Part shown: positions 1 through 64,000 of the stretch, one piece after another | How positions within the stretch are numbered: position 1 is the stretch's first letter | How the letters are laid out: each line of letters opens with the position of its first letter | NCBI GenBank assembly: GCA_025358205.1 | Contig: JANYKG010000082.1 | Coordinates: 551-64,550 of the forward strand | Length of the DNA: 64,000 nucleotides | Source of the DNA: Armatimonadota bacterium | Lineage (GTDB): Bacteria > Armatimonadota > UBA5829 > DTJY01 | Reading direction: 5' to 3' | Position numbers and translations under genes: made by a program | Notes under the pieces: model-generated | Told to the model about the DNA's origin: nothing | Seen by the model: only the letters and a program-made list of their open reading frames with translations | Database searches by the model: none

Positions 1-628
1 GGCTGATGCAGGGTTTGACGTGGTATCATCCGGAAACAATCACGCGCTGGACTGCGGGCGGAATGGGCTGGTTGAGACGCTGAAGCATCTGGACGGCGCG
101 GGGATCAGGTGCGCGGGCGCGGGGGCGGACCTGTCGGCGGCTTCTGCTCCCGTGATAATGGACGTGGGCGGCGTGAAGGTGGCGCTGCTGGCGAGGAACA
201 TGCTGTTCCCGGAAGTGATCTGGTATCGAACCGATGTGCCGACCGTCGCACAACTGGACGAATCGAAGATCGAGCAGCAGATTCGTGACGCGAAGGCAAG
301 CGCGGACGTGGTGGTTGTGAGCGTCCACTGGGGCGTGGAGTATCAGAAGCGCTCGGAGGATTGGCAGATTGCGCTTGGACGGAAGATGATTGACGCCGGG
401 GCGTCGCTGGTTCTGGGGCATCACTCGCACTGCACGCAGCCGGTGGAGCGATACCACGGTGGAGTGATCGCGTACAGCCTGGGGAACTTCCTGTTCGATT
501 CACCGCAGCCGGTGTGCAAGGAAAGCATGATTCTGAAGTGCAGGCTGTCGAAGGAAGGCGTCTCGGACTTGGAGATTGTGCCGGTAAGGGTAAAGGGCTG
601 CCGTCCGGTGTTGCAGACAGGTACATAG
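1..628 (+). CDS. CapA/PGA_cap-like calcineurin-type phosphoesterase, 5'-truncated by window edge
   Basis: ORF open from the window start to TAG 626-628. Motifs GHHSHCTQPVE and YSLGNFLFD match the CapA/PGA_cap family by recall. The listed ORF start at 20 is probably internal. Confidence 0.55.
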   Translation, partial: ADAGFDVVSSGNNHALDCGRNGLVETLKHLDGAGIRCAGAGADLSAASAPVIMDVGGVKVALLARNMLFPEVIWYRTDVPTVAQLDESKIEQQIRDAKASADVVVVSVHWGVEYQKRSEDWQIALGRKMIDAGASLVLGHHSHCTQPVERYHGGVIAYSLGNFLFDSPQPVCKESMILKCRLSKEGVSDLEIVPVRVKGCRPVLQTGT

Positions 629-665
629 GTCGCATGGGACATATAGATCATATGGGAGAGAAGCT

Positions 666-1712
666 GTGAAGGACAAGATTGACGTTGGTTTCATAGGCTG
701 CGGAGGTCACTCGTGGCGGAACGTGTTTCCGGCGCTGCAGTATTCGCCGGTGAATCTGGTGGCGACGTGTGACCTGGATGAGGAGAGGGCGTCTAAATTT
801 GCCCGGCAGTTTGGCGCGCTCAGGCATTATAGCAACCATCACGAGATGCTGGAGAAGGAGAAGCTGGACGGCGTCTTCATCGTCGCCGGGTACAACGACG
901 GCAAGATCATGCACGCACCGCTGGCGATTGACGTGATGAGGGCGGGGTGCCATGCGTGGATAGAGAAGCCGCCCGCTAACTCGGTTGCCGAAGTGCGGGA
1001 GATGATGAAGGTCAGCGAAGAGACCGGCAAGTTCGTGCTCGCTGGCTTCAAGAAGTGCTTCTTCCCGGCAGTGGAGAAGGCGAAGGAGATCACCCAGCGC
1101 GAGGACTTTGGCACACCTGCATCCATCTACACGCGCTACCCGATGGGTCTGCCGTGCGAGGAGGACCGGATTCAGAAGAAGGGGATGATGAACATCCTCG
1201 ACCACATCCCGCATCCCGGCTCGCTGCTGCGGTACTTCATGGGGCCGATTGAGTCCATCTACATCGAGGACGAACGGATGAACGGTGGCGCGTTTGTGAG
1301 CGTGAAGTTCGTGAACGGGTCAATCGGGATGCTGCATTTCACGGCGGGGCAGTCGGGCGTAGGTCCGCTGGAGCGGCTTGAGGTCATCGGCAAGGGCGCG
1401 AACGTGGTGATAGACAACGGCATCAAGCTGACATACTACAGGCCGGGGAGCAGGGGGCCGTATGGGGCAACTCCTTCGTTCATCGGGCCTGATGACGCTG
1501 CACCGATCTACTGGGAACCGGAGTTCTCGCTGGCGGTGCTGTACAACAAAGGCCTGTTCCTGGAGGGATTTGTGGGTGAAGTGACGTACTTTGCGGAGTG
1601 CGTGATGAAGAACGAACCGCCGAAGAAGTGCGGGCTGGACTACGCGCTGGAGATTACTAAGCTGTACGAAGCGCTTTGCGGGCCGTCACGGCAGATTATA
1701 CGTGTGGGATAG
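666..1712 (+). CDS. Gfo/Idh/MocA-family NAD(P)-dependent oxidoreductase
   Basis: GTG start at 666 preceded by GGGAGAG (653-659). The N-terminus has the Rossmann motif VGFIGCGGHSW typical of the family. Confidence 0.75.
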   Translation: MKDKIDVGFIGCGGHSWRNVFPALQYSPVNLVATCDLDEERASKFARQFGALRHYSNHHEMLEKEKLDGVFIVAGYNDGKIMHAPLAIDVMRAGCHAWIEKPPANSVAEVREMMKVSEETGKFVLAGFKKCFFPAVEKAKEITQREDFGTPASIYTRYPMGLPCEEDRIQKKGMMNILDHIPHPGSLLRYFMGPIESIYIEDERMNGGAFVSVKFVNGSIGMLHFTAGQSGVGPLERLEVIGKGANVVIDNGIKLTYYRPGSRGPYGATPSFIGPDDAAPIYWEPEFSLAVLYNKGLFLEGFVGEVTYFAECVMKNEPPKKCGLDYALEITKLYEALCGPSRQIIRVG

Positions 1713-1714
1713 GG

Positions 1715-1815
1715 AATGGTCAGGGACAATGGTCGGAGAGAATGGTCGGATGGTCAGAGAGATGCCGACGGTGGACAATTCTGACCATTTTGACCATAAT
1801 GACCATAACGACCAT
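1715..1815. repeat. iteron-like array of four direct AATGGTC(A/G)G units followed by four inverted (T/C)GACCAT units
   Basis: Direct units at 1715, 1728, 1741 and 1750. Inverted units at 1782, 1791, 1800 and 1809. The array lies between the oxidoreductase stop (1712) and the cupin start (1841). Confidence 0.6.
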
Positions 1816-1840
1816 CAGCGTTCGATAGCGGGGTAGAATC

Positions 1841-2197
1841 ATGGAAAAGATAGTCACCAACGTTTGTGATGCCAAGCCGGCGGTCTTCCCCTGGGGACGG
1901 ATAGCGTGGCTGCATAGCGGCGAGACCGGGGCGCTGGGTCTGACGTTTGGGGAAGTCATCATCAACCCCGGTATGTCGAATCCGATGCACGGACACCCGA
2001 ACTGTGAGGAAGTGCTGTACCTGATCTCGGGCGAACTCGATCACACCTACGGCCCGGACGAGGTTTTCCACCTCACGCCGGGGATGTCTATTCGCGTGCC
2101 TGCGGGTATCAAGCACAATGCGACGTGCACCAGTGCTGAGCCTGCGAGAATGATAGTAGCTTATGACTCTGCGTACCGGGAGATGGTGGGCGAGTAG
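1841..2197 (+). CDS. cupin-domain protein
   Basis: 118-aa ORF with the cupin motifs HGHPNCEEVLYLISGEL and PAGIKHNA. Confidence 0.7.
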   Translation: MEKIVTNVCDAKPAVFPWGRIAWLHSGETGALGLTFGEVIINPGMSNPMHGHPNCEEVLYLISGELDHTYGPDEVFHLTPGMSIRVPAGIKHNATCTSAEPARMIVAYDSAYREMVGE

Positions 2198-2371
2198 GTG
2201 TTGAGATACAAGGGATACGAGATAGTTCTTGAGCAGGGCGAGAGCGGCTGGATCATCGCCAGCGTGCCGGCACTGCCGGGCTGCCACACCCAGGGCCGGA
2301 CGAGAACTGAAGCTGTGCGTAACGCCCGGGGAGCCATCCGGGGTTACCTTGCCGTTATTCCAGAGGAGTAG
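2198..2371 (+). CDS. HicB-like (UPF0150) type II antitoxin-like small protein, 57 aa
   Basis: GTG at 2198 directly abuts the cupin stop. The translation MLRYKGYEIVLEQGESGWIIASVPALPGCHTQGRTRTEAVRNARGAIRGYLAVIPEE carries the HicB/UPF0150 signature (PxLPGC.TQG.T.EEA..N..EAI). It is absent from the ORF track because it is shorter than 60 aa. No HicA partner was found. Confidence 0.5.
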   Translation: MLRYKGYEIVLEQGESGWIIASVPALPGCHTQGRTRTEAVRNARGAIRGYLAVIPEE

Positions 2372-2635
2372 ACCTGGCAGAATTGCCGGTTTTGCGCAGA
2401 TGCCTTGACGGATCAGCTTGTGCTGTGATAAGGTGTGCGTGGAGATCAGAGATGAGATTCGCGAGTGTGAATAACTGGGCTTGGCGGTGGCATAGGAGAG
2501 TTTGACCACCGGCCAGGCGGACTGAAAAGTTTGATGGAATCATTGGCCGTGGGCAGACTCCAGTCGCTCACGGTCTTTCTTGTCTTAAGGGCCGGGGGCA
2601 TTGGAAGAAGCTCCTGGCCCGACGTATTTGGGAGC

Positions 2636-2704
2636 ATGGTCGAATGGCAAAATGGTCATATGGTCGGGATCATGCAGAGTGAGACCATTTGACCATCGGA
2701 CCAT
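2636..2704. repeat. second ATGGTC/GACCAT array (3 direct plus 3 inverted units) just upstream of the trpS RBS
   Basis: Direct units ATGGTCG 2636, AATGGTCAT 2651 and ATGGTCGGG 2660. Inverted GACCAT units at 2683, 2691 and 2699. The trpS RBS AGAGGGG is at 2711-2717 and its ATG at 2724. Confidence 0.6.
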
Positions 2705-2723
2705 TCCGAAAGAGGGGTTTATC

Positions 2724-3713
2724 ATGAAAAAAGGACGAATACTGACTGGCGACCGACCGACGGGGAAACTGCACCTGGGGCATTATGTGGGATCGCTTGA
2801 AAATCGTGTGAGGCTGCAGGACGAGTACGATCCGTTCATCATCATCGCAGACGTGCAGGCGCTTACCACTAACTTCGAGAAGCCCGAGGCGCTGAAGCGG
2901 GACGTGCATCAGGTTGCGGAGGACTATCTGGCGGTGGGCCTCGACCCTGAGAAGGCGACTATATTCGTTCAGTCGCTGGTGCCGGAGATCGCCGAACTGA
3001 CCATTTTCTACTCGATGTTCATCACGGTCAACGTTCTGCGGCACAACCCGACGATCAAGACCGAGGCGAAGCAGTATGGTTATCAGGATATGACATACGG
3101 CTTCCTCGGGTATCCCGTGAGCCAAGCAGCGGACATCACGTTCTGCAAGGCGAACCTCGTGCCGGTAGGCGCAGATCAGGTGCCGCACATCGAGTTCGCA
3201 CGCAAGATCGTTCGGCGGTTCAACGAGCTGTACAAGCCGGTATTGGTGGAACCGGAGGCGCTGGTGGGCGAGGTCGGCAGGCTGGTGGGGACGGACGGTA
3301 ACGCGAAGATGAGCAAGAGCCTGGGGAACTGCATCTACTTGTGTGACGAACCGAAAGAGGTGGAGCAGAAAATTTGCGCGGCAATAACCGACCCCGCGCG
3401 CATGAGGCGTGATGATCTGGGGCACCCGGACGTGTGTACGGTCTATGCCTATCACAAGGTGTTCAATCCGGGCTTTGTCGAGGAACTTCGGCCTCAGTGC
3501 GAGACCGCGGGCATCGGGTGTGTGGATTGCAAGAAACGTCTGACTGCCGAGATCAACGCACTGCTGGAGCCTATGCACGAGCGTCGGGCGAAGTACGTGG
3601 CGAAACCGAAGCTGGTTGACGAGATATTGATAGCCGGCACGGAGCGCGCCAGGGCGGCTGCCCGCGAAACGATGGCCCAGGTGCGAGAGGCGATGCAGAT
3701 AGACTATTTCTGA
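2724..3713 (+). CDS. trpS: tryptophan--tRNA ligase
   Basis: ATG 2724 with RBS AGAGGGG. Class I HIGH-type motif TGKLHLGHY and KMSKS are present. The 329-aa length is typical. The track ORF start at 2601 is an upstream extension. Confidence 0.92.
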   Translation: MKKGRILTGDRPTGKLHLGHYVGSLENRVRLQDEYDPFIIIADVQALTTNFEKPEALKRDVHQVAEDYLAVGLDPEKATIFVQSLVPEIAELTIFYSMFITVNVLRHNPTIKTEAKQYGYQDMTYGFLGYPVSQAADITFCKANLVPVGADQVPHIEFARKIVRRFNELYKPVLVEPEALVGEVGRLVGTDGNAKMSKSLGNCIYLCDEPKEVEQKICAAITDPARMRRDDLGHPDVCTVYAYHKVFNPGFVEELRPQCETAGIGCVDCKKRLTAEINALLEPMHERRAKYVAKPKLVDEILIAGTERARAAARETMAQVREAMQIDYF

Positions 3714-3842
3714 TGGTTGAAAACGATTGACTCTGTGCTCGCAAAGTTGAGTGTATTATTGCACTTCACTTTGGTTCGTGGTATCCTATTGGTATTACAG
3801 TGAAGATGCGCTGCATTGATATTAACCATAGGTGACTGCATT

Positions 3843-3920
3843 AGGCCGCATTATTCACAAAAAGCGTGAATAATGCTCAGAAGGCCCTGGATTATTCAGT
3901 TCATGAATAATCCAGGCTAG
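3843..3920 (+). repeat. double-hairpin intergenic repeat, copy A (CCGCATTATTCAC...GTGAATAATGC-TCAGAAGG-CCCTGGATTATTCA...TGAATAATCCAGGCTAG)
   Basis: Hairpin 1 runs 3848-3858 / 3866-3876, followed by the conserved spacer TCAGAAGG. Hairpin 2 ends in CTAG at 3917-3920. The copy lies between trpS and the GNAT gene. Confidence 0.7.
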
Positions 3921-3931
3921 GGGAGCAGCAG

Positions 3932-4495
3932 ATGATCGGGCCGCGAATATCGGGCAATATGGTGAATCTTCGACCGGTCAAGGATACGGATCTGATTCGG
4001 CGGGCGAAGTGGCTGGCGGATGAGGAGACGGTAACCCATTTTACGGGAATTCCGCCTTCCGTGCGTTATCAGCTTCATGATGCGTTGAAGTGGAGGCGCG
4101 GCACTGAGTGCGATCCGCTTACCCTTGTATGGGCAATTGAGACCAAACAAGGTGAGCACATAGGTGACATTGACCTCCACGACATTGACCGCACTGAAGG
4201 CAGAGCCAGACTGACCATACTGATAGGGGACGCGATCTGTCGCGGCAAGGGATACGGCACCGATGCGTTGAGGGCCTTGATGGGATATGCATTCACCTCA
4301 ATGGGACTGGATGCCATTGATCTTAAGGTCTGCGATTTCAATTTGCAGGCGATTCGGTGCTATGAGAAATGCGGATTTGAGAAGTTGCCCTCGTGCCTGA
4401 ACGTACCCGGATTGCATCCCGGAGATATCTATATGACTGTTACCAAGGAGCGGGTCGCTGCTCTGCATTCGGATGGCAAAGTTGTTTACGCTTGA
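3932..4495 (+). CDS. GNAT-family N-acetyltransferase (RimJ/RimL-like)
   Basis: 187-aa ORF with the acetyl-CoA-binding motif RGKGYGTDALRALMGYAF. It overlaps the downstream ABC ATPase start by 23 nt. Confidence 0.7.
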   Translation: MIGPRISGNMVNLRPVKDTDLIRRAKWLADEETVTHFTGIPPSVRYQLHDALKWRRGTECDPLTLVWAIETKQGEHIGDIDLHDIDRTEGRARLTILIGDAICRGKGYGTDALRALMGYAFTSMGLDAIDLKVCDFNLQAIRCYEKCGFEKLPSCLNVPGLHPGDIYMTVTKERVAALHSDGKVVYA

Positions 4496-5762
4496 TCGCG
4501 CTGCTGTATCATACAATTCCACCCCGGTACTCAAGTCTATCTCCTTTGACGTGCGCAAGGGCGAGTTTGTCGGTATTATCGGCCCCAACGGTTCAGGAAA
4601 ATCCACACTTCTGAAGGCAATGGCGGGCGTCTTGTCGCCTGCTTCCGGTGGTGTGATGCTGGATGGCCGCGCTGTTTCACAGATACCCGGTCGCGAGTTA
4701 GCCAGACGCCTTGCCGTGGTTCCCCAGGATAACCCCATTACATTCGATTACACGGTGCTGGAGATAGTCCTGATGGGCAGGTCTCCACATTTGGGCAGGT
4801 TTCAAGTTGAGAGCGGGTCGGATTTCGACATCGCACAGGATGCCCTGCGGCGGACGAACCTGCTATCATTTGCTGACAGGAAGATCGGCGAACTGAGCGG
4901 CGGCGAGCGTCAGCGGGCGATGATAGCCCGTGCTCTGGCGCAGGAAACCGATATACTGTTCCTTGATGAGCCGACCGCGCATTTGGATATCAACTACCAG
5001 GTGGAGATTTTGCATCTGGCACGGCGCGAGAATCTGGAAACCGGGAAGACCGTGGTAGCCGTATTGCACGATCTGAACCTGGCGTCCGAGTTCTGTGACC
5101 GGCTGGTCATGCTGTGTGATGGGCGGGTTTTCGCGGACGGAACGCCTGAGGATGTGATAACGGCGGAGAACGTGCGGGAGGTCTACGGCACATCTGTGTG
5201 GGTCAGGCGTCATCCAACGTCCGGGCGTCCTTATGTGCTGTCACTCGGGAGCAGGGCGGTGGCATCCAGGCTTGCGGAGACCAGGGAACAGGGTCAACGG
5301 CTGAAGGTGCATGTTATCTGCGGCGGCGGAAGCGGCGGGGGCCTTTTTACAACCCTGTTGGAGATGGGTTGCGATGTGACAGCCGGGGTGATTAACATAG
5401 GCGATACCGACCAGGAGGCCGCGGAGGCGCTGGGGATTGAGTACGTGGAAGACGCGCCGTTTTCACCGATCTCGGAGCCGGCGGAGAAGGCGAATGCGCA
5501 GTTCATTGCTGCGGCTGATGCCGTGCTGGTGGCGGATGTGCCGTTCGGGTCCGGCAACCTGGCGAATCTGCGCGGCGCGGTGCGGGCGATGAATATCGGC
5601 AAGCGCGTGGGTCTCATGGGCGCAGTTGAATCATACGAGGAACGCGATTTTGCGGATGGGGAACTGGTGAGCGCTTTACGCAGTCTAATTGAGCGTGGGG
5701 CGGAAGTTCTGAAAACAGCCGATGAGCTGCGGGATTGGGTTGCTAAAACCAGGGGTCTATAG
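4473..5762 (+). CDS. ABC transporter ATP-binding protein (FecE/FepC/BtuD-like) with ~170-aa C-terminal extension of unknown function
   Basis: Walker A GPNGSGKST, ABC signature LSGGERQR, Walker B ILFLDEPT and an H-loop are present. Residues ~255-429 (VICGGGSGGG...NIGDTD...) are an extra domain. No permease or binding-protein gene is adjacent. Confidence 0.8.
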   Translation: MAKLFTLDRAAVSYNSTPVLKSISFDVRKGEFVGIIGPNGSGKSTLLKAMAGVLSPASGGVMLDGRAVSQIPGRELARRLAVVPQDNPITFDYTVLEIVLMGRSPHLGRFQVESGSDFDIAQDALRRTNLLSFADRKIGELSGGERQRAMIARALAQETDILFLDEPTAHLDINYQVEILHLARRENLETGKTVVAVLHDLNLASEFCDRLVMLCDGRVFADGTPEDVITAENVREVYGTSVWVRRHPTSGRPYVLSLGSRAVASRLAETREQGQRLKVHVICGGGSGGGLFTTLLEMGCDVTAGVINIGDTDQEAAEALGIEYVEDAPFSPISEPAEKANAQFIAAADAVLVADVPFGSGNLANLRGAVRAMNIGKRVGLMGAVESYEERDFADGELVSALRSLIERGAEVLKTADELRDWVAKTRGL

Positions 5763-5823
5763 TATAATTGACCGTGTGGTAAGGGATGTCTGTGCGGCGG
5801 AAATGAAGTGATCCAAACAGGCA

Positions 5824-5882
5824 AATGGCACGAAGGATGTGCGTTGTTCGTCCGTTCGTGCCATTCGTGTTTATTGTTTGTG
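5824..5882. terminator. putative bidirectional rho-independent terminator between the ABC ATPase gene (+) and rpmB (-)
   Basis: Perfect 11-bp stem AATGGCACGAA (5824-5834) / TTCGTGCCATT (5855-5865), followed by the T-rich tract CGTGTTTATTGTTTGTG. Confidence 0.5.
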
Positions 5883-5898
5883 TATGTCCAGCGGTTTT

Positions 5899-6114
5899 CT
5901 AGGCGGCCTTGACTACTTTGCCTGCCTTCATGCACTTGGTGCAGACCCTGATGGCCTTGTTTCCGTCAGCGCATACCGCTTTCACGGACTGCAGGTTGGG
6001 CAGCCATCTGCGCTTGGTTTTGGGAGCACGGAGTGCCCATGAACCGGAATGCTTGTGCCGAATATTCTGTCCGTACTGCGGGCCTTTACCGCAGATTTCA
6101 CACTTGATTGCCAT
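5899..6114 (-). CDS. rpmB: 50S ribosomal protein L28
   Basis: 71-aa translation MAIKCEICGKGPQYGQNIRHKHSGSWALRAPKTKRRWLPNLQ matches L28. It is the only confident minus-strand gene in the window. Confidence 0.9.
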   Translation of the reverse strand: MAIKCEICGKGPQYGQNIRHKHSGSWALRAPKTKRRWLPNLQSVKAVCADGNKAIRVCTKCMKAGKVVKAA

Positions 6115-6216
6115 TATGATAGACCTCCTCGGTTATGTGCGATGGAAGAGAGCATGTGGGCGCCGGTAAGGCACGCACTTGACTATAATATCATAACGGC
6201 GAACCGTTTTGCAATA

Positions 6217-6293
6217 CCCTGGCCTGCATTATGCACAAAGAGCATAATGCAGGGCCTTCTGAGCATTATTCACGCTTTTCGTGAATAATGCGG
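6217..6293 (-). repeat. double-hairpin intergenic repeat, copy B (reverse orientation, co-oriented with rpmB)
   Basis: Reverse complement reads CCGCATTATTCACGAAAAGCGTGAATAATGC-TCAGAAGG-CCCTGCATTATGCTCTTTGTGCATAATGCAGG. It lies in the divergent region between rpmB and the CBS-DUF1385 gene. Confidence 0.65.
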
Positions 6294-6304
6294 ATCTGAA
6301 TATC

Positions 6305-7447
6305 ATGCGCGATGCAGTAATCGGAAATCTGATGCGTGGTGTACGAAATCTCAGCCCGGAGGACACAATCGGAAAGGCTGCGGAGTTGTTGCGCGTGTCG
6401 GGTCTGGCCGAGTATCCGATGGTCAGCGGCGGCAGGTTGACAGGCATGGTCACCGAGGCCGCAGTGCTTAAGGCGTTGGCGACCGGTGATTCGCAGACAG
6501 TGATCGAGGAACCTGTCGCGGATATTGTGAATCGCAATATCGTTTGTGTGAATCCGTACATGAGCATCGTGCAGGTAGCCGAGGTTATGAACGATCACAA
6601 CCTTTCCGTTGCCGCGGTAGTGGATGAGCATGGCTCGTACCTGGGGCTGGCGGTTCGGTCGGATATTACCGGCGCGCTGAGCCTTACGATCAGGCCCCCT
6701 ACGGTGGCAGGCATGGCAACGCCGCTGGGTGTGTATCTTTCTACCGGGCACATTAGAGCGGGAGCGGGGGACTTTGGCTTGTTTCTGGCCGGCGTAGCGC
6801 TGATGGCGATGTACTTTGCGGCGACCGGCGTGATCTTCGGCCTGGCGTGGCTTGTTGACCGCACGGGAGCTTTCCATCCGTCTTTGTTTGACATCATGCG
6901 TTTTGAGACACGCTACACGGCGAACTGGATGGAGGTAACTCGCGCGATTATGTACGGCCTGTCGCTACCGGTGTTCCTGGGGTTGATGAGGCTGGCGCCG
7001 ATCTCCGGGTATCATGCCGCCGAGCATATGGTGGTGCATGCCATTGAGAATGGTGAGCCGCTGAAGCGCGCCAATGTGATGGCGATGCCGAGGGTGCATC
7101 CGCGCTGCGGAACAAACATCGTGGCGGCGGTAGCTCTGTTCTTTCTGGTCAGGCAGGTGCTGTCGGATGACGCGGCAGTTATGCTGTTTATCTTCGTGCT
7201 GGTTTTTGCGTGGCGTGCAGTGGGCGGGTATTTCCAGTATTATATCACCACCAGACCTCCGAGCGAGAAGCAGTTGGATAACGGCATCAAGGCCGGCGAG
7301 AGTTTGTTGGCGCAGTACAGGGCGAATCCGGGCTATCATGTAACCGGTTGGCGGAGGTTGTGGAATACCGGATTGCCAATGGTGATGCTCGGATCGGCAA
7401 CCGCCATGGGTGTGGCCGAACTTATAGGAAGATTTTTCAGATTATGA
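6305..7447 (+). CDS. CBS-pair domain fused to DUF1385 (YqhQ-like) polytopic membrane domain
   Basis: The N-terminal ~120 aa are CBS-like. The C-terminal membrane part has GYHAAEHMVVHAIENGEPL...HPRCGTN, as in DUF1385. The start is taken at ATG 6305 because the track start at 6281 lies inside repeat copy B. Confidence 0.7.
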   Translation: MRDAVIGNLMRGVRNLSPEDTIGKAAELLRVSGLAEYPMVSGGRLTGMVTEAAVLKALATGDSQTVIEEPVADIVNRNIVCVNPYMSIVQVAEVMNDHNLSVAAVVDEHGSYLGLAVRSDITGALSLTIRPPTVAGMATPLGVYLSTGHIRAGAGDFGLFLAGVALMAMYFAATGVIFGLAWLVDRTGAFHPSLFDIMRFETRYTANWMEVTRAIMYGLSLPVFLGLMRLAPISGYHAAEHMVVHAIENGEPLKRANVMAMPRVHPRCGTNIVAAVALFFLVRQVLSDDAAVMLFIFVLVFAWRAVGGYFQYYITTRPPSEKQLDNGIKAGESLLAQYRANPGYHVTGWRRLWNTGLPMVMLGSATAMGVAELIGRFFRL

Positions 7448-7459
7448 TGGAGGACTTAC

Positions 7460-7666
7460 ATGTCTATTGACGGACCGATCACGATTGAGACCAGGATTTC
7501 CGACGCGATCAAGATCTGCCCTGAAGCGCCGGAGATATTTCGAGAGATGGGCATGGGCTGTTGCGCGTGCATGGCGGCTTCGGCGGAGACCATAGGCGAG
7601 GGTGCGGAGATGCACGAGGTGGATGCACAGACCATCGTGGACCGGCTGAACGAAGCCTGCAAGTAG
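7460..7666 (+). CDS. DUF1858-like small protein
   Basis: 68-aa ORF with RBS GGAGGA (7449-7454). The Cys-containing motif GMGCCACMAA resembles hybrid-cluster-associated DUF1858 domains. Confidence 0.55.
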   Translation: MSIDGPITIETRISDAIKICPEAPEIFREMGMGCCACMAASAETIGEGAEMHEVDAQTIVDRLNEACK

Positions 7667-7741
7667 CTGGAGTAGAGAGAGTTTTGACAGGAAGCGCCGT
7701 CGTATCCGCACGGCCTTCACTATAACATATGGGACGGTACA

Positions 7742-9415
7742 ATGATTCGTGAGAAACTAGCAGAGAACATCAGAAAAGCGCTTATGTCGGCCAGGGAATC
7801 CGGGGAGTTGGCGTTTGAGAACATGCCGGAGATTGCTCTTGACCCGCCGAAGAACAAGGCGTTCGGCGATTTCACCACCAACGTCGCCATGGTGCTGGCG
7901 GCTCAGTCCGGCGGTGTTCCGCGTGAGATCGCGGCCAGGATTGTTGACAAGTTGGGCGACGCGGGCGGGCTGGTCGTGCGCGCTGAGGTGGCCGGCGCGG
8001 GGTTCATAAACCTCTACGTCAAGCCGGACTGGCTGCATGACGTGCTGAGGCGGATAGGCGTGGAAGGCGCGGATTACGGACATTCCAACGTTGGCAACGG
8101 CGAGAAGATTCAGGTTGAGTACGTCAGTGCGAACCCGAACGGGCCTATTACAGTGGCACACGGCAGGGGCGCGGCAGTTGGCGACACGATTGCGAATCTG
8201 CTGGCGGCGTGTGGGTACGATGTCACTCGCGAGTCGTACATCAATGACGCGCCGAACAGCACGCAGATGCAGAACTTCGGCAAGTCCGTTCATGCCAGGT
8301 ACATGCAGGCATTGGGCAAGGACTACCCCATGCCGGAGGACGGATACCAGGGCGAGTATGTGATGGACATCGCGAAGGATATCGTCAAGGAGTACGGCGA
8401 GAAGTTCCTTGATTTGCCGGTGGACGAGTGCGTGCTGAAGTTCACTCGGATGGCCGAGGATGAGATGCTTGCTCTTCAGAAGCAGAATCTCGCGCAGTTC
8501 GGTGTAAAATTTGACGTGTGGTTTTCCGAGGCGACTCTGCATGAGAGTGGAAAAGTCGAGAAGGCCATTGACGAACTGAAGAAGCGCGGTCATGCCTATG
8601 AGAAGGCAGGAGCACTGTGGCTGAAGTCCACCGCATTTGGGGATGATAAGGACAGGGCGCTGATCAGAAGCAACGGTCAGCCTACGTACATTGCGGCGGA
8701 CACGGCGTATCACTATGACAAGTTCCAGCGGGGCTTTGACAGGATTATTGACTGTTGGGGGCCTGATCACCACGGTTACATCGCTCGCACCAAGGCCGCG
8801 GTGGCGGCGTTGGGCTGTGACCCGGACAAGCTGGAGGTTATCATCTATCAGGCGGTGCGTCTGCTGTCCGGCGGCGAGATCGTCATGATGTCCAAACGGG
8901 CCGGTGACGTGGTGCTGCTTTCCGATCTGATAGACGAGGTAGGCAAGGACGCGGCGAGGTTCTTCTTCCTCATGCGCAGTTCTGACAGCACTTTGGACTT
9001 TGACCTTGAGTTGGCAAAATCGGAATCGTCTGAGAACCCGGTGTTCTATGTGCAGTATGCACATGCGCGGATATGCAGCATTCTTCGGAAGGCCGAGGAT
9101 GTCGGCGTGGCTGTACCCGCAGCCGCGGACGTTGACCTATCCGTGCTGACGGCGGACGGTGAGCTTGATCTGATCAAGAAGCTGGCGGAGTTGCCGGACC
9201 TGATTGCAGAGGCCGCTGCGAAGCGCGAACCGCACAGATTGACAAGGTACGCGCAAGACCTGGCGGCGATATTCCACAAGTTCTACACCGAATGCAGGGT
9301 GGTTGGTGATGACGAGGCTGTGACCAAGGCGCGATTGGTGGTGGTCAAGTCTACTCTGACTGCGCTGGCAAACACGCTGACCGTGCTGGGGATAAGCTCG
9401 CCGGACAAGATGTAG
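7742..9415 (+). CDS. argS: arginine--tRNA ligase
   Basis: 557-aa ORF with the ArgRS N-terminal additional domain and a class I catalytic core. The length is typical. Confidence 0.95.
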   Translation: MIREKLAENIRKALMSARESGELAFENMPEIALDPPKNKAFGDFTTNVAMVLAAQSGGVPREIAARIVDKLGDAGGLVVRAEVAGAGFINLYVKPDWLHDVLRRIGVEGADYGHSNVGNGEKIQVEYVSANPNGPITVAHGRGAAVGDTIANLLAACGYDVTRESYINDAPNSTQMQNFGKSVHARYMQALGKDYPMPEDGYQGEYVMDIAKDIVKEYGEKFLDLPVDECVLKFTRMAEDEMLALQKQNLAQFGVKFDVWFSEATLHESGKVEKAIDELKKRGHAYEKAGALWLKSTAFGDDKDRALIRSNGQPTYIAADTAYHYDKFQRGFDRIIDCWGPDHHGYIARTKAAVAALGCDPDKLEVIIYQAVRLLSGGEIVMMSKRAGDVVLLSDLIDEVGKDAARFFFLMRSSDSTLDFDLELAKSESSENPVFYVQYAHARICSILRKAEDVGVAVPAAADVDLSVLTADGELDLIKKLAELPDLIAEAAAKREPHRLTRYAQDLAAIFHKFYTECRVVGDDEAVTKARLVVVKSTLTALANTLTVLGISSPDKM

Positions 9416-9447
9416 TTGGGGGCTGCCGCTGGGCGGTGGAGGTAAAT

Positions 9448-11502
9448 ATGATGAGCATTCGCAGATTGTTTGTGCTGCTTGCGGTGATTCTTGTCACTGC
9501 TGTGAGCGTATCTGCATCCGGCGCCTACAAGGACCGGGACGGCGGCGCGCACGCGTGGAGTATTGATCCTGCTCATACTCTGATATGGGACAAAGCTGCT
9601 TACGTGCCGTTCGGTGTCGTCTTCGAGCCAAGGTATTTGACCATCGGCCAGACAGAAGCGAACTGGACTGCCGATGAGCAGGATGTAATGGCGTTCAAAC
9701 TCGCCGGCGCAACTGATATTGTCATCAGACCCAGCAAGGGATTGACGACTCTTCCGACGGCTGCGGTTCAGCGGATGATTGATCTGTTGGAGAAGAACGG
9801 CCTCCGATACGGGATTCAACTGTATGATCCCGACTACGCAGTGTTGTTCGGATATGTCATTCAACCCACTGTCTACAGGAACGACGGGCTCACCACGTCG
9901 GGTGAAGTGGCTCATGACCTGCCGGGCGCCGACACGGCGATCTACGCACTGTGCGATGCCAAGACGGGCGAGGTGCGGGACTATGGACGGCAGGACGTGG
10001 TGGATGGGCGGATAGTCACACCGATGGTGATCCGTGACGGAAGCGCGCATGTGATGCTCTACTATCCGCGGCAGCCGATGTCCAGCGCGGGGCTGTATGA
10101 CGTATGGCGCGGCTTTGACCAGCATCGGGACCGGTTGATAGTTTACCTCAGACAGATCAAGTTCGGCCCCGGGCTCAGATTTTTCATGGATCCGTTTGGC
10201 GAGAACTTCGGGATGGGTGGAGAGTCGGACTCGATAGTGCCAACGTCCACGGCATTTCGATTTGAATACGCGGCGTGGCTGACCAAACGATACAGCTCAC
10301 CGGGCAACCTGAACGTTGCCTGGCAGATAATCAAGCACGATGTAAGCTCATTTGACGAGGCGTCTCGGCTGATTCCATTGTGGAAAGACGGCAGGGGCGC
10401 GGCGGTTGTGTATGACGACGCAATGGCCAAGACCTATCTGGCCGATGCGTCCAAATCCACTATATGGAACGACCTGCAGGAGTTCAAGGCATCTTCGATC
10501 CGGTCTTATATGGATGCCATGGCCGACGTTGCCAAGCGCGTATCTGCGGATGTACCGGTTGTCTACACTGCCACCGGCTTGCAGTCTATCTTCAGAGCTA
10601 CCGGTACGGTGGGGTATGACGGACTGGTGATGCCGGACTCTGAGAACGCGAAATCCATGATGCTCAGCGCAGGGTGGACGCTTTCGCTTGCGGAGAGTTC
10701 ATCGCGCAGCATGTGGCTGGTGGCGCACATCAAGCCAACCGGTGGAACTTATCAGAAGAAAGAAGATTTGTTCGGCGCAATGAATACCGCTCACGACCTG
10801 GGCGCAAAGGGATTCTTTGTGGACGACGCGCGCGACTCCGGGGTTGACGGTGCAAACCTGATATCCTGGCTGGCTGAGTACGCAGGTATGAGCGCGGGAG
10901 ACAAGCGATTCGCTTTGTACAAACCGAACGTGCTTTACTATCCCGCGAACATGGCGCAGATAGGAATCAAGCGGCTCTCAAACGGCGCATGGTGGTTGCC
11001 GTCGCTGTCCACCGGCTTTCCATTGAATGTAGGGAAAACTCTGGGCGCATACGGCGTACCTGATCCTGCCACGCTGCAATCCGTTGTCTGCGTGTGGTCT
11101 ATGACCGGCCCACAAACTGTGCAGTTTGCTGCAAGTTCGGCTGTCAGAGTGACCGATGCTTCCGGCGCAATGGTTGACGCTAAGCCAAAGAGAGGGCGCA
11201 TTACTCTGGTATTGAAGGATCAGCCGGTGTTTGTTAGGGGCGTATCGCCGGATGAGTTTATACCAATCAGCATGGTTGAAGAGGCTATCCAGGGTTTGCA
11301 GGATGTCATCGCGCGGGCCGAGCAGAAACGCATGGACACCGGTGACTACAAGCAGAAGCTCAAGAGCGCCAGAGCTATGATGGATGCGAATCAACTCAGT
11401 CTGTGCCTCGATTTGGTTAGGGAGTCAGTTGCCGAGCTGACGCAGAGACTGCGCGGACTTGAGATCATGCCGAATGTGAACTTCGATACCACGGGGAAAT
11501 AG
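9448..11502 (+). CDS. secreted hypothetical protein (cleavable signal peptide)
   Basis: ATG 9448 follows GGTGGAGG. The N-terminus MMSIRRLFVLLAVILVTAVSVSASGA looks like a signal peptide. No confident domain assignment. The track start at 9436 is a GTG extension. Confidence 0.6.
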   Translation: MMSIRRLFVLLAVILVTAVSVSASGAYKDRDGGAHAWSIDPAHTLIWDKAAYVPFGVVFEPRYLTIGQTEANWTADEQDVMAFKLAGATDIVIRPSKGLTTLPTAAVQRMIDLLEKNGLRYGIQLYDPDYAVLFGYVIQPTVYRNDGLTTSGEVAHDLPGADTAIYALCDAKTGEVRDYGRQDVVDGRIVTPMVIRDGSAHVMLYYPRQPMSSAGLYDVWRGFDQHRDRLIVYLRQIKFGPGLRFFMDPFGENFGMGGESDSIVPTSTAFRFEYAAWLTKRYSSPGNLNVAWQIIKHDVSSFDEASRLIPLWKDGRGAAVVYDDAMAKTYLADASKSTIWNDLQEFKASSIRSYMDAMADVAKRVSADVPVVYTATGLQSIFRATGTVGYDGLVMPDSENAKSMMLSAGWTLSLAESSSRSMWLVAHIKPTGGTYQKKEDLFGAMNTAHDLGAKGFFVDDARDSGVDGANLISWLAEYAGMSAGDKRFALYKPNVLYYPANMAQIGIKRLSNGAWWLPSLSTGFPLNVGKTLGAYGVPDPATLQSVVCVWSMTGPQTVQFAASSAVRVTDASGAMVDAKPKRGRITLVLKDQPVFVRGVSPDEFIPISMVEEAIQGLQDVIARAEQKRMDTGDYKQKLKSARAMMDANQLSLCLDLVRESVAELTQRLRGLEIMPNVNFDTTGK

Positions 11503-11505
11503 CTT

Positions 11506-12522
11506 GTGAAGGCTCTCGTCTTCCACAAACCGAACGTTGTCTCTATTGAGGAGCGGCCTATTCCGGCAGTCGGCCAGGGTGAGGCGCTGCTGAAAGTACA
11601 CGCGTGCGGGATTTGTGGGACTGACATCCATATTCTGCACGGTGAGCACATTGTGAAGTTCCCGGTCATACCCGGTCACGAGTTTTCGGGCGAGATCGTG
11701 GAAATCGGCCAGGGCGTGACTAATGTGAAGCCGGGTGACAGGGTGACTGTGGACCCGAACATCACCGACAAGACCTGCTGGTTCTGCAGACGCGGCGAGA
11801 TGCATCTGTGTGAGAATCTGACTGCGGTGGGCGTCAATTACGATGGTGGGTTCGCTGAGTATTGCAGGGTTCCGGCTGAGCAGGCCTATCCGCTGCCTGA
11901 TTCCGTGAGCCTTGATGATGCCGCGTTGGCCGAACCGCTTGCGTGCTGCATACACGGGATGGACAGGGCAGGGGTTACTTCAGGTTCTTCCGTTGTGTTG
12001 CTGGGCGCGGGGTCCATCGGGCTGATGCTGCTGCAGTTGGCGAAATCGGCGGGTGCGGCTCCGGTGATAGTGAGCGAACCCGACGAACGGAAGCGTACAC
12101 TGGCCGCCGGGTTTGGCGCTGACATTGTGCTCGACCCGACTATGGACGATGTGGCGGAACGAGTGATTGCGGAGACGCATGTCGGCGCGGATATCGTTGT
12201 GGAAAGCGCGGGGCGGCCTGAGACTGCCGCGCTGGCGTTGAAGCTTGCGCGTCGGGGCGGCACAGTCCTGCAGTTCGGTGTGGTCGGCCCGGACAGTACG
12301 ATTGCTATCTCGCCGTATGATGTTTTCTACAGGGAGTTGACCCTGTGCGGTTCGTTTGTGAATCCGTTCTCCCATGCCAGAGCGATTGACCTGTTGGCGC
12401 GAGAGAAGGTCAAGGTTGCGCAACTGGTGACTCACAGGTTCCCTCTTGTTTCTGCGGCTGAGGCTTTGCAGACCGCGCAGGGCAGAGACGCAGTGAAAAT
12501 TCTTATTACCCCAAACGAGTAA
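11506..12522 (+). CDS. zinc-dependent alcohol dehydrogenase (MDR family, threonine/sorbitol dehydrogenase-like)
   Basis: GTG start. Catalytic-zinc motif GHEFSGEIVEIG, structural-zinc Cys cluster CWFCRRGEMHLC and Rossmann motif LLGAGSIG are present. Confidence 0.85.
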   Translation: MKALVFHKPNVVSIEERPIPAVGQGEALLKVHACGICGTDIHILHGEHIVKFPVIPGHEFSGEIVEIGQGVTNVKPGDRVTVDPNITDKTCWFCRRGEMHLCENLTAVGVNYDGGFAEYCRVPAEQAYPLPDSVSLDDAALAEPLACCIHGMDRAGVTSGSSVVLLGAGSIGLMLLQLAKSAGAAPVIVSEPDERKRTLAAGFGADIVLDPTMDDVAERVIAETHVGADIVVESAGRPETAALALKLARRGGTVLQFGVVGPDSTIAISPYDVFYRELTLCGSFVNPFSHARAIDLLAREKVKVAQLVTHRFPLVSAAEALQTAQGRDAVKILITPNE

Positions 12523-12528
12523 ACACAA

Positions 12529-13317
12529 ATGCCTGGATTTCGGAAGACGCTTAAGCGGTGGATCAGGGATAGCTATGACTATCTCGGCCTGGTTTTGATA
12601 TACAGCTTTGTATGGTTCGGCGTGTTCCTGGCCGGCATGGGGCTGATCGTCGGAGTCGGCAGAACTGCACATCCGGGTGCGGTGGTCGGCATGAGTCTTG
12701 CGTTCATGGTGTTTGTGCTGTCTCCGCTGGCGGCTGGGGTGTATGCGGCAGCCAAGAAGATGGTGACGAGAGACGACCCGGCAGTGGCGGATGTGTTTCA
12801 CGGCTTCAGGGATTATTTCGCGGATGCATGGCGGCTGGGATTCTGGCAGTTGTTCATCACTCTTATGCTGGTCGCGAACGCGGTGTTTTATTTGCGCAAT
12901 CAAGGGTTGGGGTGGAAGGTGCTGGGCGTGCTGGTCGTTTACGCGTTCATCCTCTGGGCGATGAGCATGCTCTATCATTACCCCATACTCATCGAGCAGA
13001 AGCCGGGCGTGTTGAAGATCCTCAAGCGCGGATTCCTGCTCACACTGGACAATGCTGCCTTTACTCTCGGGGTGTTCTTTGTTATAATTCTGCTCACTTG
13101 CTTCACCGCAGCTACGCTCATCGGCCTGCCGCTGTTGTACCTTGGCATGGCGAGCATCCTTCAAACCAGGCTGCTGCGAGGCGTGTTTGTGAAATATGAT
13201 ATGCTGCCGCCGGAACGAGATTTCGGGTTTGAAGACGTTGATGATCCGGGTTTCAAACTGCCCGATCCTGTGAAACCGGAGGCGCTTGAAGTAGAAGGGG
13301 ATAAGACTGATGGCTGA
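12529..13317 (+). CDS. polytopic membrane protein of unknown function
   Basis: 262-aa ORF with several predicted hydrophobic helices. It overlaps the downstream kinase gene by 8 nt. Confidence 0.6.
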   Translation: MPGFRKTLKRWIRDSYDYLGLVLIYSFVWFGVFLAGMGLIVGVGRTAHPGAVVGMSLAFMVFVLSPLAAGVYAAAKKMVTRDDPAVADVFHGFRDYFADAWRLGFWQLFITLMLVANAVFYLRNQGLGWKVLGVLVVYAFILWAMSMLYHYPILIEQKPGVLKILKRGFLLTLDNAAFTLGVFFVIILLTCFTAATLIGLPLLYLGMASILQTRLLRGVFVKYDMLPPERDFGFEDVDDPGFKLPDPVKPEALEVEGDKTDG

Positions 13318-14242
13318 TATTACCTGTCTGGGCATACTGGTTGCCGATCTCGTGGGAAAACCCGTTGACGAGTTTCCGGGCCGAGGAAAGCTGACGCTGG
13401 TGGACCAACTGGAACTCCACAGCGGCGGATGCGCGGCGAATACCGGGGTCAGCCTGGCGAAGATAGGCATCAGCACGGGCATTATGGGCAAGGTCGGCAC
13501 CGACGGGCTGGGCGACTTCATGGTCGGCGTGCTTGAGAAGAACGGGCTGGATGCGCGAGGTGTTGTGCGCGATGCGAAGGTAGGCACATCGGGAACGATG
13601 GTCATGGTTCACGGCGACGGAGAGCGGAGTTTCATCCATTACCTGGGTGCCAACGCGGCCTTCACCGAGGAAGATGTAGACTTTGGGCTGATGGAAGATA
13701 GTAAGATCCTGCATGTGGCTGGTTCGTTCCTCATGCCCGCGATGGACGGTGAACCGACCGCGCGCGTGCTGAAGAAGGCCCGGGAGATGGGCAAGATCAC
13801 CACACTGGATACGGCATGGGACTCCAAGGGGCGCTGGATGAGCCTGCTGAGACCGTGCCTGCCGTATGTGGACTACTTTGTGCCGAGCATCGAGGAAGCC
13901 AGGATGTGTACCGGCAAACACGAGCCTGCGGATGTGGCGAAGGTTCTCATGGACGGTGGCGTCAAGGTTGTTGGCCTCAAGATGGGCGAGGATGGGTGTT
14001 ACATTCGTTCGGCTGATGAGGAAGTAACGATACCGCGGTTCAATGTGAATGCGGTTGACGCACTGGGCGCCGGCGATGCGTTTGCGGCGGGATTCCTGGT
14101 CGGCGTTCTGAAGGGCTGGGACCTTGAGAAGACCGGTCGGTTCGCGAATGCGGTCGGAGCGCATTGCGTGATGGAGCTTGGGGCGACGACGGGGATCAAG
14201 AGCCTGGACGAGATAATGGCTTTCGTTGAGGCGAGGTCGTAG
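13310..14242 (+). CDS. PfkB-family carbohydrate kinase (ribokinase/KDG-kinase-like)
   Basis: N-terminal motif GGCAAN is present. The C-terminal PfkB signature DALGAGDAFAAGFL is present. Confidence 0.85.
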   Translation: MADITCLGILVADLVGKPVDEFPGRGKLTLVDQLELHSGGCAANTGVSLAKIGISTGIMGKVGTDGLGDFMVGVLEKNGLDARGVVRDAKVGTSGTMVMVHGDGERSFIHYLGANAAFTEEDVDFGLMEDSKILHVAGSFLMPAMDGEPTARVLKKAREMGKITTLDTAWDSKGRWMSLLRPCLPYVDYFVPSIEEARMCTGKHEPADVAKVLMDGGVKVVGLKMGEDGCYIRSADEEVTIPRFNVNAVDALGAGDAFAAGFLVGVLKGWDLEKTGRFANAVGAHCVMELGATTGIKSLDEIMAFVEARS

Positions 14243-14311
14243 GTTAGGCGAGAGAGAGTAAGAGTAAGAGCAAGAGAAGCGAGTAAGAGAAACGAGAGAT
14301 GGTTGCAGAAT

Positions 14312-16966
14312 ATGAAAAGTTATGAACTGAGAGAGCTGTTCCTGAAATTCTTCGAAGAGAAGGGGTGTCTGATTCATCCCAGTGATTCGCTGACGCCTAA
14401 CGACCCGACGCTGCTGTTCACCAGCGCGGGCATGGTTCAGTTCAAGCCCTACTTCACTGGTGAAAGAGTGCCGCCCAAGACGCGCATGACCACATCGCAG
14501 AAGTGTCTACGCACGGGTGATCTGGACATCGTAGGCACCACACCGTTCCATCACACCTTTTTTGAGATGCTGGGCAATTTCTCGTTCGGCGACTACTTCA
14601 AGGAAGAAGCCATCACCTGGGCCTGGGAGTTCATCACCGAGCGACTGAAGATACCGGGCGACCGCATATGGGTCAGCGTCTATCAGACGGACGATGAAGC
14701 CGCGGAGATTTGGGAAAAGAAGATAGGCATCCCCGCGAATCACATCGTTCGCATGGGCGAGAAGAGCAACTACTGGCCGTCCAACGCGCCGAGCGAGGGG
14801 CCGAACGGTCCGTGCGGCCCGTGTTCTGAGATTTTCTATGATTTCGGTGAGGACGTTGGCTGCTGCAAACCGGAGTGCGATCCTGACTGCGACTGTGCGC
14901 GCTTCAGTGAGATATGGAACCTGGTCTTCATGCAGTTCAACCGCGAAGAAGGCGGCAAGCTCACTCCGCTTCCGCGCAAGAATATAGACACAGGTATGGG
15001 GCTGGAGCGCGTAACGGCGATCCTTCAGGGGACGCCCACGAATTTTGAGACTGACTTGTTCATGCCGATTTTGAGCAGGATCAGCGAGATATCAGGCGTG
15101 AAGTACGGCGCGACTGACGGCCCGTCGGATGTTGCCATGCGGGTGATTGCCGATCATTCGCGCGCGATGGTGTTTGCGATCTCGGACGGCGTGATGCCGT
15201 CGAACGTCGGCAGGGGGTACGTGCTGCGCCGGGTGATAAGGCGTGCTGTGCTGAAGGGCAGATCGCTGGGCGTGAAGGAGCTATTCCTCGACAGCCTGAC
15301 ACCGGTCGTCATCGAGATCATGAAGGGGCAGTACCCGGAGTTGGTCGAGCGCGAAGGGCACGTCTGCAGAACCATAAAGTCTGAGGAAGAGAAGTTCAGC
15401 CGCACGCTGGATATGGGCCTTCAGAAACTGGAAGAGGTCATCGAGAGGTTGTCCGGCCATGGCGCGGTGGAAGTGCCGGGAGCCGAGGCTTTTGTCCTAT
15501 ACGATACTTACGGATTCCCGATGGAGCTGACTCAGGAGATAGCGGCTGAGCGCGGTCTGACGGTGGACACAGATAGCTTTGAAGATGCCATGAAAGAGCA
15601 GCGTCGCATGGCGAGAGCGGGCAGCGATATTGCGACCGAGCTGTTCTCGGGGAGCCTATCCGCGCTAACTGAGATCGAGCGATCCGAACCTGCCACGGAG
15701 TTTGTGGGCTACGGCTGTTTCTCTGCGGGTGCGCGCATTGTCGGCATACTGAACGCGGGTGAACTGGTGGATTCAGCATCGGCCGGCGACAAGGTTGATG
15801 TTGTGCTGGACAGGACGCCGTTCTACGCCGAGATGGGCGGCCAGGTGTCGGACATCGGCACGCTGACTCAGGACGGTTCGGTTGTGAAAGTCGAGCACGT
15901 GTCGAAGGTCGGCGGGTTGTACGTCCACTCTGGTGTGGTTCAGTCAGGCTCGATCTCCGCAGACAGCCCGGTTGTTGCCGAGCTGGACGCCGAGTACAGG
16001 CGCGCGATCATGCGGAACCATACCGCGACCCACCTGCTTCACAAGGCGTTGCAGACAGTGCTCGGCGATCATGTGGTGCAGGCCGGTTCATCGGTTGACC
16101 CGGACAGGTTGAGGTTTGACTTTACGCAGAACACGGCAATCCCGACGGACGATCTGGCCAGGATAGAAGAGATAGTCAACGAGGAAATTCTCAACGACGA
16201 CGATGTAGATATCGTAGAAATGTCGCTTGAGGAAGCTCGTTCGGGCGGCGCGATGGCGCTTTTCAGCGAGAAGTATGCCGGAGTTGTGCGCGTGGTTAGC
16301 GTGGGCGATTTCAGCAAGGAATTGTGCGGCGGAACCCATGTGGGCCGGACCGCGCAGATCGGGTCGTTCAAGATACTGAGCGAGGGGAGCGTCGCAGCGG
16401 GCGTGCGGCGGATAGAGGCCGTGACCGGTATGGGCGCCTACAAGTACATGCACGAGCGAGAAGGTTTGCTGGCAACGGTGGCGGAGATGCTTCGTACCAA
16501 CGCTGCCGAGGTGCCGTCGTCTCTGACTCGTTTGATGGAGAGCTTGAGAGCAGCGGAGAAAGAGATCGAAGCGCTGAAGCAGAAGACCGCATCGGGGCAG
16601 GCCGATGAGCTGGCTGCTCAGGCCGTTGAGTGCAATGGCGTGAAGATAATCGCAGCCCGTGTGGAAGGCGGCGATCTTGATATCATGAGTTCTCTTGCCG
16701 ACAGTCTGGCACAGAAGCTGGGGTCGGCGGTGATAGCGCTTGCTTCGCCGAGCAACGAGAAGGTGTTGTTCGTAGTCGAGGTGACCGCTGATCTGGTCAA
16801 GCGCGGATTCAACGCAGGGAACATCGTTCGTGAAGCGGCCAAGGTCGCAGGCGGCGGTGGCGGCGGGCGGCCGGACTTTGCACAGGCAGGCGGACGCGAT
16901 GCCACAAAGCTCGACGAAGCGCTCAGCAAGGTGCGAGAAGTCGTTGAGCAGCAGGCCAAAGCGTGA
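14312..16966 (+). CDS. alaS: alanine--tRNA ligase
   Basis: The AlaRS N-terminus MKSYELRELFLKFFEEKG is canonical and the length is typical. ATG 14312 is preferred over the in-frame TTG at 14303. Confidence 0.95.
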   Translation: MKSYELRELFLKFFEEKGCLIHPSDSLTPNDPTLLFTSAGMVQFKPYFTGERVPPKTRMTTSQKCLRTGDLDIVGTTPFHHTFFEMLGNFSFGDYFKEEAITWAWEFITERLKIPGDRIWVSVYQTDDEAAEIWEKKIGIPANHIVRMGEKSNYWPSNAPSEGPNGPCGPCSEIFYDFGEDVGCCKPECDPDCDCARFSEIWNLVFMQFNREEGGKLTPLPRKNIDTGMGLERVTAILQGTPTNFETDLFMPILSRISEISGVKYGATDGPSDVAMRVIADHSRAMVFAISDGVMPSNVGRGYVLRRVIRRAVLKGRSLGVKELFLDSLTPVVIEIMKGQYPELVEREGHVCRTIKSEEEKFSRTLDMGLQKLEEVIERLSGHGAVEVPGAEAFVLYDTYGFPMELTQEIAAERGLTVDTDSFEDAMKEQRRMARAGSDIATELFSGSLSALTEIERSEPATEFVGYGCFSAGARIVGILNAGELVDSASAGDKVDVVLDRTPFYAEMGGQVSDIGTLTQDGSVVKVEHVSKVGGLYVHSGVVQSGSISADSPVVAELDAEYRRAIMRNHTATHLLHKALQTVLGDHVVQAGSSVDPDRLRFDFTQNTAIPTDDLARIEEIVNEEILNDDDVDIVEMSLEEARSGGAMALFSEKYAGVVRVVSVGDFSKELCGGTHVGRTAQIGSFKILSEGSVAAGVRRIEAVTGMGAYKYMHEREGLLATVAEMLRTNAAEVPSSLTRLMESLRAAEKEIEALKQKTASGQADELAAQAVECNGVKIIAARVEGGDLDIMSSLADSLAQKLGSAVIALASPSNEKVLFVVEVTADLVKRGFNAGNIVREAAKVAGGGGGGRPDFAQAGGRDATKLDEALSKVREVVEQQAKA

Positions 16967-17075
16967 CAGAAGTTATCAGTGACCAGTCATCAGTTATCAG
17001 TTCGGGGCCGACGTGGTTGGTTGTATCGCTGCGTTGGCCTTTGTTCTTCTCTCAGCGTCCGGTGGAGGAAAACCG

Positions 17076-17525
17076 ATGAGGTACATGGGACTCGACGTGG
17101 GCGACAAAACCATAGGCGTGGCGCTGAGCGATGAAGTGGGGCTGACCGCCAATCCGCTGAAGGTGATCGCCAGGACCGGCAGTATCAAGCGCGAGATGGG
17201 CGAGATACGGCGCATCGTGGAGGAATCCGGGATAGGCCGCGTGATTGTCGGTATGCCTTACATGCTTGATGGCAGCGTGGGAATACAGGCCGAGAAGGTT
17301 CAGGAGTTCATAGGAGAGTTGACCAGGCGAGTCAGGGTTGAGGTAGAGACCATTGACGAGCGACTGACCACGATGGAGGCCGAGCGAGTGCTGATAGCGG
17401 CGGACCAGTCTCGTGAGAAGCGCAAGAAAGTGATAGACATGATGGCGGCGGCGGTTCTGCTGCGCGCATACATGGACAAAGAGAGTTATGCCAGGCGTGC
17501 TGAGGAGCGGGTGGATGAAGAGTAG
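17076..17525 (+). CDS. ruvX: Holliday-junction resolvase-like protein RuvX/YqgF
   Basis: ATG 17076 with RBS GGAGG 7 nt upstream. The N-terminus MRYMGLDVGDKTIGVALSD is canonical YqgF. The alaS-ruvX-mltG order is conserved synteny. Confidence 0.85.
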   Translation: MRYMGLDVGDKTIGVALSDEVGLTANPLKVIARTGSIKREMGEIRRIVEESGIGRVIVGMPYMLDGSVGIQAEKVQEFIGELTRRVRVEVETIDERLTTMEAERVLIAADQSREKRKKVIDMMAAAVLLRAYMDKESYARRAEERVDEE

Positions 17526-18516
17526 TAGAACTAAGTTATTGGCGATCTATGCTCCTATGCTGGTTGTTGTTGGATGGGTGGTTCTCTGCATGCTGGCGCC
17601 GGTCGGCGGTTCGGAAACGGTGCATGTCCAAGTACCCAGAGGGACTTCCGCTGCAGGATTGGGCAAGATTCTGGCAGGCAAGGGGATCATCAGGAGCGCT
17701 TTCGGGTTTCGATTGCTGGCACGAATGTCGGGCAAAACCTCCGCATTGAAGCCGGGCGCCTATTCGCTCAGCCCCGGCATGACTCCGAGCGCGATACTGG
17801 AGATGATCGCGAAGGGTGATGTCAGCGCGCGATGGGTGACAATCCCCGAGGGGTTCACGGTTCAGCAGATAGGAGACCGCCTTCAGGCGGAAGGGCTGGC
17901 AGATTCAGAGAAATTCACGGATTTGGCGATGAACCATGGCGCGAGTTTCCATACCAGTTTTTCGCACCCGAACAGCAGTTTAGAAGGATACCTTTTTCCT
18001 GATACCTACCTGATTCCGAAAGGATCGTCCGAAGAGGCGATCATACAGGAAATGCTCAAGGGATTTGAGAGTAAGGTGACTATTCCGTTTTCATCTGAAT
18101 TGGCTGCATCCGGTTGGACACTGCACGATGTGGTTACGCTGGCATCACTCATCGAGCGGGAGGCTCGGGTGTCGAAGGATAGACCGCTGGTATCGAGTGT
18201 TTTGCGCAATCGCCTGGCGAAGGGTATGCGGCTGGAGTGCGATGCCACGGTGCTATACGCGCTTGGCGGTCACAAGGATAGGGTTTTCTATCGTGACCTG
18301 GAGGTGGATTCGCCGTACAATACCTACCGTAATGCAGGGCTGCCACCGGGGCCGATAGCTAATCCGGGTGCGGCATGTATCAGGTCGGCGCTTGAACCGG
18401 CCCGGACAAGTTACTACTTCTACGTTGCACGGCGAGATGGTTCGCATATCTTCACACGGAATATGGCAGATCACGAACGTGCGCGGGCGACTGTTCGCGC
18501 GGAAGGCGGCCGGTAA
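17515..18516 (+). CDS. mltG: endolytic murein transglycosylase MltG (YceG-like)
   Basis: YceG-like domain with a single N-terminal transmembrane helix. ATG 17515 has the GAGGAG RBS. The alternative in-frame ATG at 17488 is weaker. Confidence 0.85.
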   Translation: MKSSRTKLLAIYAPMLVVVGWVVLCMLAPVGGSETVHVQVPRGTSAAGLGKILAGKGIIRSAFGFRLLARMSGKTSALKPGAYSLSPGMTPSAILEMIAKGDVSARWVTIPEGFTVQQIGDRLQAEGLADSEKFTDLAMNHGASFHTSFSHPNSSLEGYLFPDTYLIPKGSSEEAIIQEMLKGFESKVTIPFSSELAASGWTLHDVVTLASLIEREARVSKDRPLVSSVLRNRLAKGMRLECDATVLYALGGHKDRVFYRDLEVDSPYNTYRNAGLPPGPIANPGAACIRSALEPARTSYYFYVARRDGSHIFTRNMADHERARATVRAEGGR

Positions 18517-18550
18517 ATTGGGCGAGTTCCTTAAGCGACTATGTCCATCC

Positions 18551-19108
18551 ATGTGTGTGGATTCGGTATCAGTGGTGGACGTGAAAGAACTGCAACGGCT
18601 TGGAATTCGCGCGGTGTTGATTGACCTGGACAACACACTGGTGCCATGGAAAGGGATCGTCCTTTCGCCTGAGGTCAAAGATTGGGTGAAGGATGTTCGG
18701 GCGAAGGGCCTGAAGCTGGGCATAGTATCTAACACGCAGAACATGAAGCGCCTGCACAGCATAGCAAGTGAACTGGATATCCCGTATGTCAGGAGAGGGC
18801 TGAAACCCAGGCGTGTAGGATTTCGCACTGCGCTGGAACTGCTGGGCGAGGACGCATCGCACGCGGCTGTGCTGGGCGACCAGATATTCACGGACGTATG
18901 GGGCGGCAACAGACTGGGCGCATTTACGATACTAGTTAGTCCACTTCACCCACGGGAATTCTTTGGCACAAAGATCAGCAGGTTCTTTGAGCACATGATA
19001 CTCAATGGGCTGAGGGCCAGGGGGATGCTTGGTGTAGACCCCGGCCATTCTCCCGCTAAAGCGGAACAAACGACCGCTTCCGACAGTCAAAAAGAATCGG
19101 AGCAGTGA
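18551..19108 (+). CDS. YqeG-family HAD-IIIA phosphatase
   Basis: Contains LIDLDNTLV (HAD motif I) and GDQIFTDVWGGN (motif III). The start is uncertain: the first ATG after the mltG stop was chosen and no clear RBS is visible. Confidence 0.6.
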   Translation: MCVDSVSVVDVKELQRLGIRAVLIDLDNTLVPWKGIVLSPEVKDWVKDVRAKGLKLGIVSNTQNMKRLHSIASELDIPYVRRGLKPRRVGFRTALELLGEDASHAAVLGDQIFTDVWGGNRLGAFTILVSPLHPREFFGTKISRFFEHMILNGLRARGMLGVDPGHSPAKAEQTTASDSQKESEQ

Positions 19109-19121
19109 CTTGGAGAGAGCC

Positions 19122-19964
19122 ATGACAGGTATGACTCGAGTGACGGGAGTCTTCGGATATCCAGTCAGCCACAGCCAGTCTCCATCCATGCAGAACGCGG
19201 CTTTTCGCGCATTGGGATTGGACTGTGTCTACGTCCCATTCGGTGTCCATCCGGACGATCTGGAGCGGGCCGTTCAGGGTATCCGCGCCCTGGGCATCGT
19301 TGGAATCAACTTGACCATACCGCACAAAGAGCGTGTCATTGATATGCTGGACTGGGTTAGCGAGGATGCCAGACGGATCAGATCCGTGAACACAATTCAC
19401 AACTGCGACGGTGTGCTGAAAGGTTACAGCACAGACGGCGCTGGGTTTATCAGGGCTTTAGAGTCGTGCGGCAAAGCCGCGAGCGGCGCGCGTGCAGTGG
19501 TGATAGGAGCCGGTGGGTCGTCTCGGGCTACGGTTCATGCACTAGTTGCGGGGGGCGCGAAGGTTGCTCTTGTCAACCGGACGCTGGACCGGGCTGTTGA
19601 ATTGGCTGCAACGGTCAATGGTTCTTTCGGCGATTCGGTGGTTTGTCCGATCGGCCTTGATGATCCGGCAGCGGAACGAGCGGTGAAGGAAGCCGATCTC
19701 TTGGTGAACTGCACGCCTGTGGGGATGCATCCGAAACCGGATGCGCAACCGATACCATCTGACTGGCTGCACAGCGGTTTGTTCGTTTACGATCAGATAT
19801 ACAATCCGGTTGAGTCTCAGCTTCTGCGAGCGGCTAGAGCCGTCGGCGCGGACGGGGCCAATGGAATCAAAATGCTAGTTTTTCAGGGAGCGTTGTCGTT
19901 TGAGATCTGGACAGGACGCACTCCGCCGGTGGACATCATGGAGTCCGCAGTGATGCAGGGATAG
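19122..19964 (+). CDS. aroE: shikimate dehydrogenase
   Basis: AroE N-terminal motif VFGYPVSHSQSPSMQNAAF is present. ATG 19122 has the GGAGAG RBS. Confidence 0.88.
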   Translation: MTGMTRVTGVFGYPVSHSQSPSMQNAAFRALGLDCVYVPFGVHPDDLERAVQGIRALGIVGINLTIPHKERVIDMLDWVSEDARRIRSVNTIHNCDGVLKGYSTDGAGFIRALESCGKAASGARAVVIGAGGSSRATVHALVAGGAKVALVNRTLDRAVELAATVNGSFGDSVVCPIGLDDPAAERAVKEADLLVNCTPVGMHPKPDAQPIPSDWLHSGLFVYDQIYNPVESQLLRAARAVGADGANGIKMLVFQGALSFEIWTGRTPPVDIMESAVMQG

Positions 19965-19984
19965 CGACTATCGGGTTTGGGCGG

Positions 19985-20013
19985 TTGCGCGTCAGGTTTC
20001 ACCATGCTATAAT
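19985..20013 (+). promoter_or_regulatory. sigma70-like promoter TTGCGC-17 nt-TATAAT upstream of pilB
   Basis: -35 at 19985-19990 and a perfect -10 TATAAT at 20008-20013, about 57 nt upstream of the pilB ATG. Confidence 0.45.
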
Positions 20014-20069
20014 GCTCTGGTTGAGTGCCAGATAATTGGACAGCCGTGGTTCGGGAGGCCGTTAAGGAT

Positions 20070-21860
20070 ATGGGAACAGCAAGAAGAGATATAGGCGATC
20101 TGCTCATCGAGGCGCAAGTGATTACGCTGGAGCATCTTACCGAAGCGAAGGAAGTGCAGAAGAGCGCGCCTGGTGATTTGGGTCAGATTATACTGGACTT
20201 GGGGTTTGCGAACTCGAAACAGGTTATGCAGGCGCGCGCGCGTCTGATGAATATACAGTTTGTTGATCTTGCCACTCAGAAGCTGGACCCTGCGGCGTTG
20301 GCTGCGGTACCGGAGCATGTGGTGAGACGTCACTGTGTCATCCCGGTGTTTAAGAACGGCAACCGCCTGATGGTGGCCATGAGCGACACACAGAACATCA
20401 AGGCCATGGACGACCTTAGAGTCGTAACTCGTGGTATGCAGGTAGTTCCCGCCCTCGCTCTTCCTGACGCGATAATCGAAGCCATAGAGCGGCATTACAA
20501 GGGCGGCGACGGCGACGGCGCCTCTGCTGCCACTTCAGAAAGCGGTCTGCCTGTACCACCGAACGTAAACACACTGGAGAATTCGATTGGCGGCGGGCTG
20601 GCAGGCGTAAAGGATGCCATCGAGTCGTATAAATCGCGTGACATTGGCGATGAAGAAGACCCGGACGCGGTGGCGCAGATATCCGAGCAGGCTCCAATTA
20701 TCCGTGTGGCCAACACTATTATTCAGCAGGCGGTTCAGGTGGGCGCCAGTGATATCCACGTGGAACCGGACAGGCGGCACGTGCGAGTGAGATACCGCGT
20801 TGACGGTGTGTTGCACGAAGAAATGACCATCCCTAAGTATATTCAGGCGCCGCTAATCTCCAGGTTCAAGATCATGGCTGAGATGAACATCGCCGAACGG
20901 CGCGTACCACAGGACGGACGCATCCCGGTTCGCAAAGACGGCAAGGACTATGACCTTCGCGTGAGCTGCCTTCCTACGATCTGGGGCGAGAAGATTGTAT
21001 GCAGAATCCTGGACAAGAGCAGCGTACTTCTGGGTCTGAACAAGCTGGGTTTCAACAACGAAAACCTGGCCAAACTGGAAGAGATCATCACCCAGCCTAA
21101 CGGTATGTTCCTATGCACAGGCCCTACCGGTTCCGGCAAGACCACCACACAGTACGCCGTACTTCACAAGATTAACTCCGTAGATAGAAACATCATCACT
21201 GTTGAAGACCCGGTTGAGTATCAGCTTTCAGGTATCTCTCAGGTTCACGTGAACGTGAAAGCCGGATTGACGTTCGGCGGCGCACTTAGGTCGTTTCTGC
21301 GCCAGGACCCGGATATCATCATGGTCGGAGAAATGAGAGACTTGGAGACCGCCGAGATCGCGGTTGAAGCGTCTCTGACCGGTCACCTTGTTCTCTCAAC
21401 TCTGCATACCAACAACGCTCCTTCCGCCGTTATCCGAATGGTTGATATGGGAGTGGAGCCTTATCTTATATCCGCGACCGTTCACGGCGTACTGGCGCAG
21501 AGGCTGGCGCGAAAGATTTGCGCTCAATGCGGAGAGGACTACCAGACACATGCGAGCGATTTGAGGGTGCTGGGATACGAACCCAAGGACAAGGATGAGA
21601 TGGTCACCCTGCGCAGAGGGCGGGGCTGCGAGGTCTGCCGCCATACCGGGTTCAAGGGCAGAACCGGTATCCACGAGTTGATGACCATGAACGATGAAAT
21701 CGCGGAACTTACCGTCCGTCGCGCGCCGCTGGCAGACATCCGAGAGGCAGCGAAGGCGAACGGTATGCATGACCTGCGAGACGATGGCCTTGAGAAGGTC
21801 ATGAGCGGAGTCACCACGATCGAAGAGGTCAAGAAGGTTGTATTCACCGCCGGTCACTAG
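20070..21860 (+). CDS. pilB: type IV pilus assembly ATPase PilB (GspE family)
   Basis: N-terminal GSPII_E_N-like domain, Walker A CTGPTGSGKTTT, Asp/His boxes and a tetracysteine motif (CAQC...CEVC). The stop TAG 21858-21860 lies inside the CTAG terminus of repeat copy C. Confidence 0.9.
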   Translation: MGTARRDIGDLLIEAQVITLEHLTEAKEVQKSAPGDLGQIILDLGFANSKQVMQARARLMNIQFVDLATQKLDPAALAAVPEHVVRRHCVIPVFKNGNRLMVAMSDTQNIKAMDDLRVVTRGMQVVPALALPDAIIEAIERHYKGGDGDGASAATSESGLPVPPNVNTLENSIGGGLAGVKDAIESYKSRDIGDEEDPDAVAQISEQAPIIRVANTIIQQAVQVGASDIHVEPDRRHVRVRYRVDGVLHEEMTIPKYIQAPLISRFKIMAEMNIAERRVPQDGRIPVRKDGKDYDLRVSCLPTIWGEKIVCRILDKSSVLLGLNKLGFNNENLAKLEEIITQPNGMFLCTGPTGSGKTTTQYAVLHKINSVDRNIITVEDPVEYQLSGISQVHVNVKAGLTFGGALRSFLRQDPDIIMVGEMRDLETAEIAVEASLTGHLVLSTLHTNNAPSAVIRMVDMGVEPYLISATVHGVLAQRLARKICAQCGEDYQTHASDLRVLGYEPKDKDEMVTLRRGRGCEVCRHTGFKGRTGIHELMTMNDEIAELTVRRAPLADIREAAKANGMHDLRDDGLEKVMSGVTTIEEVKKVVFTAGH

Positions 21861-21936
21861 CCCGCATTATTCATAAAAAGCATGAATAATGCTCAGAAGG
21901 TTGCGGATTATGCGGAACATGCATAATCCGCGCTAA
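21857..21936 (+). repeat. double-hairpin intergenic repeat, copy C
   Basis: Sequence CTAGCCCGCATTATTCATAAAAAGCATGAATAATGC-TCAGAAGG-TTGCGGATTATGCGGAACATGCATAATCCGCGCTAA. It begins at the pilB stop codon. Confidence 0.7.
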
Positions 21937-21984
21937 TTGCCGGTGCGGAGAAAAATGCCGCGGCACTGTACACGGAGGCATGAG

Positions 21985-23157
21985 TTGCAGGAAAGTAACA
22001 TAACGACACAGATGTCATCGAGGGCCAATGGCCGGGGTACATCTGTCGAAGATATTCACATAGATGATTTGCTCCGCCTGATCGTGGAGCGCGGCGCGTC
22101 CGACCTGCATCTGGCGGTGGGTTTGCCGCCGATCCTGCGCACGGACGGCCAACTGGTGCAGACCGCGTATGCATTCCTGACGCCTCAGGATACTCAGCGG
22201 CTGATGTACGACATTCTGACCGATGAGCAGGTGCAGCGGTTCGAGTCGGCATTCGAACTGGACTTTTCCTATTCCATTGAGAAGCTGTCAAGATTTCGCG
22301 TGAATATTTTCAAAGACAAAGGCACAGTTGCGGCCGCGTTCAGGGTCATCCCCCAGAGAATTCCGACAATCCGCGAACTTGGGCTTCCACTCGTCCTTGA
22401 GGATCTGACCCGAAAGCCCAGAGGACTCATTCTAGTCACCGGTCCTACCGGATCAGGAAAGTCTACCACCCTTGCCGCGATGCTGAATCTGATTAACACC
22501 GAGCGAAACGTTCATATCATCACCATCGAGGACCCGATTGAGTACCTGCACACCCACCGAAGCAGCGTTATCAATCAGCGCGAACTGGGATCAGACACTA
22601 AGTCGTTCTCGAATGCGCTCAGGTCATCGCTGCGCGAAGACCCGGATGTGATTCTCGTTGGTGAAATGCGCGACCTGGATACTATCTCCACCGCCATTAC
22701 GTGCGCTGAAACGGGTCACCTGGTGCTGGCTACGTTGCACACGAACAACGCGCCTCAGACGGTGGACCGTATGGTAGACGTTTTTCCGTCCGATCAGCAG
22801 GAGCAGATACGCTTCATGTTGTCCAACAACCTGGAAGCGGTGGTTTGTCAGCAACTGCTTCCGAGAGCGGGTATGCCGGGCCGAGTGTGCGCCATGGAGA
22901 TCATGATGGCGACACCGGCAATACGTAACCTGATTCGGGAAAGCAAGGCCCACCAGCTTACGTCTGTGATACAGACCAGCGCCAACGTGGGCATGCAGAC
23001 GATGGATCAATCGCTCAGGGATCTGTACCAGAAGGGTCTTATTTCCTACGACGAGGCGCTCACCCGGTGTATGAACCCGGATGAGTTCAAGACAATGGTA
23101 TCTACTACCACCACGCGCGGCGGACGACCGCAGGCAGCGCCGGGCGGCTCTCAGTAG
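21985..23157 (+). CDS. pilT: type IV pilus retraction ATPase PilT
   Basis: Walker A GPTGSGKSTT and PilT-type motifs are present. TTG 21985 is proposed as start because GGAGG lies 6 nt upstream. The alternative ATG at 22012 has no RBS. Confidence 0.85.
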   Translation: MQESNITTQMSSRANGRGTSVEDIHIDDLLRLIVERGASDLHLAVGLPPILRTDGQLVQTAYAFLTPQDTQRLMYDILTDEQVQRFESAFELDFSYSIEKLSRFRVNIFKDKGTVAAAFRVIPQRIPTIRELGLPLVLEDLTRKPRGLILVTGPTGSGKSTTLAAMLNLINTERNVHIITIEDPIEYLHTHRSSVINQRELGSDTKSFSNALRSSLREDPDVILVGEMRDLDTISTAITCAETGHLVLATLHTNNAPQTVDRMVDVFPSDQQEQIRFMLSNNLEAVVCQQLLPRAGMPGRVCAMEIMMATPAIRNLIRESKAHQLTSVIQTSANVGMQTMDQSLRDLYQKGLISYDEALTRCMNPDEFKTMVSTTTTRGGRPQAAPGGSQ

Positions 23158-23160
23158 GTT

Positions 23161-23239
23161 TGGACCGCATTATTCATGAACAGCATGAATAATGCTCAGA
23201 AGGCCGCAGATTATGCGGGACATGCATAATCCGCGCTAG
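23161..23239 (+). repeat. double-hairpin intergenic repeat, copy D
   Basis: Sequence GACCGCATTATTCATGAACAGCATGAATAATGC-TCAGAAGG-CCGCAGATTATGCGGGACATGCATAATCCGCGCTAG. It starts 4 nt after the pilT stop. Confidence 0.7.
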
Positions 23240-23278
23240 GACCGGATGGAGCATTTGGCTCCAAGGGAGTGATGTAAG

Positions 23279-24514
23279 ATGGCAACTTTTGCATATACAG
23301 TCAAAGACGCAGCGGGAACGATGAGGAAAGGCACCTCGGAAGGCGAGAACGAAGCCGTTGTGGTTCGTCGCCTGCAAGAGCAGGGGATGACGATCGTCAA
23401 CATCAAGCCGGGCAAAGCGGCCAAGGCCAAGTCCGGCGGCGGTGGGTTTGGCAGCGTCAAACTTGTTGACCTTTCCATTTTCTGTCGGCAGTTCTCTACC
23501 ATGGTTGACGCGGGTGTATCACTGGTGCGGTGTCTTACCGTTCTTAGCGAACAGTCAACCAGCCCCAAATTGCGACGAATCATCACCGAGATCGAGCAGG
23601 AAGTTCAGAGCGGACAGACGCTCTCGAAGGCGATGGCGAGGTATCCGGGCGTCTTCAACAGCCTGTTCATCGGTCTGGTCAAAGCAGGTGAGGTCGGCGG
23701 CGCGTTGGAGGAAAGCCTGCAGCGGTTGTCCGGATTCCTTGAGAAGGACCTGCAGCTCAGACGCAAAGTCAAAGGCGCCATGACGTATCCTACAATCGTT
23801 CTCGTAGTTGCGGTGACCATCGTCATAGGTCTGGTTACTTTCATAGTTCCGCAGTTTATGACCCTTTTCACCGACCTAGGCATGAAGCAAACGGACATGC
23901 CCAGCATGACTCGGTCGCTGATGCAATTCAGTAATTTCCTCACTACCAAGTGGTGGATATGCTTGCTCGTCGTCATTTCGTTTGTGGTTGGCATCAAGAT
24001 GTTTGGGAATACTAAAGTAGGACGCAGAGTTCTTGACCGCGTCAAACTAAAAGCGCCGGTCTTTGGTCCATTGAACCACAAAGTGTGCCTGGCCAGGTTC
24101 TCCCGGACCCTCGCCACATTGCTGTCGAGCGGTGTACCCATTCTTTCGGCCATGGAGACGGTGGCAGGCACGGTGGCCAATGAGATTCTTGGTGACGCGA
24201 TTTTGAACGCGCGGACCAGAATCCGTGAAGGTGACCGGATTGGTGAACCGCTGCAGAAGAGCAAGCTGTTCCCCCCGATGGTAGTGCAGATGATCAGCAT
24301 CGGCGAGGAATCCGGTTCGCTGGACAACATGCTTATGAAGGTGGCTGACTTCTACGAGGACGAGGTGGATGCGGCGCTGGAAAGCCTGACGTCCGCTATT
24401 GAACCTATCATGATCGTTGTTCTGGGTAGCGCTGTAGGATTCATCGTAATCGCTATGTTCAGCCCGCTTCTGGCGGTCATCTCTAACCTGAGTTCCGGCG
24501 GCGGAACCAACTAG
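23279..24514 (+). CDS. pilC: type IV pilus inner-membrane platform protein PilC (GspF family)
   Basis: Two T2SSF-like repeats with transmembrane segments. RBS AGGGAG. The stop TAG 24512-24514 lies inside the CTAG of copy E. Confidence 0.9.
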   Translation: MATFAYTVKDAAGTMRKGTSEGENEAVVVRRLQEQGMTIVNIKPGKAAKAKSGGGGFGSVKLVDLSIFCRQFSTMVDAGVSLVRCLTVLSEQSTSPKLRRIITEIEQEVQSGQTLSKAMARYPGVFNSLFIGLVKAGEVGGALEESLQRLSGFLEKDLQLRRKVKGAMTYPTIVLVVAVTIVIGLVTFIVPQFMTLFTDLGMKQTDMPSMTRSLMQFSNFLTTKWWICLLVVISFVVGIKMFGNTKVGRRVLDRVKLKAPVFGPLNHKVCLARFSRTLATLLSSGVPILSAMETVAGTVANEILGDAILNARTRIREGDRIGEPLQKSKLFPPMVVQMISIGEESGSLDNMLMKVADFYEDEVDAALESLTSAIEPIMIVVLGSAVGFIVIAMFSPLLAVISNLSSGGGTN

Positions 24515-24591
24515 CCCGCATTATTCACGAAGAACGTGAATAATGCTCAGAAAGGCCCTGCAATATGCCGGACGTGCATAATGCAGGCTAG
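24511..24591 (+). repeat. double-hairpin intergenic repeat, copy E (CTAG at both ends)
   Basis: Sequence CTAGCCCGCATTATTCACGAAGAACGTGAATAATGC-TCAGAAAGG-CCCTGCAATATGCCGGACGTGCATAATGCAGGCTAG. Confidence 0.7.
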
Positions 24592-24614
24592 CCCGGAAAG
24601 TATAAGAGTAGATC

Positions 24615-25463
24615 ATGCCGGAATGGCTGGGCGTAGCAATAGCAGTGCTGTATGGAACGATAGTCGGCAGTTTTCTGAACGTCTGTATATGGCGTCTGCC
24701 ACGGGATGAATCGTTGACGCATCCGGGTTCGCATTGCCCGCAGTGCGGAAAACTACTCCGTGCGTGGGATTTGGTCCCGCTGTTCAGCTTTCTGCTGCAG
24801 GGGTGCAAGTGCCGATACTGCAAAGGGCCTATCACCTGGCGTTATTTTAGCGTGGAGTTGCTCACCGGAGTGTACTTCGGGTTAGCGTACATGTTTGCTC
24901 TGAATAATTCCAATGCCGTGGTTGTGGACTTCCTGCAGTATGCTTTGTTCGGCGCTGCGCTGATAGCGATCTTCTTCATTGATCTGGAGCACTGGATAAT
25001 CCCGGATCAACTCAGTGTTTTTGGAATAGTTCTAGGGATTGGGCGGGATGTCTACGGCTTGGTAAGCCATACCAGAGAAACGTTCCACATTCCGGTGCCG
25101 TGGACGAGCCTGAGTGTTCCGTTACCGCAGTCTTTGGCGGGAATTTTCGCCTGTGGTGGAACATTTCTTGCCATTGCCGTAGTCAGTTACTATATATTCA
25201 AGAAGGAAGGCATTGGCGGTGGTGACATCAAGCTGGCCGCTGCAGTGGGGGCGAATCTGGCGCTTGGCCCGGCGATGCTATCCTTCTTCATAGCGGTTGC
25301 GCTGGGAAGCTTCATAGGCATAGGGCTTATGATTTTCGGGAGGAAGTCTCGAAAGGATTATGTGCCTTTCGGTCCGATGATGGTAGCAGGCGCCTTTGTT
25401 TCGATGTTTTACGGACAAACACTCATAAAGATGTATTACAGACTCGTTGGACTGGACGGCTAG
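24615..25463 (+). CDS. pilD: prepilin peptidase / N-methyltransferase PilD (A24 family)
   Basis: N-terminal tetracysteine CPQC...CRYC and the DiS-P-DiS core with transmembrane helices. Confidence 0.9.
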   Translation: MPEWLGVAIAVLYGTIVGSFLNVCIWRLPRDESLTHPGSHCPQCGKLLRAWDLVPLFSFLLQGCKCRYCKGPITWRYFSVELLTGVYFGLAYMFALNNSNAVVVDFLQYALFGAALIAIFFIDLEHWIIPDQLSVFGIVLGIGRDVYGLVSHTRETFHIPVPWTSLSVPLPQSLAGIFACGGTFLAIAVVSYYIFKKEGIGGGDIKLAAAVGANLALGPAMLSFFIAVALGSFIGIGLMIFGRKSRKDYVPFGPMMVAGAFVSMFYGQTLIKMYYRLVGLDG

Positions 25464-25493
25464 ACCGTTCGGCTCATCCAGGAGGGACTCAAA

Positions 25494-26423
25494 ATGCTAT
25501 CTTACAAACAGAGAAGTGGAATGACTCTCATTGAGCTGCTGGTAGTTATCGCCATCATCGGCGTGCTGGCAAGCATGATCTTTCCTGTGGCGTCAGCCGC
25601 CAAGGCGCGGGCCAAGAAGGCCCAGTGCATGAACAACATGATGCAGATTTTCACCGCTCTTAAGCAGTTTCAGCTTGACGAGCACAAGTACCCCGAGTTT
25701 ATCGTCGGCCCGGTTCAGTGGAAGGACAGTAATGGGATGTACACATACATGGCCGGCGGAACCATCGTGACATTGAACCAGAATACAGGTATGGTTGGCG
25801 GTCCGAACGGCGGCAATGGCCGAGCGGTAGCTCTGTACCCGGAGTATATCAGCGAGTTGGGCAGCATCAAATGTCCGACGTCCGATTTGAATGAGGATTG
25901 GGTTTCGCCTCCAGTAGGCTCTTCTCTGGGAATGGGTCGTCCTTACACAACCGGTATGCGGCTAAATGCATCCGGCACGCTAGTTGAAGACAATGAGTCC
26001 ATTTCTCTTGACCCGATGTTTCCGATTTTGAGCGCTTTCAACAAGGGCCCTGTCCCGTTCAGAGGCAAGGGACCGGCGGGTGACGGTTCCAAAGCGTTTT
26101 CGGTGTACAAGTACAGCAGCTATGACTATCAGAGACCGCTGAAAACAGCCGCTACCGGTGAGATTCACTACAGTACGAGCTGGAGTGACTATGACCCGAC
26201 TAAGCCGATGTCTACTCAACCCGGGATTGAGCGTCAGCTCAGGTGGCGCACGCCGCCATCGGATACGGTGGTAACCTGGTGTGCGTATCATCGGAATATG
26301 TCCGGGAGTGGTGTGCCGACAGGCGCAAGCAAGGACACTGTTCTGTTCCTGGACGGGCATGTTGACCAGAAGCCAAGTCCTGCCTTTATTCCGTGGACGA
26401 CAGGATGGAATACGGTTCCTTGA
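25494..26423 (+). CDS. prepilin-type N-terminal methylation-domain protein of the DUF1559 (H-X9-DG) type; candidate major pilin
   Basis: Leader MLSYKQRSG followed by MTLIELLVVIAIIGVLA, with Glu at +5. The C-terminal motif VLFLDGHV is typical of DUF1559. RBS GGAGGG. A terminator-like hairpin follows. Confidence 0.8.
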   Translation: MLSYKQRSGMTLIELLVVIAIIGVLASMIFPVASAAKARAKKAQCMNNMMQIFTALKQFQLDEHKYPEFIVGPVQWKDSNGMYTYMAGGTIVTLNQNTGMVGGPNGGNGRAVALYPEYISELGSIKCPTSDLNEDWVSPPVGSSLGMGRPYTTGMRLNASGTLVEDNESISLDPMFPILSAFNKGPVPFRGKGPAGDGSKAFSVYKYSSYDYQRPLKTAATGEIHYSTSWSDYDPTKPMSTQPGIERQLRWRTPPSDTVVTWCAYHRNMSGSGVPTGASKDTVLFLDGHVDQKPSPAFIPWTTGWNTVP

Positions 26424-26446
26424 TAGCCGATGTTTAGTCGGAAATC

Positions 26447-26492
26447 GGGATAACCGCGTGCAAGCAGGCAGGCGGTTATCTTGCATTTCGTG
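26447..26492 (+). terminator. terminator-like hairpin after the DUF1559 pilin gene
   Basis: Stem GGGATAACCGC (26447-26457) / GCGGTTATC (26472-26480) with a 14-nt loop, followed by TTGCATTTCG. The U-tract is weak, so it may only be partial. Confidence 0.4.
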
Positions 26493-26663
26493 GGTACAGC
26501 AAGGAACAATTGGCGTCGGCATGAAGTCGAACCTAGTGTGGGGGGCTGCAGACCCCGATGATGGGCTGCAAGCCGTGGCGAATCGGTGTTGATGCCAAAG
26601 GACACAGTGCGTCTAATGAACCAGACCATACAATCATCAAGAATGAAGCGGGTGATAAAGCAT

Positions 26664-28505
26664 ATGCCAGTGATCCGAAGCCTGCGCGATAGAACCGGCA
26701 CGTCACTGATTGAGGTGCTGATAACGCTGGTGGTATTTCTCACCGGTATGGTATACGTTGTCCGCATGTTCCCAGGCGGTTTTGTCAGCCTGAGGCATGA
26801 TGAGAACGTGACAGCGGCTAACCGTCTTGCCCAATCTGAGCTTGAGCGGCTGCAGGGCAGGGCGATCAACCTGCCAACAGGAATCCTGCCTTGGGGTTGG
26901 GACGGCACGGCGTATAATGTGCTTCCGTTGACCGACCCGGAGAACATGGACGACCAGGACACCAAAGGTCTGAGCATGCCGGCGAACTTCGACATGTACT
27001 ATAACACCGACGTGAACAAGTTCCGCCGCGTGCTGGGTGAGTACACGCGCATTCCATCCCCGATCACCACGAACGGTAATGTTGGCTCCATATACGTATT
27101 GCAGTACAGCCCGGTGATGGCTACCGATGTCACCTTCGCGAGTAACGACAATCCCGTACTGGTTGCGGGTGGCGCGCTAAGGCGGAGATGGGTCGCCTCC
27201 GGTCAGGCAGTGGCTTCCAGACTCAGGAGTTTTGGTGACTATGCCATTGATTATGATGAAGCAAAGATTTATCTGCGGCCCTCCACTTCCGCGAATCCCA
27301 GAAGATTCCTGATTAACTATTCCTACTGGGCGGGTAGCGGAACCAGTATGACTCTGACGCCGGTGATAGGAGTCCCTATCATTGTTGGTCCGGCAATCAC
27401 GTCAGATGTCAGCCGCGGATATGTGAAGATTGATATCCCTGCTCCTACAGGAGGTCTGATCAAGGCGGCAACCGGGTTTGACAGCATAGACCGTGCGAGT
27501 GATGTGCTCTCCAGACAGTTCGAGCAGTTGGCTGTTGGCACGGCATGGAGCACTGACGATCCGTATGAGTTTAAGATGATTGATCCGTACCGCGGAGTGG
27601 TGGCATTCAATCCTAGCGGATATTCGTATCAGGAATACACCGCGCGCGGCAGGCAGCCTCTGGTCGCGAACATCACCTATACAGTTCTGGACTGGCATAT
27701 TATCCGCGAAGAGCGCAAGTTGCCGTCCGTGTTGAACAGCGCGGCAGACCAGGACGTGAAGCTCACACTTCGCTACATCAAGGAGAGCGGTGAGACTGAG
27801 GAGTACGGTGGCGGAATGTACCAGGGACTGGCTCCTAACTACGGCTTGCCGTTTGACGTGATAGCGGTTGATGTGGAAACCGGGCTTTGGTACACGAATG
27901 CTGCTGGGTCAGTTGTTCCAGGCACAACACGCCCGGCGATGATGGTGGATTACAAGGGTGGAGTGATTAGATTCGACCCGGGATTTGTGGCGATTCACGC
28001 CAATGATTCAACGAAAGTCAGTCCGTTTGCCGGGAAGTCGTTCCGCATATTCTACCGTGCGGAAGGTGATTGGGCTGTGCAGACCTACAAAGCCTATGAG
28101 AGCTACCAGCGCAGCTACAACAATGGCATTAGCGGCTTGGATCAGCGGCAGTATTTCATGAATGGCAGTCTTCTCTACGTGGCTCAGTGCAACGCGGGCG
28201 GCACGGTGACCGTTGATTTTGCTTATACAGTCGGCAACAACCCACAGGAGTTATTCGCATCCGGCCAGGTTTATCAGATAAACGACGGCAGTGATAGCAG
28301 TATCCCTCCGTTCTGCGCGGACTTGACCTCAAGCTTGAGAAGCACCTACGGAGCTGGAGCCTTGATAAACGTCACCAGGGTCACGAAGGTCAATGGAGTA
28401 TCGCTTGGTGTAAGAGTGATATGGAGGGAATCCGGACGAGGATTCAGCGCCGGACGCTGGCGGAAGATCAAGCTTGAGACTTATCTTACACGATCAGATA
28501 GCTAG
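26664..28505 (+). CDS. PilV-like giant minor pilin (~613 aa)
   Basis: Class-III leader MPVIRSLRDRTG followed by TSLIEVLITLVVFLTGM, with Glu at +5. ATG 26664 has a GGGTGA RBS. The C-terminal ~550 aa are uncharacterised. Alternative upstream in-frame starts exist at 26586-26643. Confidence 0.7.
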   Translation: MPVIRSLRDRTGTSLIEVLITLVVFLTGMVYVVRMFPGGFVSLRHDENVTAANRLAQSELERLQGRAINLPTGILPWGWDGTAYNVLPLTDPENMDDQDTKGLSMPANFDMYYNTDVNKFRRVLGEYTRIPSPITTNGNVGSIYVLQYSPVMATDVTFASNDNPVLVAGGALRRRWVASGQAVASRLRSFGDYAIDYDEAKIYLRPSTSANPRRFLINYSYWAGSGTSMTLTPVIGVPIIVGPAITSDVSRGYVKIDIPAPTGGLIKAATGFDSIDRASDVLSRQFEQLAVGTAWSTDDPYEFKMIDPYRGVVAFNPSGYSYQEYTARGRQPLVANITYTVLDWHIIREERKLPSVLNSAADQDVKLTLRYIKESGETEEYGGGMYQGLAPNYGLPFDVIAVDVETGLWYTNAAGSVVPGTTRPAMMVDYKGGVIRFDPGFVAIHANDSTKVSPFAGKSFRIFYRAEGDWAVQTYKAYESYQRSYNNGISGLDQRQYFMNGSLLYVAQCNAGGTVTVDFAYTVGNNPQELFASGQVYQINDGSDSSIPPFCADLTSSLRSTYGAGALINVTRVTKVNGVSLGVRVIWRESGRGFSAGRWRKIKLETYLTRSDS

Positions 28506-28558
28506 GCCGCATGACTCACGAAGGGCGTGAATCATGCGCTTCGTGCATAGTGCATGCG
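28502..28558 (+). repeat. degenerate double-hairpin repeat, copy F
   Basis: Sequence CTAGGCCGCATGACTCACGAAGGGCGTGAATCATGCGCTTCGTGCATAGTGCATGCG. Hairpin 1 is retained with one mismatch and hairpin 2 is eroded. The CTAG contains the stop codon of the PilV-like gene. Confidence 0.5.
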
Positions 28559-28578
28559 AACAGGGAAGTGATGCAGGT

Positions 28579-30408
28579 ATGCCCAAGTTGAGATTAGATA
28601 ATAAAGGGTTCACCCTGATAGAAATACTGGTGGTGCTGGCGCTGACCATGCTGGTCATGGGCCTGATCTTTTCGCCGCTCGTGAGCAGCCTGAAGGTTAC
28701 GCGCAGCGCGGAGATCATCATCAGGACGCAGGACAATGCCAGATTGGCGCTGGCTCAGATAACCTCTGATCTGAGCAATGCCATGTATGTGTATGATGAC
28801 ACCGAGAACTACATGAACTTCCCGGTGAAGGATGCAACCGGGGCTTCGGCGGTGGCGCGGGTATACAACTCCAAGGTTGACATGATCCTGCCGAGAGTAC
28901 GCCAAGTTTGCCCGAAGGATGCATCACACACGCCAGAGAAACCGGCGAACGAACTGGAAGAAGTAGGTCCTGTGTGCCAGGTTTGCGGTGAAAGGCTGGA
29001 GTCGAAACCTATTCAGCCGCTGACACAGGATACCAAGATTGTGCGGTATTTCATCGGGCTGAAGGACCCCACGCAACCGTATACGAATGGTTATACGGAT
29101 CAGTTGGCGGAGGCGGGAGCGCCGGATAATTCTCATATCCTGTATCGGGTGGAGTTCGATCCGATGGACCCCACGCTCTTCCCGGCGCTTGACCCGGTCA
29201 CCGGTAATCCCAGAACCGCGGACGACAACAGGCAAGACGAGAACTTTTTTTACAATACTTCGATTGCCCCCGATGGCAGGTCGTTTGCCGATAACTGGAA
29301 GAAGATAGTCCGCCCGGTGGTACAGTTGGAAGGCGTGGACCTGATTACGCTGGACTTTGATGATGCCGGCAAACCGGTTGTGACCCCATTGGCGAAGTTC
29401 GCTCCCACCGCCATCTACAACGATCCGCTGGTTCCCACATCTTCAAACGAGGATAACCCTGAGCGCGGAGATGCTCCTCCTGCCACGTACAAGGCGTCTT
29501 ACGGCTACTGGGTGATGCCGTACAAGGTGACACTGGAGCCGGAGGGTGGCAACGGGGAAATTTATGAGACCAACAGAGGGATGGGACTGAGCGGTGTGGC
29601 TGATCCGAGCAACAACATGTGCATATACAAGATGGACCCCACAGCAGCGCCCATGCTTGTCTTCAACATCACGCACTACGAAACCACAAAAGCTATATCG
29701 GCTTACGGCATGGGTGATATCAACGTTCCGATCACAGACCGTCAGCGCATCTTTACAGTGGACACCATGAAGGGCACCGTGAACTTTGCGTTCCCGAACA
29801 TTGACCCAACAAAATCCGCCGCGTTTAATGCCAGGCTTGCCGGCGGTGCAACGCAAAACCGTTCGCTGAGTGACCTTGCCAGTACGGACAAGATATCCCT
29901 GGACCCGGCTACGAAGTTTTTGCTGAACTGCCCGCACATTGGAACGGGGGCATACGATCCACGGATTCTCAACAATGGAACGGTGGTTCCAGGCTCGGTG
30001 AAGGTGATTGCGCCTGATGCTCTGCAGTCTGCTTCCGTACCGCCGTTGGTAACGTACACCAAGGTGCCGTATCTCCTGAGCGAACCGGCGGCCAATCAGT
30101 ATAACGTGGATATGTCATACAACATGGATGAGAGCAACGCTGTAATGCCCGGTGTCGCGGCTTTGTATTTCAACCGACTCAGGGGCGTGGGTTCCGGTGC
30201 GCAGCCCTCACTTCCCAGTGGCACAGACAATGTTCTTATTTACTATAAGGTTCAGAACAACAAAAAGGGCGACGTGCTGCGGGCGAATTACATCACCAAG
30301 AGCGTGATGACTGTGACTGTGGGCATACATATCTACGATACCGGAGCGAAAAAGCCCCAGTCAGTGCAGTTCACGAGCCGCGTCCGCCTAAAGAACATCG
30401 CGTTGTGA
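28579..30408 (+). CDS. PilW-like giant minor pilin (609 aa)
   Basis: Leader MPKLRLDNKG followed by FTLIEILVVLALTM, with Glu at +5. The downstream QDNARLALAQITSDLSNAMYVYD resembles the PilW conserved region. An internal CQVCGERLE Cys pair is present. Confidence 0.72.
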   Translation: MPKLRLDNKGFTLIEILVVLALTMLVMGLIFSPLVSSLKVTRSAEIIIRTQDNARLALAQITSDLSNAMYVYDDTENYMNFPVKDATGASAVARVYNSKVDMILPRVRQVCPKDASHTPEKPANELEEVGPVCQVCGERLESKPIQPLTQDTKIVRYFIGLKDPTQPYTNGYTDQLAEAGAPDNSHILYRVEFDPMDPTLFPALDPVTGNPRTADDNRQDENFFYNTSIAPDGRSFADNWKKIVRPVVQLEGVDLITLDFDDAGKPVVTPLAKFAPTAIYNDPLVPTSSNEDNPERGDAPPATYKASYGYWVMPYKVTLEPEGGNGEIYETNRGMGLSGVADPSNNMCIYKMDPTAAPMLVFNITHYETTKAISAYGMGDINVPITDRQRIFTVDTMKGTVNFAFPNIDPTKSAAFNARLAGGATQNRSLSDLASTDKISLDPATKFLLNCPHIGTGAYDPRILNNGTVVPGSVKVIAPDALQSASVPPLVTYTKVPYLLSEPAANQYNVDMSYNMDESNAVMPGVAALYFNRLRGVGSGAQPSLPSGTDNVLIYYKVQNNKKGDVLRANYITKSVMTVTVGIHIYDTGAKKPQSVQFTSRVRLKNIAL

Positions 30409-30466
30409 AGATGACATTCCGTTCGTAGCAGTACGGCGCGGAAGGGGAGAAGGTAGCAGAGAAAGC

Positions 30467-33373
30467 ATGGATAGAAAAAGCCGAACTTCATTCTTCACCA
30501 ATATGGTAGTATCTCGGCGTGGGCAGACACTTGTGCTTGCGCTGATTATCCTGTTCATGCTGGTATTCCTGGGCGGGCTGTTCGTGACACTTATTGCGCG
30601 GAATCTGGCCCGAACCAGGCGCAGCGGCCAGACGTTGACCGCGGAATACCTTGCAGAGACAGGTGTGCGGTATGCCAGCGATCAGCTTACGTACAGTCTG
30701 GACGGCGCGGACTGGCGTCCGGTGCCGAACTACCCGGATGTGATAAGAAATCTGAATGGCGACAACATAACCACTCCGGTAAAGCCGAACCTATCTGACC
30801 CGGACTACGATTGGCTGACGAAGGGATATTGCCGATTCACGTATGGGGACGGTAGATTTCTCATCAGAGTAACTTATGAACCCAAGTTCGGTGATCCTAT
30901 CTCCAAGTACATCAAAATCGAATCCATAGGCCGTGTGGGCGTCGTGGACGAAAACGACCCTACAACGCTGGACCTGAAGCAGCCGCTACGCCTGAGAGCG
31001 GAACGTGTGGCGTACAAGGCTATCGGCATTACGGATTACTCCAGGTTCATCACAAATCAGGACAGGCGCACGGAGGCATTTGGCTTGGGCGTTCCGGCTT
31101 ACACTCAGCCCAACGGCTTGAAGCAAGCGTTCACCACTCAGTATGGTGACGTGAGTGACTATAACGGTGACACCATACCGGAGCCGCACGGTGGGTCAAT
31201 CCGCGTGAACGGCAACCTGACTTGGTACGGCAAGAACTTCATCTGGCTGGACGCTAAGCATAACGAGGCTGTGGAAGTGGCAGGGGATATCAGTCACGCT
31301 GTGGAGTGGTCCGGCGGCGGCAATGGCCCCACGCCGGAATCCACGATGGTGTACCTGAATCCTGACCGCACTATCTCAGGCTGGCGGACGAATCTTCTCT
31401 TGCGGCAGAGTTCTGATCCGTATTTTGATACCAGCACGGATAACCCAAGTGCGTCTGTGGGCGTGTATCGAGACGGTCGGCCCGAAGGTGATGTCGGCGT
31501 TACGATTGCCGGAGTTTTGCATCGCAGACCGCGCGGCATACAAAGGCTTGATCCGCCGCTGCTCGATGTTACCGGTCCGACAGGCGGCACGGGCAGATAC
31601 CGCGAACTCACTCGCAACTCCGGCGAATGGCTGCCCCCCGCATCTACTGGAGGCACGTGGTACAACACCGGTTTCTACGGATGGGGTAAAGGCCTGTACA
31701 TCAACAACCGAGACGACCTCCAGACCGAGTCTGATCTGAAGACGCTGAGGGATGATTGGATGAACCCCGGCGAATCGCAGAACTGGGTTGGACCGTACTA
31801 CAACCCGCCTGGAATAATCATGGTGCTTACGCCATATGATCTTGACAACGATGATGGCGATAATAACCCGATGACAGGCAAGCCGGACATCATTCTGATG
31901 GAGTCGAACACGTCAGGGGCGAAGTTCAACTGGTATGACAAGAACGGTGGCATCATTACACCCGGCGCCGGGCAGATGGTGATGCCCTATCCCGAGAACG
32001 GCATCATTTTTGCGGAAGGCAATATTCGCATCAAGGGTATGCTCGCGCCGCACAAACAGCTCACCGTGGTTTCGGCGGGTACTATCTATGTGGAAGGGAA
32101 TGTTCTGAAGTGCGGGCTTAAAGACGATGGCACTCCAATGCTGCCGACCGATCCTAAGGACAGCAGCATTGCGCTTCTGGCCACCGACTACGTTGCCGTG
32201 AATGCCACTCAGTTCTTCGGACCCGCGCCGGAGAGCCAGACTCCTGGTAGCTGGCGTCCTGAAATGGGCGGGTTTGATGCGTCGGTGGACCATCCGTTGA
32301 GTTTCGACTTCGCGTTCGGCATGGACCCGTCCGCATGGTATGGAACTATGCCCGTATGCGCGTATGTGCGTCATGCGGCGGACGGCGGCTCTGCTTACAT
32401 GAATATGACGGTCAACCAATTTGGCGCAGGGGCTGATCCGGGCGATCCCACTGATCAATGGTATGGCTTCTACAAGTTCGACATGCAGCCGTGGAGTACC
32501 CTTATTCCGCCTGCTCAGCCCGCGCGGCAGTACATCTACCCCATGGCGGATATTGATGCGGCGGCGACGGTGTTTCCGGTTCCGCCAAATAGCCCGACGG
32601 ATCAATCCAACCTTGTGGCGGTGCAAACTTACCCAATATGGGAGCATCAGGTCTTCACGATATTCCCGCTGAGTAACCCGCCCAGGCCGGATCAGAACTA
32701 TGCGCTGAATATCTTCCCCGGTTCCAGCAATCAGATCGGCTTCCGGCTGGATCAGAACATAGCGAAAGCGGATTACCTGCTTTCAAGGTTCGCAGTGCAG
32801 CCTTGTGACATTCGCGTGGAGGCGATGCTGTACGCTCAGAACGGGTCTTTCTACGTGATATCGGGTGCGCCGTTCAACCCTGATCCAGGCGACAGCAGAA
32901 ATGAGTTCCTGAAGGGGAACGCTGCCGTTTCGGGGAGGCTGGCACGCATGGGCATTGATGAGCGGTGGCCTTTCTATGGTGAGCCGCTGGATGTGCGTTT
33001 GATTATCAACGGTTCGGTGAGCGAGAACGTCAGCGCGCCGATAGCGGATCAAGCAGCATGGATGTCGGCGTGGGGGTGGATTCCGCCCTCACACGGATCG
33101 AGTCCACTGCCGGCGGATGAGGTCATCGGGTACCGGTCGCCTCTCGATCCTGAGAACTCGGAGACTGTTGCGGGCACTAGTGCGTTGCCTGTTCGTCAGC
33201 GTGGGCTATCCATCATCTACGATGATATGCTTTCGTACCCGAAGGTGCCTACTGTTGCCACAGATAGAACCAAGGACGTGCAGATCAGGCGTGATCTTTA
33301 TCTGCGGCCGTTAGCCGTTACGCCAAAGCTGCCGGTGAGCAGTCAGACAATATTCTTTGGCCGTCCCACTTGA
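30467..33373 (+). CDS. PilX N-terminal-domain protein, 968 aa
   Basis: The N-terminus RRGQTLVLALIILFMLVFLGGLFVTLIARNLARTRRSGQTLTAEYLAETGVRYASDQL matches the PilX_N pattern. RBS GGGGAGAAGG. The large C-terminal region has no clear homology that I can assign. Confidence 0.7.
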   Translation: MDRKSRTSFFTNMVVSRRGQTLVLALIILFMLVFLGGLFVTLIARNLARTRRSGQTLTAEYLAETGVRYASDQLTYSLDGADWRPVPNYPDVIRNLNGDNITTPVKPNLSDPDYDWLTKGYCRFTYGDGRFLIRVTYEPKFGDPISKYIKIESIGRVGVVDENDPTTLDLKQPLRLRAERVAYKAIGITDYSRFITNQDRRTEAFGLGVPAYTQPNGLKQAFTTQYGDVSDYNGDTIPEPHGGSIRVNGNLTWYGKNFIWLDAKHNEAVEVAGDISHAVEWSGGGNGPTPESTMVYLNPDRTISGWRTNLLLRQSSDPYFDTSTDNPSASVGVYRDGRPEGDVGVTIAGVLHRRPRGIQRLDPPLLDVTGPTGGTGRYRELTRNSGEWLPPASTGGTWYNTGFYGWGKGLYINNRDDLQTESDLKTLRDDWMNPGESQNWVGPYYNPPGIIMVLTPYDLDNDDGDNNPMTGKPDIILMESNTSGAKFNWYDKNGGIITPGAGQMVMPYPENGIIFAEGNIRIKGMLAPHKQLTVVSAGTIYVEGNVLKCGLKDDGTPMLPTDPKDSSIALLATDYVAVNATQFFGPAPESQTPGSWRPEMGGFDASVDHPLSFDFAFGMDPSAWYGTMPVCAYVRHAADGGSAYMNMTVNQFGAGADPGDPTDQWYGFYKFDMQPWSTLIPPAQPARQYIYPMADIDAAATVFPVPPNSPTDQSNLVAVQTYPIWEHQVFTIFPLSNPPRPDQNYALNIFPGSSNQIGFRLDQNIAKADYLLSRFAVQPCDIRVEAMLYAQNGSFYVISGAPFNPDPGDSRNEFLKGNAAVSGRLARMGIDERWPFYGEPLDVRLIINGSVSENVSAPIADQAAWMSAWGWIPPSHGSSPLPADEVIGYRSPLDPENSETVAGTSALPVRQRGLSIIYDDMLSYPKVPTVATDRTKDVQIRRDLYLRPLAVTPKLPVSSQTIFFGRPT

Positions 33374-33381
33374 TCTTGTGA

Positions 33382-33417
33382 CTAGTCCGCATTACTCACT
33401 TTGTGCATAATACGGGC
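33382..33417 (+). repeat. remnant of the double-hairpin repeat, copy G
   Basis: Sequence CTAGTCCGCATTACTCACTTTGTGCATAATACGGGC. It appears to be half of hairpin 1 fused to half of hairpin 2, starting 9 nt after the stop of the PilX-like gene. Confidence 0.4.
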
Positions 33418-33547
33418 TGGAAGTGGAACACAGCGGGCCTCAAAGTCGTTTAACTAAGTGTGACCTTGACCTGCATTGTTCATGGAGAACGTGAATCACG
33501 CAGGTTATAGAGGAAACGCGTCCGACGCGTATTGGATGGTGAGTGAA

Positions 33548-36500
33548 ATGGCAAGACGATTCGTCAGATACACATTCGCAATAATGCTCTGTGCGGTGTT
33601 GACCACCGGGGCGCTATACGCTGCCAGCTTTACCTACTCAGACCAGGCGAAGCGGATCAAGGCCGGGGTGGTGTTGCCTTCCCTGCCTCCTCCTCCCCCT
33701 CTAGATCCTCGCATGGATCCGGCCAACCGCCCGAACCCATACGTGTTTTATATTATGGATCAGCGTCAGGACATGAAGCCTGCGGGCTGGGAGTTCTACA
33801 ATCCATACGCGTCTTCGCATGTTACCACAGACATGGCGGCCAGATGGGGCGGCATGTGCGCGGTAGGCGACGTTATTGATAAGTCCATGGGGTGTTACTG
33901 GGAGGTTCCGATCGGTGAGGTGAACCCAGACGATCTGGCGCAGTACGATGTGCTTTTTCTCAGCGGATACGGCAACATGACGTTCAACGGCCGCGAGAAG
34001 GAGAAGCTGCGGAAGTTTGTGGATAACGGCGGTGTGCTGTGGGTTGACTATCAGCAGAAGCCAGGGTATCCGGGTCTTCAGACGACGCTTGACCCGACGT
34101 TTTTCGTGCCTTCGATAGCGTTTTCAAATGGCGGCGTGGGTATGAGCGTGCGCGCGGATATCCCGAAAGCGGCAAGTGCGCATGCGCTCTTGAACAGACC
34201 TTTCCTCGTTTCAGGCATGGATGCGAATCTTCTGGGGGGTGGCGGCGGTGCGGCGCCTGGCAATGAATTCTTGAGTCTGGTTGGTGAGGCGCTGCAGACA
34301 TTCATGCCGATAGTGGCGCGCGGCGGCAACCAAGTGGTTTCGGCGGCGCAGTACGGCAGCGGGTACATTGTTGTTACCGCGGACGGCGTGGCGCAGGCGA
34401 TCACCAATCCGGTTGGCGTGGCCGGCGCGGTGTGCGGCAAGTTCTTCATTGCGGCGCAACCGGAGGATCTGAAGCTTTCGTACAACATCGTGAACTGGGG
34501 ATCGGAGTCCCCGGCTCCACGGAAGAACCCCAGACAAACGGGGGGTTCTTTTGAGGAGATAGGTATGCCCCTGGTGCCGCTGTGGAGTTATACCGCGACG
34601 ACGCCCGGCATGAGTGTGAACAGCTCACCGGTTATTCTCGATGACATGATATTCTATGTGGACGGCAACAATGTGCTGCATGCATTCGACTTGTCGCCGA
34701 TACGCGACCGTGACGGAGATGGGAATCCCGATGACGGCCTCCCTGACTACTCGACCGGATCGCCGTGTGACGAACTATGGCGGGTAAGCATTGGTGAGCC
34801 TTGCTCTTCTCCTACTGCGGCCTATGTTCCCATCGGCGGAGGGGTAGTCGGCGCGGTTCCTACCGTGTTCATTGTGACCCAATCAGGCAAAGTGACTGCC
34901 TACAACGCGCTGGATTACACCACAAGTACGGGGCCTACGCCAGTGCAGCTCTTTACTGATTCCAGCCAGGCGCTAAATCCGTTTGTCTTCCCGCCTACTG
35001 CACTTGATACGCGAATACCTGCTGCCACCTATGCTGAGGGTTCGCTCTATGTGGGCGACGGACGTGGGGTTATACACGTTCACAACTTCTTATCTACAGG
35101 CGCAGTCCCGGAATGGAGACACGTGGCCATAGCAAACAATCCGGCTGATGGCATGATTTCGAACTCGCCTACCGTCGGCTATTTTTATGACGCAACCAGC
35201 GGCGCTACCGAGTTGGTTGCCTATCTGAACGGGCGCGGGACGCCTACTCTGGGGGCGAATCCTTATACCGCAGCATATCCTTTAAGTTCGTTCAATGAGA
35301 CACTTGTCCCGGATAATCCAGCAGCTACCCCAGGTCTGTATCGCATACGTTCTGTAAATGCCTATATCGCCACGACTCCGATTGCTCCATTTGATCCGAG
35401 ATTGTACTATACCGACCCCACAACCGGCGCCTTGAATCCAATTCCTACTACCGACTATACACTGCAGAACCCAGGGAAGTTTCAGATTATCAATCCTTCC
35501 GCAACTCTGACGACCATCACCGCATTGGGCGCGTCCGTGGTTGCAGACTATTGGCTTGACTACACGAACCCAGCGGCAACAACGTCGTGGCGATCCATCC
35601 AGATCTGGGGTAACGATAACCCTCTTGACAAGTTGGGCATTACAGGCTCGGCTGCTGCAGGCAAGAACAACACTCTGTATTACGGCACCGAGAACGGCTC
35701 CATTTATGCCGTCAGGGAGACTGGTCGGGCCGGAGCGACCATTGGTGGGGGACCGCTGAGAACTCCTCTTGTGGTGAAGTGGCGCTGGTGCTTCCAGGAC
35801 CCAACTGTCAAAGCGGTAATCGGGACCAATAATGTTGAGATTGTCGGATCACCGGTAGTGGTGAACGATATGGTGTATTTCGGTGTGAATATTGGCAACC
35901 AGGGATTCCTTTTTGCGTTCCAGGCCGATCCGGCGTTTACCATCAGGCTCAATCAGCCGATAGCGCCTAATACGCAGGTGATTCTGAAGCAGATGGACTC
36001 CTTGAGACCGACGACGCCAGTTGCCGGTGTGCCAAGGAATTACGTGGCAGCATCTGACACGGACGTTGACAAGGCGGCGGGTGATACGGTTGCTCTGGTG
36101 GACTATGATACCAGCAAGATATCCGTCATCAACTTCAAAGGTGTTGGCGGCGAGTTGACGTCTTCGGCTGACCTCGTTGTGGAGTATGTCCCGGCGGCCG
36201 CGGTGGTACCCGGTCAGACGCCTATTCCGATTCAGGAACCTCATTACGCGTTCCTGCCGAACTCCGGCGACAATTGGAACAACCTGAAATGGTTCATGAG
36301 ACTGGAGGATATCTCGGTCAATCCGGTAATGAACTACAAGATAGCGTCATCCCCTACGGTGATGGGAGACGTTCTGTACATCGGTTGCCAGGACGGCACC
36401 ATGATCGCGGTGGACGTGGGCAAGGCGAACCAGGCCGCTCCCAAGCAGATGTTGGGCAATGTGCAGGAGAAGTATTTCAAGAATATCCTGACAATCACCG

Positions 36501-37858
36501 ACGGCTATGTGTGGCCCAATCAACTTGTGGCGCCAACCAATTCTAATCCGCAGATTTGGGGATCCCCGACCGGATCGCACGGCATGTTGGCCGTCGCAAC
36601 TTCCGATGGACTCAGCGTAATGTACAATCCGACCAGCCTTGTGGCAGACGGAAACCGTTTGGTGGAGATTGACGCGCAGGGCAAACCTATATGGTCGTGT
36701 GATTCCACTACCGGGTTCGCCAGCACGTTCGCGGTGGGCGCAACCGCCTCGCAGGACCAGACAGTGGTGGGGTCGGTAACCATGCCGTTCAACCGTCCGA
36801 GTGTGGCAAGGCGCGCCCCGGTAGGCGGCTTAGTGGTTGCGGATACGGGTAATAACAGAATAGTCCATATGGACAAGGGCGGCACGGCGATTTGGCAGAT
36901 CAAGGACTTTGGCGAGGAGAACCCTGCCACACCGGTGCTTCCGCCGGGGTCGCCAATGGAGTTGAACAAACCGACCGACGTGACATGCTGGATGACCACG
37001 ATGCCGGTAACGCTCGGCGCTAGTACGACGCCGGTGATGCTGCCGATCTACCACTATCTGATAGCGGATAACGGCAACAACCGGGTGCTGGAGATAGTGT
37101 GTAAGTATGACACCGCGCTGGGCCAGTACCGCAACATGGTGGTGATGGTATCCGATAACCTGGCGCAGGGTGAGCCGAGGCGGTTCCTTACCGCGCGGAT
37201 AGCCACCTATGACAATGTTACGGGGCAGATCGCCACTGTGATATGCGTGATGGCCAACGATCCCGGTAGCACGGGCGCACGGGGACTAGGCAGTTCGCTG
37301 GTTGAATTGGACTGGAAGACCGGCAAGCTTCTGAGCGTTACGAATCGTTTGCCTATAGGCGCAACGGCGGCGACCAGCTTCAAGCTGGTGAACCCTTCGT
37401 TCTTCAATAGGCAGTATGTAAGCGGCACGGAGTACGCTGATGTGACGATAGACGCTTCGGGTGTGCATGTGAATCATGTGGCTGGAGGAGTATCATCCAT
37501 CCGGCACTATCTGTTCACGGATCATTGGGATACGGACGAGACTTCGTTGATGAATAAGCTTCTAATTCAGGTTCCTGGAATGCCCGTTGGCACAACTGCC
37601 CCGCATGCCAGACCGTTCGCGCCGAGTTACGCGCAGTACATGCCGAACGGGCATGTGCTGGTGACGAACAAGGCGACCGGCATTGCATATGATAAGACTA
37701 AGACGCAGAGGGCGTTTACCGGTGAGGTATTTGAGATCGAACCGGAGGATGTAACAGTAGACCCGACCAAGACAAAGTTCAAGAGAACCCCTGGCTCCAG
37801 CATATGGTACACGGCGGGGTTCCATCAGCCCTTGAGCGCTGAACGATTGTTGTACTAG
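33548..37858 (+). CDS. giant secreted beta-propeller protein (~1436 aa) with PQQ/NHL-like repeats; PilY1-like candidate
   Basis: ATG 33548 has a GGTGAG RBS. The signal peptide is MARRFVRYTFAIMLCAVLTTGALYAAS. Repeated propeller blade motifs occur (NVLHAFDL, GKVTAYNAL, GSIYAV, GTMIAVDV), and the C-terminus has NHL-like blades (ADTGNNRIVHMD, ADNGNNRVLEIV). The track start at 33476 is an upstream extension. Confidence 0.7.
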   Translation: MARRFVRYTFAIMLCAVLTTGALYAASFTYSDQAKRIKAGVVLPSLPPPPPLDPRMDPANRPNPYVFYIMDQRQDMKPAGWEFYNPYASSHVTTDMAARWGGMCAVGDVIDKSMGCYWEVPIGEVNPDDLAQYDVLFLSGYGNMTFNGREKEKLRKFVDNGGVLWVDYQQKPGYPGLQTTLDPTFFVPSIAFSNGGVGMSVRADIPKAASAHALLNRPFLVSGMDANLLGGGGGAAPGNEFLSLVGEALQTFMPIVARGGNQVVSAAQYGSGYIVVTADGVAQAITNPVGVAGAVCGKFFIAAQPEDLKLSYNIVNWGSESPAPRKNPRQTGGSFEEIGMPLVPLWSYTATTPGMSVNSSPVILDDMIFYVDGNNVLHAFDLSPIRDRDGDGNPDDGLPDYSTGSPCDELWRVSIGEPCSSPTAAYVPIGGGVVGAVPTVFIVTQSGKVTAYNALDYTTSTGPTPVQLFTDSSQALNPFVFPPTALDTRIPAATYAEGSLYVGDGRGVIHVHNFLSTGAVPEWRHVAIANNPADGMISNSPTVGYFYDATSGATELVAYLNGRGTPTLGANPYTAAYPLSSFNETLVPDNPAATPGLYRIRSVNAYIATTPIAPFDPRLYYTDPTTGALNPIPTTDYTLQNPGKFQIINPSATLTTITALGASVVADYWLDYTNPAATTSWRSIQIWGNDNPLDKLGITGSAAAGKNNTLYYGTENGSIYAVRETGRAGATIGGGPLRTPLVVKWRWCFQDPTVKAVIGTNNVEIVGSPVVVNDMVYFGVNIGNQGFLFAFQADPAFTIRLNQPIAPNTQVILKQMDSLRPTTPVAGVPRNYVAASDTDVDKAAGDTVALVDYDTSKISVINFKGVGGELTSSADLVVEYVPAAAVVPGQTPIPIQEPHYAFLPNSGDNWNNLKWFMRLEDISVNPVMNYKIASSPTVMGDVLYIGCQDGTMIAVDVGKANQAAPKQMLGNVQEKYFKNILTITDGYVWPNQLVAPTNSNPQIWGSPTGSHGMLAVATSDGLSVMYNPTSLVADGNRLVEIDAQGKPIWSCDSTTGFASTFAVGATASQDQTVVGSVTMPFNRPSVARRAPVGGLVVADTGNNRIVHMDKGGTAIWQIKDFGEENPATPVLPPGSPMELNKPTDVTCWMTTMPVTLGASTTPVMLPIYHYLIADNGNNRVLEIVCKYDTALGQYRNMVVMVSDNLAQGEPRRFLTARIATYDNVTGQIATVICVMANDPGSTGARGLGSSLVELDWKTGKLLSVTNRLPIGATAATSFKLVNPSFFNRQYVSGTEYADVTIDASGVHVNHVAGGVSSIRHYLFTDHWDTDETSLMNKLLIQVPGMPVGTTAPHARPFAPSYAQYMPNGHVLVTNKATGIAYDKTKTQRAFTGEVFEIEPEDVTVDPTKTKFKRTPGSSIWYTAGFHQPLSAERLLY

Positions 37859-37996
37859 CAGGGAGTTTGTAGTCGCCCCTTTTATGGGTGCGCAGTTACC
37901 GCGCAGGCATGAAGCTTGCGGCTACAAGCAAGGATCAGGGATAGCTTTGACCGATCCTCGTTCAGTTGTTGGACGAGGTGGGAGGTGCAGTACATT

Positions 37997-40900
37997 ATGA
38001 AAACCAGAATTGCGGCATGCGCTTTGCTTGCGCTGTTGATATGTGCGCTGGGATCATCGGCCTTGGGTCAAGATCAGTGGCCGATGTTACGGCACGACAA
38101 CGCGAGAACCGGCTTAGCGGTTGGCGGAGCGCTCAGTACGTTTCGTCCCGCACCCACGTGGGTGTTCCCTGCTCCTGAGACTAGCACGTATACGGTAGAT
38201 AATGGAGACGCTGCCTTCTCGAAGACCGGCACGTGGAATGACACGCCTCTCAACGGGGTCGCCCCCTATCTGGTGGAGGGAGCAGTTCCGTATCTTTGGA
38301 CACCGACAGGCGCAAGTGCAACCGCTACTGCGGAGTGGACGTTCACCTTCAACGGTGGGGCATACACTATGCGTGGTACGAGCGCGAAGTTCATGGTGTT
38401 TGTGTGGGTACCTTCTCCCGGCGCTGGCGAAACACCGCAGCACTGCGAGGACGCTCATTACACCGTGGAACTGACCAATGGCGCCACCGGCGTTACTACT
38501 ACGATAGGTCACTACACGCTGGATCAGACCAGCGGGGGCGGCTGGCAGAACTTGCCGAACTCCCCGTCACTTCTGGTTCAGAAGACTGATACGGTGGTGG
38601 TCAAGCTGTCCAACGTGACGGAGCGGAAGGACGACACGGGCAACCTTGTAGTGAGCCAGGTTCTGGCGGATGCGGTGATGCTGAAGACCGATACCGGCAT
38701 GGTGTTTGCTTCACCGGCAGCCTCGACAACACTTCCGCTGGTGATTAGTGCGAGCACTGAATTCGCGAGTGTCGCCAGGGGTGGAAATTTTGGCAACGCA
38801 AACATTGGCGCGGTGTACGGGATAGGCGCGGAGGTTAACTCCGGGATTGTTGCATCCGCTGTGGATGACCGCGGCATGATGAAATGGCGTTATCCGGCGG
38901 GAAACAACGACTGGATAGCAGGCGGGATATCTTCCTCACCGACCCTTACCACTGCTCTTGGTAGTGAGAAAGTGGTGGCGGCAGGGGTGGATGGACAGGT
39001 GTATGTGCTGGACGCGGATACCGGCGCCCATGTGTGGAACGGCCCGGGATATTTTGATGAAAACATGACACTAAGCGGCTCGTGGAATCCCTATACCGGC
39101 GCAGGTGTTCGGGGCGCTGACAGTCAGACGGCCCAGTCGGTAAAGGTTCCGGCGGCTGCTACGGCAACAGCAACCTGGACGTTCAGTCCGATAACTCCAG
39201 GGACTTATGATGCCTATGCGTGGATTCCGCCTTCAGGGAGCGAAATGTTTGTGCAGGATGCGCGGTACACGGATCTGAAATCCACCGATCCGACAGCAAA
39301 GGCGAAAGTGTATCAGGGCGGCGGTGGGTTCTGGGCGCTGGTTTGCAAAGGGTTCAAGTCTACGGGAAATACCACCATCAAGCTCACGAACGAAACCGAG
39401 GGCGATGCAAGCAATCTGGTGGTTGCGGACGAAATGAAGCTTGTGCCCGCGGACGTCCAGTCATTTGACTTCTCATCGCCCGTGGTGGATGGCAGTGGGT
39501 ATATCTACATAGGCAGTGCAGGCAGCGCGGGCAGAGTGCTCAAGCTGAAATCAGGCCAGTCGGACCCGGTGTGGACATACCCGTCCACGAGTGATGCGCC
39601 CATTGGCTCGATACATGCATCACCGGCGATAGGGCCGGACGGCACAATATACGTTGGTTCCGCGGACGGACATATATACGCCATCAACCCGGATGGTACG
39701 CCGAAGTGGGTGTATCCCAATCCGAGCGGAACCCCTGCTGCTCTGCCGGAGATTTCTTCAACTACGGCTGTGACCGACTTGTCAGGCAAGACTTACGTAT
39801 ACTTCTCGACCGGCGCAGCGTCGAGTGGCGGCTCGTCCGGTGATGAAGGCAAAGTCTACGCAATTCAGGATAATGGGCAGGACGCGGTGGCCTTGCAGTG
39901 GACGTATCCGTCCAGCGGCCAACTTGGCGCGTTTGTGTATTCGTCTCCGTTGATTATGGAGTTGGCGTCTGGTAACGGCAAGCCGCAGGTAGTGGCAGGC
40001 TCTACAAACGGCACGCTTTACACCGTTGACGGCGCTAGCGGCATAGACAATCAGGTCCCGCAGCGCATGTCGGTGGCGCTGAATGGGCTGATCAATTCCA
40101 GCCCTGCCGGTACATATGTGACTTTTCCAACCTATGCCGACCGGAATGTCGTTACGTTGCCGCTCCCGGTCCGTACCACGGCTGCACCGATGGCTTTTGT
40201 CGGCTCAGGTTCTCGTATTTATGGTGTTGATCTGACGCTTCCGCTTGCCGCACCCGCGACTTGGGTGCCAAAGGACTGGTGGTGGGACTTGCTGGGTAAC
40301 GTGATTTCGTCCCCGGCTGTTACCAAGAACCGAATCTACGCAGGTGATACGGCGGGATATACCTGGGCGTTTTCCACCGGCTTGGCCGGCGGTGGCGGAC
40401 AGGAGGGCTGGAATACGGAACTAGGCCCTATGCCGGAGACCAGCGGTTCGGACCACACCGCAGGCGGGCGTGATGCGAAGCCCGAAGTGGATGTGTTCGT
40501 GAAGAGCGATTGGGATGTTTTCCGCAGGGACTACCTGGAACCGGCGGAGCATAGCGACGGAAACGGTACGTCGAAGGATTGGTTCAGAAGCAGCGAGATT
40601 AGAAAGCACGCTCGCGATCATGGCGCCACACGCCCGGGTACATATCAGATGGAATGGGGCGAGGATATGGTTATCGTTGTCTGGAACCTCATTGACCCGA
40701 ACCGTTCCAACCCCAACGCTCCCAATACGTGGAAGAGGCGATTTGATAGTTCCGATGGTACTAGTCATCCGGCCCCGGGCTGGACGCATGATTATCGCGG
40801 TCGGGTGGAGATCAGTATCAAGGGCCATGCTCCGGGTGCGGCGAGCGCCTCTGAAGAGAAGATCACCCTCTCCGACAGGCAGATAGACAATTTCACGGAT

Positions 40901-43900
40901 ATGGACGATGATCCGGATTCGGTGATTGATGCCCCGGGGACGACCGGAGGCAAGAACGGCTATTCATGCTTCTATGCGGTATGCGAGTATACGCTGGATG
41001 GTTCATCTTCCGGCAAAGCGCAGACTCCGGGGTCCATGTTCAATATCACGGCGAGAGAGATACCCAATTCGCCCAACGCCAGCAGCTTGGACATCCCCGT
41101 GCCGCACGCTCTGACCGGCGCAACTCCTGATCTGAATCCGGCCCAGGAGTTCGCGATCAACAATCCGATAGGCGTGCTGACGTACAATGCGCCGTACACC
41201 AGCGTCGCCCAGAGCTCGCCTGTTGACTCGATCGGCATGGATCCTGCTAACCGACTGACGACGAAGCGCGATCTGGCCGATGCGATGGTGAACGGTAACT
41301 TGGTTGCGCCTCCGGTAATTTGGGGTGGATACACGCCTCATAATAGGCTTTCGGAAACCCGGACGATCGCCATCGCGGACCGGAGTCTGCTGTCTGTGAG
41401 CGGGCGCAGAATCAGCAAGTTCCGGGCGGAACGTCATGATATGAGATGGACGGGCGCTATCCCGCAGGTTATTAACGAGCTGCCGTGGGAGCGCAATCCG
41501 TCCAATACTGCTGCGAATATGCCAAACTCCAGTGAGGATTACCCGGACATTGACCTGCGGCAGATTAAAGTGCGCCTGCTTTCCAACGGGACTGATCCGT
41601 CCCAGAGCGCTGTGGACCTTCGTAAAGGGATAACGACCGCTTTTCCCGCAGCCGGAGCCCCTTGGAATATGGTTGATCCGGTCGGCTTGTCCGCCCTGAA
41701 CCCGGTGAGCTTTGCGGTGCAAGTTCCACAGTTCCAGCCGCCGAACCTGCCGTGGTCGGGTAACCCATCAGGAACACGGGCTGACACCGGCTATACCAGC
41801 TATGTTTATGCATATATAGACTCCAACAACAACGGCATGATGGACAGGCCCGCAGGGCTTGGCATCGGGCAGCTCATAAGTTCCGCGGTTACAGGCACCA
41901 GGGCGGAGGCGTTCCGCATGCTTGAGGTGCAGGTACATGTGCCCGCGGACTACAGGGCGCAGATAGAAAATCAGCGCGTGAACATAGGCGAGGTGCCACA
42001 GGGGTTTGGCTACACGGCGAAAAGCGGTGTTCCATGGGTGTTTGCGCCGAATCTGGTGCCTGATCCGATGTATGGCGTGCTTGCGCCAGCCGGATTTGGC
42101 GAGTGGTTCAAGCCGCTGACCATCCGCAACACAGGCAATGTGAACCTTGTGAATGTTGGAATGCTGAGAACGGACATGGTGAGCGACACGGTTCAGCAGC
42201 CGGTCATAGATGGTACCGGTGCGGTGATTCCCGGCTCCGGATTCTATATTCCAGCACAATCTCCCTCTGCCAATCCATGCCTGGTTTCTACGGTTGATGA
42301 CAGCGGTTACCTGAATGGTGCAGGGTTTATGACCAGTGTACCCCCGGCGATGCTCTCAGCGTTAAGACCGCCATCACGGACGTTCCACAAGGCGAGGGTA
42401 GGGGAGTCTGCCCCGGAATTGAGACTGCCGGACTATACGTCTTGGGCGCCTGCGATTCCGCAGGTTCCGCAGGTTCCCGCGATAAGCGTGGCGGTGCCGT
42501 TGGGAACGCCCACGGGCACGTACTACGGGAAGGTTCAGCTTTCCGAAAAAGGTAATGCCGTCAGCAATCCGGTGGACGTGGTGGTTACGTGCAATGAGTC
42601 ACGGATTACGGGCGGCAACACGCTCCCTGTGCCGAATCTGACGCATCTGGACAATCCAAGTACGCCGGGAATGACCGGCGTGAGCGGCACCCCTGCGGCC
42701 TTCCGAAACCCGGCAACCGGAAACGTGCTGTTCTTCTGGTCAAGCTCCAGGTATCCGGATGTCACGATAAACAGCACGGCGCAACCGACCAGCTCTGATC
42801 CGGCATACCTGTACTTCAGCAAGCTTGAAGCGCAGACCAATGGTGAGTTCGGGCTATCAACGGCTGCTCCGGCCCAGTGGTGGGCGCCGACGACGACGAC
42901 ATCGGTGTTTCCGAAACCATCGAGAATCAATGATTTCTTCCCATCGGCGACAACTGCGGACCCGACCTGGGGTGCGGTTGGGAACATCATACCGGGCAGT
43001 GTGAAGTTCGGCAGCCCCACGGTGGCGGTGGATAAGGTCAACAAGAAGTCATACCTGCTCTTTACGGGGCAGGCCGGCAAGACGGACCCGAGATACAAAA
43101 CGGAAGCGAACTACACGACCGGCGCTCGAAATACCCAGGAGTTCCGCGCGTACTACACGGAGATCAACGGCGAAACGGTTGACGAGGGCAATGTGTACTC
43201 CACATCGCCGAACAATACTACGGAGCAGATTCACGGCGACTGGGCGACACCGAAGTTCGGTGTGCGCGGCGGTATAATGATTCGCGCCGCAGGAGACACC
43301 CCGGAGCTTTGGAACTTCTGGTACGGCGGCAGTAGCGGCAAGTGGCGGATATACTACAACGTCAAAGCGAACCCGTCCACGCCTCCCAGCCCTACCAATC
43401 AATGGACGAACGAAGCGCTTTTGCCGATACCCAAGGGGTTGAGTTCAGTGTCAGAGCCGTCGCCGGTGTTCCATTACTTCATAGATAAGACGACAGGCGA
43501 GTTCACCGAGACCGGCAACGAGTTCATGGTTACGTATTCCGGCATGTCCGTGTTCCACAAGAACAGCGATATCTACATGAGTAGATACATATCGCAGATG
43601 CCCACGACGGGCATCAGACAGGGAAATTCCAAGCCTGTTGACCTGGCGCTGATGCCTCAGCGTGCGAACCTGATACCAGAGGTGAATGACCCGGCGACCT
43701 CCGGGACGCCTCTGCTGGGTGAGAAGTTGACGCGTGATCCGGCTACCAGCGTGTGGTACTCCAAAGATGTTGACTGGCTGGCTGATGATGTCAGTGGTGT
43801 GGTGACCGTTGCAAACCCAAGAGATTTCGCGGTCTTTGTAAGACTTGATCCGACGGACCCGGCATCGGTCTATCAGCTTAACGTGGGCCAGACGGACCGC

Positions 43901-44794
43901 GACGCGTCAACCGGGGCGATAGTCTACAACTACGGTGGAGGAACGGCGGTTGAGAACACGCTGAGGACCCTATTCCGCGCGGTAGTGATCAACCCTGCAG
44001 ACGGCACGGTAAAGTTCATGAAAGCGCCGAACGGTAAGGCTCTTGTGGTTGCGAGGTATTTCCCCAAGGCGTACCGGCTGACTACGGACGGCGTGGCTGA
44101 CTCTAACCCTTGCGCGGTGATGGACGACGACGTGAATCCCAGGTATAGCAGCACGAATACCACCAATCTGCCGTTCTTTATGCCGAATGGCAGTCCCGAG
44201 CCGGTGCCTACGGATCGCCTATGGGTGTTCTGGCGCAGACCGGCGATGGATAAGACCGGCACCGGCATATACTACAAGGCGCAACGTTACATGGTGCAGC
44301 TCAACTCTCAGATGGGGCTGGACGTGAAGGCGTCGGGAGCCTTCACACCGTCGGTGGCATCAGTGATGGGTGTGGATCCAGTTTCTGGTACGAGCGCTAC
44401 TCTGAAGTTTCCGGTGGAGATAGACTGGGTGAAGAACAGACTGTATTTCGCTAGCGCGGATGGCAGGGACAAGATTCTGCACGGCACGGACGCGAACGGC
44501 AACAATGTGTATATTTCGTATCCTAAGCATGTGAAAGTAACTTATACTGATTCCAAGCAGAATGTTGTGACCGATGAAGACCACTACGTCCAATATGCCG
44601 ACGAGGATATCAGTCAGGCCGGCAAGACGTTTGGCAACCTTACGAGTCTGATGGTGAACGAAGGCCAGGTGAATGCGTTCAAGGACCCGTTCTCAAATAG
44701 ACTGTGGGTTTTCTGGACCAGCACCCGGTCCGGCAATTCCGATGTGTACTATGAGACTATAAGTCCCAGAATCATCGGCAAAGAATATAGATAA
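37997..44794 (+). CDS. giant secreted PQQ-like beta-propeller / beta-sandwich-module protein (2265 aa)
   Basis: ATG 37997 has GGAGG 11 nt upstream. The signal peptide is MKTRIAACALLALLICALGSSALGQ. PQQ-like blades occur (GQVYVLDADTGAHVWN, GHIYAINPDGTPKWVY, GTLYTVDGASG). A ~150-aa module (TWTF...LVVADxMKL) is duplicated near the N-terminus. Confidence 0.75.
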   Translation: MKTRIAACALLALLICALGSSALGQDQWPMLRHDNARTGLAVGGALSTFRPAPTWVFPAPETSTYTVDNGDAAFSKTGTWNDTPLNGVAPYLVEGAVPYLWTPTGASATATAEWTFTFNGGAYTMRGTSAKFMVFVWVPSPGAGETPQHCEDAHYTVELTNGATGVTTTIGHYTLDQTSGGGWQNLPNSPSLLVQKTDTVVVKLSNVTERKDDTGNLVVSQVLADAVMLKTDTGMVFASPAASTTLPLVISASTEFASVARGGNFGNANIGAVYGIGAEVNSGIVASAVDDRGMMKWRYPAGNNDWIAGGISSSPTLTTALGSEKVVAAGVDGQVYVLDADTGAHVWNGPGYFDENMTLSGSWNPYTGAGVRGADSQTAQSVKVPAAATATATWTFSPITPGTYDAYAWIPPSGSEMFVQDARYTDLKSTDPTAKAKVYQGGGGFWALVCKGFKSTGNTTIKLTNETEGDASNLVVADEMKLVPADVQSFDFSSPVVDGSGYIYIGSAGSAGRVLKLKSGQSDPVWTYPSTSDAPIGSIHASPAIGPDGTIYVGSADGHIYAINPDGTPKWVYPNPSGTPAALPEISSTTAVTDLSGKTYVYFSTGAASSGGSSGDEGKVYAIQDNGQDAVALQWTYPSSGQLGAFVYSSPLIMELASGNGKPQVVAGSTNGTLYTVDGASGIDNQVPQRMSVALNGLINSSPAGTYVTFPTYADRNVVTLPLPVRTTAAPMAFVGSGSRIYGVDLTLPLAAPATWVPKDWWWDLLGNVISSPAVTKNRIYAGDTAGYTWAFSTGLAGGGGQEGWNTELGPMPETSGSDHTAGGRDAKPEVDVFVKSDWDVFRRDYLEPAEHSDGNGTSKDWFRSSEIRKHARDHGATRPGTYQMEWGEDMVIVVWNLIDPNRSNPNAPNTWKRRFDSSDGTSHPAPGWTHDYRGRVEISIKGHAPGAASASEEKITLSDRQIDNFTDMDDDPDSVIDAPGTTGGKNGYSCFYAVCEYTLDGSSSGKAQTPGSMFNITAREIPNSPNASSLDIPVPHALTGATPDLNPAQEFAINNPIGVLTYNAPYTSVAQSSPVDSIGMDPANRLTTKRDLADAMVNGNLVAPPVIWGGYTPHNRLSETRTIAIADRSLLSVSGRRISKFRAERHDMRWTGAIPQVINELPWERNPSNTAANMPNSSEDYPDIDLRQIKVRLLSNGTDPSQSAVDLRKGITTAFPAAGAPWNMVDPVGLSALNPVSFAVQVPQFQPPNLPWSGNPSGTRADTGYTSYVYAYIDSNNNGMMDRPAGLGIGQLISSAVTGTRAEAFRMLEVQVHVPADYRAQIENQRVNIGEVPQGFGYTAKSGVPWVFAPNLVPDPMYGVLAPAGFGEWFKPLTIRNTGNVNLVNVGMLRTDMVSDTVQQPVIDGTGAVIPGSGFYIPAQSPSANPCLVSTVDDSGYLNGAGFMTSVPPAMLSALRPPSRTFHKARVGESAPELRLPDYTSWAPAIPQVPQVPAISVAVPLGTPTGTYYGKVQLSEKGNAVSNPVDVVVTCNESRITGGNTLPVPNLTHLDNPSTPGMTGVSGTPAAFRNPATGNVLFFWSSSRYPDVTINSTAQPTSSDPAYLYFSKLEAQTNGEFGLSTAAPAQWWAPTTTTSVFPKPSRINDFFPSATTADPTWGAVGNIIPGSVKFGSPTVAVDKVNKKSYLLFTGQAGKTDPRYKTEANYTTGARNTQEFRAYYTEINGETVDEGNVYSTSPNNTTEQIHGDWATPKFGVRGGIMIRAAGDTPELWNFWYGGSSGKWRIYYNVKANPSTPPSPTNQWTNEALLPIPKGLSSVSEPSPVFHYFIDKTTGEFTETGNEFMVTYSGMSVFHKNSDIYMSRYISQMPTTGIRQGNSKPVDLALMPQRANLIPEVNDPATSGTPLLGEKLTRDPATSVWYSKDVDWLADDVSGVVTVANPRDFAVFVRLDPTDPASVYQLNVGQTDRDASTGAIVYNYGGGTAVENTLRTLFRAVVINPADGTVKFMKAPNGKALVVARYFPKAYRLTTDGVADSNPCAVMDDDVNPRYSSTNTTNLPFFMPNGSPEPVPTDRLWVFWRRPAMDKTGTGIYYKAQRYMVQLNSQMGLDVKASGAFTPSVASVMGVDPVSGTSATLKFPVEIDWVKNRLYFASADGRDKILHGTDANGNNVYISYPKHVKVTYTDSKQNVVTDEDHYVQYADEDISQAGKTFGNLTSLMVNEGQVNAFKDPFSNRLWVFWTSTRSGNSDVYYETISPRIIGKEYR

Positions 44795-44901
44795 CAGGGT
44801 GAGTGAGTGTGCATGTACACGTTTACATCACGTAAAATGAACTCAAAAATGACGATGGATGATTTCGGCTTGTGCTTAGTGTGACTTTTTGGCTGGGCTT
44901 G

Positions 44902-44930
44902 TTGACAAACAGTTGAAGAAGTGATAACAT
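44902..44930 (+). promoter_or_regulatory. sigma70-like promoter TTGACA-17 nt-TAACAT upstream of pilM
   Basis: -35 at 44902-44907 and -10 at 44925-44930, about 85 nt upstream of the pilM ATG. Confidence 0.5.
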
Positions 44931-45015
44931 TTCCTGTCTGCGCCCCGGACGCTGATTGATGCATGTCTGGAGAAGCGCGGGCAACAGGTTGCAGAACCGA
45001 GACGGAGTTTTCTAA

Positions 45016-46485
45016 ATGGGTTCCAAAGGCAAGATAGTCGGCGCACCAACAGTGGGCGTGAACATCGGCTCCAGCCTCATCAAAGTGGTGGAGGCAAAGC
45101 CCGGCAAAGGCGGTATTAACATTACCGCGCTTGGGATAGCTCCGACACCGCCGGGGACAATCGAGAATGAGGTCATAATTGACCCTCAGACCTTAGGTCA
45201 GGCTGTGCGCACTCTGCTCAAGGAGAGCGGCATCACATCCAAACGGTGCGTTTCCTCAGTCGCCGGTCAGTCCACAGTGGTCGTAAGGATCATTGAAGTG
45301 CCCAAAATGACCAAGAAGGAACTTGGGGAGACCATGAAGTGGGAAGTGGAGCGGCATGTGCCCTTCGCTGCCAACGAAGTGGTGATGGACTTCCAGCCGA
45401 TAGACAGGCCGATTATGGGCGGAGACGACCAGAACATGGAAGTGTTGCTGGCCGTGGCTCAGCAGGAAGTCATCAACAAACATGTGGAAACTATACTCGC
45501 CGCGGGATTGGACCCGGTTGTGATTGATGTAGAGCCGCTCGCGATTTGCAGATCGCTGGTTGACGCGGCGAAGAACGGCGAGATGGAGCAGACGATTGCG
45601 ATTGTGAATGTGGGCGCGGGCGTTACGGAACTGGGCATATATCAGTCCGGTCTGCTGGCGTTCCCACGCACACTGCCGATAGCCGGAGACGGCATCACCC
45701 GGGCGCTTAGTGACACACTGCAGATATCCGTAGAGCAGGCGGAACGGCTGAAGCGGGAGAAGGCGGTAGTGCTTCTTGACCGTTCAGCGGCGCTGAACCC
45801 GCACATGGGTTTTGGCGGTCCCGAACCGGTGGCTGATCAGTCTGCCCCGGTAGCATCTGCTCCTTCGAATGCCGATGATGATTTGGGATTCATCCCAGGC
45901 TTGGGCTTCGGGTTTGGCGCGGATGAGACTCAGGCTGCACCGGCGGAAGCCCCTGCGGCGGACCTGCCCGATTTTGATGTTGACCTGGGCGGCGGAATGA
46001 CCGGTATGCCGTTCATGGATTTCGACTTGAACGAGCCTGCAGCCGGCGCCCCTCAAGCAGACATACCACAAGCGGCCCCAATCACCTTTGATGGAGCATC
46101 CGGACTGCCTGCCAACGTGGACGGCGGACCGTCTCCTTCAGGCGTAGACGACTCTGTGCTGGCGGATTTCACACAAGAGCAGATATACGATGCCATTGCT
46201 CCTATGCTGAGCGATCTCATCATGGAGATTCGGCGATCCATCGAATACTATACCAGCAGATTCCAGTCCCAGCCGGACAAGATCATGCTTTGTGGCGGCA
46301 CAAGCAAGATTCGGGATCTGGACAAGCTGTTGCAGGCCGAACTGGGGATACCGGTGGTACTGGGTAATGCGATAAACAACGTTCCGGTGTTGTCGCGCAC
46401 GCTTTCTCAAGAATATGTTGAGGAAGTGGCGGCGCTCTTCCCTGTCGGCATAGGTTTGGCGATAAGGGACATGATAGGAGACTAG
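45016..46485 (+). CDS. pilM: type IV pilus assembly protein PilM with ~130-aa acidic low-complexity insertion
   Basis: Actin-like ATPase fold with the GINIGSSLIKVV N-terminus. RBS GGAG. An insertion rich in D/E/P/A/G occupies roughly residues 255-390. Confidence 0.85.
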   Translation: MGSKGKIVGAPTVGVNIGSSLIKVVEAKPGKGGINITALGIAPTPPGTIENEVIIDPQTLGQAVRTLLKESGITSKRCVSSVAGQSTVVVRIIEVPKMTKKELGETMKWEVERHVPFAANEVVMDFQPIDRPIMGGDDQNMEVLLAVAQQEVINKHVETILAAGLDPVVIDVEPLAICRSLVDAAKNGEMEQTIAIVNVGAGVTELGIYQSGLLAFPRTLPIAGDGITRALSDTLQISVEQAERLKREKAVVLLDRSAALNPHMGFGGPEPVADQSAPVASAPSNADDDLGFIPGLGFGFGADETQAAPAEAPAADLPDFDVDLGGGMTGMPFMDFDLNEPAAGAPQADIPQAAPITFDGASGLPANVDGGPSPSGVDDSVLADFTQEQIYDAIAPMLSDLIMEIRRSIEYYTSRFQSQPDKIMLCGGTSKIRDLDKLLQAELGIPVVLGNAINNVPVLSRTLSQEYVEEVAALFPVGIGLAIRDMIGD

Positions 46486-46493
46486 GCGTCATC

Positions 46494-47156
46494 GTGCTTA
46501 AGATCAACTTAATTCCTGCATATATCTATGAGAGACGGAAACTCAAGCAAACGACAACCGCGATGATTGTATTGGTTGTGTGTGTGGCTGGCGGTATGTT
46601 TGCGTGGCTTATGATGCTGAATAATCATAAGCAGGAGCTGACGGAGCAGGTCACCCTCATGGAGCAGAAGATGGCCGAGGTCAAGGCCATTGAGGCTCAG
46701 GCCATAGCGGAAGAGGCCAAGGCTCCGATCATGCAGGGGAAGGTAACGTTCTTCGATGCGCTGGCAGCGTATAACGTGGAGTACCCGAAGCTGTATGCCG
46801 AGCTTGCCAAGTATACGTACAGCCGTGTTCTGTACCGGTCCGTGGAGCCAAGCGGCACTCAGCTCAAGATAGGCGCCACCGCGCGAAGCGTGGGCGATTG
46901 CGGACGATACCTGCTCAACATGTATCGCGCAACTCATATTTTCAACTCCGTGACGATAGACGCGGTTCCGGGATGGGGCGGCGCCATAACGCAGGGGTTT
47001 GACTTTAGCGTAACGTGTAATCTTGTGAAGCCCATCAATGCGCCAACATATGGTGCAGCCGCTGGTGCAGCGGGAACACCGCCAGGCGGGCCTCCGGCGG
47101 GACCTGCCGCGCCTCAGATGGGACCGCCGCCTACTGGTGGGCCGCCTCCCGGATAG
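46494..47156 (+). CDS. pilN: type IV pilus assembly protein PilN
   Basis: GTG start 8 nt after the pilM stop. The PilN signature INLIP is present, with one transmembrane helix, and the tail is Pro/Gly-rich. Confidence 0.75.
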   Translation: MLKINLIPAYIYERRKLKQTTTAMIVLVVCVAGGMFAWLMMLNNHKQELTEQVTLMEQKMAEVKAIEAQAIAEEAKAPIMQGKVTFFDALAAYNVEYPKLYAELAKYTYSRVLYRSVEPSGTQLKIGATARSVGDCGRYLLNMYRATHIFNSVTIDAVPGWGGAITQGFDFSVTCNLVKPINAPTYGAAAGAAGTPPGGPPAGPAAPQMGPPPTGGPPPG

Positions 47157-47180
47157 TAACAGTGGAACTCTACTGCCGGC

Positions 47181-47864
47181 ATGAATGGTCAGGCAGATAT
47201 CGGATTGGTGAATATGTCTAAGTTGAAAGCGCTTCATGTAGCAATCATAGGTTCCGTTGTGTGCATCCTGATCGGGGTGGGCACGTATTTCCTCGTCATC
47301 AAGAAGGTGACAGAGGAAATCACAGCTCTTGACGGACGACTTGCGGCTGCCACAGCGGTGGAGAACACTCGCCCGCAGGTGATGAAGAGGCTCGCGGACG
47401 CGAAGATAAACAACATGAGACTTCAGGTGACGCTGGAGAAGTATATGCGCGCCAAGATGCCTGCGATCTCATTCCAGGATCGCCCGCAAGGCATGATTGC
47501 GCTGTGGAAAGAGCATGCAGAGACCTTGGGTCCGCTGATCAGGGCATGGCCGGCGAAGACCGGTGTTACAATGACTAACACGGTTACGATCCCGCCGCCG
47601 CCGGTTGATCCCAATGCTATAGATACGTCGGTTATCAAGATTCCAGTGGGGGCCTTTACCGTAACAGGCGACTACACGACGCTCATGAACCATCTTCGGT
47701 CGTGGAACAGATTCAATCGGCTGGTGCAGATAGATGTGGGTTCGCTCACCGGGAATAGCCCGTTTATGACCTTGAACTACACTGTGACGGTGTACATCTT
47801 CCCTAGAGGAGAAACCGGTCCGGCTGTACCGATGGCCGGTGCGGGAACTGCAACTCCTCGTTAG
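47181..47864 (+). CDS. pilO: type IV pilus assembly protein PilO
   Basis: Short cytoplasmic segment, then a transmembrane helix, coiled coil and PilO-like periplasmic domain. The in-frame ATG at 47214 is an alternative start. Confidence 0.65.
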   Translation: MNGQADIGLVNMSKLKALHVAIIGSVVCILIGVGTYFLVIKKVTEEITALDGRLAAATAVENTRPQVMKRLADAKINNMRLQVTLEKYMRAKMPAISFQDRPQGMIALWKEHAETLGPLIRAWPAKTGVTMTNTVTIPPPPVDPNAIDTSVIKIPVGAFTVTGDYTTLMNHLRSWNRFNRLVQIDVGSLTGNSPFMTLNYTVTVYIFPRGETGPAVPMAGAGTATPR

Positions 47865-47888
47865 TAGCGGGCATAGAAAGATTTTCTG

Positions 47889-48653
47889 ATGGATAAGTTC
47901 AAAGCATGGATAGAGGATAAGAAGAACCTGCCGGTAGTGGCCACCATAGCGGGTGTGGTTGTGATCGGGGTTGTGGTAGTGATGCTGATGAGCTTTGGCG
48001 TCATAGGTGGTGGAGGCGGAGCGGACACGTCTACCGCGAGCGCACCTGGCATGGCCGCTGGTCCTGCTGCGGGAGCCGCTGGTCCTGTACCGCCAGGGCC
48101 GGGGCCTGCGGGAATGCCGATGGATGCCGGAGCCGTGGGGCCGACTGGCGCCGCGCCGGCCGCTGCCACTGCGCCAACTCCCGCTGGATCTGTTCTCCAG
48201 CCCATGTTGCCGTACCGAAAAGACCCGTTCCTGCCGTTTGCCGGTATGCCGTCCAGGAAGGACGTGCTGGCGATGGTGTTGCCGGCACTCCGGAGACCGC
48301 GGATTGCGCCCGCTCCTGTGATGCAGGTCGAGGCCACAGCGGCGGCAGCGGAAGTGCTTCCGCCTCAGCCGTTCCGCCGGATGGCGGGCGTGATGTGGAA
48401 CGGGCGGGTTTCAGCTATACTGGAAACCGCCGGTGAGACCGACATAGTCAGACCGCGCATGGAACTTAATAGAGGGAACTCGCGAGTGAGGGTAGAAAGT
48501 ATCACCCAGGACTCTATTGTACTGAAGACTCTAGACACTCGAACGCCGATGACGATTACTGTGGGGCTGGCGGGTTCCGTGACGGGAAATTCAGCTACTG
48601 GTACGCCGCAAGGACAAGGCGCACCCGACATGTACAACAACGCTCCATACTGA
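47889..48653 (+). CDS. pilP: PilP-like protein
   Basis: N-terminal transmembrane helix, a Pro/Ala-rich linker, and a C-terminal beta domain carrying the KDPFLPF motif as in PilP. Confidence 0.6.
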   Translation: MDKFKAWIEDKKNLPVVATIAGVVVIGVVVVMLMSFGVIGGGGGADTSTASAPGMAAGPAAGAAGPVPPGPGPAGMPMDAGAVGPTGAAPAAATAPTPAGSVLQPMLPYRKDPFLPFAGMPSRKDVLAMVLPALRRPRIAPAPVMQVEATAAAAEVLPPQPFRRMAGVMWNGRVSAILETAGETDIVRPRMELNRGNSRVRVESITQDSIVLKTLDTRTPMTITVGLAGSVTGNSATGTPQGQGAPDMYNNAPY

Positions 48654-48775
48654 TGAGCGCACAACGATCCGGGTCGGCAAAGAATAATCGTGACGGGTAA
48701 GAACATTTGGCCGACAGAAGTCGTCTTAGTATCGATAGTCTACAGATTTCACGATGGCGGAAGGAGAATTTTGCC

Positions 48776-49423
48776 ATGAGTAAGTTGCGAAGCATTCTGA
48801 TGGTAGTTCTGATTTTGATGGCCTTTGCTAGTGCAGTGTTTGCGCAAACGAGCACGAACGCAGAGGTCGAGAAGCGTGTATCGCTTCAGTTCAAGGATGT
48901 GCCTATCGGAAACGCGATAGCCATTCTCTTTGAGGGCATGAACTTCTCTGTGGAACCAGGGGTGCAGGGAACCGTGACAGTGAATTTGATCGATGTGGCG
49001 TTCCCCGAGGCTCTTCAAGCAGTACTGAAGGCGGCAAACCTTACGGCGCGCAAAGAGACCGGCGTATACTACATCGGCCCGAAGAAAGATTTGTCGCAGG
49101 ATATGTCACAGCAGCCGGTTGTAGAAGTTCCCGAAGTCGCGGTTGAAAGAACGAAGATACCCGAAAAATTGCTCATCGGATTTGCGGATGTGCAGGAAAT
49201 CGGCGGCTATCTTAACGCTCAGATCGGCAGTTCCCAGCGTAACCAGAGCGGTGGTATGATGGGCGGTGGTATGATGGGCGGCGGCATGGGCGGCGGCATG
49301 GGCGGCATGGGCATGGGCGGCATGGGCGGCGGCGGATATGGCGGCGGCATGGGCGGCGGCATGGGTGGCGGCATGGGTGGCGGCATGGGCGGCGGTATGG
49401 GCGGCGGTATGCCCCGCTGGTAG
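48776..49423 (+). CDS. secretin N-terminal (STN)-domain protein with C-terminal Gly-Met repeat tail
   Basis: ATG 48776 with AAGGAG RBS. The signal peptide is MSKLRSILMVVLILMAFASAVFAQ. The STN-like region VSLQFKDVPIGNAIAILFEGMNFSV...TVNLIDVAFPEALQAVL is followed by a (GGGM)n tail of about 55 aa. Confidence 0.6.
   Translation: MSKLRSILMVVLILMAFASAVFAQTSTNAEVEKRVSLQFKDVPIGNAIAILFEGMNFSVEPGVQGTVTVNLIDVAFPEALQAVLKAANLTARKETGVYYIGPKKDLSQDMSQQPVVEVPEVAVERTKIPEKLLIGFADVQEIGGYLNAQIGSSQRNQSGGMMGGGMMGGGMGGGMGGMGMGGMGGGGYGGGMGGGMGGGMGGGMGGGMGGGMPRW
49250..49411 (+). repeat. tandem 12-nt coding repeat (GGCGGCATGGGC-like) encoding (GGGM)n
   Basis: About 13 near-identical units lie directly head-to-tail inside the STN-domain gene. 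Confidence 0.7.
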
Positions 49424-49522
49424 TGATGTATATGGGCTGATCGGCCGACGCAGACCGCGAGTTCGGGCCTGAGCGACCGTTCGGGTTATGGATTTGAGTT
49501 GAAGTACCGGGGAGGAAATCGT

Positions 49523-51169
49523 ATGGAGTGGGTATATGGACGCCGACTGGGTCTACCTGGACTAGCAGTCCTAGCGTGTCTGGTTATTTTGGCGGCGCAG
49601 TGCAGCAGTGTATGTGCGCAAACCGCCAGTCCGCAGGGCGCGCAGGGCCTGATTTCGCTGGATGTGGTAGATGCGGATTTGTCACAGGTGGTACGCATAT
49701 TGATGTCTGAGAGCAAACAGAGCATCGTAATAGGCGATCCGGATGCCCGCGTGAAGAAGGTCACAGCGATGTTGAATAATGTGTCGCTGGAGAACGCGCT
49801 CCGGTACGTAGTTGAAAGCGTTGGTTGTTCTTGGCGTCACGAGTCTGACGGCGTCTATCTGATAGGCGCAAAGTCGCTCAATGATCGCGGTGTGGCAAAT
49901 GACGCGCAACCGGCATTGACTGACTCGACTGCTTCAGTGACTGCTCGGACAACCGGCGGTGTGAATGAGGCCAGTCACCGTGATACCAGAGTTGAGATGA
50001 TTAAGCTCTATAATGCAAGTCCTGCTGACATGATGTGGACGCTGGGTGTGTACAGTCTCGAAGATGCCCCGAAGATACAGACTCCACAACCGCGGAACGT
50101 AACGGTATACATGGAGAAGGCAGACGGCACCAGGGAATCGGTGTTTATGCCGGAGCAGACTGCGCCGATGACAGAGTCGCTGAAGTCCGCGCAGAATGGT
50201 GCACAGCGTACATCTCAATATGGTGCAGAAGCAGCGCAGAGGCCGCAGTACCAGCAGCAGTATCAGCAGCAGCAACCTCGGCCACCAGGTCCGACGCAGC
50301 CCGGTTCACCGAATCAGCAAGGTGGGTTGTTGCCCGCAGGCATTGACTACGTTTTGACCTATGACCTGGATAACTCGCTCATTGTGCGTGGTGATGACGA
50401 GGGCATCGAGGAACTGAAGACGATTATCAGCAAACTTGACATCGCGCCGAGACAGATTATGATAGAGGCGCGGTTCGTTTCGATAGCCACGACGGAACTA
50501 CAGAGCCTGGGCATAAACTGGTCAATGGAGCGGCTGAATAGCACCTTCTCCACCCAATTCAATCCTGCCGGAAACGTTATTATTGGTTATGCGAACGGCA
50601 ATGTGATAGCGAACATGCAGGCGCAGCTTGGCAAGTCACATGGCAAACTGATAAATGCACCGATTATCACCACCATGAACAACGTGCCGGCAAGCATTGG
50701 ATTCCAGACGACGGTTCCATATCTGACTTCATCTACGCAGTTCAACCAGAACGGCGGAGCTTCGACCGCATCGGCGACGATGTTTCTGCCGATCACGAGT
50801 CAGTTGTGGGTGTTGCCGAGAATAAACAACGCAGACAACTCCATCACTGTGAACATTATGCCGCAGATATCCGACATAGAGAAGTATGTGGATACGGCGA
50901 ATGGTTCCATACCCATAGTGAACACACAGTACATTCAGACTCAGCGGCGAGTAAGTAACGGAGAAACGATAGTGCTTGGTGGACTCATCCGCAAGGATGA
51001 TAACCTCAGTGAGGACAAGATTCCACTCATAGGCGATCTACCGATCATCGGCCGATTGTTCCAGAGTTCCAAGAAATCGGTGGATGACAAGGAACTACTG
51101 ATATTCCTGACCCCGACAATCGTGGCCGAAAAGCCGGTAGCCGGAGCGGGAGTTGGCGTAGCCCCGTAG
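49523..51169 (+). CDS. pilQ: type IV pilus secretin PilQ
   Basis: ATG 49523 has GGAGG 7 nt upstream. A signal peptide, an STN-like domain and the canonical secretin C-domain (GETIVLGGLIRKDDNLSEDKIPLIGDLPIIGRLF) are present. Confidence 0.9.
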   Translation: MEWVYGRRLGLPGLAVLACLVILAAQCSSVCAQTASPQGAQGLISLDVVDADLSQVVRILMSESKQSIVIGDPDARVKKVTAMLNNVSLENALRYVVESVGCSWRHESDGVYLIGAKSLNDRGVANDAQPALTDSTASVTARTTGGVNEASHRDTRVEMIKLYNASPADMMWTLGVYSLEDAPKIQTPQPRNVTVYMEKADGTRESVFMPEQTAPMTESLKSAQNGAQRTSQYGAEAAQRPQYQQQYQQQQPRPPGPTQPGSPNQQGGLLPAGIDYVLTYDLDNSLIVRGDDEGIEELKTIISKLDIAPRQIMIEARFVSIATTELQSLGINWSMERLNSTFSTQFNPAGNVIIGYANGNVIANMQAQLGKSHGKLINAPIITTMNNVPASIGFQTTVPYLTSSTQFNQNGGASTASATMFLPITSQLWVLPRINNADNSITVNIMPQISDIEKYVDTANGSIPIVNTQYIQTQRRVSNGETIVLGGLIRKDDNLSEDKIPLIGDLPIIGRLFQSSKKSVDDKELLIFLTPTIVAEKPVAGAGVGVAP

Positions 51170-51191
51170 GATTGAACGATTGATTTGATAT

Positions 51192-51230
51192 GCGCGTCCG
51201 AGAGTGACTGCACTTTCGGACGCGTTTTGC
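51192..51230 (+). terminator. rho-independent terminator after pilQ
   Basis: 10-bp GC-rich stem GCGCGTCCGA (51192-51201) / TCGGACGCG (51216-51224) followed by TTTTG. Confidence 0.6.
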
Positions 51231-51239
51231 TGTGTTGAC

Positions 51240-51269
51240 TTGACAGCGCAATGGCTTCCATGGTATTCT
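51240..51269 (+). promoter_or_regulatory. sigma70-like promoter TTGACA-18 nt-TATTCT for the rplJ-rplL-rpoB-rpoC operon
   Basis: -35 at 51240-51245 (overlapping a second TTGACT at 51235) and -10 at 51264-51269. Confidence 0.5.
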
Positions 51270-51477
51270 CTATACGCAATTGAATAATGTCTGCCGTAGA
51301 CCGCAGGTGTTCACGGACTTAAGGGGTGAAGACCCGCCTGCCGAGGCTTGGAGCCGTTCTCGATATATTATGTCGAGTGCGTTTTTCTTGAAGCAAGGGG
51401 ATCCCCGGTGTCTACGGTGATCCCTTTATTATTTTATGGGGTGGGGTATATACCCACCGACCGAGGAGGTGAAATAC
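51270..51477 (+). promoter_or_regulatory. rplJ (L10) leader region with hairpins and a U-tract attenuator-like element
   Basis: About 200-nt untranslated leader. It contains CTCGATATATTATGTCGAG followed by TGCGTTTTTTC and a GGGATCCCCGGTGTCTACGGTGATCCC hairpin. This is consistent with an L10(L12)4 autoregulatory leader by analogy, which is an inference. Confidence 0.45.
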
Positions 51478-51999
51478 TTGCCGAAACAAGAGAAGATTGA
51501 CCGAGTTGCCCAGTTGGGTGAACAGGTCAAACAGTCCAGTGCGCTTGTAATGACCGATTACCGCGGATTAACGGTGAAAGAGATATCCGAAATCCGAAGG
51601 AACCTGCGGGCGACTGGGGCGCAGTATACGGTTGTAAAGAACACTCTCTTCCATTTGGCCACCAAGGACGTGATGGAGGAAAGCATATCTGAACTGCTTG
51701 CCGGGCCGACCGCTGTGGCATTCGTGGAGAGTGACGCAATAGGTGCAGCGAAGGCTTTGGTGGATTTCGCCAAGACGCACAAGGCTCTGGAAATCAAGGG
51801 CGCGTACATGGAGGGCAAGGTCCTGGATACAACCCAGGTAGTGGCCCTGTCCAAGATTCCGTCGCGCGAGGTTCTGATATCGCAGATGCTGGGTGCATTC
51901 CAGTCACCGATAGCAGGCTTTGTGGGTACGCTTCAGGGTGTAGTGTCCCAGTTTGTGTTCACGCTTCAGGCAGTTGCCGATCAGAAGTCGGCTGCGTGA
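51478..51999 (+). CDS. rplJ: 50S ribosomal protein L10
   Basis: TTG start with GGAGG 8 nt upstream. The L10 N-terminus LPKQEKIDRVAQLGEQVKQSSALVMTDYRGLTV is canonical. Confidence 0.9.
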   Translation: MPKQEKIDRVAQLGEQVKQSSALVMTDYRGLTVKEISEIRRNLRATGAQYTVVKNTLFHLATKDVMEESISELLAGPTAVAFVESDAIGAAKALVDFAKTHKALEIKGAYMEGKVLDTTQVVALSKIPSREVLISQMLGAFQSPIAGFVGTLQGVVSQFVFTLQAVADQKSAA

Positions 52000-52062
52000 C
52001 TCTCATACCGGGTATCCGGCAGATCAGCATCGAATTAACATCACAACAGGAGATAGAACGAA

Positions 52063-52440
52063 ATGGCAAAGATAGATGAAATCATCGCATCAGTAGACAG
52101 TTTGACAGTGCTTGAACTCAGCGAGTTGGTGAAAGCTCTTCAGGAGAAGTACGGCGTGTCGGCAGCAGCTCCCGTGGCCGCAGCAGGTCCCGCAGGAGGC
52201 GGCGAGGCAGCAGCGGTAGAGGAAGAGAAGACTTCCTTCGACGTAATCCTGAATGGCGCCGGCGACAAGAAGATCAACGTGATCAAGGTTGTCCGTGAAC
52301 TGACCAGCCTTGGCCTGAAAGAAGCGAAGGACCTTGTGGAGTCCGCTCCTCAGCCGATCAAGACCGGTCTGAACAAGGAAGATGCCGAAGCTACAAAGGC
52401 GAAGTTGGAAGCCGAGGGCGCGAGCGTCGAGATCAAGTAG
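52063..52440 (+). CDS. rplL: 50S ribosomal protein L7/L12
   Basis: 125-aa ORF with canonical L7/L12 N- and C-terminal domains. Confidence 0.95.
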
Positions 52441-52461
52441 TACCGATAGATACTGTTGGAG

Positions 52462-52510
52462 CCGGGTGTGGAGAGTGTATTTCCGCACCCGGTTTCACGT
52501 GTTTTTGGCG
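52462..52510 (+). terminator. rplL-rpoB intergenic attenuator hairpin
   Basis: Stem CCGGGTG (52462-52468) / CACCCGG (52486-52492), followed by TTTCACGTGTTTTTGG. A partial terminator at this position is classical. Confidence 0.5.
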
Positions 52511-52548
52511 CTATTAGCAAAAATACCTGTTTCCGAGAGCCGGCTCCA

Positions 52549-52577
52549 TTGACAAGGGTGTGAGTTTCTGCTAACAT
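52549..52577 (+). promoter_or_regulatory. possible internal promoter TTGACA-17 nt-TAACAT upstream of rpoB
   Basis: -35 at 52549-52554 and -10 at 52572-52577. It has the same -10 hexamer as the pilM promoter. Confidence 0.4.
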
Positions 52578-52608
52578 AAGTGTTCGTGTCTGACCGGAGG
52601 AGGGCTGC

Positions 52609-55600
52609 ATGAAACAACTTCAGCATTCGTTCAGTCGTACCCCAGCTGCTCTTGCTGAGGTACCTGTACCGAATCTCATTGAACTTCAGCGCGATTCTTA
52701 TGAATGGTTTCTGCGCGAAGGACTCCGCGAACTTTTCGCAAGCTTCTCGCCCATTTATGATTTCACGGGAAGCATATCCCTGGAACTGCTAGATTATACG
52801 CTCGGCGAACCCAAGTACAGCATTGAGGAATGCCGAGACCGGGACATGACCTACGAAGCTCCGATCAAGGCAAAGGTGCGCTTGGCTGAGACGGGCAAAG
52901 AAGTCATGGAGTCCGAAGTTTATCTGGGCGACCTTCCTCTAATGACGGAGAAGGGTACGTTCGTCATCAACGGCGCCGAGCGCGTGGTTGTCAGCCAGTT
53001 GGCGCGTTCTCCAGGCGTCTATTTCAAGGATACCCTTGACTTCAGCGGGCGAGTATTGTACTTCGCCACTGTTATCCCGAGTGAAGGAGCATGGGTAGAC
53101 ATCGAGACAGACCCGAACGATGTTATGACCGTACGTATCGGGCAGACCAAGAAATTCCCGGTCACCACCCTGCTAAGAGCGCTCAACTATTTTGACGCAG
53201 CATGTCCTACATCGCAGATGGTCTTTCCGGCTGATGCGGAGGGTCGCGTGCTGGCCGCCGACGTTGTGGATCTGAAGACCGGCGAGATCATCGCCGAGAC
53301 CGACGCAACGGTGGATGCCAAGCTGATGAAGAAGCTTGAGAAGGCGACACTTTCGAATGAAGGCATCAAAGTCGTCAACCCATCCACCCCTTCGGATAGC
53401 ACAGCGGAACTGGTAGACCTGTTCGGCGAGAGGGAGACCATCGAGGATCTTTCCAAGGAGTCGCTCATAGGTCTCAGGGTGGCTGAGGATCTGCTGGACC
53501 CCAAGACGAAGAAGGTTGTACTCAAGGCCTACGGACGCATTGAGAAGGATACGGCGAAGAAGATCGAGGGCTTTGGGCTTTCGAAACTGGACGTTATCAG
53601 AGTTAATGATCTGGTAGAAGCCACGCTGGGTCAGGACCCGGCGCACGGCAAGGAAGACGCGATCCTGGATATTTACAGGAAGATCAGGCCCGGCGATCCG
53701 GCTACACTGGAGAGCGCAAAGAGCCTGCTGTATTCCATATTCTACGACGTGCGGCGTTATGACCTGGCGAAGGTCGGCCGTCACAAGTTGAACAAGAAAC
53801 TGGGTCTTCGGTTGCCGCTGAGCATGCGCAACGTAACAAAGGAAGACCTGATAAGCATAGTCAGATACATAATGGTGCTGAGTGACGGCGGCGGTTCCAC
53901 TGATGATATTGACCATCTTGAGAACAAGAGAGTCAGGTCAGTCGGCGAACTGCTGCAGAGCCAGTTGCGCATGGGTTTCCTTCGCATGGAGAAGGTTGCC
54001 AAGGAGCGCATGACCAGCCTTGAGGCGGAGAACGTCATTCCGCAGGTGGTGCTCTCAGTCAAGCCGATATCCGCCAGCATCAAGAGCTTTTTCGGCAGCA
54101 GCCAGTTGTCTCAGTTTATGGACCAGACGAATCCGCTTGCGGAACTTGCCCATAAGAGACGACTCAGCGCGCTTGGTCCCGGTGGTTTGAGCAGGCAGAG
54201 CGCCAAGCTGGAAGTGCGTGACGTTCACCACTCCCACTATGGCAAGATATGTCCCATCGAGACGCCTGAAGGCCCGAACATCGGACTGATCGGTTCGTTG
54301 GCTATTCACGGCAAGGTGGATGAATTCGGGTTTATCAAGACACCGTATCGGCGAGTAGTGAACGGTAAGGTTACCGGTCAGATTGACTATCTCATCGCCG
54401 ACGATGAAGACAAACATCTCATTGCCCCCGCGAATATCCCTGTGGATGCGGAAGGCAAGATTGATGTGCCGCTGCTAACCGTGCGTCAGGGCAACAACTA
54501 TCCGCAGGTTCAGCCCAAGATGGTTGACTACATGGACGTTTCGCCCATGCAGGTCTTCAGCGTGGCGGCAGCCCTTGTTCCCTTCCTGGAGAACGACGAT
54601 GCGAACCGCGCACTCATGGGTTCCAACATGCAGAGGCAGTCGGTTCCGTTGTTGAGAAGCAAAGCTCCGGTCGTGAAGACCGGGATGGAGGGCAAGGCGG
54701 CTCGGGACTCCGGTGCGGTAGTCATCGCAAAGCGTGACGGACGTGTGAAGCGCGTCACGGCGGAGCAGATATCCATCGAATCGCGTGAAGGCGGCATTGA
54801 TGAGTACGCGCTTCTGAACATGCTGCGATCTAACCAGGCTACCTGCATTACACAGAAGCCCATCGTGAAGCCGGGCCAGCGTGTGAGGGCAGGGGACGTG
54901 ATCGCCGACGGTCCGTGTACCGAGGGCGGTGAGCTTGCATTAGGGCAGAACATACTGGTGGCGTTCGTAGCATGGAACGGATACAACTACGAAGACGCTA
55001 TTCTGTGCAGCTCTCGACTGGTTCAGGAGGATATCTTCACCTCGATTCACATCGAGAAGTACGAAGTTGAGGCGCGCGACACCAAGCTCGGCCCTGAGGA
55101 GATCACTCGCGACATTCCGAATGTCGGCGAGGACATGCTGAAAGACCTTGATGAGAACGGGATCATCCGAATCGGCGCGGACGTGACGCCTGAGGACATT
55201 CTGGTCGGTAAGGTTGCGCCCAAGGGTCAAGGCGAGCTGACGGCTGAAGAGAGACTGATTATCGCGATCTTCGGCAAGAAGGCCGAAGAGACACGGGATG
55301 TATCGCTGAGAGTGCCGCACGGTGAGAAGGGGAAGATTGTAGATACACGCGTCTTCTCACGGTTCAAGTACAAGTGCAGCCGGTGCGAGACGATCTTCAA
55401 CTTCAGCAAGCGGCCTGACCGCACGATCTGCGACAGGTGCGACGGCGAACTGGAACGACTGCCGGGCGATGAGCTGATGGCAGGCGTGAACCAGCTTGTT
55501 CGCGTGTACGTTGCCCAGAAGCGGAAGATCATGGAAGGCGACAAACTGGCAGGACGCCATGGAAACAAGGGTGTTATCTCAAGGATAGTGCCTAAGGAAG

Positions 55601-56673
55601 ACATGCCGTGTCTGGCTGACGGGACACCGGTAGACATGGTGTTGAACCCGCTTGGTGTGCCTTCGCGAATGAATATCGGACAGATACTCGAAACCCATCT
55701 TGGGTTGGTGGCGGGAAGAATGGGCGGCAGCTATGAGAACCCGATCTTCCAGGGCGCGAAGGAGCCCGAGATACTGGTGGAGCTGGACAAAATGGCGCGC
55801 AAGATGCGCTCAGATGTCATCAACGACTTCCTTCGCACTGAAGTGAAACTGGATATTGTCTTTACCCCAAATAATAACGAGGAAGAGATGAAGGCCGGGA
55901 TCGCTGAAGGGCTGCTGACTCTATCGGCTAAGGGATTAGAGGACGTGGCGCGCATTGCACAAATGGATGAGACCATGGAACTTGAGGCCTACGAAGAGGA
56001 ATGTGCGCGCATCACCGAGGCTGAAGAGAACGAGGAAACATACAAGCCCAAGACCGCGAAAGCGAAAAAGGCTGTACTAAAGGCTATGGCCGACAGGATC
56101 GTGGAAATGGCCTGGACCAGAACCGGTATCGAAAATGCGACCGGTAAGTTGTATCTGACAAACGGTCAGACGGGCGAGAAGTTCGATCAGCCGGTTACAG
56201 TCGGAAACATGTACATGCTGAAACTGATACACCTTGTTGACGACAAGATTCATGCTCGGTCAACGGGACCATACTCTCTGGTTACTCAGCAGCCATTGGG
56301 CGGCAAAGCTCAGTTCGGCGGACAGCGATTCGGGGAGATGGAAGTCTGGGCGCTTGAGGCCTATGGAGCGGCATACACGCTTCAGGAAATCCTCACCATC
56401 AAGTCAGATGACGTGGTGGGCCGTGTTAAGACATACGAGTCAATCGTGAAGGGCGACAGCATGCTCGAACCGGGCATACCTGAATCCTTCAAGATACTCA
56501 TCAACGAACTCCAGAGCCTTGGTCTGAAGGTAACCGTAGAGGACGATAGGGATCGAGAGATTGACCTGACGGACAGAGAAGACGAGGGATCTGATGGCGG
56601 CCCGGGGCATGCGATGATGCGAAAGAGCAGAGCGCTTGAACCGATGGCTGGTATGCGGGAGGATGCGATATGA
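52609..56673 (+). CDS. rpoB: DNA-directed RNA polymerase subunit beta, with lineage-specific insertions including a CxxC-X17-CxxC motif
   Basis: RBS GGAGGAGGG. Conserved beta-subunit blocks are present throughout. Cys codons at 55375, 55384, 55429 and 55438 form the motif [22 protein letters not shown]. Confidence 0.97.
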
Positions 56674-59600
56674 CGGACGTAAGCACATTCGACAAGATTC
56701 GCATAGGCATAGCTTCTCCTGAGCAGATACGCGCGTGGTCCTGCGGCGAAGTTAAGAAGCCTGAGACTATAAACTATCGAACGTTCAAACCGGAACGCGA
56801 CGGGTTGTTTTGCGAGCGCATTTTTGGTCCTGTGAAGGACTGGGAGTGCCATTGCGGACGGTACAAGAAGGTCAAGTTCAAGGGTATCGTATGCGACAGG
56901 TGCGGAGTAGAGGTAACTCGCTCCAAGGTGCGTCGAGAGCGGATGGGTCACATTGAACTTGCCGCACCCGTTTGCCACATCTGGTACCTGAAGGGCGTGC
57001 CAAGCCCACTCAGTCTGATCTTGGATATCTCGCCAAGACCGTTGGAGAAGGTGATATACTTCGCCTCCTACATAGTCACGAGCGTAGACCGGGCGCGCAT
57101 CAACAGCGAGTTGGGCGACATCCGGGAAGCGATCAGCGCTGAGATGGAAGATGTGCGGGACAGCAAAGAGACCGCAATCTCGTCCGCTCGCCGAAATGCC
57201 GTGAAGGATATGAAGGCGGCAAGCAGGGCGGCGGCGGCGGCAGCAGCGGCGGCAGAGGCGGCTGAGGCAGCGGAAGCGGCCAAAGCGGATGCTGCCGAGA
57301 ATGAGGACCTGGATGCGGTAGACGACGTGGTTGAGCTGGTTGAGTTGGAAGTCGAGCCGGAAATCGAAATTGAGGATCTGGACGACGACGATACTCTGCC
57401 GGACACCATTTCCGAAGAAGACGTGAAGAAACAGGTGGCGGAGCGGATCAAGTTCGCCGAGCGTGATGCCGCCGACCATATCGAGGAACTTACAGCGTCT
57501 CTTAAGTTGCTGGAAACCGTGGAGAAGAAGCAGCTCATCACGGAAGACCAGTATCGGGCGTTGGAGAAGATGTTGAGCAGCGTGGCTGAGCGGCTGGACA
57601 GAGACCTGAGCGGAATGGTGTCGGCTGATCTGGGAGCGGCGGCGATCAAGCAGCTTCTGGAAGAAGTGGACATCGAGCATCTTGCTCGCGAACTCAGGAA
57701 CGAGATTGCCAGCACCCAGGGACCGAAGCGCGCTCGTGCCATTAAGCGTCTTGAAGTTGCAGACGCTTTCATCACTGCGAAGAGCAAGTCGAATTGGATG
57801 ATACTTGACGCAGTGCCCGTGATCTCGCCGGAATTGCGCCCGATGGTTCAGCTCGACGGTGGCAGATTTGCCACCTCGGACTTGAACGATCTGTACAGAC
57901 GCATCATCAACCGAAATAACAGGTTGAAGAAGATCATCGAGATCCGCGCACCGGAGTCCATTGTCAACCATGAGAAGAGGTTGCTGCAGGAAGCGGTGGA
58001 CGCGCTGATTGATAACGGTCGGCGTGCTCGTCCGGTGGTCGGCTCTAACAACCGCCCGCTGAAGTCACTCTCAGACATGCTTAAGGGCAAGGAAGGCCGG
58101 TTCCGCAAGAACCTGCTGGGCAAGAGAGTAGACTATTCCGGACGATCAGTCATCGTGGTCGGCCCGAATCTGAAACTGCATCAGTGCGGCCTCCCGAAAG
58201 AGATGGCGCTGGAACTGTTCAAGCCGTTTGTCATGAAGACGCTGGTGGAGAAAAACTACACCACGAACATCAAGACTGCGAAACGGATGATAGACCGCAT
58301 GAAGCCGGAAGTGTGGGACGCTTTGGAAGAGGTCATCAGTGAGCATCCCGTGCTGCTGAACCGAGCGCCTACTCTACACAGACTGGGTATTCAGGCTTTC
58401 GAGCCGATCCTGGTTGACGGCAAGGCGATACAAATCCACCCGTTGGTGTGTCATGCGTTCAACGCGGACTTCGACGGCGACCAGATGGCCGTACACGTTC
58501 CGCTGTCATCCACCGCACAGGCAGAGGCCCGCGTGTTGATGCTGGCTTCGAACAACATATTCTCACCGTCAGACGGCCATCCCGTGACCGCGCCGGTGCA
58601 GGACATAGTCCTGGGATGCTACTACCTCACGAAGGTCAGGGAAGATGTAAAGATGTTCCCTGAGATCTTCACCAGCCCGGAGGAGGCGCTGTTGGCGCAC
58701 TCTCTGAAACAGGTAGATATGCACCAGCCGATCAGGGTGCGGTATAAGATCAACGGCGAGTCTGTTATCAAGGAGACCACACCGGGACGGCTCATCGTCA
58801 GCGAAGTGCTGCCGGAAGAAATGCGTCCGGTAAGCAAGTTGCTGAACAAGAAGCAGCTTTCTGAGATGGTGAACGAGTGCTATGCGCTGCATGGGCACGA
58901 TAGAACCATCCAGTTGCTTGACGAGATTAAGTCGGTGGGGTTCAAGTGGGCCACCCAGTCCGGTATCACCATCTCCATGACGGACATGGATATCCCGGCA
59001 AAGCGCGAAGAGATCATAGCCAGGACTGAGGAGTCGGTCAACAAGGCGAATCAGCAGTACCGGAAGGGTCTTATCACCCAGGGTGAGCGCAAGCAGAAAG
59101 TCCTTGAACTCTGGACAAAGGCGGCTGAAGACGTGGCCACCGCGATCATGGAGAACATTGACAAGTTCAACCCGATCTACATGATAACGGACTCGGGAGC
59201 GAGAGGCAGCCAGAAGCAGATAACTCAGCTATCCGGCATGCGAGGCCTTATGTCCGACCCGTTCGGCAATCTCATTGAAGACCTACCTATCAAGTCGAAC
59301 TTCCATGAGGGGCTGTCGGTACTGGAGTACTTCATCTCCACGCACGGCGCACGGAAGGGCTTGGCGGATACCGCACTGCGAACGGCGGACGCGGGATACC
59401 TCACCAGGAGACTGGTAGATGTCTCTCAGGACGTCATCGTGCGAGGCGAGGACTGCGGAACAACGCAGGGTATCTTCGTGAGCCAGATCATCGAAGAAGG
59501 GGACATAGTGGAGTCCCTTTCCGAGCGCATTCGCGGACGCACTGCGTTGGAAGCAATCGCAGACCCGAACACCGGAGAGGTGCTCGTGGATGCCGGCGTG

Positions 59601-61010
59601 TTCATCACGGACGCTGACGCCAAGATGATCGAGAAGATCGGCATCAAGCGTGTGGGCATCCGCTCACCGTTCTTCTGTGAACTGACGCGAGGTATCTGTT
59701 CTCAGTGCTATGGTCGCGATATGGCTACCGGTGGACATGTGGAAGAGGGTTCCGCAGTTGGAATCATCGCCGCGCAGTCTATTGGAGAGCCTGGCACGCA
59801 GATCACGATGAGAACCTTCCACACCGGTGGTATCGCAGGTAAGTACCTGACCGGAGTCGCGGAAGTCAAAAAGAAGAAACAGGAATCGCTCAGAGAACTT
59901 CATGATGACATCAGGCACGGTCTGGTCTCGCTTGAAGAGGACATGGTTGGCATGGAGCGGGAGAGAGTCCGCGCGGTACAGGCGGTACTCAAGGTACTCG
60001 AAGACCAGGTTCGCGGTCTGCTGAGGGTTGTGGAGCTGTTCGAGGCTCGAAAGCCTAAGGGACAGGCCATCATCTCCGAGATAGGCGGCGTGGTTCACGA
60101 CATCGAGACCAAGGGCTTGAAGCGGGTTATCATACACTCCGCGCATTCCACGGACCGAACGCCGGATGTTGCCGGTGAAGTCCTGGCGGAAGCGGTACTG
60201 AATGAGGCCGGTGAAGTCGCATACCCAGCCGGAACGGAAGTGACGGACAGGATTGCGAAGAAGATCAAAGACATGGGAGTGGAAGAGGTCATTCTCAGAA
60301 AGACCTATCTCGTCCCTTACCGCGGCAACCTTGAAGTGAACATTGGTGACCAGCTTGAGGCAGGCGACCGACTCACGGAAGGGCCGCTTGACCCTCATAA
60401 GGTGCTCGAACTGAGGGGTGTGCGCGGAGTAGTGGACTACATGACCCGTGAAATACAGGCCGTGTACAGGGCGCAGGGCGTCTCCATCAACGACAAGCAC
60501 ATCGAGGTAATCATCAGGCAGATGCTGAAGCGGCGCAAGGTCCGCTCGGCTGGAGACACGATGTTCCTGCCGGGTCAGATCGCGGACAAATTCGCGTTTG
60601 AGGCGGAGAATACTCGCGTTCGTGAGATGGACCCGCCGGGAACGGAAGCGACTGCGGACTGGGTGCTGTTGGGTATAACCGAAGCGTCGTTGGCGACGGA
60701 GAGCTTCTTGTCGGCGGCGTCATTCCAGAAGACTACCAGGGTGCTCACGGACGCAGCAGTGCGCGGCAAGAGAGACAACCTTGTCGGACTGAAGGAGAAC
60801 GTCATCATCGGTCGCTTGATACCTGCAGGCACAGGGTTGCACAGATATCGCGCGGTAGAAGTCGAGACGCCTTACGGTCGGATCAGAGAGCCGCTGTCGG
60901 CAGTCTCTGCGCGCGAAGCCTATGAGGCAGGTACACTGCTATCCGTGGTGGAGCCTGAATTAGTGGGCGGCGAGAGCGCTGAAGACGCGGGAATAGAGAG
61001 CGAAATCTAG
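56670..61010 (+). CDS. rpoC: DNA-directed RNA polymerase subunit beta'
   Basis: Overlaps the rpoB stop by 4 nt (ATGA). The Zn-finger [19 protein letters not shown] and the catalytic NADFDGD are present. An Ala/Glu/Asp-rich insertion follows the Zn-binding region. Confidence 0.97.
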
Positions 61011-61025
61011 GATCGGGACTTGAAC

Positions 61026-61063
61026 GGTCACACGTCGGTGCAATATGTAACCGGCGTGTGACC
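61026..61063 (+). terminator. hairpin after rpoC (possible weak terminator, no U-tract)
   Basis: 9-bp stem GGTCACACG / CGTGTGACC with a 20-nt loop, followed by an A-rich rather than T-rich tract. Confidence 0.3.
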
Positions 61064-61093
61064 TAAATATCACAAAAAGTACACAGCATGCGG

Positions 61094-61123
61094 TTGACAA
61101 CGGATACCGTGTTTGTGTATACT
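61094..61123 (+). promoter_or_regulatory. sigma70-like promoter TTGACA-18 nt-TATACT for the rpsL-rpsG-fusA operon
   Basis: -35 at 61094-61099 and -10 at 61118-61123. Confidence 0.5.
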
Positions 61124-61314
61124 AGTCAGGTTCGATGGCACAAGTCGCAGCATATTGGTAATGCTGAACCAGTTGGGGTCTCCGAAATTGTGGAGACAAG
61201 GTTTTATTAACCGAAGCAGCGATCATGATACGAGGGGGGCAATGACAGAAAGAAACACCTCCTAACCGGTGTGTTTGAAAGAATTTTCAATTCTGCCACA
61301 GGTATGTCTCATTG

Positions 61315-61344
61315 CCCTTCGAGTGTGTGTCGAAGGGTTTTTTG
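61315..61344 (+). terminator. intrinsic terminator / attenuator in the rpsL leader
   Basis: Stem CCCTTCGA (61315-61322) / TCGAAGGG (61330-61337) with a 7-nt loop and a run of 6 T. It lies 68 nt upstream of the rpsL ATG and downstream of the promoter. Confidence 0.5.
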
Positions 61345-61411
61345 TTTGTAAGGAAGTTGGCGTTACCGGAAAGCCGGTTTCGTACTAAGCGACATCCAAG
61401 AAAGGAATGCT

Positions 61412-61783
61412 ATGCCGACAATCAGTCAGTTGGTTCGAAAAGGGCGGCAGCGGATCAAGAAGAAGAGCAAGACCCCCGCGCTGAAGGGTACTCCTCAGAA
61501 GAGGGGCGTCTGCCTTATCGTGCGAACGGCCTCCCCTAAGAAGCCGAACTCAGCTCTGCGCAAGATCGCCAGAGTCAGGCTCACAAACGGGATGGAGGTC
61601 ACCGCGTACATTCCTGGTGTTGGACATAACCTCCAGGAGCACTCCGTTGTTCTCGTTCGCGGCGGAAGAGTCAAGGATCTCCCTGGTGTACGCTACCACA
61701 TCGTTCGCGGAACTCTTGATGCTGCAGGCACCAAGGACCGCAAGACCAGCCGATCAAAATACGGGGCCAAGAGGCCTAAGTAG
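61412..61783 (+). CDS. rpsL: 30S ribosomal protein S12
   Basis: The sequence [13 protein letters not shown]...[10 protein letters not shown] is canonical S12. Confidence 0.97.
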
Positions 61784-61798
61784 TTCGGAGGAGCAATA

Positions 61799-62269
61799 AT
61801 GCCGAGAAAAGGACCTGTACGCAAGCGAGAGATCGCACCCGATCCCGTCTTCAAGAGCCGACTGGTTGCGAGATTCATCAATCGGCTTTTCACTCGCGGC
61901 AAGAAGAGCGTTGGTGAGAAGATATTCTACGGGGCATTGGAAGCGATCGAAGAGAAGACCGGCAAGCCGGGCATCGAAGTCTTCCAGAGAGCAGTGGATA
62001 ACTGCACTCCCATGGTAGAAGTTAAGCCGAAGAGAGTCGGCGGCGCTACCTACCAGGTGCCTATAGAGGTAAGACCTGAGCGAAGACTGGCACTGGCAAT
62101 TCGCTGGTTGGTTACGTATGCGCGGAAGCGGTCAGGCAAGACGATGATTGAGAAGCTTTCGGCAGAGTTCATGGACGCAGCGGCAGGCACCGGTGCATCT
62201 GTGAAGAAGAAGGAAGACGGATACAAGATGGCTGAGGCTAACAAAGCCTTCGCCCACTATCGCTGGTAA
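61799..62269 (+). CDS. rpsG: 30S ribosomal protein S7
   Basis: 156-aa ORF with canonical S7 sequence. Confidence 0.97.
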
Positions 62270-62296
62270 GTAGATTTGACCGAGCCGATCCAGCCG

Positions 62297-62366
62297 CTAG
62301 GCCGCATAATTCACTAGAAAAGTGAATAATGCTCTGAAGGCCTTTCGTTGATGCGGAAGACGCACA
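62297..62366 (+). repeat. double-hairpin intergenic repeat, copy H (diverged), between rpsG and fusA
   Basis: Sequence CTAGGCCGCATAATTCACTAGAAAAGTGAATAATGC-TCTGAAGG-CCTTTCGTTGATGCGGAAGACGCACAATG. Hairpin 1 has one mismatch and hairpin 2 is degenerate. Confidence 0.55.
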
Positions 62367-62409
62367 ATGAAAACTAAGAGTTGGAGAATGGCTCCAGGGT
62401 GTTGTAGTA

Positions 62410-64000
62410 GTGCTCAAGAAATACGATCTGGAAAAAACAAGAAATATCGGCATCGCGGCGCATATTGATGCCGGGAAGACTACGACTACAGAGCGTATTC
62501 TTTTCTACTCGGGCAGAATCCACAAAATGGGCGAGGTGCATGACGGCGCCGCGACCATGGACTGGATGGAGCAGGAGCAGGAACGTGGCATTACAATCAC
62601 GTCCGCTGCTACTACCTGCGTTTGGCGCGAGCATCGCATCAACATCATTGACACTCCCGGCCATGTGGACTTTACCGTTGAGGTAGAGCGCTCACTGAGA
62701 GTGCTCGACGGAGCAGTTGCTGTGTTCTGCGCTGTCGGTGGCGTTCAGCCGCAGACAGAGACCGTATGGCGGCAGGCAGATAAGTACAAAGTCCCGCGCA
62801 TGGCATTCATAAACAAAATGGATCGCTTGGGCGCGGATTATTTTCGAGTAGTGGAGCGGATGAAGGAGCGTCTCGGCGCCAATGCGGTACCGGTACAGCT
62901 TCCCATCGGTGCTGAGAGTGCGTTCAAGGGTGTCGTGGATCTGGTCAAGATGAAGGCCATCATGTACACTGACGAACTCGGCAACGATGGCGAGGTAGTT
63001 GATATTCCGGCAGACGCACTCAACCAGGCGCTGGAATACAGGGAACACCTCATTGAGGCGCTGGCCGATGTGGACGACGACATGATGGAGAAGTACCTCG
63101 CTGGTGAGAAGATCCGTGCTGAAGAGATTATGCACGCGATCAGACTGGGTACCATTACCAACAAGATCGTTCCAGTGCTTTGCGGTTCTGCATTCAAGAA
63201 CAAGGGAGTGCAGCCACTTATAGATGCCATAATTGATTATTTACCTTCACCAGAGGATGTGGAACCGGTGCAGGGCATTCACCCCAGAACAGACGCACTG
63301 GAGACCAGAGCGCCGTCGGCAGACGAGCCGTTCTCCGCACTTGCCTTCAAGATTGTGACCGACCCGTATGTCGGCAGGCTTACTTATGTGAGATGCTACT
63401 CAGGTCACGCAAAGAAGGGCGCTCAGATAAGCAACGCCGCAAAGAGTAACAAAGAACGGGTGGGGCGAATCCTTCAGATGCACGCCAACCACCGTGAAGA
63501 TATGGAAGATATCCACGCAGGTGACATCGTTGCCGTAGTCGGACTCAACGACACCACAACCGGCGACACACTTTGCGATATGAACAAGCCAATCATACTT
63601 GAAACAATCCACTTCCCTGAACCGGTTATTTCTGTGGCCATTGAACCTAAGACCAAGGCCGATCAGGAGAAGATGGGTATGGCGCTGACAAAGCTGGCTT
63701 CAGAAGATCCCACCTTCAAGATGCGAACGGATGAAGAGACCGGCCAGACGATCATATCAGGCATGGGCGAGCTTCACCTTGAAATTATCATGGATCGAAT
63801 GTTCCGCGAGTTCAAAGTGGAAGCGAACCATGGCCGCCCGCAGGTAGCATACAAAGAAGCCATAAGCAAGCCTGCCAAGGGAGAGGGCAGGTACGTCCGT
63901 CAGACCGGCGGTCGCGGACAGTACGGACATGCCGTAGTGGATGTTCAGCCGCAGGAAGCGGGCGCTGGGTACTTGTTTGTTGACAAGACCGTTGGCGGGT
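62410..64000 (+). CDS. fusA: elongation factor G, 3'-truncated by window edge
   Basis: GTG 62410. The N-terminus [30 protein letters not shown] has the G1 motif. The ORF runs open to the window end. Confidence 0.9.

Follow-up and report, generated by a model that had tools for sequence, protein, structure and literature searches.

The two ATGGTC/GACCAT arrays in the window (the whole 64-kb stretch of Armatimonadota DNA analysed here) very probably belong to a class of long-unit (7–9 nt) intergenic simple-sequence repeats arranged in convergent pairs, and a role of these arrays as RNA barriers is proposed tentatively, at rather less than even odds. Taken as a whole, that is, the repeat class together with the barrier role, this explanation is given a probability of about 0.55, a figure which is a compromise. 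The arrays are very probably neither a specific protein-binding site nor a tryptophan control element of trpS. The features shared with the class are about four tandem units of 7–9 nt, a convergent pair able to form a stem-loop, proximity to a stop codon, and a hypervariable site shared among relatives, with the exception that array 2 follows an attenuator terminator and not a protein-coding gene. Judged by comparison among relatives, the conserved property appears to be the stem-loop and not the hexamer.

Both arrays are real and non-random, and their parts are listed in Table 1. Within the 64 kb, ATGGTC units followed by GACCAT units are clustered only at 1715–1815 and 2636–2704, where the initial annotation had placed them; outside these clusters ATGGTC (10 occurrences) and GACCAT (23) are near background, with about 16 expected for each, while three GACCAT at 8–9 nt spacing are matched three times in the window versus none in 100 shuffles. 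In array 1, ATGGTC begins at 1716, 1729, 1742 and 1750, GACCAT begins at 1783, 1792, 1801 and 1810, and TRF assigns the 5′ arm a period of 13 with 2.8 copies. Array 2 has ATGGTC at 2636, 2652 and 2660, a degenerate ATGGCA at 2644, and GACCAT at 2683, 2691 and 2699. The arms thus hold 4+4 and 4+3 units, respectively, with a period of 8–9 nt and two intervals of 13. The layout first described for array 1 stood as to four units per arm and the 24-nt gap, but the left spacings had been given as 10–13 nt, which misses the interval of 8, and only three of the four right-hand units are TGACCAT. For array 2, three ATGGTC and three GACCAT at 8 nt were rightly counted; including ATGGCA there are four left units at the same period, and the loop is longer than the 14 nt given. 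The two arrays, 900 nt apart, have only the hexamer in common and are unlike in loop, spacers, spacing and flanks.

Table 1. Parts of the two arrays, elements of the trpS leader, and unit pairs found at the corresponding sites in relatives
Feature	Positions	Strand	Description
Array 1, 5′ arm	1715–1757	+	units AATGGTCAG, AATGGTCGG, AATGGTCGG, ATGGTCAG; starts 13, 13, 8 nt apart
Array 1, loop/central region	1758–1781	+	24 nt; small internal stem in predicted fold
Array 1, 3′ arm	1782–1815	+	three TGACCAT and one CGACCAT, 9-nt period
Promoter-like element	2405–2434	+	TTGACG-N16-18-(G)ATAAGGT upstream of trpS leader; putative, read from the sequence
trpS leader peptide ORF	2452–2505	+	MRFASVNNWAWRWHRRV*; SD GGAG at 2441–2444; Trp codons at 2476, 2482, 2488
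Leader hairpins P1 and P2	2481–2574	+	P1, 2481–2490 with 2506–2516; P2, 2545–2554 with 2565–2574; RNAalifold
Attenuator terminator hairpin	2589–2620	+	GGGCCGGGGGC...GCTCCTGGCCC, then weak T stretch at 2625–2629
Array 2, 5′ arm	2636–2665	+	ATGGTC, ATGGCA, ATGGTC, ATGGTC; 8-nt period
Array 2, loop	2666–2682	+	17 nt
Array 2, 3′ arm	2683–2704	+	three GACCAT, 8-nt period
Unit pairs, site between leader and trpS			ATGGCT/AGCCAT (L120, L122); TGGAGT/ACTCCA (L127); GAGTAAG/TTACTC (L121); AGCACGAA/TTCGTGCT (L200)
Unit pairs, site between GFO and cupin genes			GTGTGGGA/..CCCAC (L121, L200); GGGAGAA/TCCCTTTC (L122)

Array 1 starts 2 nt beyond the TAG stop codon (1710–1712) of a GFO/IDH/MocA oxidoreductase gene and ends 25 nt before the ATG (1841) of a cupin gene. 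Array 2 ends 7 nt before the trpS Shine-Dalgarno sequence GAGGGG (2712–2717), as had been reported, and the trpS ATG lies at 2724. The neighbouring genes encode the oxidoreductase, the cupin, a 57-aa HicB-like N-terminal fragment and TrpS, in agreement with the cupin, HicB-like and trpS assignments made at first reading; the closest relative of the cupin is P0121 (88%). The arrays were also considered as borders of a mobile cupin–hicB cassette, an idea that was rejected since the cupin is accompanied by other arrays in relatives, and since an indel in L127 drops the GFO–cupin–hicB genes with boundaries unrelated to the arrays. A sigma-70-like match in array 1 (TGGACA-17-CATAAT, 1772–1800) is not above shuffle background, and no attC-type GTTRRRY core adjoins the arrays in the sequence. 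Neither the arrays nor the trpS leader gave an Rfam family, whether at the gathering threshold across the whole window or at E<=5 in 1650–2760; the sole match passing gathering in the window is an L10 leader at 51276.

About four copies of a unit, a short loop and about four reverse complements would produce an interrupted hairpin, in which 6-bp helices are separated by small internal loops. The suggestion that complementary arms could form a long imperfect hairpin is borne out by the predicted folds, which on the two strands reach -42.2/-37.1 kcal/mol for array 1 and -31.5/-30.6 kcal/mol for array 2 (z of -3.0 to -4.8 against shuffles). Twelve arrays of the clade were folded as well, giving -17 to -80 kcal/mol, and all twelve (12/12) are in convergent orientation with the G-rich arm first. 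This order was at one time taken for a transcription polarity, a reading that was dropped, as reverse complementation leaves the order unchanged and it indicates convergent orientation only. Likewise, sequestration of the downstream SD by the base of the stem, with translational coupling by unfolding, was discarded, the SDs lying outside the predicted stems. No T-run follows array 1 or array 2 and no terminator-like site was called at either, so that the arrays are not canonical intrinsic terminators. When ATGGTC arrays were oriented by the adjacent gene, the sense strand was the more stable in 8 and the antisense strand in 12 (p=0.54, no strand asymmetry), and the 9 to 3 split between sense and antisense folding in the Armatimonadota set was not significant; a function at the DNA level, or none, is therefore also compatible with these folds. 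Moreover, direct-only arrays with no inverted partner are present in the window at 14255, 16971 and 32347, so that membership of the repeat class does not require a hairpin. About 71 kb of the window's genome contain three hairpin arrays (two ATGGTC, one GGTGTTA) and four direct-only arrays.

Further evidence comes from orthologous sites in related Armatimonadota. In relatives, arrays of the same architecture built from unrelated units are found at both intergenic sites, namely ATGGCT/AGCCAT, TGGAGT/ACTCCA, GAGTAAG/TTACTC, GTGGGAGT/ACTCCCAC and AGCACGAA/TTCGTGCT (Table 1 gives unit pairs by site). Relatives show a hypervariable array between conserved flanks, and at a given site the hexamer is replaced while the architecture and the arm complementarity are kept; that the hairpin architecture outlasts full replacement of the unit argues that the stem-loop, and not the sequence, matters. 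Arrays were also seen downstream of trpS and of an ADH gene and within the URO-D intergenic region, the window's own genome being among the carriers (L001 3760–3990); several unit families coexist within single genomes, and the same three intergenic sites are occupied in every array-bearing genome where the site was examined. Arrays of the clade are common in intergenic gaps, typically begin at the upstream stop codon and often span the whole gap to the SD of the next gene. They are confined to a higher-GC lineage (GC 0.56–0.62) and absent in L123, L129 and L130 (GC 0.44–0.47) and L125 (GC 0.55).

These comparisons also bear on whether the arrays have any function. They might be a non-adaptive by-product, in which neutral products of slippage or template switching arise at existing hairpins or gene ends and are tolerated, and this is considered unlikely. 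In its favor are the complete turnover of units between close relatives, polymorphism in unit number, the existence of direct-only arrays, the lack of sense/antisense asymmetry and the confinement to the higher-GC lineage. The excess of heptamers in other bacteria has likewise been ascribed to polymerase slippage (PMC4692102). The pairs L154 and L173, and L174 and L189, which are near-identical populations, differ in the number of units, a signature of replication slippage. Against a purely neutral origin, the three intergenic sites stay occupied despite sequence turnover, a single site shows arm complementarity re-established in five or more different unit pairs, hexamer positions are held while spacers drift, and convergent orientation prevails in the clade and elsewhere (about 12 convergent versus 3 other outside the clade, by our own reading). 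Persistence of sites, restored complementarity, held hexamers and orientation suggest constraint, some of which could be mimicked by a templated mutational mechanism.

ATGGTC hairpin arrays were also found on 69 metagenome contigs, versus about 1–2 expected by our own estimate, and in several phyla; since the collection scans were queried with the ATGGTC pattern, its recurrence in them is a consequence of the search design. The modal number of units per arm in these arrays is four, and they occur across GC 0.34–0.72. In units not forced by the query, the hexamer is kept at 86–98% per position and the 2-nt spacers vary, being mostly unpaired (86 of 234 Watson–Crick pairs versus 69.5 ± 6.5 when shuffled). 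On 26 sides a long ORF ends, at its stop codon, no more than 20 nt from the array edge, some arrays span the gap between convergent genes, and in relatives and metagenome arrays alike stop codons are found 0–12 nt from the array. The 5′ positional bias expected in the initial annotation therefore did not materialize: where this could be scored, the arrays adjoin stop codons, i.e., the 3′ ends of genes. ATGGTC also recurs within single samples or genomes, as on nine contigs of Ga0207433, in L156 and on three contigs of a Gemmatimonadales MAG. A literature search with the exact repeat strings found no paper.

The stronger conservation of hexamer than of spacer could have a trans-acting factor as its alternative cause, and the initial annotation had suggested cooperative binding of a protein to iteron-like units. 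Under such a reading, ATGGTC would be the unit recognized by an oligomeric protein which binds DNA or RNA and coats 7–9 nt direct and inverted repeats. The ribbon-helix-helix proteins offer known cases, MetJ with its 8-bp metboxes and omega with 7-bp heptads, direct and inverted; their arrays run without interruption at promoters or centromeres, with a single conserved unit for each regulon and with a cognate gene. The present arrays resemble them in a 7–8 bp period and in several direct units followed by inverted ones, and differ in that orthologous sites have different units, the arms are parted by a loop and the arrays follow stop codons. A binding array is nevertheless improbable here. It agrees with the well-kept hexamer beside variable, mostly non-complementary spacers, with the use of one hexamer by both window arrays, with its recurrence in single samples or genomes and with its occurrence across the whole GC range; however, at least five unrelated units occupy orthologous sites, several unit families share a genome, the spacing of array 1 is irregular (13, 13, 8 versus 9, 9, 9), and the arrays sit at gene 3′ ends and not at promoters, while the recurrence in collection scans stems from the search design. 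Nor does any DNA-binding gene adjoin the arrays, whose neighbours are only the oxidoreductase, the cupin, the HicB-like fragment and TrpS; the HicB-like ORF covers profile positions 1–47 of 123 only and is without the DNA-binding domain. Equally improbable is the broader idea that the ATGGTC octamer (consensus R-R-ATGGTC) is a cross-phylum recognition unit of an oligomeric nucleic-acid-binding protein or of a mobilisation system. If true, it would explain why, between 34% and 72% GC, spacers drift but the hexamer does not change, and why this hexamer is common to both window arrays and to many loci in some genomes, and unit differences between lineages would then reflect a binder co-evolving with its repeats.

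Dispersal as a small non-autonomous palindrome of the REPIN or MITE kind, moved by a transposase such as RAYT, was also weighed. Proteobacterial REP/BIME and REPIN elements are thought to stabilise upstream mRNA or to act in termination; REPs are single palindromes of 20–40 nt with a conserved head (GTAG or CGTC), forming one high-copy family with an associated RAYT. The arrays are similar to them in being imperfect palindromes between genes, frequently located in 3′ UTRs or intercistronic gaps, and differ in their internally periodic arms, in having no GTAG/CGTC head and in a sequence that is not common to the sites. Mobility is highly improbable: the palindromic architecture and intergenic position, the many copies with related loops in some metagenome populations and a separate REP-like palindrome family in the same genome would fit it, but the two window arrays have only the hexamer in common, target-site duplications and terminal motifs such as GTAG are absent, and the arrays occupy fixed orthologous sites whose flanks are conserved and whose content varies, unlike insertion polymorphisms. 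Viral contigs gave no match to the ATGGTC hairpin pattern in either arrangement.

The position of array 2 in the 5′ UTR of trpS, beside the SD, had raised the possibility of attenuation-like control. Judging from a leader peptide and a terminator, trpS is read as having a true attenuator, which is separate from array 2 and upstream of it. The -35 element TTGACG of the putative promoter is also found in L122, L200, L123 and L129, the NWAWRW core of the leader peptide is kept in seven genomes (15 of 18 bases invariant), and P1 spans the second and third Trp codons. RNAalifold predicts 35 pairs in three hairpins in the leader, six of them with compensatory changes, and inspection by eye alone suggested an alternative antiterminator pairing. 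The terminator hairpin covaries among relatives and is followed by a clear T-run in the lower-GC relatives. The leader resembles the ribosome-mediated trp attenuator (trpL-type) in its short ORF, three Trp codons, alternative hairpins and terminator, and differs in preceding trpS in place of trp biosynthesis genes, in having three hairpins and in matching no Rfam family. The same attenuator occurs with no array at all in L123, L129 and L130, which contradicts array 2 as an attenuation element.

A trpS-specific function of array 2 itself, whether by attenuation, by a TRAP-like RNA-binding protein or by a G-quadruplex/hairpin switch, thus has very little probability, and comparison among relatives has for the most part refuted it already. 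Arrays of this type also stand beside unrelated genes, in accordance with the earlier suggestion of a general repeat family, and there are no arrays of (G/U)AG triplets. Four G3 tracts do occur in the arrays of several relatives (L121, L122 and L127), like the G4-forming GGGAATC repeats (PMC4692102). The window arrays, however, have mostly GG, with two GGG runs in an arm of array 1 and none in that of array 2, too few for a canonical three-tetrad G4; as the units lack a run of G3 tracts, a G-quadruplex is not expected for them.

The arrays have close parallels in other phyla. Arrays of GGGAATC or GGGGA(C/T)T heptamers in Xanthomonas and Nostoc are intergenic and prefer four units (Rehm et al. 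2015, PMC4692102). They form 70–75 convergent inverted pairs per genome that are capable of stem-loops, overlap a stop codon or are no more than 50 bp away from one, mostly between aligned ORFs, and share intergenic sites in related species with extensive variation in length and sequence (PMC4692102). The four-unit preference, convergent pairs, stop-codon proximity and variable shared sites are common to both, whereas the window differs in its 8–9 nt unit with an ATGGTC core, its Armatimonadota host and the several unit families per genome. Cyanobacterial STRR sequences are also tandem 7-nt repeats, which form a hairpin between cistrons or shortly past the 3′ end of a gene; they have other units in another phylum, and their families are few and genome-wide, while the Armatimonadota units vary by site. 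TAACTGA heptamers, which occur in 2–6 copies in Beggiatoaceae, Cyanobacteria and Bacteroidetes, led to the proposal of a trans-acting binder that was not found (MacGregor 2015, PMC4679880). They too are abundant cross-phylum intergenic 7-nt tandem repeats with no assigned function, but nearly all of them are direct (one indirect case), and they consist of one specific heptamer placed immediately before start codons. An excess of 7–9 nt intergenic repeats has been noted since the STRR work of the 1990s and an SSR survey of 2007 cited in PMC4692102; it has no accepted function.

For the barrier role, the likeliest mechanism is that slippage generates the stem-loop, which would then act on the transcript as a 3′-end or intercistronic structural barrier, as has been proposed for REP elements and for the STRR hairpins of cyanobacteria. 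The latter, where they lie between hupS and hupL, were proposed to act in transcript stabilisation, translational coupling, and pausing or termination (PMC2670836). The barrier in Armatimonadota could consist in pausing or partial termination, in protection from 3′ exonucleases, or in insulating adjacent cistrons from each other. A long palindrome may stay tolerable owing to its periodic unpaired spacers, which would avoid instability of the cruciform/SbcCD type and cleavage by RNase III. Array 1 would then be an intercistronic stem-loop between the oxidoreductase gene and the cupin–hicB genes, and array 2 a stem-loop in the trpS 5′ UTR, with the attenuator terminator on one side and the SD on the other. 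A strong terminator would be harmful at the latter place, a point which counts against the barrier role.

The locus adds the phylum Armatimonadota and a non-G-quadruplex unit to this repeat class, together with a clean comparative case in which hairpin architecture is kept at fixed sites despite complete replacement of the unit, and the replacement gives a concrete design for reporter tests. For annotation, such arrays should not be read as operators or parts of riboswitches, and those described here are set apart from the real trpS attenuator beside them, whose Trp leader peptide is absent from Rfam.

The two clusters of ATGGTC units followed by inverted GACCAT units reported in the initial annotation are present at 1715-1815 (array 1) and 2636-2704 (array 2), as confirmed by sequence reading, hexamer counts and shuffles, and the gene context described there (oxidoreductase, cupin, HicB-like, TrpS) also holds; the interpretation attached to them, iteron-like binding or attenuation-like control, is only partly supported. 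The hexamer count revealed no third cluster in the 64-kb window, and outside the arrays both hexamers occur at background level (ATGGTC 10 and GACCAT 23, versus ~16 expected each). A run of three GACCAT units spaced 8-9 nt apart was found 3 times in the window versus 0 in 100 dinucleotide-preserving shuffles, and the arrays were also picked up by TRF. The predicted hairpins, long and interrupted, reach -42.2/-37.1 kcal/mol on either strand for array 1 and -31.5/-30.6 for array 2, with z of -3.0 to -4.8 for both arrays and both strands. Since no T-run was found after array 1 or array 2, neither is a canonical terminator.

Features of the window and unit pairs (5' arm/3' arm) at the two orthologous sites in related Armatimonadota loci (L handles); array units are from sequence reading and hexamer count
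Feature	Window position or locus	Detail
Array 1, ATGGTC units	1716, 1729, 1742, 1750	
Array 1, GACCAT units	1783, 1792, 1801, 1810	
Array 2, ATGGTC units	2636, 2652, 2660	degenerate ATGGCA at 2644
Array 2, GACCAT units	2683, 2691, 2699	
GFO/IDH/MocA oxidoreductase	666-1712	
Cupin	1841-2197	
HicB-like N-terminal fragment	2198-2371	57 aa
TrpS	2724-3713	
Promoter-like TTGACG box	2405-2410	
Leader SD	2441-2444	
Leader ORF	2452-2505	Trp-rich peptide MRFASVNNWAWRWHRRV
First conserved leader hairpin	2481-2490 with 2506-2516	covers second and third Trp codons
Last conserved leader hairpin, GC-rich terminator	2589-2620	covaries; T-run after it in lower-GC relatives
Leader terminator to trpS SD site	window	ATGGTC/GACCAT
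Leader terminator to trpS SD site	L120, L122	ATGGCT/AGCCAT, nested ACTCGT/CGAGTA hairpin
Leader terminator to trpS SD site	L127	TGGAGT/ACTCCA
Leader terminator to trpS SD site	L121	GAGTAAG/TTACTC
Leader terminator to trpS SD site	L200	AGCACGAA/TTCGTGCT
Oxidoreductase to cupin site	window	ATGGTC/GACCAT
Oxidoreductase to cupin site	L121, L200	GTGTGGGA/..CCCAC
Oxidoreductase to cupin site	L122	GGGAGAA/TCCCTTTC
AT-rich palindrome copies	3850-3874, 3891-3911, 6265-6289, 21866-21890, 23169-23193, 24520-24544	
Direct-only short-unit tandem arrays	14255-14296, 16971-17002, 32347-32377, 5846-5869	intergenic

Orthologous sites were compared in trpS neighbourhoods whose TrpS is 83-97% identical, with one further relative reached via the cupin. 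Both intergenic sites keep a tandem-unit hairpin, the unit of which changes from genome to genome, and the alignment at the array 2 site places a hypervariable array between conserved flanks, the terminator hairpin and the trpS start. Because the unit pairs differ across the relatives, it is the architecture and arm complementarity that are conserved and not the hexamer; at one site the arms have become complementary again for no fewer than five different unit pairs. Folding of 12 arrays gave -17 to -80 kcal/mol. Other arrays of like kind lie directly 3' of the trpS stop codon (L122, L127), 3' of an ADH gene (L127), and in the URO-D intergenic region of both L122 and the window's own genome (L001 3760-3990, GGTGTTA/TAACACC). 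The L001 array, ~3.3-3.5 kb upstream of the window start in a divergent URO-D intergenic region, comprises GGTGTTA x4, ~100 nt and then two TAACACC-type arrays; it is orthologous to the GGTGTT/AACACC hairpin array at L122 7205-7282, so at this site the two genomes share the unit family. Nested arrays, in which an outer hairpin of unit AGCCAT or CACAGAT surrounds an inner one of unit ACTCGT or ATGGTC, were observed at L122 9828-9982, L120 50-195, L185 and L194. As well, a tandem array of ATGGTTGATGGTTGATGGCTAATGGGGG overlaps the trpS stop codon in L121 (3445-3480), which, by comparison with window 3705-3722, appears to have grown from a single ATGGTTGA at the same place.

The attenuation-like control of trpS proposed earlier is right for the locus and wrong for the arrays, because the attenuator is a separate conserved element (2405-2629) upstream of array 2. 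By its sequence features, this element is a leader-peptide attenuator of the classical type, here in front of a tRNA synthetase gene: the NWAWRW core has 15/18 bases unchanged across 7 Armatimonadota genomes, and three hairpins are conserved, with compensatory changes in 6 pairs. No Rfam match was obtained for the leader. The lower-GC relatives L123, L129 and L130 carry this leader too, with the array absent. The T stretch after the terminator hairpin is weak or interrupted in the array-bearing window (2620-2632), L120, L122, L127 and L200, while a clear T-run is seen in the array-free genomes, a contrast that may be a GC-content effect only. The neighbouring HicB-like ORF aligns to the Pfam profile over positions 1-47 of 123 only, and no HicA partner accompanies it; since a full 73-aa HicB with HicA occupies the corresponding position in L122 and one closer relative, the ORF is probably a degraded toxin-antitoxin remnant.

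The initial annotation expected a bias towards 5' regions; instead, the arrays are biased to gene 3' ends, with 26 array edges in the relatives and metagenome set having a long-ORF stop codon <=20 nt away. Array 1 itself starts 2 nt past the stop of the oxidoreductase gene. Between convergent genes, several arrays take up precisely the whole intergenic space (L178, L154, L136); between co-directional genes, an array often stretches from the stop codon as far as the next gene's SD (L163, L149, L127 19884).

Outside the clade, a genome-collection scan for GACCAT x3 found intergenic period-8 arrays in Gemmatimonadales, Anaerolineae/Chloroflexota, Phycisphaerales, Bacteroidota, Verrucomicrobiota and others, often with variant octamers (GACTATCA, GACAATCA) mixed in and sometimes with the inverted arm. 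A metagenome scan (ATGGTC x2, loop, GACCAT x2) returned 69 stretches with the full hairpin pattern versus ~1-2 by chance on our own estimate, spanning GC of 0.34-0.72; no ATGGTC-type hairpin arrays were found in viral contigs. A direct ATGGTCAGG array of 9-nt period (3 exact and 1 degenerate units), whose 9-mer is identical to that of array 1, was also noted in Fimbriimonas sp. (Armatimonadota; L006 6120-6160), with no clear inverted arm.

Among the 58 unique arrays, arms most often have 4 units, loops are 8-35 nt, and each hexamer position is conserved at 86-98%, counting units not forced by the search pattern. The paired positions are conserved while the 2-nt spacers drift, being complementary in 86/234 versus 69.5 +/- 6.5 by chance, a slight excess; the stems are therefore 6-bp helices split by 2x2 internal loops. 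Conservation of hexamers over spacers, together with the reuse of ATGGTC within genomes, lends some support to the arrays being putative protein-binding sites, a reading that the turnover of units at orthologous sites and the absence of an adjacent binder gene contradict. Whole-unit differences in both arms between near-identical contigs (L154 versus L173, L174 versus L189) are a slippage signature, and the arrays arise and change through unit gain and loss; that they are a neutral by-product of slippage is a serious rival explanation. Searched de novo, the 1.33 Mb of fetched loci yielded further hairpin arrays with units ATCAGTG, TAGGTTC, ACAAGTA, TCGGAT and AACGGAG, the G-rich arm coming first in ~12 and the C-rich arm in 3, as read off the list. 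Taking "G-rich arm first" as transcription polarity was rejected, since reverse complementation leaves this arrangement unchanged, so that it shows convergent orientation only. No sense-strand folding advantage was detected in arrays oriented by the adjacent gene (sense more stable in 8 versus antisense in 12, p=0.54); in the clade set the split was 9 versus 3, also not significant.

Further repeats were observed in the window. A family of AT-rich palindromes, ATTATTCA(Y)-N3-7-(R)TGAATAAT, is represented by 6 copies versus 0 expected, with a seventh just upstream of the window in the same genome (L001 4079); one copy lies upstream of rpmB (L28). None of the fetched relatives carries this family, which may be a dispersed hairpin of REP type or an operator of Fur/Zur type. 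Four direct-only arrays have no inverted partner; these include GAGTAA-type units just 5' of a long alaS-like ORF, AGTTATC x4 just 3' of it, TATGCGCG and GTTCGTNCC. The only Rfam match at gathering threshold is a ribosomal protein L10 leader (51276-51439; RF00557, 47.7 bits).

The window arrays share most of the defining features of a known repeat class. GGGAATC heptamer arrays in Xanthomonas overlap the stop codon or lie <=50 bp from it, are enriched between aligned ORFs, and occupy the same intergenic sites in two species with extensive variation in length and sequence; their authors identified no function, and cited earlier work on an excess of heptamer repeats in bacteria, for which polymerase slippage may be the cause (Rehm et al. 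2015, PMC4692102). In cyanobacteria, STRR heptamers give hairpins in the hupS-hupL gap and 3' of other genes, for which roles in stabilising the transcript, coupling translation or terminating transcription have been proposed (PMC2670836), and TAACTGA heptamers are a further cross-phylum case (PMC4679880). The window arrays differ in their 8-9 nt unit with an ATGGTC core, in host phylum, and from the GGGAATC class in having too few G3 tracts, so that no G-quadruplex is expected. They are a new member of this known kind of bacterial repeat.

Selection would act on the stem-loop itself, we infer. Its probable role is that of a barrier on the transcript, at 3' ends or between cistrons, which might work through pausing or partial termination, 3' exonuclease protection or cistron insulation. 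Moreover, given the general instability of palindromes and the requirements of RNase III, the periodic mismatches may make such a long palindrome tolerable.

Follow-up and report, generated by a model that had tools for sequence, protein, structure and literature searches.

Double-hairpin intergenic repeats of an Armatimonadota genome are probably miniature inverted-repeat transposable elements

The window analyzed here is a 64-kb stretch of DNA from an Armatimonadota bacterium in which nine copies of a double-hairpin repeat of about 80 bp are dispersed, well above chance. A first-pass annotation had listed eight copies, and all eight were found where it had placed them; the ninth (33466-33510) was absent from its list. 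The hairpin 1 pattern GCATTATTCA-N9-TGAATAATGC has five exact matches in the window compared to 0 expected (100 shuffles), and the core plus spacer, TGAATAATGCTCAGAAGG, is present at six sites when one mismatch is allowed, also compared to 0 expected. A covariance model trained on the copies themselves was then used to score the window, and six copies (A to E and H) received 78 to 99 bits.

Copy A (3841-3920, plus strand, 99 bits) is a full two-hairpin element flanked by two plus-strand genes, one for a class I (Trp/Tyr-type) tRNA synthetase and the other a GNAT gene. It consists of TTAG (3841-3844), hairpin 1 (3848-3876), the spacer TCAGAAGG (3877-3884), hairpin 2 (3886-3916), and CTAG (3917-3920). 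Copy B (6217-6298, minus strand; model match 6219-6298, 94 bits) is also full and has degenerate flanking 4-mers (CAGA and CCAG). Its neighbors, rpmB on the minus strand (5899-6114) and a CBS-domain gene on the plus strand (start ~6305), are divergent, and the copy occupies the spacer that separates them. Full plus-strand copies also occupy the pilB/pilT (copy C, 21857-21936, 96.5 bits), pilT/pilC (copy D, 23160-23239, 97 bits), and pilC/pilD (copy E, 24511-24591, 94 bits) spacers. Copy C has CTAG on the left (21857-21860), which includes the pilB stop codon TAG, and CTAA on the right (21933-21936). Copy D has a degenerate TTGG on the left and CTAG on the right (23236-23239), and copy E has CTAG at 24511-24514, including the pilC stop codon, and again at 24588-24591.

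The first-pass annotation had implied that copies F, G, and H are truncated or degenerate, and this is the case. Copy F (28502-28560, plus strand, 33 bits) has a mismatched hairpin 1 and a partial hairpin 2, and the upstream gene (26586-28505) has its stop codon inside the left CTAG (28502-28505) of this copy. Copy G (33382-33420, orientation not assignable) is a marginal match of single-hairpin form, flanked by CTAG and CTGG, in which the left-end arm CCGCATTACTCAC pairs with the right-end-type arm GTGCATAATACGG. The ninth copy, likewise marginal (plus strand, 15 bits), is a degenerate single-hairpin unit, CCTGCATTGTTCATGGAGAACGTGAATCACGCAGG. Copy H (62297-62377, plus strand, 78 bits) lies between rpsG and the next gene, probably fusA, which extends past the window edge; it has a left CTAG and the spacer TCTGAAGG, hairpin 1 is mismatched at one position, and hairpin 2 has decayed. 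The contig to which the window was matched, JAYSNH010000139.1 of an Armatimonadota MAG (GCA_043723985.1), carries 10 copies in the 74 kb read, or 9 if the marginal 33466-33510 unit is left out. Matches to the family are frequently located at the ends of MAG contigs.

Some copies have neighboring genes that run in one direction and are probably co-transcribed, namely in pilB-T-C-D and between rpsG and the next gene. All six window copies that can be oriented in tandem gene contexts have the orientation of the genes, and in a sister genome 11 copies are co-oriented and 4 opposed (about 2-3 to 1). Co-orientation with transcription, which had been claimed for every copy, is thus a bias and not a rule. 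Copy B had been said to follow rpmB, but it is upstream of the rpmB start and 7 nt before the start of the CBS-domain gene. Since it lies in a divergent spacer, co-orientation with a transcript is not established for this copy; copy B and an extra copy upstream are antisense to the adjoining plus-strand gene. In three window copies, the left flanking 4-mer provides the working stop codon of the upstream gene. A terminator role, also suggested earlier, is not supported: the hairpins have no T-tract, a terminator scan called no element, and several copies are within operons.

The mobile unit is about 72 bp long. Its inverted ends, noted in the first-pass annotation, are real and imperfect: the left end is CCCGCATTATTCA, and the right end, read inward, is CCTGCATTATGCA or CCGCGGATTATGCA. 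At both ends the terminal repeat is followed by a 5-9 nt loop and its own inverted copy, so the element forms two hairpins linked by TCAGAAGG. Full copies fold with energies of -33 to -42 kcal/mol (z = -4.6 to -7.6). Covariation was scored in nine full copies: the five full window copies, copy H, and three metagenome copies. Here, 96.4% of the cells were paired, seven pairs had changed on both sides, and the observed score was reached in 0/500 shuffles, bearing out the earlier claim of compensatory stem substitution. The spacer is nearly invariant, as had been described, with TCAGAAGG identical in 7/9 copies, an extra A in copy E, and TCTGAAGG in copy H. The prediction that it is unpaired does not always hold, since in copies A and H the GGCC of the spacer is base-paired to the left end. 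The sister lineage has a different spacer, TCTGTTAGCGAAA, and hairpin 2 of the sister family has 10 unpaired and 3 one-side-changed cells versus 1 compensated cell. Covariation distinguishes subfamilies, and single copies decay without compensation, which argues against host selection on each hairpin.

Three relatives (PilC identity 81-83%) with a syntenic pilB-pilT-pilC-pilD operon have no elements in the same spacers. Their pilC-pilD spacer has a single AACTAG where the window has AACTAG-CCCGC...GCAGG-CTAG, and their pilB-pilT spacer has CACTAA or CACTAG where the window has CACTAG-element-CTAA. Because these relatives have the operon without the elements, the copies are insertions, and their presence is polymorphic. 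Selection on structure, as first proposed, is not supported at the level of each locus, given these empty sites and the uncompensated changes in old copies. A rival explanation is a host cis-regulatory RNA, in which the transcribed double hairpin would be kept as an mRNA stabilizer, processing site, or translational-coupling modulator within operons and mobility would be its origin only. The operon positions, the highly stable folds, the co-orientation in both genomes, and the shared spacer agree with such a role. We consider it very unlikely, however, because the relatives keep the operon without elements, copies F, G, and H have decayed, and changes within one genome are mostly uncompensated. 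The different spacer of the sister lineage, the lack of a T-tract, the absence of an Rfam match even at E <= 1, and the antisense position of copy B and the extra upstream copy also argue against it.

CTAG is depleted in the window (41 observed versus 78 expected under a second-order Markov model), and 9 of the 41 are at the elements, which span about 1% of it. Both the depletion and the association with the repeats had been claimed. CTAG often bounds the elements, as reported, but it is the duplicated 4-bp target and not the element's own boundary motif; the target can also be CTAA, CTAT, TTAG, or TAAG. Flanks were compared across the sister family in 27 copies with two hairpins; the Armatimonadota MAG JBBRAE01 contributed 24 of these and the unclassified MAG CAZPYA01 the other 3. 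In 20/27 the same 4-mer stood on both sides (CTAA 13, CTAG 6, CTAT 1), and the fourth base matched in 23/27 (permutation p < 1e-4). The inverted pairing CTAA/TTAG was found in none of the 27, and in element orientation the non-palindromic duplication was CTAA 13 times and TTAG 0 times. The near-identical copies L085 and L027 differ in one loop base and both flanks, and a metagenome copy from the window's own subfamily has TAAG...TAAG. Within the window, flanks are identical in copy E alone; those of A, C, D, and G are off by 1-2 bases, and copy B has none. Some single-hairpin units have inverted, not direct, flanks (L004 and L021, CTAA..TTAG; L038, ATAG..CTAT). Since the flanking 4-mers co-vary as direct repeats, they point to duplication of a 4-bp target site of the YTAR type.

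CTAG flanks with a central TA could also result from a TA-duplicating MITE of the IS630/Tc1-mariner type that inserts in CTAG, with the outer C and G coming from the target. Copy C and the CTAA..TTAG single-hairpin units would then reflect variable terminal bases. In such an element, the left fourth base would be the element's and the right one the flank's, yet the two agree in the 23 copies above and take three values, and TAAG...TAAG is in the register of a 4-bp, not a TA, duplication. This explanation is very unlikely. Correia elements of Neisseria and RUP elements of Streptococcus pneumoniae are intergenic MITEs of about 100-150 bp with inverted ends; they are often co-transcribed with their neighbors, may form RNA hairpins, duplicate TA, and form a single long foldback. 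Their sequences are unrelated to the repeat, and they occur in other phyla. The length of the duplication argues against the resemblance to Correia elements drawn earlier.

The first-pass annotation had also compared the repeats to REP-BIME elements and proposed a search for a RAYT-like gene; none was seen in the sampled DNA. If the repeats were of the REP/REPIN type, the individual hairpins would be repetitive extragenic palindromes with a CTAG tag replacing GTAG, and a RAYT (HUH tyrosine transposase) present in a single copy would copy the doublet by way of hairpins in single-stranded DNA. Like the REP, BIME, and REPIN elements of E. coli, Pseudomonas, and Stenotrophomonas, the units are intergenic, multicopy palindromes of 30-35 bp, single or in inverted pairs with a short linker. 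The outward tags, the dense packing, the subfamilies with compensatory stem changes expected of a hairpin substrate, the biased orientation on a strand whose GC skew is strongly positive, and the flipping of hairpin loops are also consistent with REPs. However, REPs have a one-sided GTAG or CGTC tag and no target duplication, and CTAG is absent from the published survey (PMC3733652). The 4-mer here is on both sides, direct and variable, and changes in concert among near-identical copies, as a target duplication would. Such a duplication is not made by RAYT/REP or IS200/IS605 mechanisms. A motif scan of loci L001-L104 and the window found no Y1/HUH transposase, and identical ends are present on classical MITEs of 220-250 bp. 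A REP origin is therefore very unlikely.

The 13-nt end CCYGCATTATTCA is common to 35-bp single hairpins, 80-bp double hairpins, and these longer MITEs, and elements bounded by it occur in Armatimonadota, Nitrospirota, Methylomirabilota, and Bacteroidota. Examples are L110, CTAG-CCCGCATTATTCATGAACG...(244 bp)...CGTTCATGAATAATGCGGG-CTAG; L115, with 226 bp between TTAA and TTAA; and a relative of about 221 bp, TTAA-CCCGGATTATTCA...GAATAATTCAGG-TTAA. BLAST with the L115 element hit 29 places across the replicons of Persicobacter sp. JZB09.

The repeats are probably non-autonomous transposable elements of the MITE kind, which supports the original suggestion of a dispersed family of small palindromic MITE/REP-kind elements. 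Like bacterial MITEs derived from DDE insertion sequences, they are small and non-coding, with terminal inverted repeats, many dispersed copies, and variable presence among relatives. Direct 4-bp duplication of CTAG, CTAA, or TTAA-type targets is shared with IS5-type MITEs, and a 4-bp YTAR duplication is the documented signature of IS5 (PMC5009759). In the IS701 family, too, the duplication is exactly 4 bp and highly conserved, and the elements occur in a wide range of phyla (PMC2266710). A point against this model is that the ends, CCYGCATTATTCA, are unlike those of E. coli K-12 IS5 (GGAAGGTGCGAATAAG), and CCCGCATTATTCA does not match the published IS701 end consensus, ---YACT-Y--YR. The repeats also differ from DDE-derived MITEs in their basic unit, as small as ~35 bp; in folding as two separate hairpins instead of one long foldback, because each end pairs with its adjacent inverted copy; in having the asymmetric CTAA target in one orientation only; and in that no parent insertion sequence was found. 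None of the DNA retrieved contained an autonomous element or a transposase with these ends; an all-against-all ORF comparison of the Armatimonadota loci gave no multi-copy protein, and a search for lone arms of the element found none. A phmmer search with E. coli IS5 InsH gave no match, and no IS701 transposase was linked to the repeats.

The 4-bp duplication points to a MITE that a DDE transposase mobilizes in trans, and it argues against mechanisms of the REP/RAYT, the IS200/IS605, and the TA-duplicating IS630 or Correia kind; the IS5-like target and duplication suggest the enzyme type. In the proposed mechanism, a transposase encoded elsewhere would bind both ends, cut a YTAR-type target (CTAG or CTAA in most cases) with a 4-bp stagger, and join the element, after which repair would duplicate the 4 bp. 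Insertions within genes would be lost, and C-TAG or C-TAA often contains a stop codon, so survivors would tend to lie just after genes. The orientation bias would likewise come from selection after insertion. Only elements whose paired ends are intact would multiply, so that stems covary between subfamilies, and copies already in place would decay. The CTAA-only duplication would not be expected of a symmetric transposase complex. The inner arm does not form an end of the element, and a simple model of double-stranded-end binding would not require it to change in a compensatory way. The sequence, unrecognized in the first-pass annotation, has no match in Rfam, and no description of the family was found in the literature. 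The repeats are an ordinary kind of genome parasite, of a family not found described, and not a new regulatory RNA.

The window was searched for the repeats with two patterns. The hairpin-1 pattern GCATTATTCA-N9-TGAATAATGC gave five exact matches compared to none in 100 shuffles, and the right arm with its spacer, TGAATAATGCTCAGAAGG, gave six matches at ≤1 mismatch where none were expected. All eight copies listed in the first-pass annotation carry the motif, and one more unit, at 33466-33510, had been overlooked. With a covariance model built from the element copies themselves, six copies scored 78-99 bits: A (3841-3920), B (6219-6298, minus strand), C (21857-21936), D (23160-23239), E (24511-24591) and H (62297-62377). 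Copy F (28502-28560) scored 33 bits, and the single-hairpin units at 33382-33420 (copy G) and 33466-33510 had marginal scores. A further full copy (77 bits) lies ~3.2 kb upstream of the window start, at 29342-29421 of the contig (6091-6170 of the upstream block, L111), in a divergent spacer 19 nt before a plus-strand gene start. Exact protein matches assign the window to contig JAYSNH010000139.1 (97,344 bp) of assembly GCA_043723985.1. In the 74 of 97 kb of this source contig that were read, a copy occurs roughly every 7 kb. Folding of the full copies gives two hairpins, with energies of -33 to -42 kcal/mol and z-scores of -4.6 to -7.6, and 9 of the 19 strongest local inverted repeats of the window belong to the family. 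The element is 72-80 bp long, under the ~300 bp limit for MITEs, and the window copies are ~80-93% identical to one another. Copy E, read from its sequence, has stop codons in all three frames and, therefore, no coding capacity. Only around copy B do listed ORFs extend over an element, and these are mechanical calls in the spacer between two genes. The spacer joining the hairpins, TCAGAAGG, is conserved to the same degree as the stems inside the window's lineage, and the sister lineage has a different spacer.

In the pil operon, copies C, D and E lie among pilB, pilT, pilC and pilD. PilC homologues with a named source are all from Armatimonadota. Three relatives with a syntenic operon (L101, L103 and L104) have 81-83% PilC identity and keep the genes from alaS to the pil cluster in the same order. 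The element has no counterpart in these relatives at pilB-pilT, pilT-pilC, pilC-pilD and later spacers. Since the same spacers are empty in the relatives, the window copies are insertions. At pilC-pilD, all three relatives read ...AACTAG followed by an unrelated spacer, while the window reads AACTAG-CCCGCATT...GCAGG-CTAG-CCCGG. At pilB-pilT, the relatives have CACTAA or CACTAG and the window has CACTAG-element-CTAA-TTG. The stop codon of the preceding gene lies within the left CTAG in copies C, E and F.

Unrelated palindromic insertions of other kinds were seen in the same pil-operon spacers of the relatives, at 8622-8672 and ~17200-17275 in L101, 2119-2172 in L103 and 8535-8590 in L104. One of these has the arms GGTAGCCGCAGGCTTTATGCCTGCG, and another, GCATTTCTCCACGA...TCGTGAGGAATGC, is related to hairpin 1 but has diverged from it. 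Because its members bear such palindromes in the same spacers, the lineage is evidently prone to palindromic insertions. A hairpin of another sort, GATAACCGCGTGC...GCAGGCGGTTATC, is found directly after a pilin-like gene at 26449-26480 of the window. After the same gene, both relatives read there (L101 at ~13100-13135 and L103 at ~5355-5390) also have such a hairpin, GGTAACCG...CGGTTACC, in contrast to the mobile elements. A true terminator or attenuator may, thus, follow the major pilin gene here. The pilus genes are followed by two very large genes at 33548-44794 (~1,440 and 2,292 aa) with weak or no Pfam matches, and this order is kept in the relatives.

CTAG had been described in the first-pass annotation as the boundary of the element. 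The flanks were examined in a sister family of 27 two-hairpin copies, found by a hairpin-1 pattern scan of one genome per species: 24 from the Armatimonadota MAG JBBRAE01 and three from the unclassified MAG CAZPYA01. JBBRAE01 holds many copies of the same hairpin 1, which there opens a two-hairpin element whose second hairpin, GCTTTATTCG...CGAATAAAGC, differs from that of the window copies. The left and right 4-mers of the sister family are identical in 20 of the 27 copies, with three different 4-mers (p < 1e-4): CTAA/CTAA in 13 copies, CTAG/CTAG in six and CTAT/CTAT in one. Seven copies are near-misses, and none has the inverted alternative, CTAA/TTAG. The fourth base is concordant in 23 of the 27 (permutation p < 1e-4). 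Two near-identical copies, at L085 and L027, differ in one loop base and in both flanks, so the agreement of the 4-mers does not depend on internal subfamily markers. In L106, a metagenome copy from the window's own subfamily, the flanks are TAAG...TAAG in the same register. Because the flanks are direct repeats, their fourth base is concordant and the TAAG copy is in register, the 4-mer is a 4-bp target-site duplication at a YTAR-like target and lies outside the element. CTAG is, thus, not a boundary of the element but the duplicated target, and this accounts for the association of the elements with it. The tetramer is depleted in the window (41 observed compared to 78 expected), and 9 of the 41 are at elements. 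Within the window, the flanks are identical only for copy E (CTAG/CTAG). The remaining copies, partly decayed, have one or two mismatched bases between their flanks, which fits the greater mutual divergence of the window copies. A recurrent A-to-G difference, with CTGG on the right and CTAG on the left, was seen in four independent copies (window 33417-33420, L105, L107 and L049).

Nonpalindromic duplications of the sister family, read in element orientation, are CTAA 13 times and never TTAG, so that insertion at an asymmetric target seems to occur in one orientation only. All copies had also been described as co-oriented with transcription. In the window, where the plus strand carries nearly all genes and GC skew stays positive over the whole length, all six orientable copies between same-strand genes are co-oriented (one-sided p ~0.016). 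Outside the pilB-pilD stretch, copy A is flanked by genes for a Trp/Tyr-type tRNA synthetase and a GNAT protein, copy F by two pilin-like or unknown genes, and copy H by rpsG and the next gene, probably fusA. Copy G, a single-hairpin form without an assignable orientation, lies between two large unannotated genes of 968 and ~1,440 aa. In the sister genome, crude ORF calls gave 11 co-oriented, four anti-oriented, five convergent and three divergent cases. Pooled over the window and the sister genome, co-orientation is ~17/21. The orientation bias is real, but it is not a rule. Element orientation relative to GC skew in the sister genome (18 to 9) is inseparable from gene orientation and no more informative. 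The minus-strand copies on the source contig, copy B and the one at 6091-6170 of L111, both sit in divergent spacers by a plus-strand gene start. Copy B is upstream of the start of rpmB (5899-6114, minus strand), and 7 nt separate its end from the start of a CBS-domain gene on the plus strand.

The left end of the element, CCCGCATTATTCA, and the right end read inward, CCTGCATTATGCA, match at 11 of 13 positions and are terminal inverted repeats with the pattern CCYG[CGA]ATTATTCA. The same end, over 13-19 nt, is also found on ordinary MITEs whose interiors are unrelated. One, of 244 bp, is on a viral contig (L110) found in a narrower scan and reads CTAG-CCCGCATTATTCATGAACG...CGTTCATGAATAATGCGGG-CTAG. 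Another, of 226 bp with TTAA flanks, is on a second viral contig (L115), which came from one of two broader scans for the end; these otherwise gave mostly chance matches in coding DNA. A relative of ~221 bp in Persicobacter sp. JZB09 begins TTAA-CCCGGATTATTCA..., and BLAST of the L115 element matched 29 places across the replicons of this strain. BLAST of the 80-bp element and the L110 element against plasmids, and of the L115 element against plasmids and phages, matched only these unannotated Persicobacter MITE copies. A metagenome scan for the window's own subfamily found four short contigs. Single-hairpin forms, with two ends around a loop of 5-11 nt and CTAG, CTAA or TTAA flanks, are present in Nitrospirota, Methylomirabilota and Bacteroidota MAGs. 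Judged by its sequence, the two-hairpin element looks like two minimal single-hairpin units that were fused and are moved via their outer ends. The linker of the sister family retains a YTAR 4-mer (TCTG-TTAG-CGAAA). In JBBRAE01, two elements in inverted orientation, both with a separate CTAA duplication, lie on either side of two small ORFs (L005 2126-2927), which were read by eye as a hicA/hicB-like toxin-antitoxin pair.

Matches in Streptomyces were rejected as members, since they are single orthologous sites and not an element family. L003, L011, L016, L020, L023 and ~15 other Streptomyces loci have a conserved 28-nt perfect palindrome, GCATTATTCATCAYRYGATGAATAATGC, with the same arms as hairpin 1, in single copy by a TTGACG box. 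Downstream of the palindrome, the adjoining sequence of several loci, read by eye, appears to encode an ABC-ATPase N-terminus. The palindrome is probably a regulator binding site or operator unrelated to the mobile family.

Covariation of the stems, claimed in the first-pass annotation, was borne out. Across nine copies of the window's lineage, 96.4% of the cells are paired and seven pairs have changed on both sides. None of 500 shuffles reached the observed covariation score, and slid controls fell to 24-40% paired. The covarying changes separate subfamilies (A; B, E and the metagenome copies; C and D), so there are few independent events. Hairpin 2 of the sister family was not constrained by the search pattern. 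Its departures consist of 10 unpaired cells and three one-sided (wobble) changes compared to one compensated change, the last between genomes. Because the changes split subfamilies and hairpin 2 of the sister family decays mostly uncompensated, selection for paired arms acts on the multiplying lineages and not on resident copies. Such selection is predicted by a mobile element and not by a host RNA element. In the sister-family alignment (A4), some copies have reverse-complemented loops while the arms and flanks are unmoved (seen among L018, L088, L090a and L064), with CTTCA and TGAAG as alternatives in hairpin 2, and GAGTAG and GCTTCT in hairpin 1. The loop appears to have been inverted by exchange between the arms.

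A terminator role had been put forward, and it was not upheld. The tails after the hairpins, CTAGGGGAGC, CTAATTGCCG and CTAGCCCGGA, lack a T-tract, and a terminator scan of 20000-34000 contained none of the elements. A search of Rfam at gathering threshold over the window found only the ribosomal protein L10 leader (RF00557, 47.7 bits, 51276-51439, plus strand), upstream of rplJ at 51436, and no match at E ≤ 1 was found over 21800-24650. A literature search for the arm sequences gave only unrelated primer matches. There is no evidence in support of a host regulatory function.

The repeats had also been likened to both MITEs and REP elements. The MITE part of this reading is probably right: the elements are short, with inverted ends, a fixed 4-bp duplication and both filled and empty sites. 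They are best filed as a mobile-element family of a known mechanism class. The REP part is very unlikely. REP/REPIN elements moved by a RAYT have an unpaired tag at one end and no duplication, whereas here CTAR lies on both sides as a direct repeat. CTAG is absent from the REP tags of a published survey, which are GTAG and CGTC (PMC3733652). An IS200/IS605 derivation is rejected on similar grounds, since these elements make no duplication. They insert 3' of a fixed tetra- or pentanucleotide and have a constant right end, and in L085 and L027 the right 4-mer varies with the left. Correia/RUP elements and the TA duplication of IS630-like elements were also considered; fourth-base concordance and the TAAG/TAAG copy fit 4 bp and not 2 bp.

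Most likely, the element is mobilised by a transposase acting in trans, which would recognise the terminal repeats, make cuts 4 bp apart on the two strands of a YTAR target and join the element there, so that the 4 bp would be duplicated. To the insertions, duplications and ends seen in the copies, precedent would add an enzyme of the DDE type. IS5 makes a 4-bp YTAR duplication (PMC5009759), and the IS701 family makes an exact, conserved one of 4 bp (PMC2266710). Both resemble the elements in this respect but have different end sequences. A resemblance between IS5 GCGAATAAGCGGGG and the sister family CGAATAAAGCGGG was rejected, since it occurs at one IS5 end only and in opposite polarity. No parent IS or transposase with the same ends was found in ~0.9 Mb of retrieved loci or in the plasmid and phage collections, and no solitary terminal arm of the sort expected at an IS end was seen in the retrieved loci. 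When the ORFs of 98 loci were clustered all against all, the only groups were orthologous Streptomyces genes. A scan for Y1/HUH motifs found none in the 74 of 97 kb read from the source contig or in the 8-kb blocks taken from other genomes, and phmmer with E. coli IS5 InsH had no match among all six-frame ORFs. The Pfam scan of 134 neighbouring ORFs covers the best 25 families by frequency, among which a single transposase would not show.

Two tandem repeats of the window were also noted. Units of 12 and 15 nt (GGCGGCATGGGC-like) at 49250-49417, in the ORF at 48707-49423, would encode a Gly/Met-rich low-complexity tail. At 1772-1819, three to four 9-nt units (TGACCATAA-like) lie in an ORF-dense region near a HicB-like small gene, called at window ~2198-2371 from L111.

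In practice, the elements, which account for about one-fifth of the window's CTAG sites and most of its strong hairpins, should be masked as mobile DNA and not called terminators or non-coding RNAs. Many of the related-element matches are at MAG contig ends, so such repeats probably break assemblies. The general understanding of such elements is unchanged, since they belong to a familiar mechanism class. Of some interest are the very small size of the palindromic units, the double-hairpin fusion, the asymmetric target use, the shared end and the regeneration of stop codons. The last is a neat case, in which insertion occurs into a C-TAG or C-TAA stop codon and the duplicate restores the stop. 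We consider it improbable that the window repeats belong to a multi-phylum superfamily of 35-80 bp palindromes that share the 13-nt end CCYGCATTATTCA, duplicate 4 bp at a YTAR target and are mobilised by a transposase family not yet tied to MITEs, possibly a single-copy resident enzyme. If true, the REPIN-RAYT partnership would have a DDE equivalent outside Proteobacteria, with an enzyme that inserts one way only at asymmetric CTAA and lands on stop codons without destroying them. For the Armatimonadota, a phylum known mostly from MAGs, the family supplies a high-copy repeat. The presence of the same 13-nt end in at least four phyla implies that one transposase specificity is widely spread.

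Follow-up and report, generated by a model that had tools for sequence, protein, structure and literature searches.

Gene content of the pil locus

Analysis of the window (the whole stretch of 64,000 nucleotides, from an Armatimonadota MAG) established the gene identities, anatomy, conservation and regulatory signals of a genuine type IV pilus gene cluster, complete and of the retractile kind, in an Armatimonadota bacterium. Sixteen + strand genes, whose ORF positions were checked in the window, occupied 94.8% of positions 19985–51230 and encode PilB, PilT, PilC, PilD, a prepilin, three giant pilin-like proteins (mp639, mp624 and x968), two giant secreted beta-propeller proteins (G1 and G2), PilM, PilN, PilO, PilP, a free STN-domain protein and the PilQ secretin. 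The contiguous, co-directional and complete type IVa pilus (T4aP) machinery, secretin included, that a preliminary description of this DNA had claimed was thus recovered. The genes and signals are as follows.

19985..20013, + strand: candidate pilB promoter, TTGCGC-17-TATAAT with TG extension (read from the sequence)
20070..21860, + strand: pilB, assembly ATPase with N-terminal MshEN domain, 596 aa (T2SSE E 3e-136, MshEN E 6e-19)
21937..23157, + strand: pilT, retraction ATPase, 406 aa (TIGR01420 PilT/PilU family, 504 bits vs cut-off 319)
23279..24514, + strand: pilC, inner-membrane platform, 411 aa (T2SSF in two stretches, E 1e-69)
24615..25463, + strand: pilD, prepilin peptidase / N-methyltransferase, 282 aa (A24_N_bact E 1e-32, Peptidase_A24 E 3e-13)
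25494..26423, + strand: prepilin, 309 aa, class III signal RSG/MTLIE (slash, cleavage site) with Glu5 (N_methyl 32.7 bits vs 21.2)
26441..26489, + strand: strong hairpin just 3' of the pilin gene (dG -32.3 kcal/mol, z -4.85)
26643..28505, + strand: mp639, giant minor-pilin-like protein, ~620 aa, signal G/TSLIE with Glu5 (family alignment)
28576..30408, + strand: mp624, giant minor-pilin-like protein, ~610 aa, signal G/FTLIE with Glu5 (N_methyl E 1e-6)
30467..33373, + strand: x968, giant pilin-like protein, 968 aa, N-terminal motif RG/QTLV, no Glu5 (motif conservation)
33548..37858, + strand: G1, secreted giant protein, 1436 aa (Pfam, signal peptide in the sequence, AF2 and Foldseek)
37997..44794, + strand: G2, secreted giant protein, 2265 aa (Pfam, sequence)
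44902..44930, + strand: pilM promoter, TTGACA-17-TAACAT with TG extension (consensus scan)
45016..46485, + strand: pilM, actin-like, 489 aa (PilM_2 E 3e-53 in two stretches; TIGR01175 205 bits vs 133)
46494..47156, + strand: pilN, 220 aa, N-terminal INLIP motif followed by a TM helix (family profile)
47181..47864, + strand: putative pilO, 227 aa (family profile; position and TM topology fit)
47889..48653, + strand: pilP, 254 aa, TM anchor, Pro/Ala-rich linker and C-terminal HR-type domain (family profile)
48776..49423, + strand: free-standing STN (secretin N0-like) protein (STN 39.6 bits vs 28.4)
49523..51169, + strand: pilQ secretin, ~548 aa (Secretin E 1e-40; STN and Secretin_N sub-threshold)
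51192..51225, + strand: intrinsic terminator closing the cluster (15-bp stem with 9 GC pairs, then TTTTGCTGTGTT)

Co-directionality is no special trait of the pil cluster. GC skew was positive throughout the window. The flanking housekeeping genes that were checked (alaS to aroE, rplJ, rplL, rpoB, rpoC and rpsG) also lie on the + strand.

Identification of the core components

Profile HMM searches of each product against Pfam and NCBIfam revealed matches of the core components (PilB, PilT, PilC, PilD, the prepilin, PilM, the STN protein and PilQ) at or above curated cut-offs. The true start of pilB is the ATG at 20070, giving a 596-aa product that is 100% identical to an NCBI protein and 63–89% identical to its relatives in Armatimonadota. 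Its best NCBIfam model was TIGR02538 (621 bits, under the cut-off of 675), and it scored nearly as well on GspE (590 bits vs 621 for the PilB equivalog), which counts against assignment to T4aP; the location of the retraction ATPase gene pilT within the cluster counts for a retractile T4aP. PilC was matched end to end by the Thermus and Myxococcus PilC models. The N-terminus of the prepilin also matched GspG and PilA models, of which the GspG match again counts against T4aP. This 309-aa protein, which has an equivalent at the identical position in 50 related loci, is a candidate for the major pilin; its earlier labelling as a DUF1559 prepilin is not supported, the Pfam match being to SBP_bac_10 at just E 0.027 over 34 residues, under the gathering score.

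PilN, PilO and PilP as single sequences had no match in Pfam or NCBIfam and were identified with profiles built from relatives, with which the Pil assignments of the non-ATPase components were upheld. The best evidence came for PilN, whose family profile matched M. xanthus PilN (3jc8; E 2e-16); three residues of its INLLP-type motif (N, L and P) did not vary among 27 sequences. The PilP family profile matched the PilP structures 4av2 (E 1.4e-4) and 2ivw (E 1.8e-4), as well as OutC/GspC (E 0.004 and 0.024). For PilO, the top PDB match of the family profile was M. xanthus PilO (E 0.006), and homologues matched Pfam T2SSM in 3/25 cases and PilO in 2/25; the pilO assignment is tentative. PilM contains a low-complexity insert of ~130 aa. 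The free STN protein, which has a Sec signal and a tail rich in Gly and Met, aligned to positions 2–125 of the PilQ model TIGR02515, which was also the best NCBIfam model for PilQ itself, and was kept in 17 related loci. Because the machinery includes a secretin, the host is a diderm, in agreement with the preliminary description.

Giant pilin-like and propeller proteins

Class III signal motifs with Glu5 were present in three proteins of the cluster, and a fourth carries a conserved motif without Glu5, a residue likewise missing from the tip pilins PilX and GspK (PMC7541494). Two of the three giant pilin-like proteins have the class III signal with Glu5, and the third lacks Glu5. The mp639 motif G-(T/F)-S-L-(I/V)-E was kept in 48 loci and the N-terminal motif of x968 in 59. 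The mp639 family alignment matched pilins over the N-terminal helix only (PDB profile E 8e-4), as did the mp624 PDB profile, and the mp624 N-terminus matched HpsC, ComGF and GspJ. Beyond this helix, no profile or fold match to PilV, PilW, PilX, GspI, GspJ or GspK was detected in the giant pilin-like proteins, and the specific PilV-, PilW- and PilX-like labels first attached to them are not supported. The x968 family (634 cluster representatives) had no Pfam match in 24 homologues and none in a sequence search of the PDB; its AF2 model (pLDDT 81.7) has a helix at residues 20–76 followed by an all-beta remainder, with weak CBM-like fold matches only.

G1 and G2 both have type I signal peptides and propeller matches (PQQ_2; Beta-prop_ACSF4), in line with the two giant beta-propeller genes described previously. 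In G1, a Sec signal is combined with a DUF4159-like alpha/beta domain at the N-terminus, a PQQ-type propeller and, at the C-terminus, an NHL-type propeller; the AlphaFold model of residues 25–1040 (pLDDT 85.7) matched PQQ/BamB-type propellers at E 1e-9 to 1e-6. G2 likewise has a Sec signal, together with a Golvesin_C domain and one or more PQQ-type propellers. Golvesin_C is regarded as carbohydrate-binding-like. The PilY1 domain (PF05567) had no Pfam match in G1 or G2, and PilY1 was not among the top 50 Foldseek matches of the G1 model. An equivalent of G1 occurs at the identical position across Armatimonadota; G2 is kept between G1 and pilM in most loci, and in some related loci was not detectable after G1.

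Transcription signals

The total number of promoter-like matches in the consensus scan was at chance level; the case for the pilB and pilM promoters is based on their conservation in relatives, not on the consensus match. The site ahead of pilB, previously called near-consensus, has a perfect -10 within an extended -10 (TGCTATAAT at 20005–20013), and three relatives have an element of the same TGnTATAAT form ~55 nt ahead of pilB; the -35 of the site matches at just 3/6 positions, and the site was therefore not listed by the scan. The second consensus-like promoter reported before pilM was confirmed with a phylogenetic footprint: the -35 and extended -10 were identical in 15/15 closer relatives, with a varying spacer, and a related form was found in 5 more distant ones. 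The hairpin after the pilin gene has a weak U-tract and is possibly an attenuator or partial terminator. At the cluster end, the strong terminator (dG -27.4 kcal/mol, z -6.0) was likewise verified and is directly followed by the rplJ promoter (51240) and the L10 leader RNA (51276–51439, Rfam 47.7 bits), so that terminator and leader mark the right edge. The cluster is probably transcribed as at least two units, starting at pilB and at pilM.

Conservation and composition

Synteny comparison revealed the same gene order in dozens of independent Armatimonadota assemblies, extending into the left flank (alaS-ruvX-mltG-HAD-aroE) and the right flank (rplJ-rplL); protein identities between the window and these relatives were 25–89%. 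The order PilC-PilD-pilin-mp639-mp624-x968-G1-(G2)-PilM-PilN-PilO was found in nearly all of 75 genome loci with enough flank, G1-G2-PilM-N-O-P-STN-PilQ-rplJ-rplL in metagenome loci, and alaS...aroE-PilB-PilT-PilC... in three relatives. An assembly artefact is ruled out by the identical order in many independent assemblies, including a 3.78-Mb chromosome. GC content, GC3, RSCU and tetranucleotide usage of the cluster resembled those of the window flanks (RSCU r 0.962 for cluster vs flanks; 0.884 between the two flanks), indicating a native composition. Because synteny with the flanks recurs and codon usage matches them, the cluster is neither artefact nor island; it is inherited vertically across the phylum and not mobile. 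The suggestion that it would be transferable as a unit is contradicted by the phylum-wide synteny, housekeeping flanks included, together with the native codon usage.

Discussion

We put at roughly 80% the probability that the locus is a chromosomal set of genes, passed on vertically, for a retractile type IVa-like pilus machine. Judging from homologous T4aP machines that have been characterised, PilD would cleave and methylate the prepilin and pilin-like proteins, PilB on the PilC platform would polymerise pilin and PilT would depolymerise it, and PilM, PilN, PilO and PilP would join the cytoplasmic motor to the outer-membrane PilQ secretin. The three giant pilin-like proteins, two with and then one without Glu5, may form the priming and tip complex, and the Sec-exported G1 and G2 may substitute for PilY1, acting as an adhesin at the tip or as an accessory module; these roles are suggested by position, signal peptides and the Glu5 pattern.

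T4aP genes are usually dispersed over several loci (PMC6668835), as the preliminary description had it. A single-locus cluster is nevertheless not unprecedented and is known in Myxococcus-type bacteria, with >15 T4aP genes in one locus in Cystobacterineae, Bdellovibrionales and Desulfuromonadales (PMC6060248). As in the main pil cluster of Myxococcus xanthus and other Cystobacterineae, pilB-pilT-pilC are adjacent and pilM-N-O-P-Q form one block (PMC6060248), and the PilN and PilO profiles match the M. xanthus 3jc8 proteins best. Myxobacterial minor-pilin/PilY1 clusters are separate from the main one, which also contains pilS/pilR and pilGHI as regulators (PMC6060248). In the Armatimonadota cluster, by contrast, the stretch between pilin and pilM is taken up by the pilin-like and propeller genes, regulator genes are absent and a free STN protein is added.

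The pilin-like run ends with a Glu5-less member followed by a Sec-exported beta-propeller gene, as in FimU-PilV-PilW-PilX-PilY1 of P. aeruginosa and M. xanthus, and PilY1 has the same general make-up of signal peptide and beta-propeller (PMC7541494). Unlike those systems, the Armatimonadota cluster has three pilin-like genes rather than four or five, two propeller proteins (1436 and 2265 aa), no PilX_N, PilW or PilY1 (PF05567) profile matches, and a DUF4159-like domain at the G1 N-terminus with no vWA domain detected. Model minor pilins are roughly 150–300 aa, whereas those here are 610–968 aa each. A precedent for a very large pilin-like protein is ComZ of Thermus thermophilus, a diderm lineage outside Proteobacteria: this competence pilin, whose gene lies among other pilin genes, has a large domain rich in beta structure and was proposed to lie at the pilus tip (PMC6561018). 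Uncharacterised prepilin-motif cassettes also occur in Verrucomicrobia ('Verru_Chthon cassette' proteins A–D, TIGR02596–TIGR02600). Weak matches to these (pilin to D, E 0.0016; mp639 to B, E 0.03; mp624 to C, E 0.0016) scored far under cut-offs and covered N-termini only, and give no evidence of membership.

The locus could alternatively encode a type II secretion system (T2SS) or secretion-dedicated pseudopilus rather than a surface pilus, the 309-aa protein being a GspG-like major pseudopilin, the giant pilin-like proteins a GspI/J/K-type tip, and G1 and G2 substrates or substrate adaptors. With three members, the last of them without Glu5, the pilin-like set agrees better with GspI-GspJ-GspK than with FimU-PilV-PilW-PilX, and weak N-terminal matches link mp624 to GspJ and the pilin to GspG (TIGR01710, E 1e-11); the globular parts of the giant proteins have no detectable similarity to GspI-GspJ-GspK. 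The GspE score of PilB, the matches of PilP-family profiles to the GspC/OutC HR domain and of some PilO homologues to T2SSM point the same way, as do the re-classing of systems in Armatimonadetes as T2SS by Denise et al. (PMC6668835) and the reading of the Pul-like genes of F. ginsengisoli as T2SS in its genome paper (PMC4072686). However, pilB and pilC are separated by a pilT gene whose product scores above cut-off, PilM and PilN are encoded by distinct genes, the INLLP-type motif that binds PilM is present in PilN, the highest scores were obtained with the PilB and PilQ models, and the cluster has neither GspL nor a GspC-type PDZ protein; we regard a T2SS as improbable. Far more improbable is a self-contained, horizontally transferable pilus island, which the presence of all parts in one locus and the generally more frequent transfer of single-locus type IV filament systems (PMC6668835) would favour: synteny between the cluster and its housekeeping flanks extends to distant relatives, the composition of the cluster matches that of the flanks, flank ORF lists and Pfam scans gave no sign of an integrase, tRNA gene or repeat boundary, and identity to the relatives, nearly all Armatimonadota, is graded.

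G1 and G2 might alternatively be unrelated surface or periplasmic proteins (e.g. carbohydrate-binding or envelope proteins) fixed between two pil operons and having no pilus role. Their lack of a PilY1 domain, the Golvesin_C domain of G2, its non-detection in some loci, the bordering gaps of 138–221 bp and the separate conserved promoter ahead of pilM favour this view. It is nonetheless rather unlikely: in essentially all loci, in different classes and at 25–50% identity, G1 comes after the pilin-like gene without Glu5, a linkage seldom kept without functional coupling, and neither a conserved promoter-like site nor a terminator was found ahead of G1 or G2 in the window.

What is new in the type IVa-like pilus cluster is an in-cluster, phylum-conserved block of ~5,900 residues, comprising the three giant pilin-like and two propeller proteins, in which one family has no counterpart in Pfam or in the solved structures. 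This block occupies the place of the minor pilins and PilY1 in model systems. Fimbriae are present on cultured Armatimonadota (PMC4072686), and the cluster would provide for pilus formation and retraction, with a function that may lie in adhesion, twitching or DNA uptake.

Core components of a probable type IV pilus machine

Sixteen long open reading frames, all on the + strand, fill 94.8% of the cluster at 19985-51230, and their profile matches point to a retractile machine of the type IVa pilus (T4aP) kind, a reading to which we assign a probability of about 0.8. PilT gave an end-to-end match to TIGR01420 (504 bits vs a cut-off of 319). PilB matched T2SSE (E 3e-136) together with an MshEN domain, and its top NCBIfam model was TIGR02538 at 621 bits, under the equivalog cut-off of 675, with the GspE model at 590. 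PilC matched T2SSF in two stretches above the gathering score, PilD matched A24_N_bact and Peptidase_A24 above their gathering scores, and PilM matched PilM_2 above its cut-off (E 3e-53). PilQ carried a Secretin match (E 1e-40), and its best model, TIGR02515, reached 185 bits, under the subfamily cut-off of 284. Judged from sequence, PilB, PilT, PilC/PilD, a pilin with Glu5, PilM-PilN-PilO-PilP and PilQ were all recovered, which places the locus among putative T4aP systems.

The start of the first gene was assigned as follows.

20070, + strand: ATG start codon of pilB (596 aa, identical to the NCBI protein)

The N-terminus of PilB (20070-20600) contains the MshEN match (E 6e-19) and scored 36.3 bits, just under the cut-off of 38, with NF053729, an MshE-related model of a c-di-GMP-binding motif; these matches suggest c-di-GMP control of pilus assembly. 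In PilM (45016-46485), a low-complexity insert of ~130 aa, rich in Ala, Pro, Gly and Asp, interrupts the PilM_2 match at residues ~255-385; it is common to close relatives (489-509 aa), and the PilM proteins of Fimbriimonadales are 383-420 aa long and carry no insert.

The three small genes after pilM produced no significant match in single-sequence Pfam, NCBIfam and PDB searches. We aligned their orthologues from related loci and searched the resulting family profiles against PDB sequences. The PilN profile found Myxococcus xanthus PilN (3jc8) at E 2e-16, and the N-terminal motif (I/V/L)NL(L/I/V)P has invariant N, L and P in 27 sequences; an INLLP-type motif is the signature by which PilN binds PilM. 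The PilP profile matched the PilP structures 4av2 (E 1.4e-4) and 2ivw (E 1.8e-4) and also the homologous HR domain of OutC/GspC. For PilO, the top match of the profile was M. xanthus PilO at E 0.006, and among 25 orthologues three matched T2SSM and two matched PilO in Pfam, and PilO is the weakest link of the PilM-PilN-PilO-PilP set. Since the family profiles recover PilN, PilP and PilO, the Pil assignments of the non-ATPase parts, on which the preliminary description had staked its single-locus pilus, withstood profile search.

Between these genes and pilQ lies a gene for a free-standing STN-domain protein (48776-49423), whose profile match is at or above the curated threshold; it may provide a second N0-type docking site for PilP beside the STN domain of PilQ itself. 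Its tail is a long Gly/Met repeat (GGMMGGGMGGGMGG...), which resembles the GGM tail of GroEL.

Pilin and giant pilin-like proteins

The prepilin (309 aa) has a class III signal, RSG|MTLIE with Glu5, and an N_methyl match of 32.7 bits vs 21.2; signal and profile mark it as a pilin, and it is a candidate for the major subunit. Its preliminary label as a DUF1559 prepilin was not supported: PF07596 (SBP_bac_10) gave E 0.027 and 15 bits vs a gathering score of 23.3, over 34 residues only, and matched one orthologue faintly.

The next three genes encode giant pilin-like proteins, here called mp639, mp624 and x968. The class III signals of mp639 (~620 aa; G|TSLIE) and mp624 (~610 aa; G|FTLIE) are kept in 48 and 53 related loci, respectively, and in searches of their profiles against the PDB the pilin match was confined to the N-terminal helix. 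The third, x968 (968 aa), has the motif RG|Q(T/S)L(I/V), here G|QTLVL, in 59 loci, with no Glu at position 5; among tip pilins, absence of Glu5 typifies PilX and GspK (PMC7541494). Genes in a row beside the pilin gene thus carry class III signals, with the last member lacking Glu5, as in a minor-pilin set. In the AlphaFold model of x968 (pLDDT 81.7, pTM 0.86), an N-terminal helix of 57 residues precedes a large body made up of beta structure. With this model Foldseek returned from the PDB only weak matches to CBM-like beta-sandwiches, all at E >= 0.03, with GspK, PilX and ComZ absent from these matches. The x968 profile had no match among PDB sequences, and none of 24 family members matched any Pfam family, although the family is large, at 634 representatives of 50%-identity clusters. 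No significant Pfam or NCBIfam match to PilX_N (PF14341), PilW or T2SSI/J/K was found in the giant pilin-like proteins or in 24 homologues of x968. Because nothing beyond the N-terminal helix, which carries the pilin likeness of mp639 and mp624, was matched in Pfam, PDB-profile or fold searches, including the family-specific globular domains, the names PilV, PilW and PilX first given to these genes are positional analogies and no proof of orthology.

Propeller proteins G1 and G2

The genes G1 (1436 aa) and G2 (2265 aa), whose starts were corrected against NCBI gene calls, both encode proteins with beta-propeller matches and with Sec-type (type I) signal peptides, read from sequence, at their N-termini. 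An AlphaFold model of G1 residues 25-1040 (pLDDT 85.7) contains an alpha/beta N-terminal domain, with a short Pfam DUF4159 match, and then a propeller whose fold matches in Foldseek were PQQ-dependent dehydrogenases and BamB (E 1e-9 to 1e-6); the C-terminus of G1 has NHL/PQQ_2 matches. In Pfam, G2 matched a Golvesin_C domain and PQQ-type propellers. The PilY1 domain PF05567 was missing from the Pfam matches of both proteins, and no PilY1 structure ranked among the 50 best Foldseek matches to the G1 model. G1 combines a type I signal with a conserved gene position directly after the pilin-like gene without Glu5, as a PilY1-type gene would; G1 and G2 are like PilY1 only in this general make-up (type I signal and propeller) and in gene position (PMC7541494).

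Proposed mechanism and alternatives

By homology, the locus would encode a retractile T4aP-type machine in which PilD would process the pilins, PilB with PilC would extend the filament, PilT would retract it, and PilM, PilN, PilO and PilP would couple the motor to PilQ. The main rival is a secretion pseudopilus like that of a type II secretion system (T2SS), to which the cross-matches with GspG, GspE, GspM and GspC and earlier readings in genome papers (PMC6668835, PMC4072686) lend support. Such a system would be recognized by a GspL/GspM/GspC platform and no retraction ATPase, whereas PilT lies inside the cluster, PilM and PilN are separate genes, and no model match to GspL or GspC was found in the cluster, all of which speaks against this rival. 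F. ginsengisoli, a relative in culture, has been reported to bear fimbriae (PMC4072686).

Within the retractile pilus reading, the three giant pilin-like proteins would prime filament assembly and form its cap, with x968, lacking Glu5, uppermost, and G1 and G2 would stand in for PilY1 as adhesin modules at the tip; we give this tip role about an even chance. We regard as distinctly less probable, and put forward only tentatively, that the giant pilin-like proteins, G1 and G2 form a new, very large priming and tip assembly, or a periplasm-spanning accessory structure with the free STN protein, either of which would replace the PilV/W/X-PilY1 set. If true, this would widen the range of what a T4aP secretin passes or docks, and would point to a lineage-specific function, e.g. 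capture of polysaccharide or another substrate via the CBM-like and Golvesin-like domains.

Regulatory signals and cluster boundary

The total count of promoter-like matches in the window was at chance level; therefore a consensus match alone proves little, and conservation is the more telling evidence. Upstream of pilM, the -35 and extended -10 elements of TTGACA-N17-TGnTAACAT are identical in 15 of 15 closer relatives, with a variable spacer, and TTGACA...TGnTA(C/G)GAT is retained in five relatives at greater distance. Upstream of pilB, the -35 element TTGCGC is poor (3/6), and the extended -10 TGnTATAAT, ~55 nt before the start codon, is kept in the window and three relatives. The hexamers of the pilM promoter recur identically before rpoB (TTGACA-17-TAACAT with TG, 52549-52577), where a strong hairpin resembling a terminator comes first (52457-52497); this organism may commonly use TGnTAACAT as a -10 element.

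Predicted RNA elements and boundary signals were as follows.

23158-23278, pilT-pilC spacer: two strong hairpins (dG -46 kcal/mol, z -4.6), with a perfect inverted repeat, CATTATTCATG/CATGAATAATG
26441-26489, + strand: hairpin directly after the pilin gene (16-bp class, dG -32.3 kcal/mol, z -4.85, weak U-tract)
51192-51225, + strand: terminator (dG -27.4 kcal/mol, z -6.0)
51240, + strand: promoter-like site TTGACA-18-TATTCT with TG extension, directly after the pil terminator and before rplJ-rplL
51276-51439, + strand: L10_leader RF00557 (Rfam, 47.7 bits vs a gathering score of 44), before rplJ-rplL

The terminator, followed at once by the promoter-like site and the L10 leader, fixes the right boundary of the cluster. 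The hairpin after the pilin gene stands where attenuators or terminators of pilin genes are usually found and may attenuate transcription of the genes that follow, and the hairpins between pilT and pilC could act in regulation or RNA processing. Rfam revealed no riboswitch or leader within the cluster.

Conservation and origin of the locus

By exact match through G1, the window lies on contig JAYSNH010000139.1 (97 kb) of GCA_043723985.1; exact matches to the PilO protein were confined to short Logan contigs. Named homologues belong to Armatimonadota. Scanning GTDB species genomes with the G1 alignment yielded 75 loci, nearly all labelled Armatimonadota, with Chthonomonadales, Fimbriimonadales, Armatimonadaceae, Capsulimonadaceae and Abditibacteriota among the labels. 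Mapping by tblastn recovered PilC-PilD-pilin-mp639-mp624-x968-G1-(G2)-PilM-PilN-PilO in essentially every sufficiently flanked locus at 25-50% identity, and a metagenome scan with the PilM alignment gave eight loci with G1-G2-PilM-N-O-P-STN-PilQ followed by rplJ-rplL; the loci of both maps do not extend to pilB. The left part is covered by three PilB homologues (64-74% identity) in the order alaS-(hypothetical)-ruvX-mltG-HAD-aroE-PilB-PilT-PilC-PilD-pilin-mp-mp-x968, and one of these loci carries the PilB found on a 3.78-Mb chromosome. Since the gene order recurs in genome and metagenome loci, we rejected an assembly artefact.

The composition of the cluster is close to that of its surroundings: GC is 0.556 in the cluster and 0.571 and 0.549 in the flanks, GC3 is 0.649 in the cluster vs 0.680, and the RSCU correlation between cluster and flanks (0.962) exceeds that between the two flanks (0.884). 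ORF and Pfam scans of the flanks found no mobility genes. From the conserved order, flanks included, and the native composition, we infer that the whole arrangement is ancestral and vertically inherited in Armatimonadota. The comparisons of synteny and codon usage proposed at the outset thus confirmed a recurrent, native locus and left the suggestion that it is transferable as a unit unsupported; with flanks syntenic in relatives, typical composition and no mobility genes, a genomic island was rejected.

Several variations were seen among these loci. In Chthonomonadales- and Armatimonadaceae-type loci (L011, L026, L033, L041, L061 and others), 4-7 kb separate the G1 match from the first G2 match, and in L025, L031, L047, L064 and L073 the tblastn map showed no G2 match; propeller module content therefore varies between classes. 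Three loci (L008, L025, L063) carry a typical Armatimonadota cluster under the labels of Sedimentisphaerales, Propionibacteriaceae or Archangium gephyra MAGs, and probably reflect mis-binning of contigs, not transfer. In the left flank, the longest-ORF calls of mltG (17488-18516) and the HAD hydrolase (18368-19108) have 149 nt in common; the hydrolase start probably lies further downstream, as the proteins of relatives are 165-186 aa long.

Comparison with known clusters and significance

T4aP genes are usually spread over several loci (PMC6668835), and single-locus clusters of >15 genes are described in Cystobacterineae, Bdellovibrionales and Desulfuromonadales, where the minor-pilin/PilY1 sets sit apart from the main cluster (PMC6060248). 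In the locus analyzed here, by contrast, the block of pilin-like and propeller genes is part of the cluster itself. This block of five proteins, ~5,900 residues in total and conserved across Armatimonadota, consists of very large components that are novel in sequence, and its x968 family is without relatives in Pfam or the PDB. The free STN protein adjoining PilQ and the phylum-wide fixation of the arrangement between aroE and the rplJ operon are likewise new with respect to the known clusters. Our literature searches did not uncover an account of this locus for Armatimonadota.

The locus provides a clean anatomical reference for the pilus machine in Armatimonadota, a diderm phylum that has received little study and whose cultured members take their names from fimbriae. 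It shows that a T4aP encoded entirely at one locus can be old and fixed by vertical descent, here between aroE and the rplJ operon, and offers a counter-example to a general tie of single-locus organization with frequent transfer. The giant pilin-like proteins mp639, mp624 and x968 and the two giant propeller families are candidate components of a non-canonical pilus tip, and Fimbriimonas, Chthonomonas and Armatimonas are cultured relatives in which these candidates could be tested.

Follow-up and report, generated by a model that had tools for sequence, protein, structure and literature searches.

A short non-coding repeat with CTAG target-site duplications at gene junctions of an Armatimonadota pilus operon

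The repeat found at the junctions of the pilus (pil) genes analyzed here is, with a probability that we put at about 0.85, a non-coding MITE of about 72 nt that inserts at the rare tetranucleotide CTAG and duplicates this target. The element is an ordinary kind of bacterial repeat, and the pilus operon shows no sign of needing it. TAG being the commonest stop codon and CTAG being otherwise rare, gene ends are the main landing sites of the element, and the striking regularity of its placement is accounted for without regulation.

A high-copy family of intergenic repeats

One repeat family contributes nine copies, all of them intergenic, across eight junctions of the window (the whole 64-kb stretch of DNA that was analyzed, from an Armatimonadota MAG contig). 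The 16-nt core of the repeat occurs six times in the window compared to the expected 0.03, which bears out an earlier note on this DNA that had reported a repeat family at the pil junctions. The body of the element is non-coding and 72–73 nt long, with single-hairpin forms of 31–35 nt present as well, and the bodies of the window copies are 75–90% identical to one another. The termini are inverted repeats that begin with 5'-CCCGCATTAT..., the right end being the reverse complement, CCYGNATTAT; across 54 aligned copies, the left end reads CCCGCATTATTCAC and the reverse-complemented right end CCYGNATTATGC. The element folds into two hairpins of 11–13 bp each. Small non-coding size, inverted termini, target-site duplication (see below), high copy number (nine in the 64-kb window and, in metagenomes, at least 120 loci) and presence or absence at orthologous sites are all traits of prokaryotic MITEs.

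Copy A (3841–3920, plus strand; TTAG 3841–3844, 72-nt body 3845–3916, CTAG 3917–3920) resides in the trpS/GNAT spacer, and its RNA has a predicted folding energy of -36.3 kcal/mol (z -7.2). Copy B (6219–6298; 72-nt body 6223–6294) is inverted, on the minus strand, with decayed flanks, CAGA/CCAG when read on the element strand. Copy H (62297–62377, plus strand), in the rpsG/fusA spacer, consists of CTAG 62297–62300, the body, in which the second hairpin is decayed, and CTAA 62374–62377. Copies A and H had been described as following trpS and rpsG, which holds only loosely: copy A begins 128 nt past the end of trpS (stop at 3713) and copy H 28 nt past the rpsG stop (62269).

The remaining copies, all on the plus strand, lie among the pil genes, namely, pilB (20070–21860; Pfam T2SSE/MshEN), pilT (21985–23157; T2SSE), pilC (23279–24514; T2SSF) and pilD (24615–25463; Peptidase_A24), likewise on the plus strand and with the starts taken from the gene calls of the assembly. 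Copy C (21857–21936) comprises CTAG 21857–21860, the body at 21861–21932 and the right flank CTAA, and copy D (23160–23239), which is identical to copy C in 65 of 72 positions, comprises a decayed TTGG (23160–23163), the body at 23164–23235 and the right CTAG. Copy E (24511–24591) has CTAG on both sides (24511–24514 and 24588–24591) of a 73-nt body (24515–24587). Copy F (28502–28560; CTAG 28502–28505, body at approximately 28506–28556; nhmmer E-value 3e-5) is a degenerate remnant of 51 nt. Copy G (33382–33420; CTAG, a 31-nt body and CTGG) is a single-hairpin form in which the left arm is of the hairpin-1 type and the right arm of the hairpin-2 type; equivalent single-hairpin copies flanked by CTAG on both sides are present in metagenomes. 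The spacer that contains copy G also harbors a second, decayed single-hairpin unit (33470–33504, CCTGCATTGTTCATG..CGTGAATCACGCAGG; -19.4 kcal/mol).

Stop codons within the target sequence

The stop codons of pilB (21858–21860), pilC (24512–24514) and the gene at 26616–28505 (28503–28505) are located within the left CTAG of the respective copies, as the earlier note had recognized, each TAG being formed by bases 2–4 of the CTAG immediately next to the element body. The positions given there for copies D and G also hold: the left flank of copy D begins about 2–4 nt downstream of the pilT stop (23155–23157), and the CTAG of copy G (33382) lies about 8–9 nt after the TGA at 33371–33373. Copies had been assigned to five of six successive junctions, which is an undercount of the junctions: on the basis of Pfam-supported genes and the gene calls of the assembly itself, eight junctions separate pilB from the gene for the 1436-aa protein, five with a copy and three without. 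The occupied ones are pilB/pilT, pilT/pilC, pilC/pilD, 26616–28505/28579–30408 and 30467–33373/33548–37858. The labels DUF1559, PilV-like, PilX-like and PilY1-like used for the downstream genes have no Pfam support; among these proteins, only N_methyl was detected, in two genes.

The flanking tetranucleotide is a target-site duplication

Identical 4-mers flank the element on both sides in 52 of the 76 unique canonical copies from metagenomes. The flank consensus is CTAG, more broadly YTAR (C in 59, T in 66, A in 62 and G in 62 of the 76 copies). Among the 45 copies with a flank other than CTAG, left and right are the same in 21, compared to 3.9 expected (0 of 10,000 shuffles), and the variants are direct rather than inverted, with TTAG/TTAG found six times and CTAA/CTAA four times, along with CTAT, ATAG and GTAG. 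The flanking CTAG is a 4-bp target-site duplication. The unequal flanks of window copies A (TTAG/CTAG), C (CTAG/CTAA) and D (TTGG/CTAG) require subsequent point mutations; the level of identity among the bodies makes these plausible.

Duplication of TA only, by an IS630-like element ending in G...C, is refuted by the left-right covariation of the outer flank bases in the metagenome copies: the first and fourth bases change together, which is not the TA-only duplication inside CTAG of IS630/Tc1-mariner-type elements. Copies A, C and H, as well as the pilB TAA of two relatives, had fitted the TA-only model without mutation.

REPs, which are associated with RAYT Y1 transposases, bear their tag at a single end and do not duplicate the target; Y1 transposition makes no such duplication. 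Like the REP/BIME of enterobacteria and the GTAG/CGTC REPs, the present units, which are either single or paired, are abundant, short extragenic palindromes that are often located just past stop codons, and GTAG REP termini can provide the TAG stop of a flanking ORF (PMC3733652). Given this likeness, and since neither the window nor 660 kb of loci with the element yielded a DDE partner, the repeats might be REP-type elements mobilized as single-stranded DNA by a RAYT (IS200/IS605-like Y1) transposase, with CTAG in the role of the GTAG guide or cleavage tetranucleotide at the hairpin foot. Such an origin appears highly improbable, and we reject it, because the tetranucleotide is a direct repeat on both sides that, off CTAG, covaries between left and right in its outer bases, which implies target duplication. 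Furthermore, the tag differs from both GTAG and CGTC, the filled site is longer than the empty one by the body and 4 bp, and a Pfam scan of the window proteins detected no Y1 transposase.

Empty sites in related genomes

Six relatives with the same operon gene order contain no copies in 80.6 kb of syntenic pil loci, and their junctions are compact, 19–52 nt. The gene pilC ends in aacTAG in the window and in the related loci L110, L112 and L113, and at the pilC/pilD junction, what sets the window apart from L112 is precisely one body and one CTAG (77 nt in total); the 23 nt between copy E and the pilD ATG match the length of the spacer at the empty L112 site. Similarly, the position of the pilB stop codon is shared throughout, and the relatives have cacTAG or cacTAA there with no element. 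These empty orthologous sites indicate that the stop codons are older than the insertions. The earlier note had proposed a comparison of orthologous pil loci; with six relatives devoid of copies, a required regulatory role of the element is not supported.

A second lineage (L132/L232) carries the same family at pilB/pilT and pilT/pilC, at the latter junction in a different site. In L232, the C-TAG stop of pilB is occupied, whereas pilC ends in cagTAG, not CTAG, and its junction is empty. The recurrence at pilB/pilT and pilT/pilC could reflect selection instead of a shared CTAG hot spot.

Occupancy of CTAG sites

CTAG is depleted in the window, with 41 occurrences compared to 78 expected under a Markov model and 239 under a zero-order model. 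In loci that were picked for containing a copy, with genes called by a simple longest-ORF rule, elements occupy none of the 147 CTAGs in coding sequences, 58 of 121 intergenic CTAGs (63 free) and 25 of 50 CTAGs at stop codons (25 free). The occupancy of stop-codon and other intergenic CTAGs is equal (Fisher p=0.87) and that of coding sequences is zero, so the embedding of stops follows from target choice combined with selection. In 30 of 83 copies, an ORF of 100 aa or more has its stop exactly within the duplication; such exact overlap is improbable under random intergenic placement and occurs at the expected rate given the CTAG target. When junctions are counted, the pil genes appear enriched for copies (5 of 8 compared to 3 of 33 outside the region; Fisher p=0.003), but with tolerated CTAG sites as the unit of counting, the enrichment is lost (5 of 7 compared to 3 of 8; p=0.31).

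The earlier note had offered two explanations of the placement. The secondary one, an insertion preference for CTAG at gene ends, is supported by the 4-bp duplication, the empty C-TAG stops and the equal occupancy. The primary one, regular placement that sets mRNA stability and stoichiometry, is not supported by the relatives without copies, nor by the RNA-level analysis described below.

A putative transposition mechanism

The element is probably mobilized in trans by a DDE transposase of the cut-and-paste kind, the IS5 type being the most likely, whose staggered cut of 4 bp at CTAG (broadly, YTAR) would leave the target duplicated on either side. Insertions within genes would be purged by selection, whereas at a stop codon, the left duplicate would restore the stop, leaving the gene intact. 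Regeneration of the stop by the left duplicate explains the stops embedded in the CTAG termini, and the surviving copies are those at intergenic CTAGs and C-TAG stops because CTAG is rare in the genome and genic insertions are selected against.

IS5 generates a 4-bp duplication of Py-T-A-Pu, with CTAG much more frequent than any other target and CTAA and TTAG next (PMC5493358, Table 3; PMC5009759). IS5 and the MITEs derived from it share with the element this duplication spectrum and the bias to non-coding DNA. From the duplication alone, we infer a transposase of the IS5 type; the present element differs from IS5 in that each of its ends is half of a perfect hairpin. Neither the window nor the 660 kb of element-bearing loci yielded an autonomous element or a transposase gene with matching CCCGCATTAT... 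ends. When 459 ORFs of the element loci were clustered all against all, no multi-copy transposase emerged, and a search for matched ends 300–4000 bp apart with equal flanks produced only two neighboring MITEs around a FlgM-like ORF.

Other known systems are less similar. Correia (Neisseria), ERIC, RUP and Nezha MITEs resemble the element in their small size, lack of coding capacity, intergenic location and restriction to particular lineages, as well as in having inverted termini and target duplications, but have no sequence relationship to it; the present element is shorter (72 nt) and consists of two similar hairpins. In Correia and IS630-type MITEs, the duplication is limited to TA. IS711 of Brucella, which prefers palindromic repeat regions, has the same target consensus, YTAR (PMC2266754), but duplicates only the central TA, whereas the present element duplicates the outer bases as well (TTAG/TTAG, CTAA/CTAA, CTAT/CTAT).

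Possible effects at the RNA level

The principal alternative to a MITE inserting at CTAG is that the double hairpins are selected intercistronic RNA elements, retained at the pil junctions for their action on the polycistronic mRNA, where they would block 3'-5' decay, undergo processing by RNases or slow termination and so set the output ratio of the ATPases, the platform protein and the pilins. The stability of the hairpins is indeed very high (-33 to -39 kcal/mol, z -5 to -7), and in three genes they start 3 nt past the stop codon; compensatory changes maintain hairpin 2; and the recurrence in the second lineage fits this scenario. There is also a precedent in REPs, which stabilize upstream mRNA and lower translation when located within 15 nt of a stop codon (cited in PMC12306157). 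In addition, the copies are mostly oriented along the direction of transcription (21:7, p=0.0125; window alone, 6:1), and their orientation does not correlate with the sign of the GC skew (16:19), a noisy measure on short contigs, which gives no indication of a replication-strand cause. The orientation bias is an unexplained hint that purely neutral insertion does not predict. Nevertheless, selected RNA elements seem unlikely. The operon works without them in the six relatives, and both the equal occupancy of stop-codon and other intergenic CTAGs and the loss of the pil enrichment per CTAG site argue against such elements. No U-tract or terminator-like site coincides with any copy, the hairpins being followed by TCAGAAGG or CTAG, so the elements are unlike intrinsic terminators; both an intrinsic terminator and a promoter were rejected as interpretations, with no such signal at the copies. 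A search of the window against Rfam at the gathering score matched only the L10 leader (51276–51439) and no element. The mismatches in the stems are of the G.U and A.C types at similar frequencies (25:19), which argues against selection on one transcript strand. Finally, copies F, G and H are decaying, and a separate, conserved terminator-like hairpin is already present behind the major pilin-like gene in L110, L112, L234 and L236, the relatives that cover this spacer.

With insertion at CTAG as the preferred explanation of the placement, an incidental RNA effect of strong hairpins just past stop codons is possible. Bacterial MITE transcripts form stable stem-loops, some of which change the stability of co-transcribed mRNA (PMC10969869). 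An effect on the pil mRNA, if any, would probably be a by-product as in REPs, via a barrier to 3'-exonucleases or slowed termination, and would apply where the hairpin begins within 15 nt of the stop. Co-option, whereby transcription-oriented copies are preferentially retained at operon junctions and recur at pilB/pilT and pilT/pilC in two Armatimonadota lineages, is quite unlikely. Under this scenario, a double hairpin 3 nt past the stop would tune termination and mRNA decay, the expression of neighboring pilus genes would be uncoupled, and a CTAG-targeting MITE would serve as a mobile unit able to place itself on stop codons. The orientation bias, if genome-wide, would offer a cheap test to distinguish neutral passengers from elements with an effect on the transcript.

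Genome assembly and annotation

The element represents a high-copy repeat family in uncultured Armatimonadota, and the 72-nt consensus combined with the duplication rule can be used for its annotation. The repeats also interrupt short-read assemblies, a practical concern for the assembly and binning of genomes of this kind: contigs of the same genome built from short reads end within copies D and E.

Copies of the element and their positions relative to stop codons

A profile search of the window detected nine copies of the CTAG-flanked repeat element across eight gene junctions; its 16-nt core occurs six times, compared to the random expectation of 0.03. The element body is 72–73 nt long (CCCGCATTATTCAC-loop-GTGAATAATGC-linker-CCYGNATTATGC-loop-GCATAATNCRGG) and carries two hairpins of 11–13 bp each, its termini being mutual inverted repeats. 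Five copies are full (A to E, with B inverted); H has the full length, but its second hairpin has decayed; F survives as a degenerate remnant, and G and a further copy at 33470–33504 are single hairpins. L107, a contig assembled from short reads of the same organism in a different run (window positions 23212–24539), starts within copy D and ends within copy E; such assembly breaks at the repeat are independent evidence of a high copy number.

The stops of pilB (20070–21860), pilC (23279–24514), and the gene at 26616–28505 coincide exactly with bases 2–4 of a CTAG abutting the element, and only a few bases separate copies D and G from the stops 5' of them, in agreement with the earlier note on this DNA. 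The proportion of five of six occupied junctions given there becomes five of eight, counted from pilB to the large gene at 33548–37858. Copies A and H do come after trpS and rpsG, respectively, but are not adjacent to them, being located 128 nt from the trpS stop and, in the spacer between rpsG and fusA, 28 nt from the rpsG stop. Pfam searches identified pilB, pilC, pilT (21985–23157), and pilD (24615–25463), all four on the plus strand, PilM and a secretin farther along the window, trpS, rpsL, and rpsG, along with a prepilin N-methylation motif in two genes, and lent no support to the previously assigned names DUF1559, PilV, PilX, and PilY1. The window belongs to contig JAYSNH010000139.1 in assembly GCA_043723985.1, and relatives of its PilC carry Armatimonadota annotations.

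CTAG is a target-site duplication

Scanning of metagenomes with hairpin 1 produced at least 120 loci, and the profile recovered at least 136 element copies over the listed loci. Among the 76 unique canonical copies in the listed matches, 52 are flanked left and right by an identical 4-mer, CTAG in 31 cases. The informative set consists of the 45 listed copies with a non-CTAG flank: the left and right flanks are identical in 21 of these, against 3.9 expected (0 of 10,000 shuffles), and include TTAG/TTAG (six copies), CTAA/CTAA (four), and direct repeats of CTGA, CTAT, ATAG, GTAG, CCGG, and CTTG. Thus, CTAG is a 4-bp target-site duplication. These matching direct non-CTAG flanks exclude CTAG as a part of the inverted terminus, a duplication of TA only, and a one-sided tag of the kind found in REPs (palindromic repeats with a Y1 transposase).

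The target logo (C59 T66 A62 G62 of 76 listed copies) agrees with the published Py-T-A-Pu spectrum of IS5, in which CTAG is the most frequent target followed by CTAA and TTAG (PMC5493358; PMC5009759). IS711 shares the YTAR target, but its duplication is restricted to TA (PMC2266754), whereas the element duplicates 4 bp. Under the mechanism we propose, a cut-and-paste transposase of the DDE type, acting in trans, would cut CTAG with a 4-bp stagger, repair would duplicate the target, and the left copy would regenerate the stop codon, making insertion on a C-TAG stop harmless; insertions within genes would disappear. The data show the duplication, as well as the empty sites and the pattern of occupancy; the transposase family is inferred from the duplication spectrum alone. 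No autonomous partner was found in the window and 660 kb of the listed element-bearing loci.

In its mode of working, the element resembles IS5-type MITEs (miniature non-coding transposons), and in its final locations, including the TAG stops it provides, it resembles REPs, among which GTAG REPs are known to provide TAG stops (PMC3733652). However, the two-sided direct duplication and a tag that is neither GTAG nor CGTC place it outside the REP definition. The element is a new family of an already known kind. The family includes, among the metagenome matches listed, 35-nt single-hairpin forms with CTAG/CTAG flanks (L137 1565–1603, L182 1249–1286, L185, L231, and L233 1610–1646), as well as chimeras in which unrelated hairpins (CCCATGAGGTGCGTGATACGCACC..., CGAAGCTTTATTCGCTTCGCGAATAAAGCGGG) replace the second hairpin (L123, L140, L157, and others).

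Empty and filled sites in related genomes

The syntenic pil loci of relatives comprise a close set (L110, L112, and L113; PilC identity 81–83%) and a distant set (L234–L236; 76–78%). In the comparison of orthologous loci suggested in the earlier note, these six relatives (80.6 kb, nhmmer E ≤ 10) lack any copy, and a second lineage (L132/L232 from metagenome Ga0315284; PilB 84% and PilC 77% identical) carries copies between pilB and pilT and between pilT and pilC. In the distant set, the junctions are compact (pilT to pilC 47–52 nt, pilC to pilD 19–26 nt, and, in two of the three, pilB to pilT 23 nt); in the close set, several of the spacers exceed these lengths (maximum 177 nt), in part owing to unrelated hairpins. 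Long perfect palindromes unrelated to the family (L110 8620–8798 and 17172–17279; L113 8534–8607) occupy some of the same pil junctions in relatives that lack it, and these spacers seem to be generally permissive for hairpin repeats.

The pilC gene ends with aacTAG in the window and in all three close relatives, and between pilC and pilD the window consists of the L112 sequence plus the element body and one extra CTAG, with a 23-nt spacer to pilD in both. PilB ends with ...VVFTAGH and the same end codon in all compared loci, written cacTAG or cacTAA. Because element-free relatives have the same stops, the stops are ancestral and the element was inserted later.

In the second lineage (copies at L132 2509–2592 and L232 358–441 and 1673–1753), one element sits on the pilB stop and another in the spacer between pilT and pilC. 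The latter occupies a different site from that in the window, with a CTAT/CTAT duplication, and is therefore an independent insertion. In L232, the C-TAG stop of pilB is filled, and the junction after pilC, which ends with cagTAG (non-CTAG), is empty. By protein identity, the window is the group's outlier; hence, the shared pilB-stop copy must have been either gained twice or gained once and lost once.

Occupancy of CTAG sites

CTAG is depleted in the window about 2-fold relative to the Markov expectation (41 observed, 78 expected) and about 6-fold relative to base composition; 25 of the 41 sites are in coding sequence, and 9 of the 16 non-coding ones belong to the element. TAG is the most frequent stop (22 of 41 ORFs in the window). 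Across the listed element-bearing loci, coding sequences contain 147 free and no occupied CTAG sites, intergenic regions 63 free and 58 occupied, and stop codons 25 free and 25 occupied, so that stop-codon and intergenic occupancy are equal (Fisher p = 0.87). The secondary idea of the earlier note, an insertion preference for TAG-containing CTAG at gene ends, is correct and can be put in precise terms. In 30 of 83 listed copies, the stop of an ORF at least 100 amino acids long falls exactly within the duplication; hence, stop embedding characterizes the family in general. Of the seven C-TAG stops in the window, three are occupied and those of pilD, the 33548–37858 gene, pilM, and rpoC are free. 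Per junction, the pil region appears enriched (5 of 8 occupied vs 3 of 33 elsewhere in the window, p = 0.003); per tolerated CTAG site, there is no enrichment (5 of 7 vs 3 of 8, p = 0.31).

Possible effects on expression

The main proposal of the earlier note, that the hairpins may be regulatory intercistronic structures, is not needed to explain the placement. A required role is difficult to reconcile with an operon that lacks the element in six relatives, with the decay of copies F, G, and H, and with about equal numbers of G.U-type and A.C-type stem mismatches (25:19). Nevertheless, some constraint is indicated by orientation: among tandem-gene copies in the listed metagenome loci, 21 lie with and 7 against transcription (p = 0.0125), the ratio in the window is 6:1, and the bias does not track the GC-skew strand (16:19). 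The presence of the same family at two of the same pil junctions in the second lineage points in the same direction, as do the compensatory changes that preserve hairpin 2 pairing, although subfamily relatedness or DNA-level requirements could also cause the latter. For the full and near-full two-hairpin copies (A to E and H), RNA folding energies range from −31 to −39 kcal/mol (z −5 to −7). The window copies lack 3' U-tracts, overlap no terminator-like or promoter-like sites, and match no Rfam family. By analogy with REPs, which affect termination or decay (PMC12306157), strong hairpins 3 nt 3' of a stop could well have such effects.

A likelier device for pilin/minor-pilin stoichiometry than the mobile repeats, and a further argument against their required role, is a separate terminator-like hairpin (26449–26480, T-rich tail to about 26492) just 3' of the major-pilin-like gene (25494–26423). 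It is kept, with stem changes on both sides, in the relatives covering that spacer (L110 13071–13334, L112 5327–5601, L234 4747–5044, and L236 8977–9264).

Other features of the window

Each of the 41 ORFs lies on the plus strand and GC skew is positive across all 64 kb, which suggests a long leading-strand stretch with co-oriented genes. The STN-domain ORF upstream of the secretin gene (48707–49423) contains a 12-nt periodic Gly/Met-rich repeat (49250–49417; about 11 copies of GGCGGCATGGGC and variants). A ribosomal protein L10 leader (RF00557, 47.7 bits, Rfam) is located at 51276–51439, 5' of an rplJ-like ORF.
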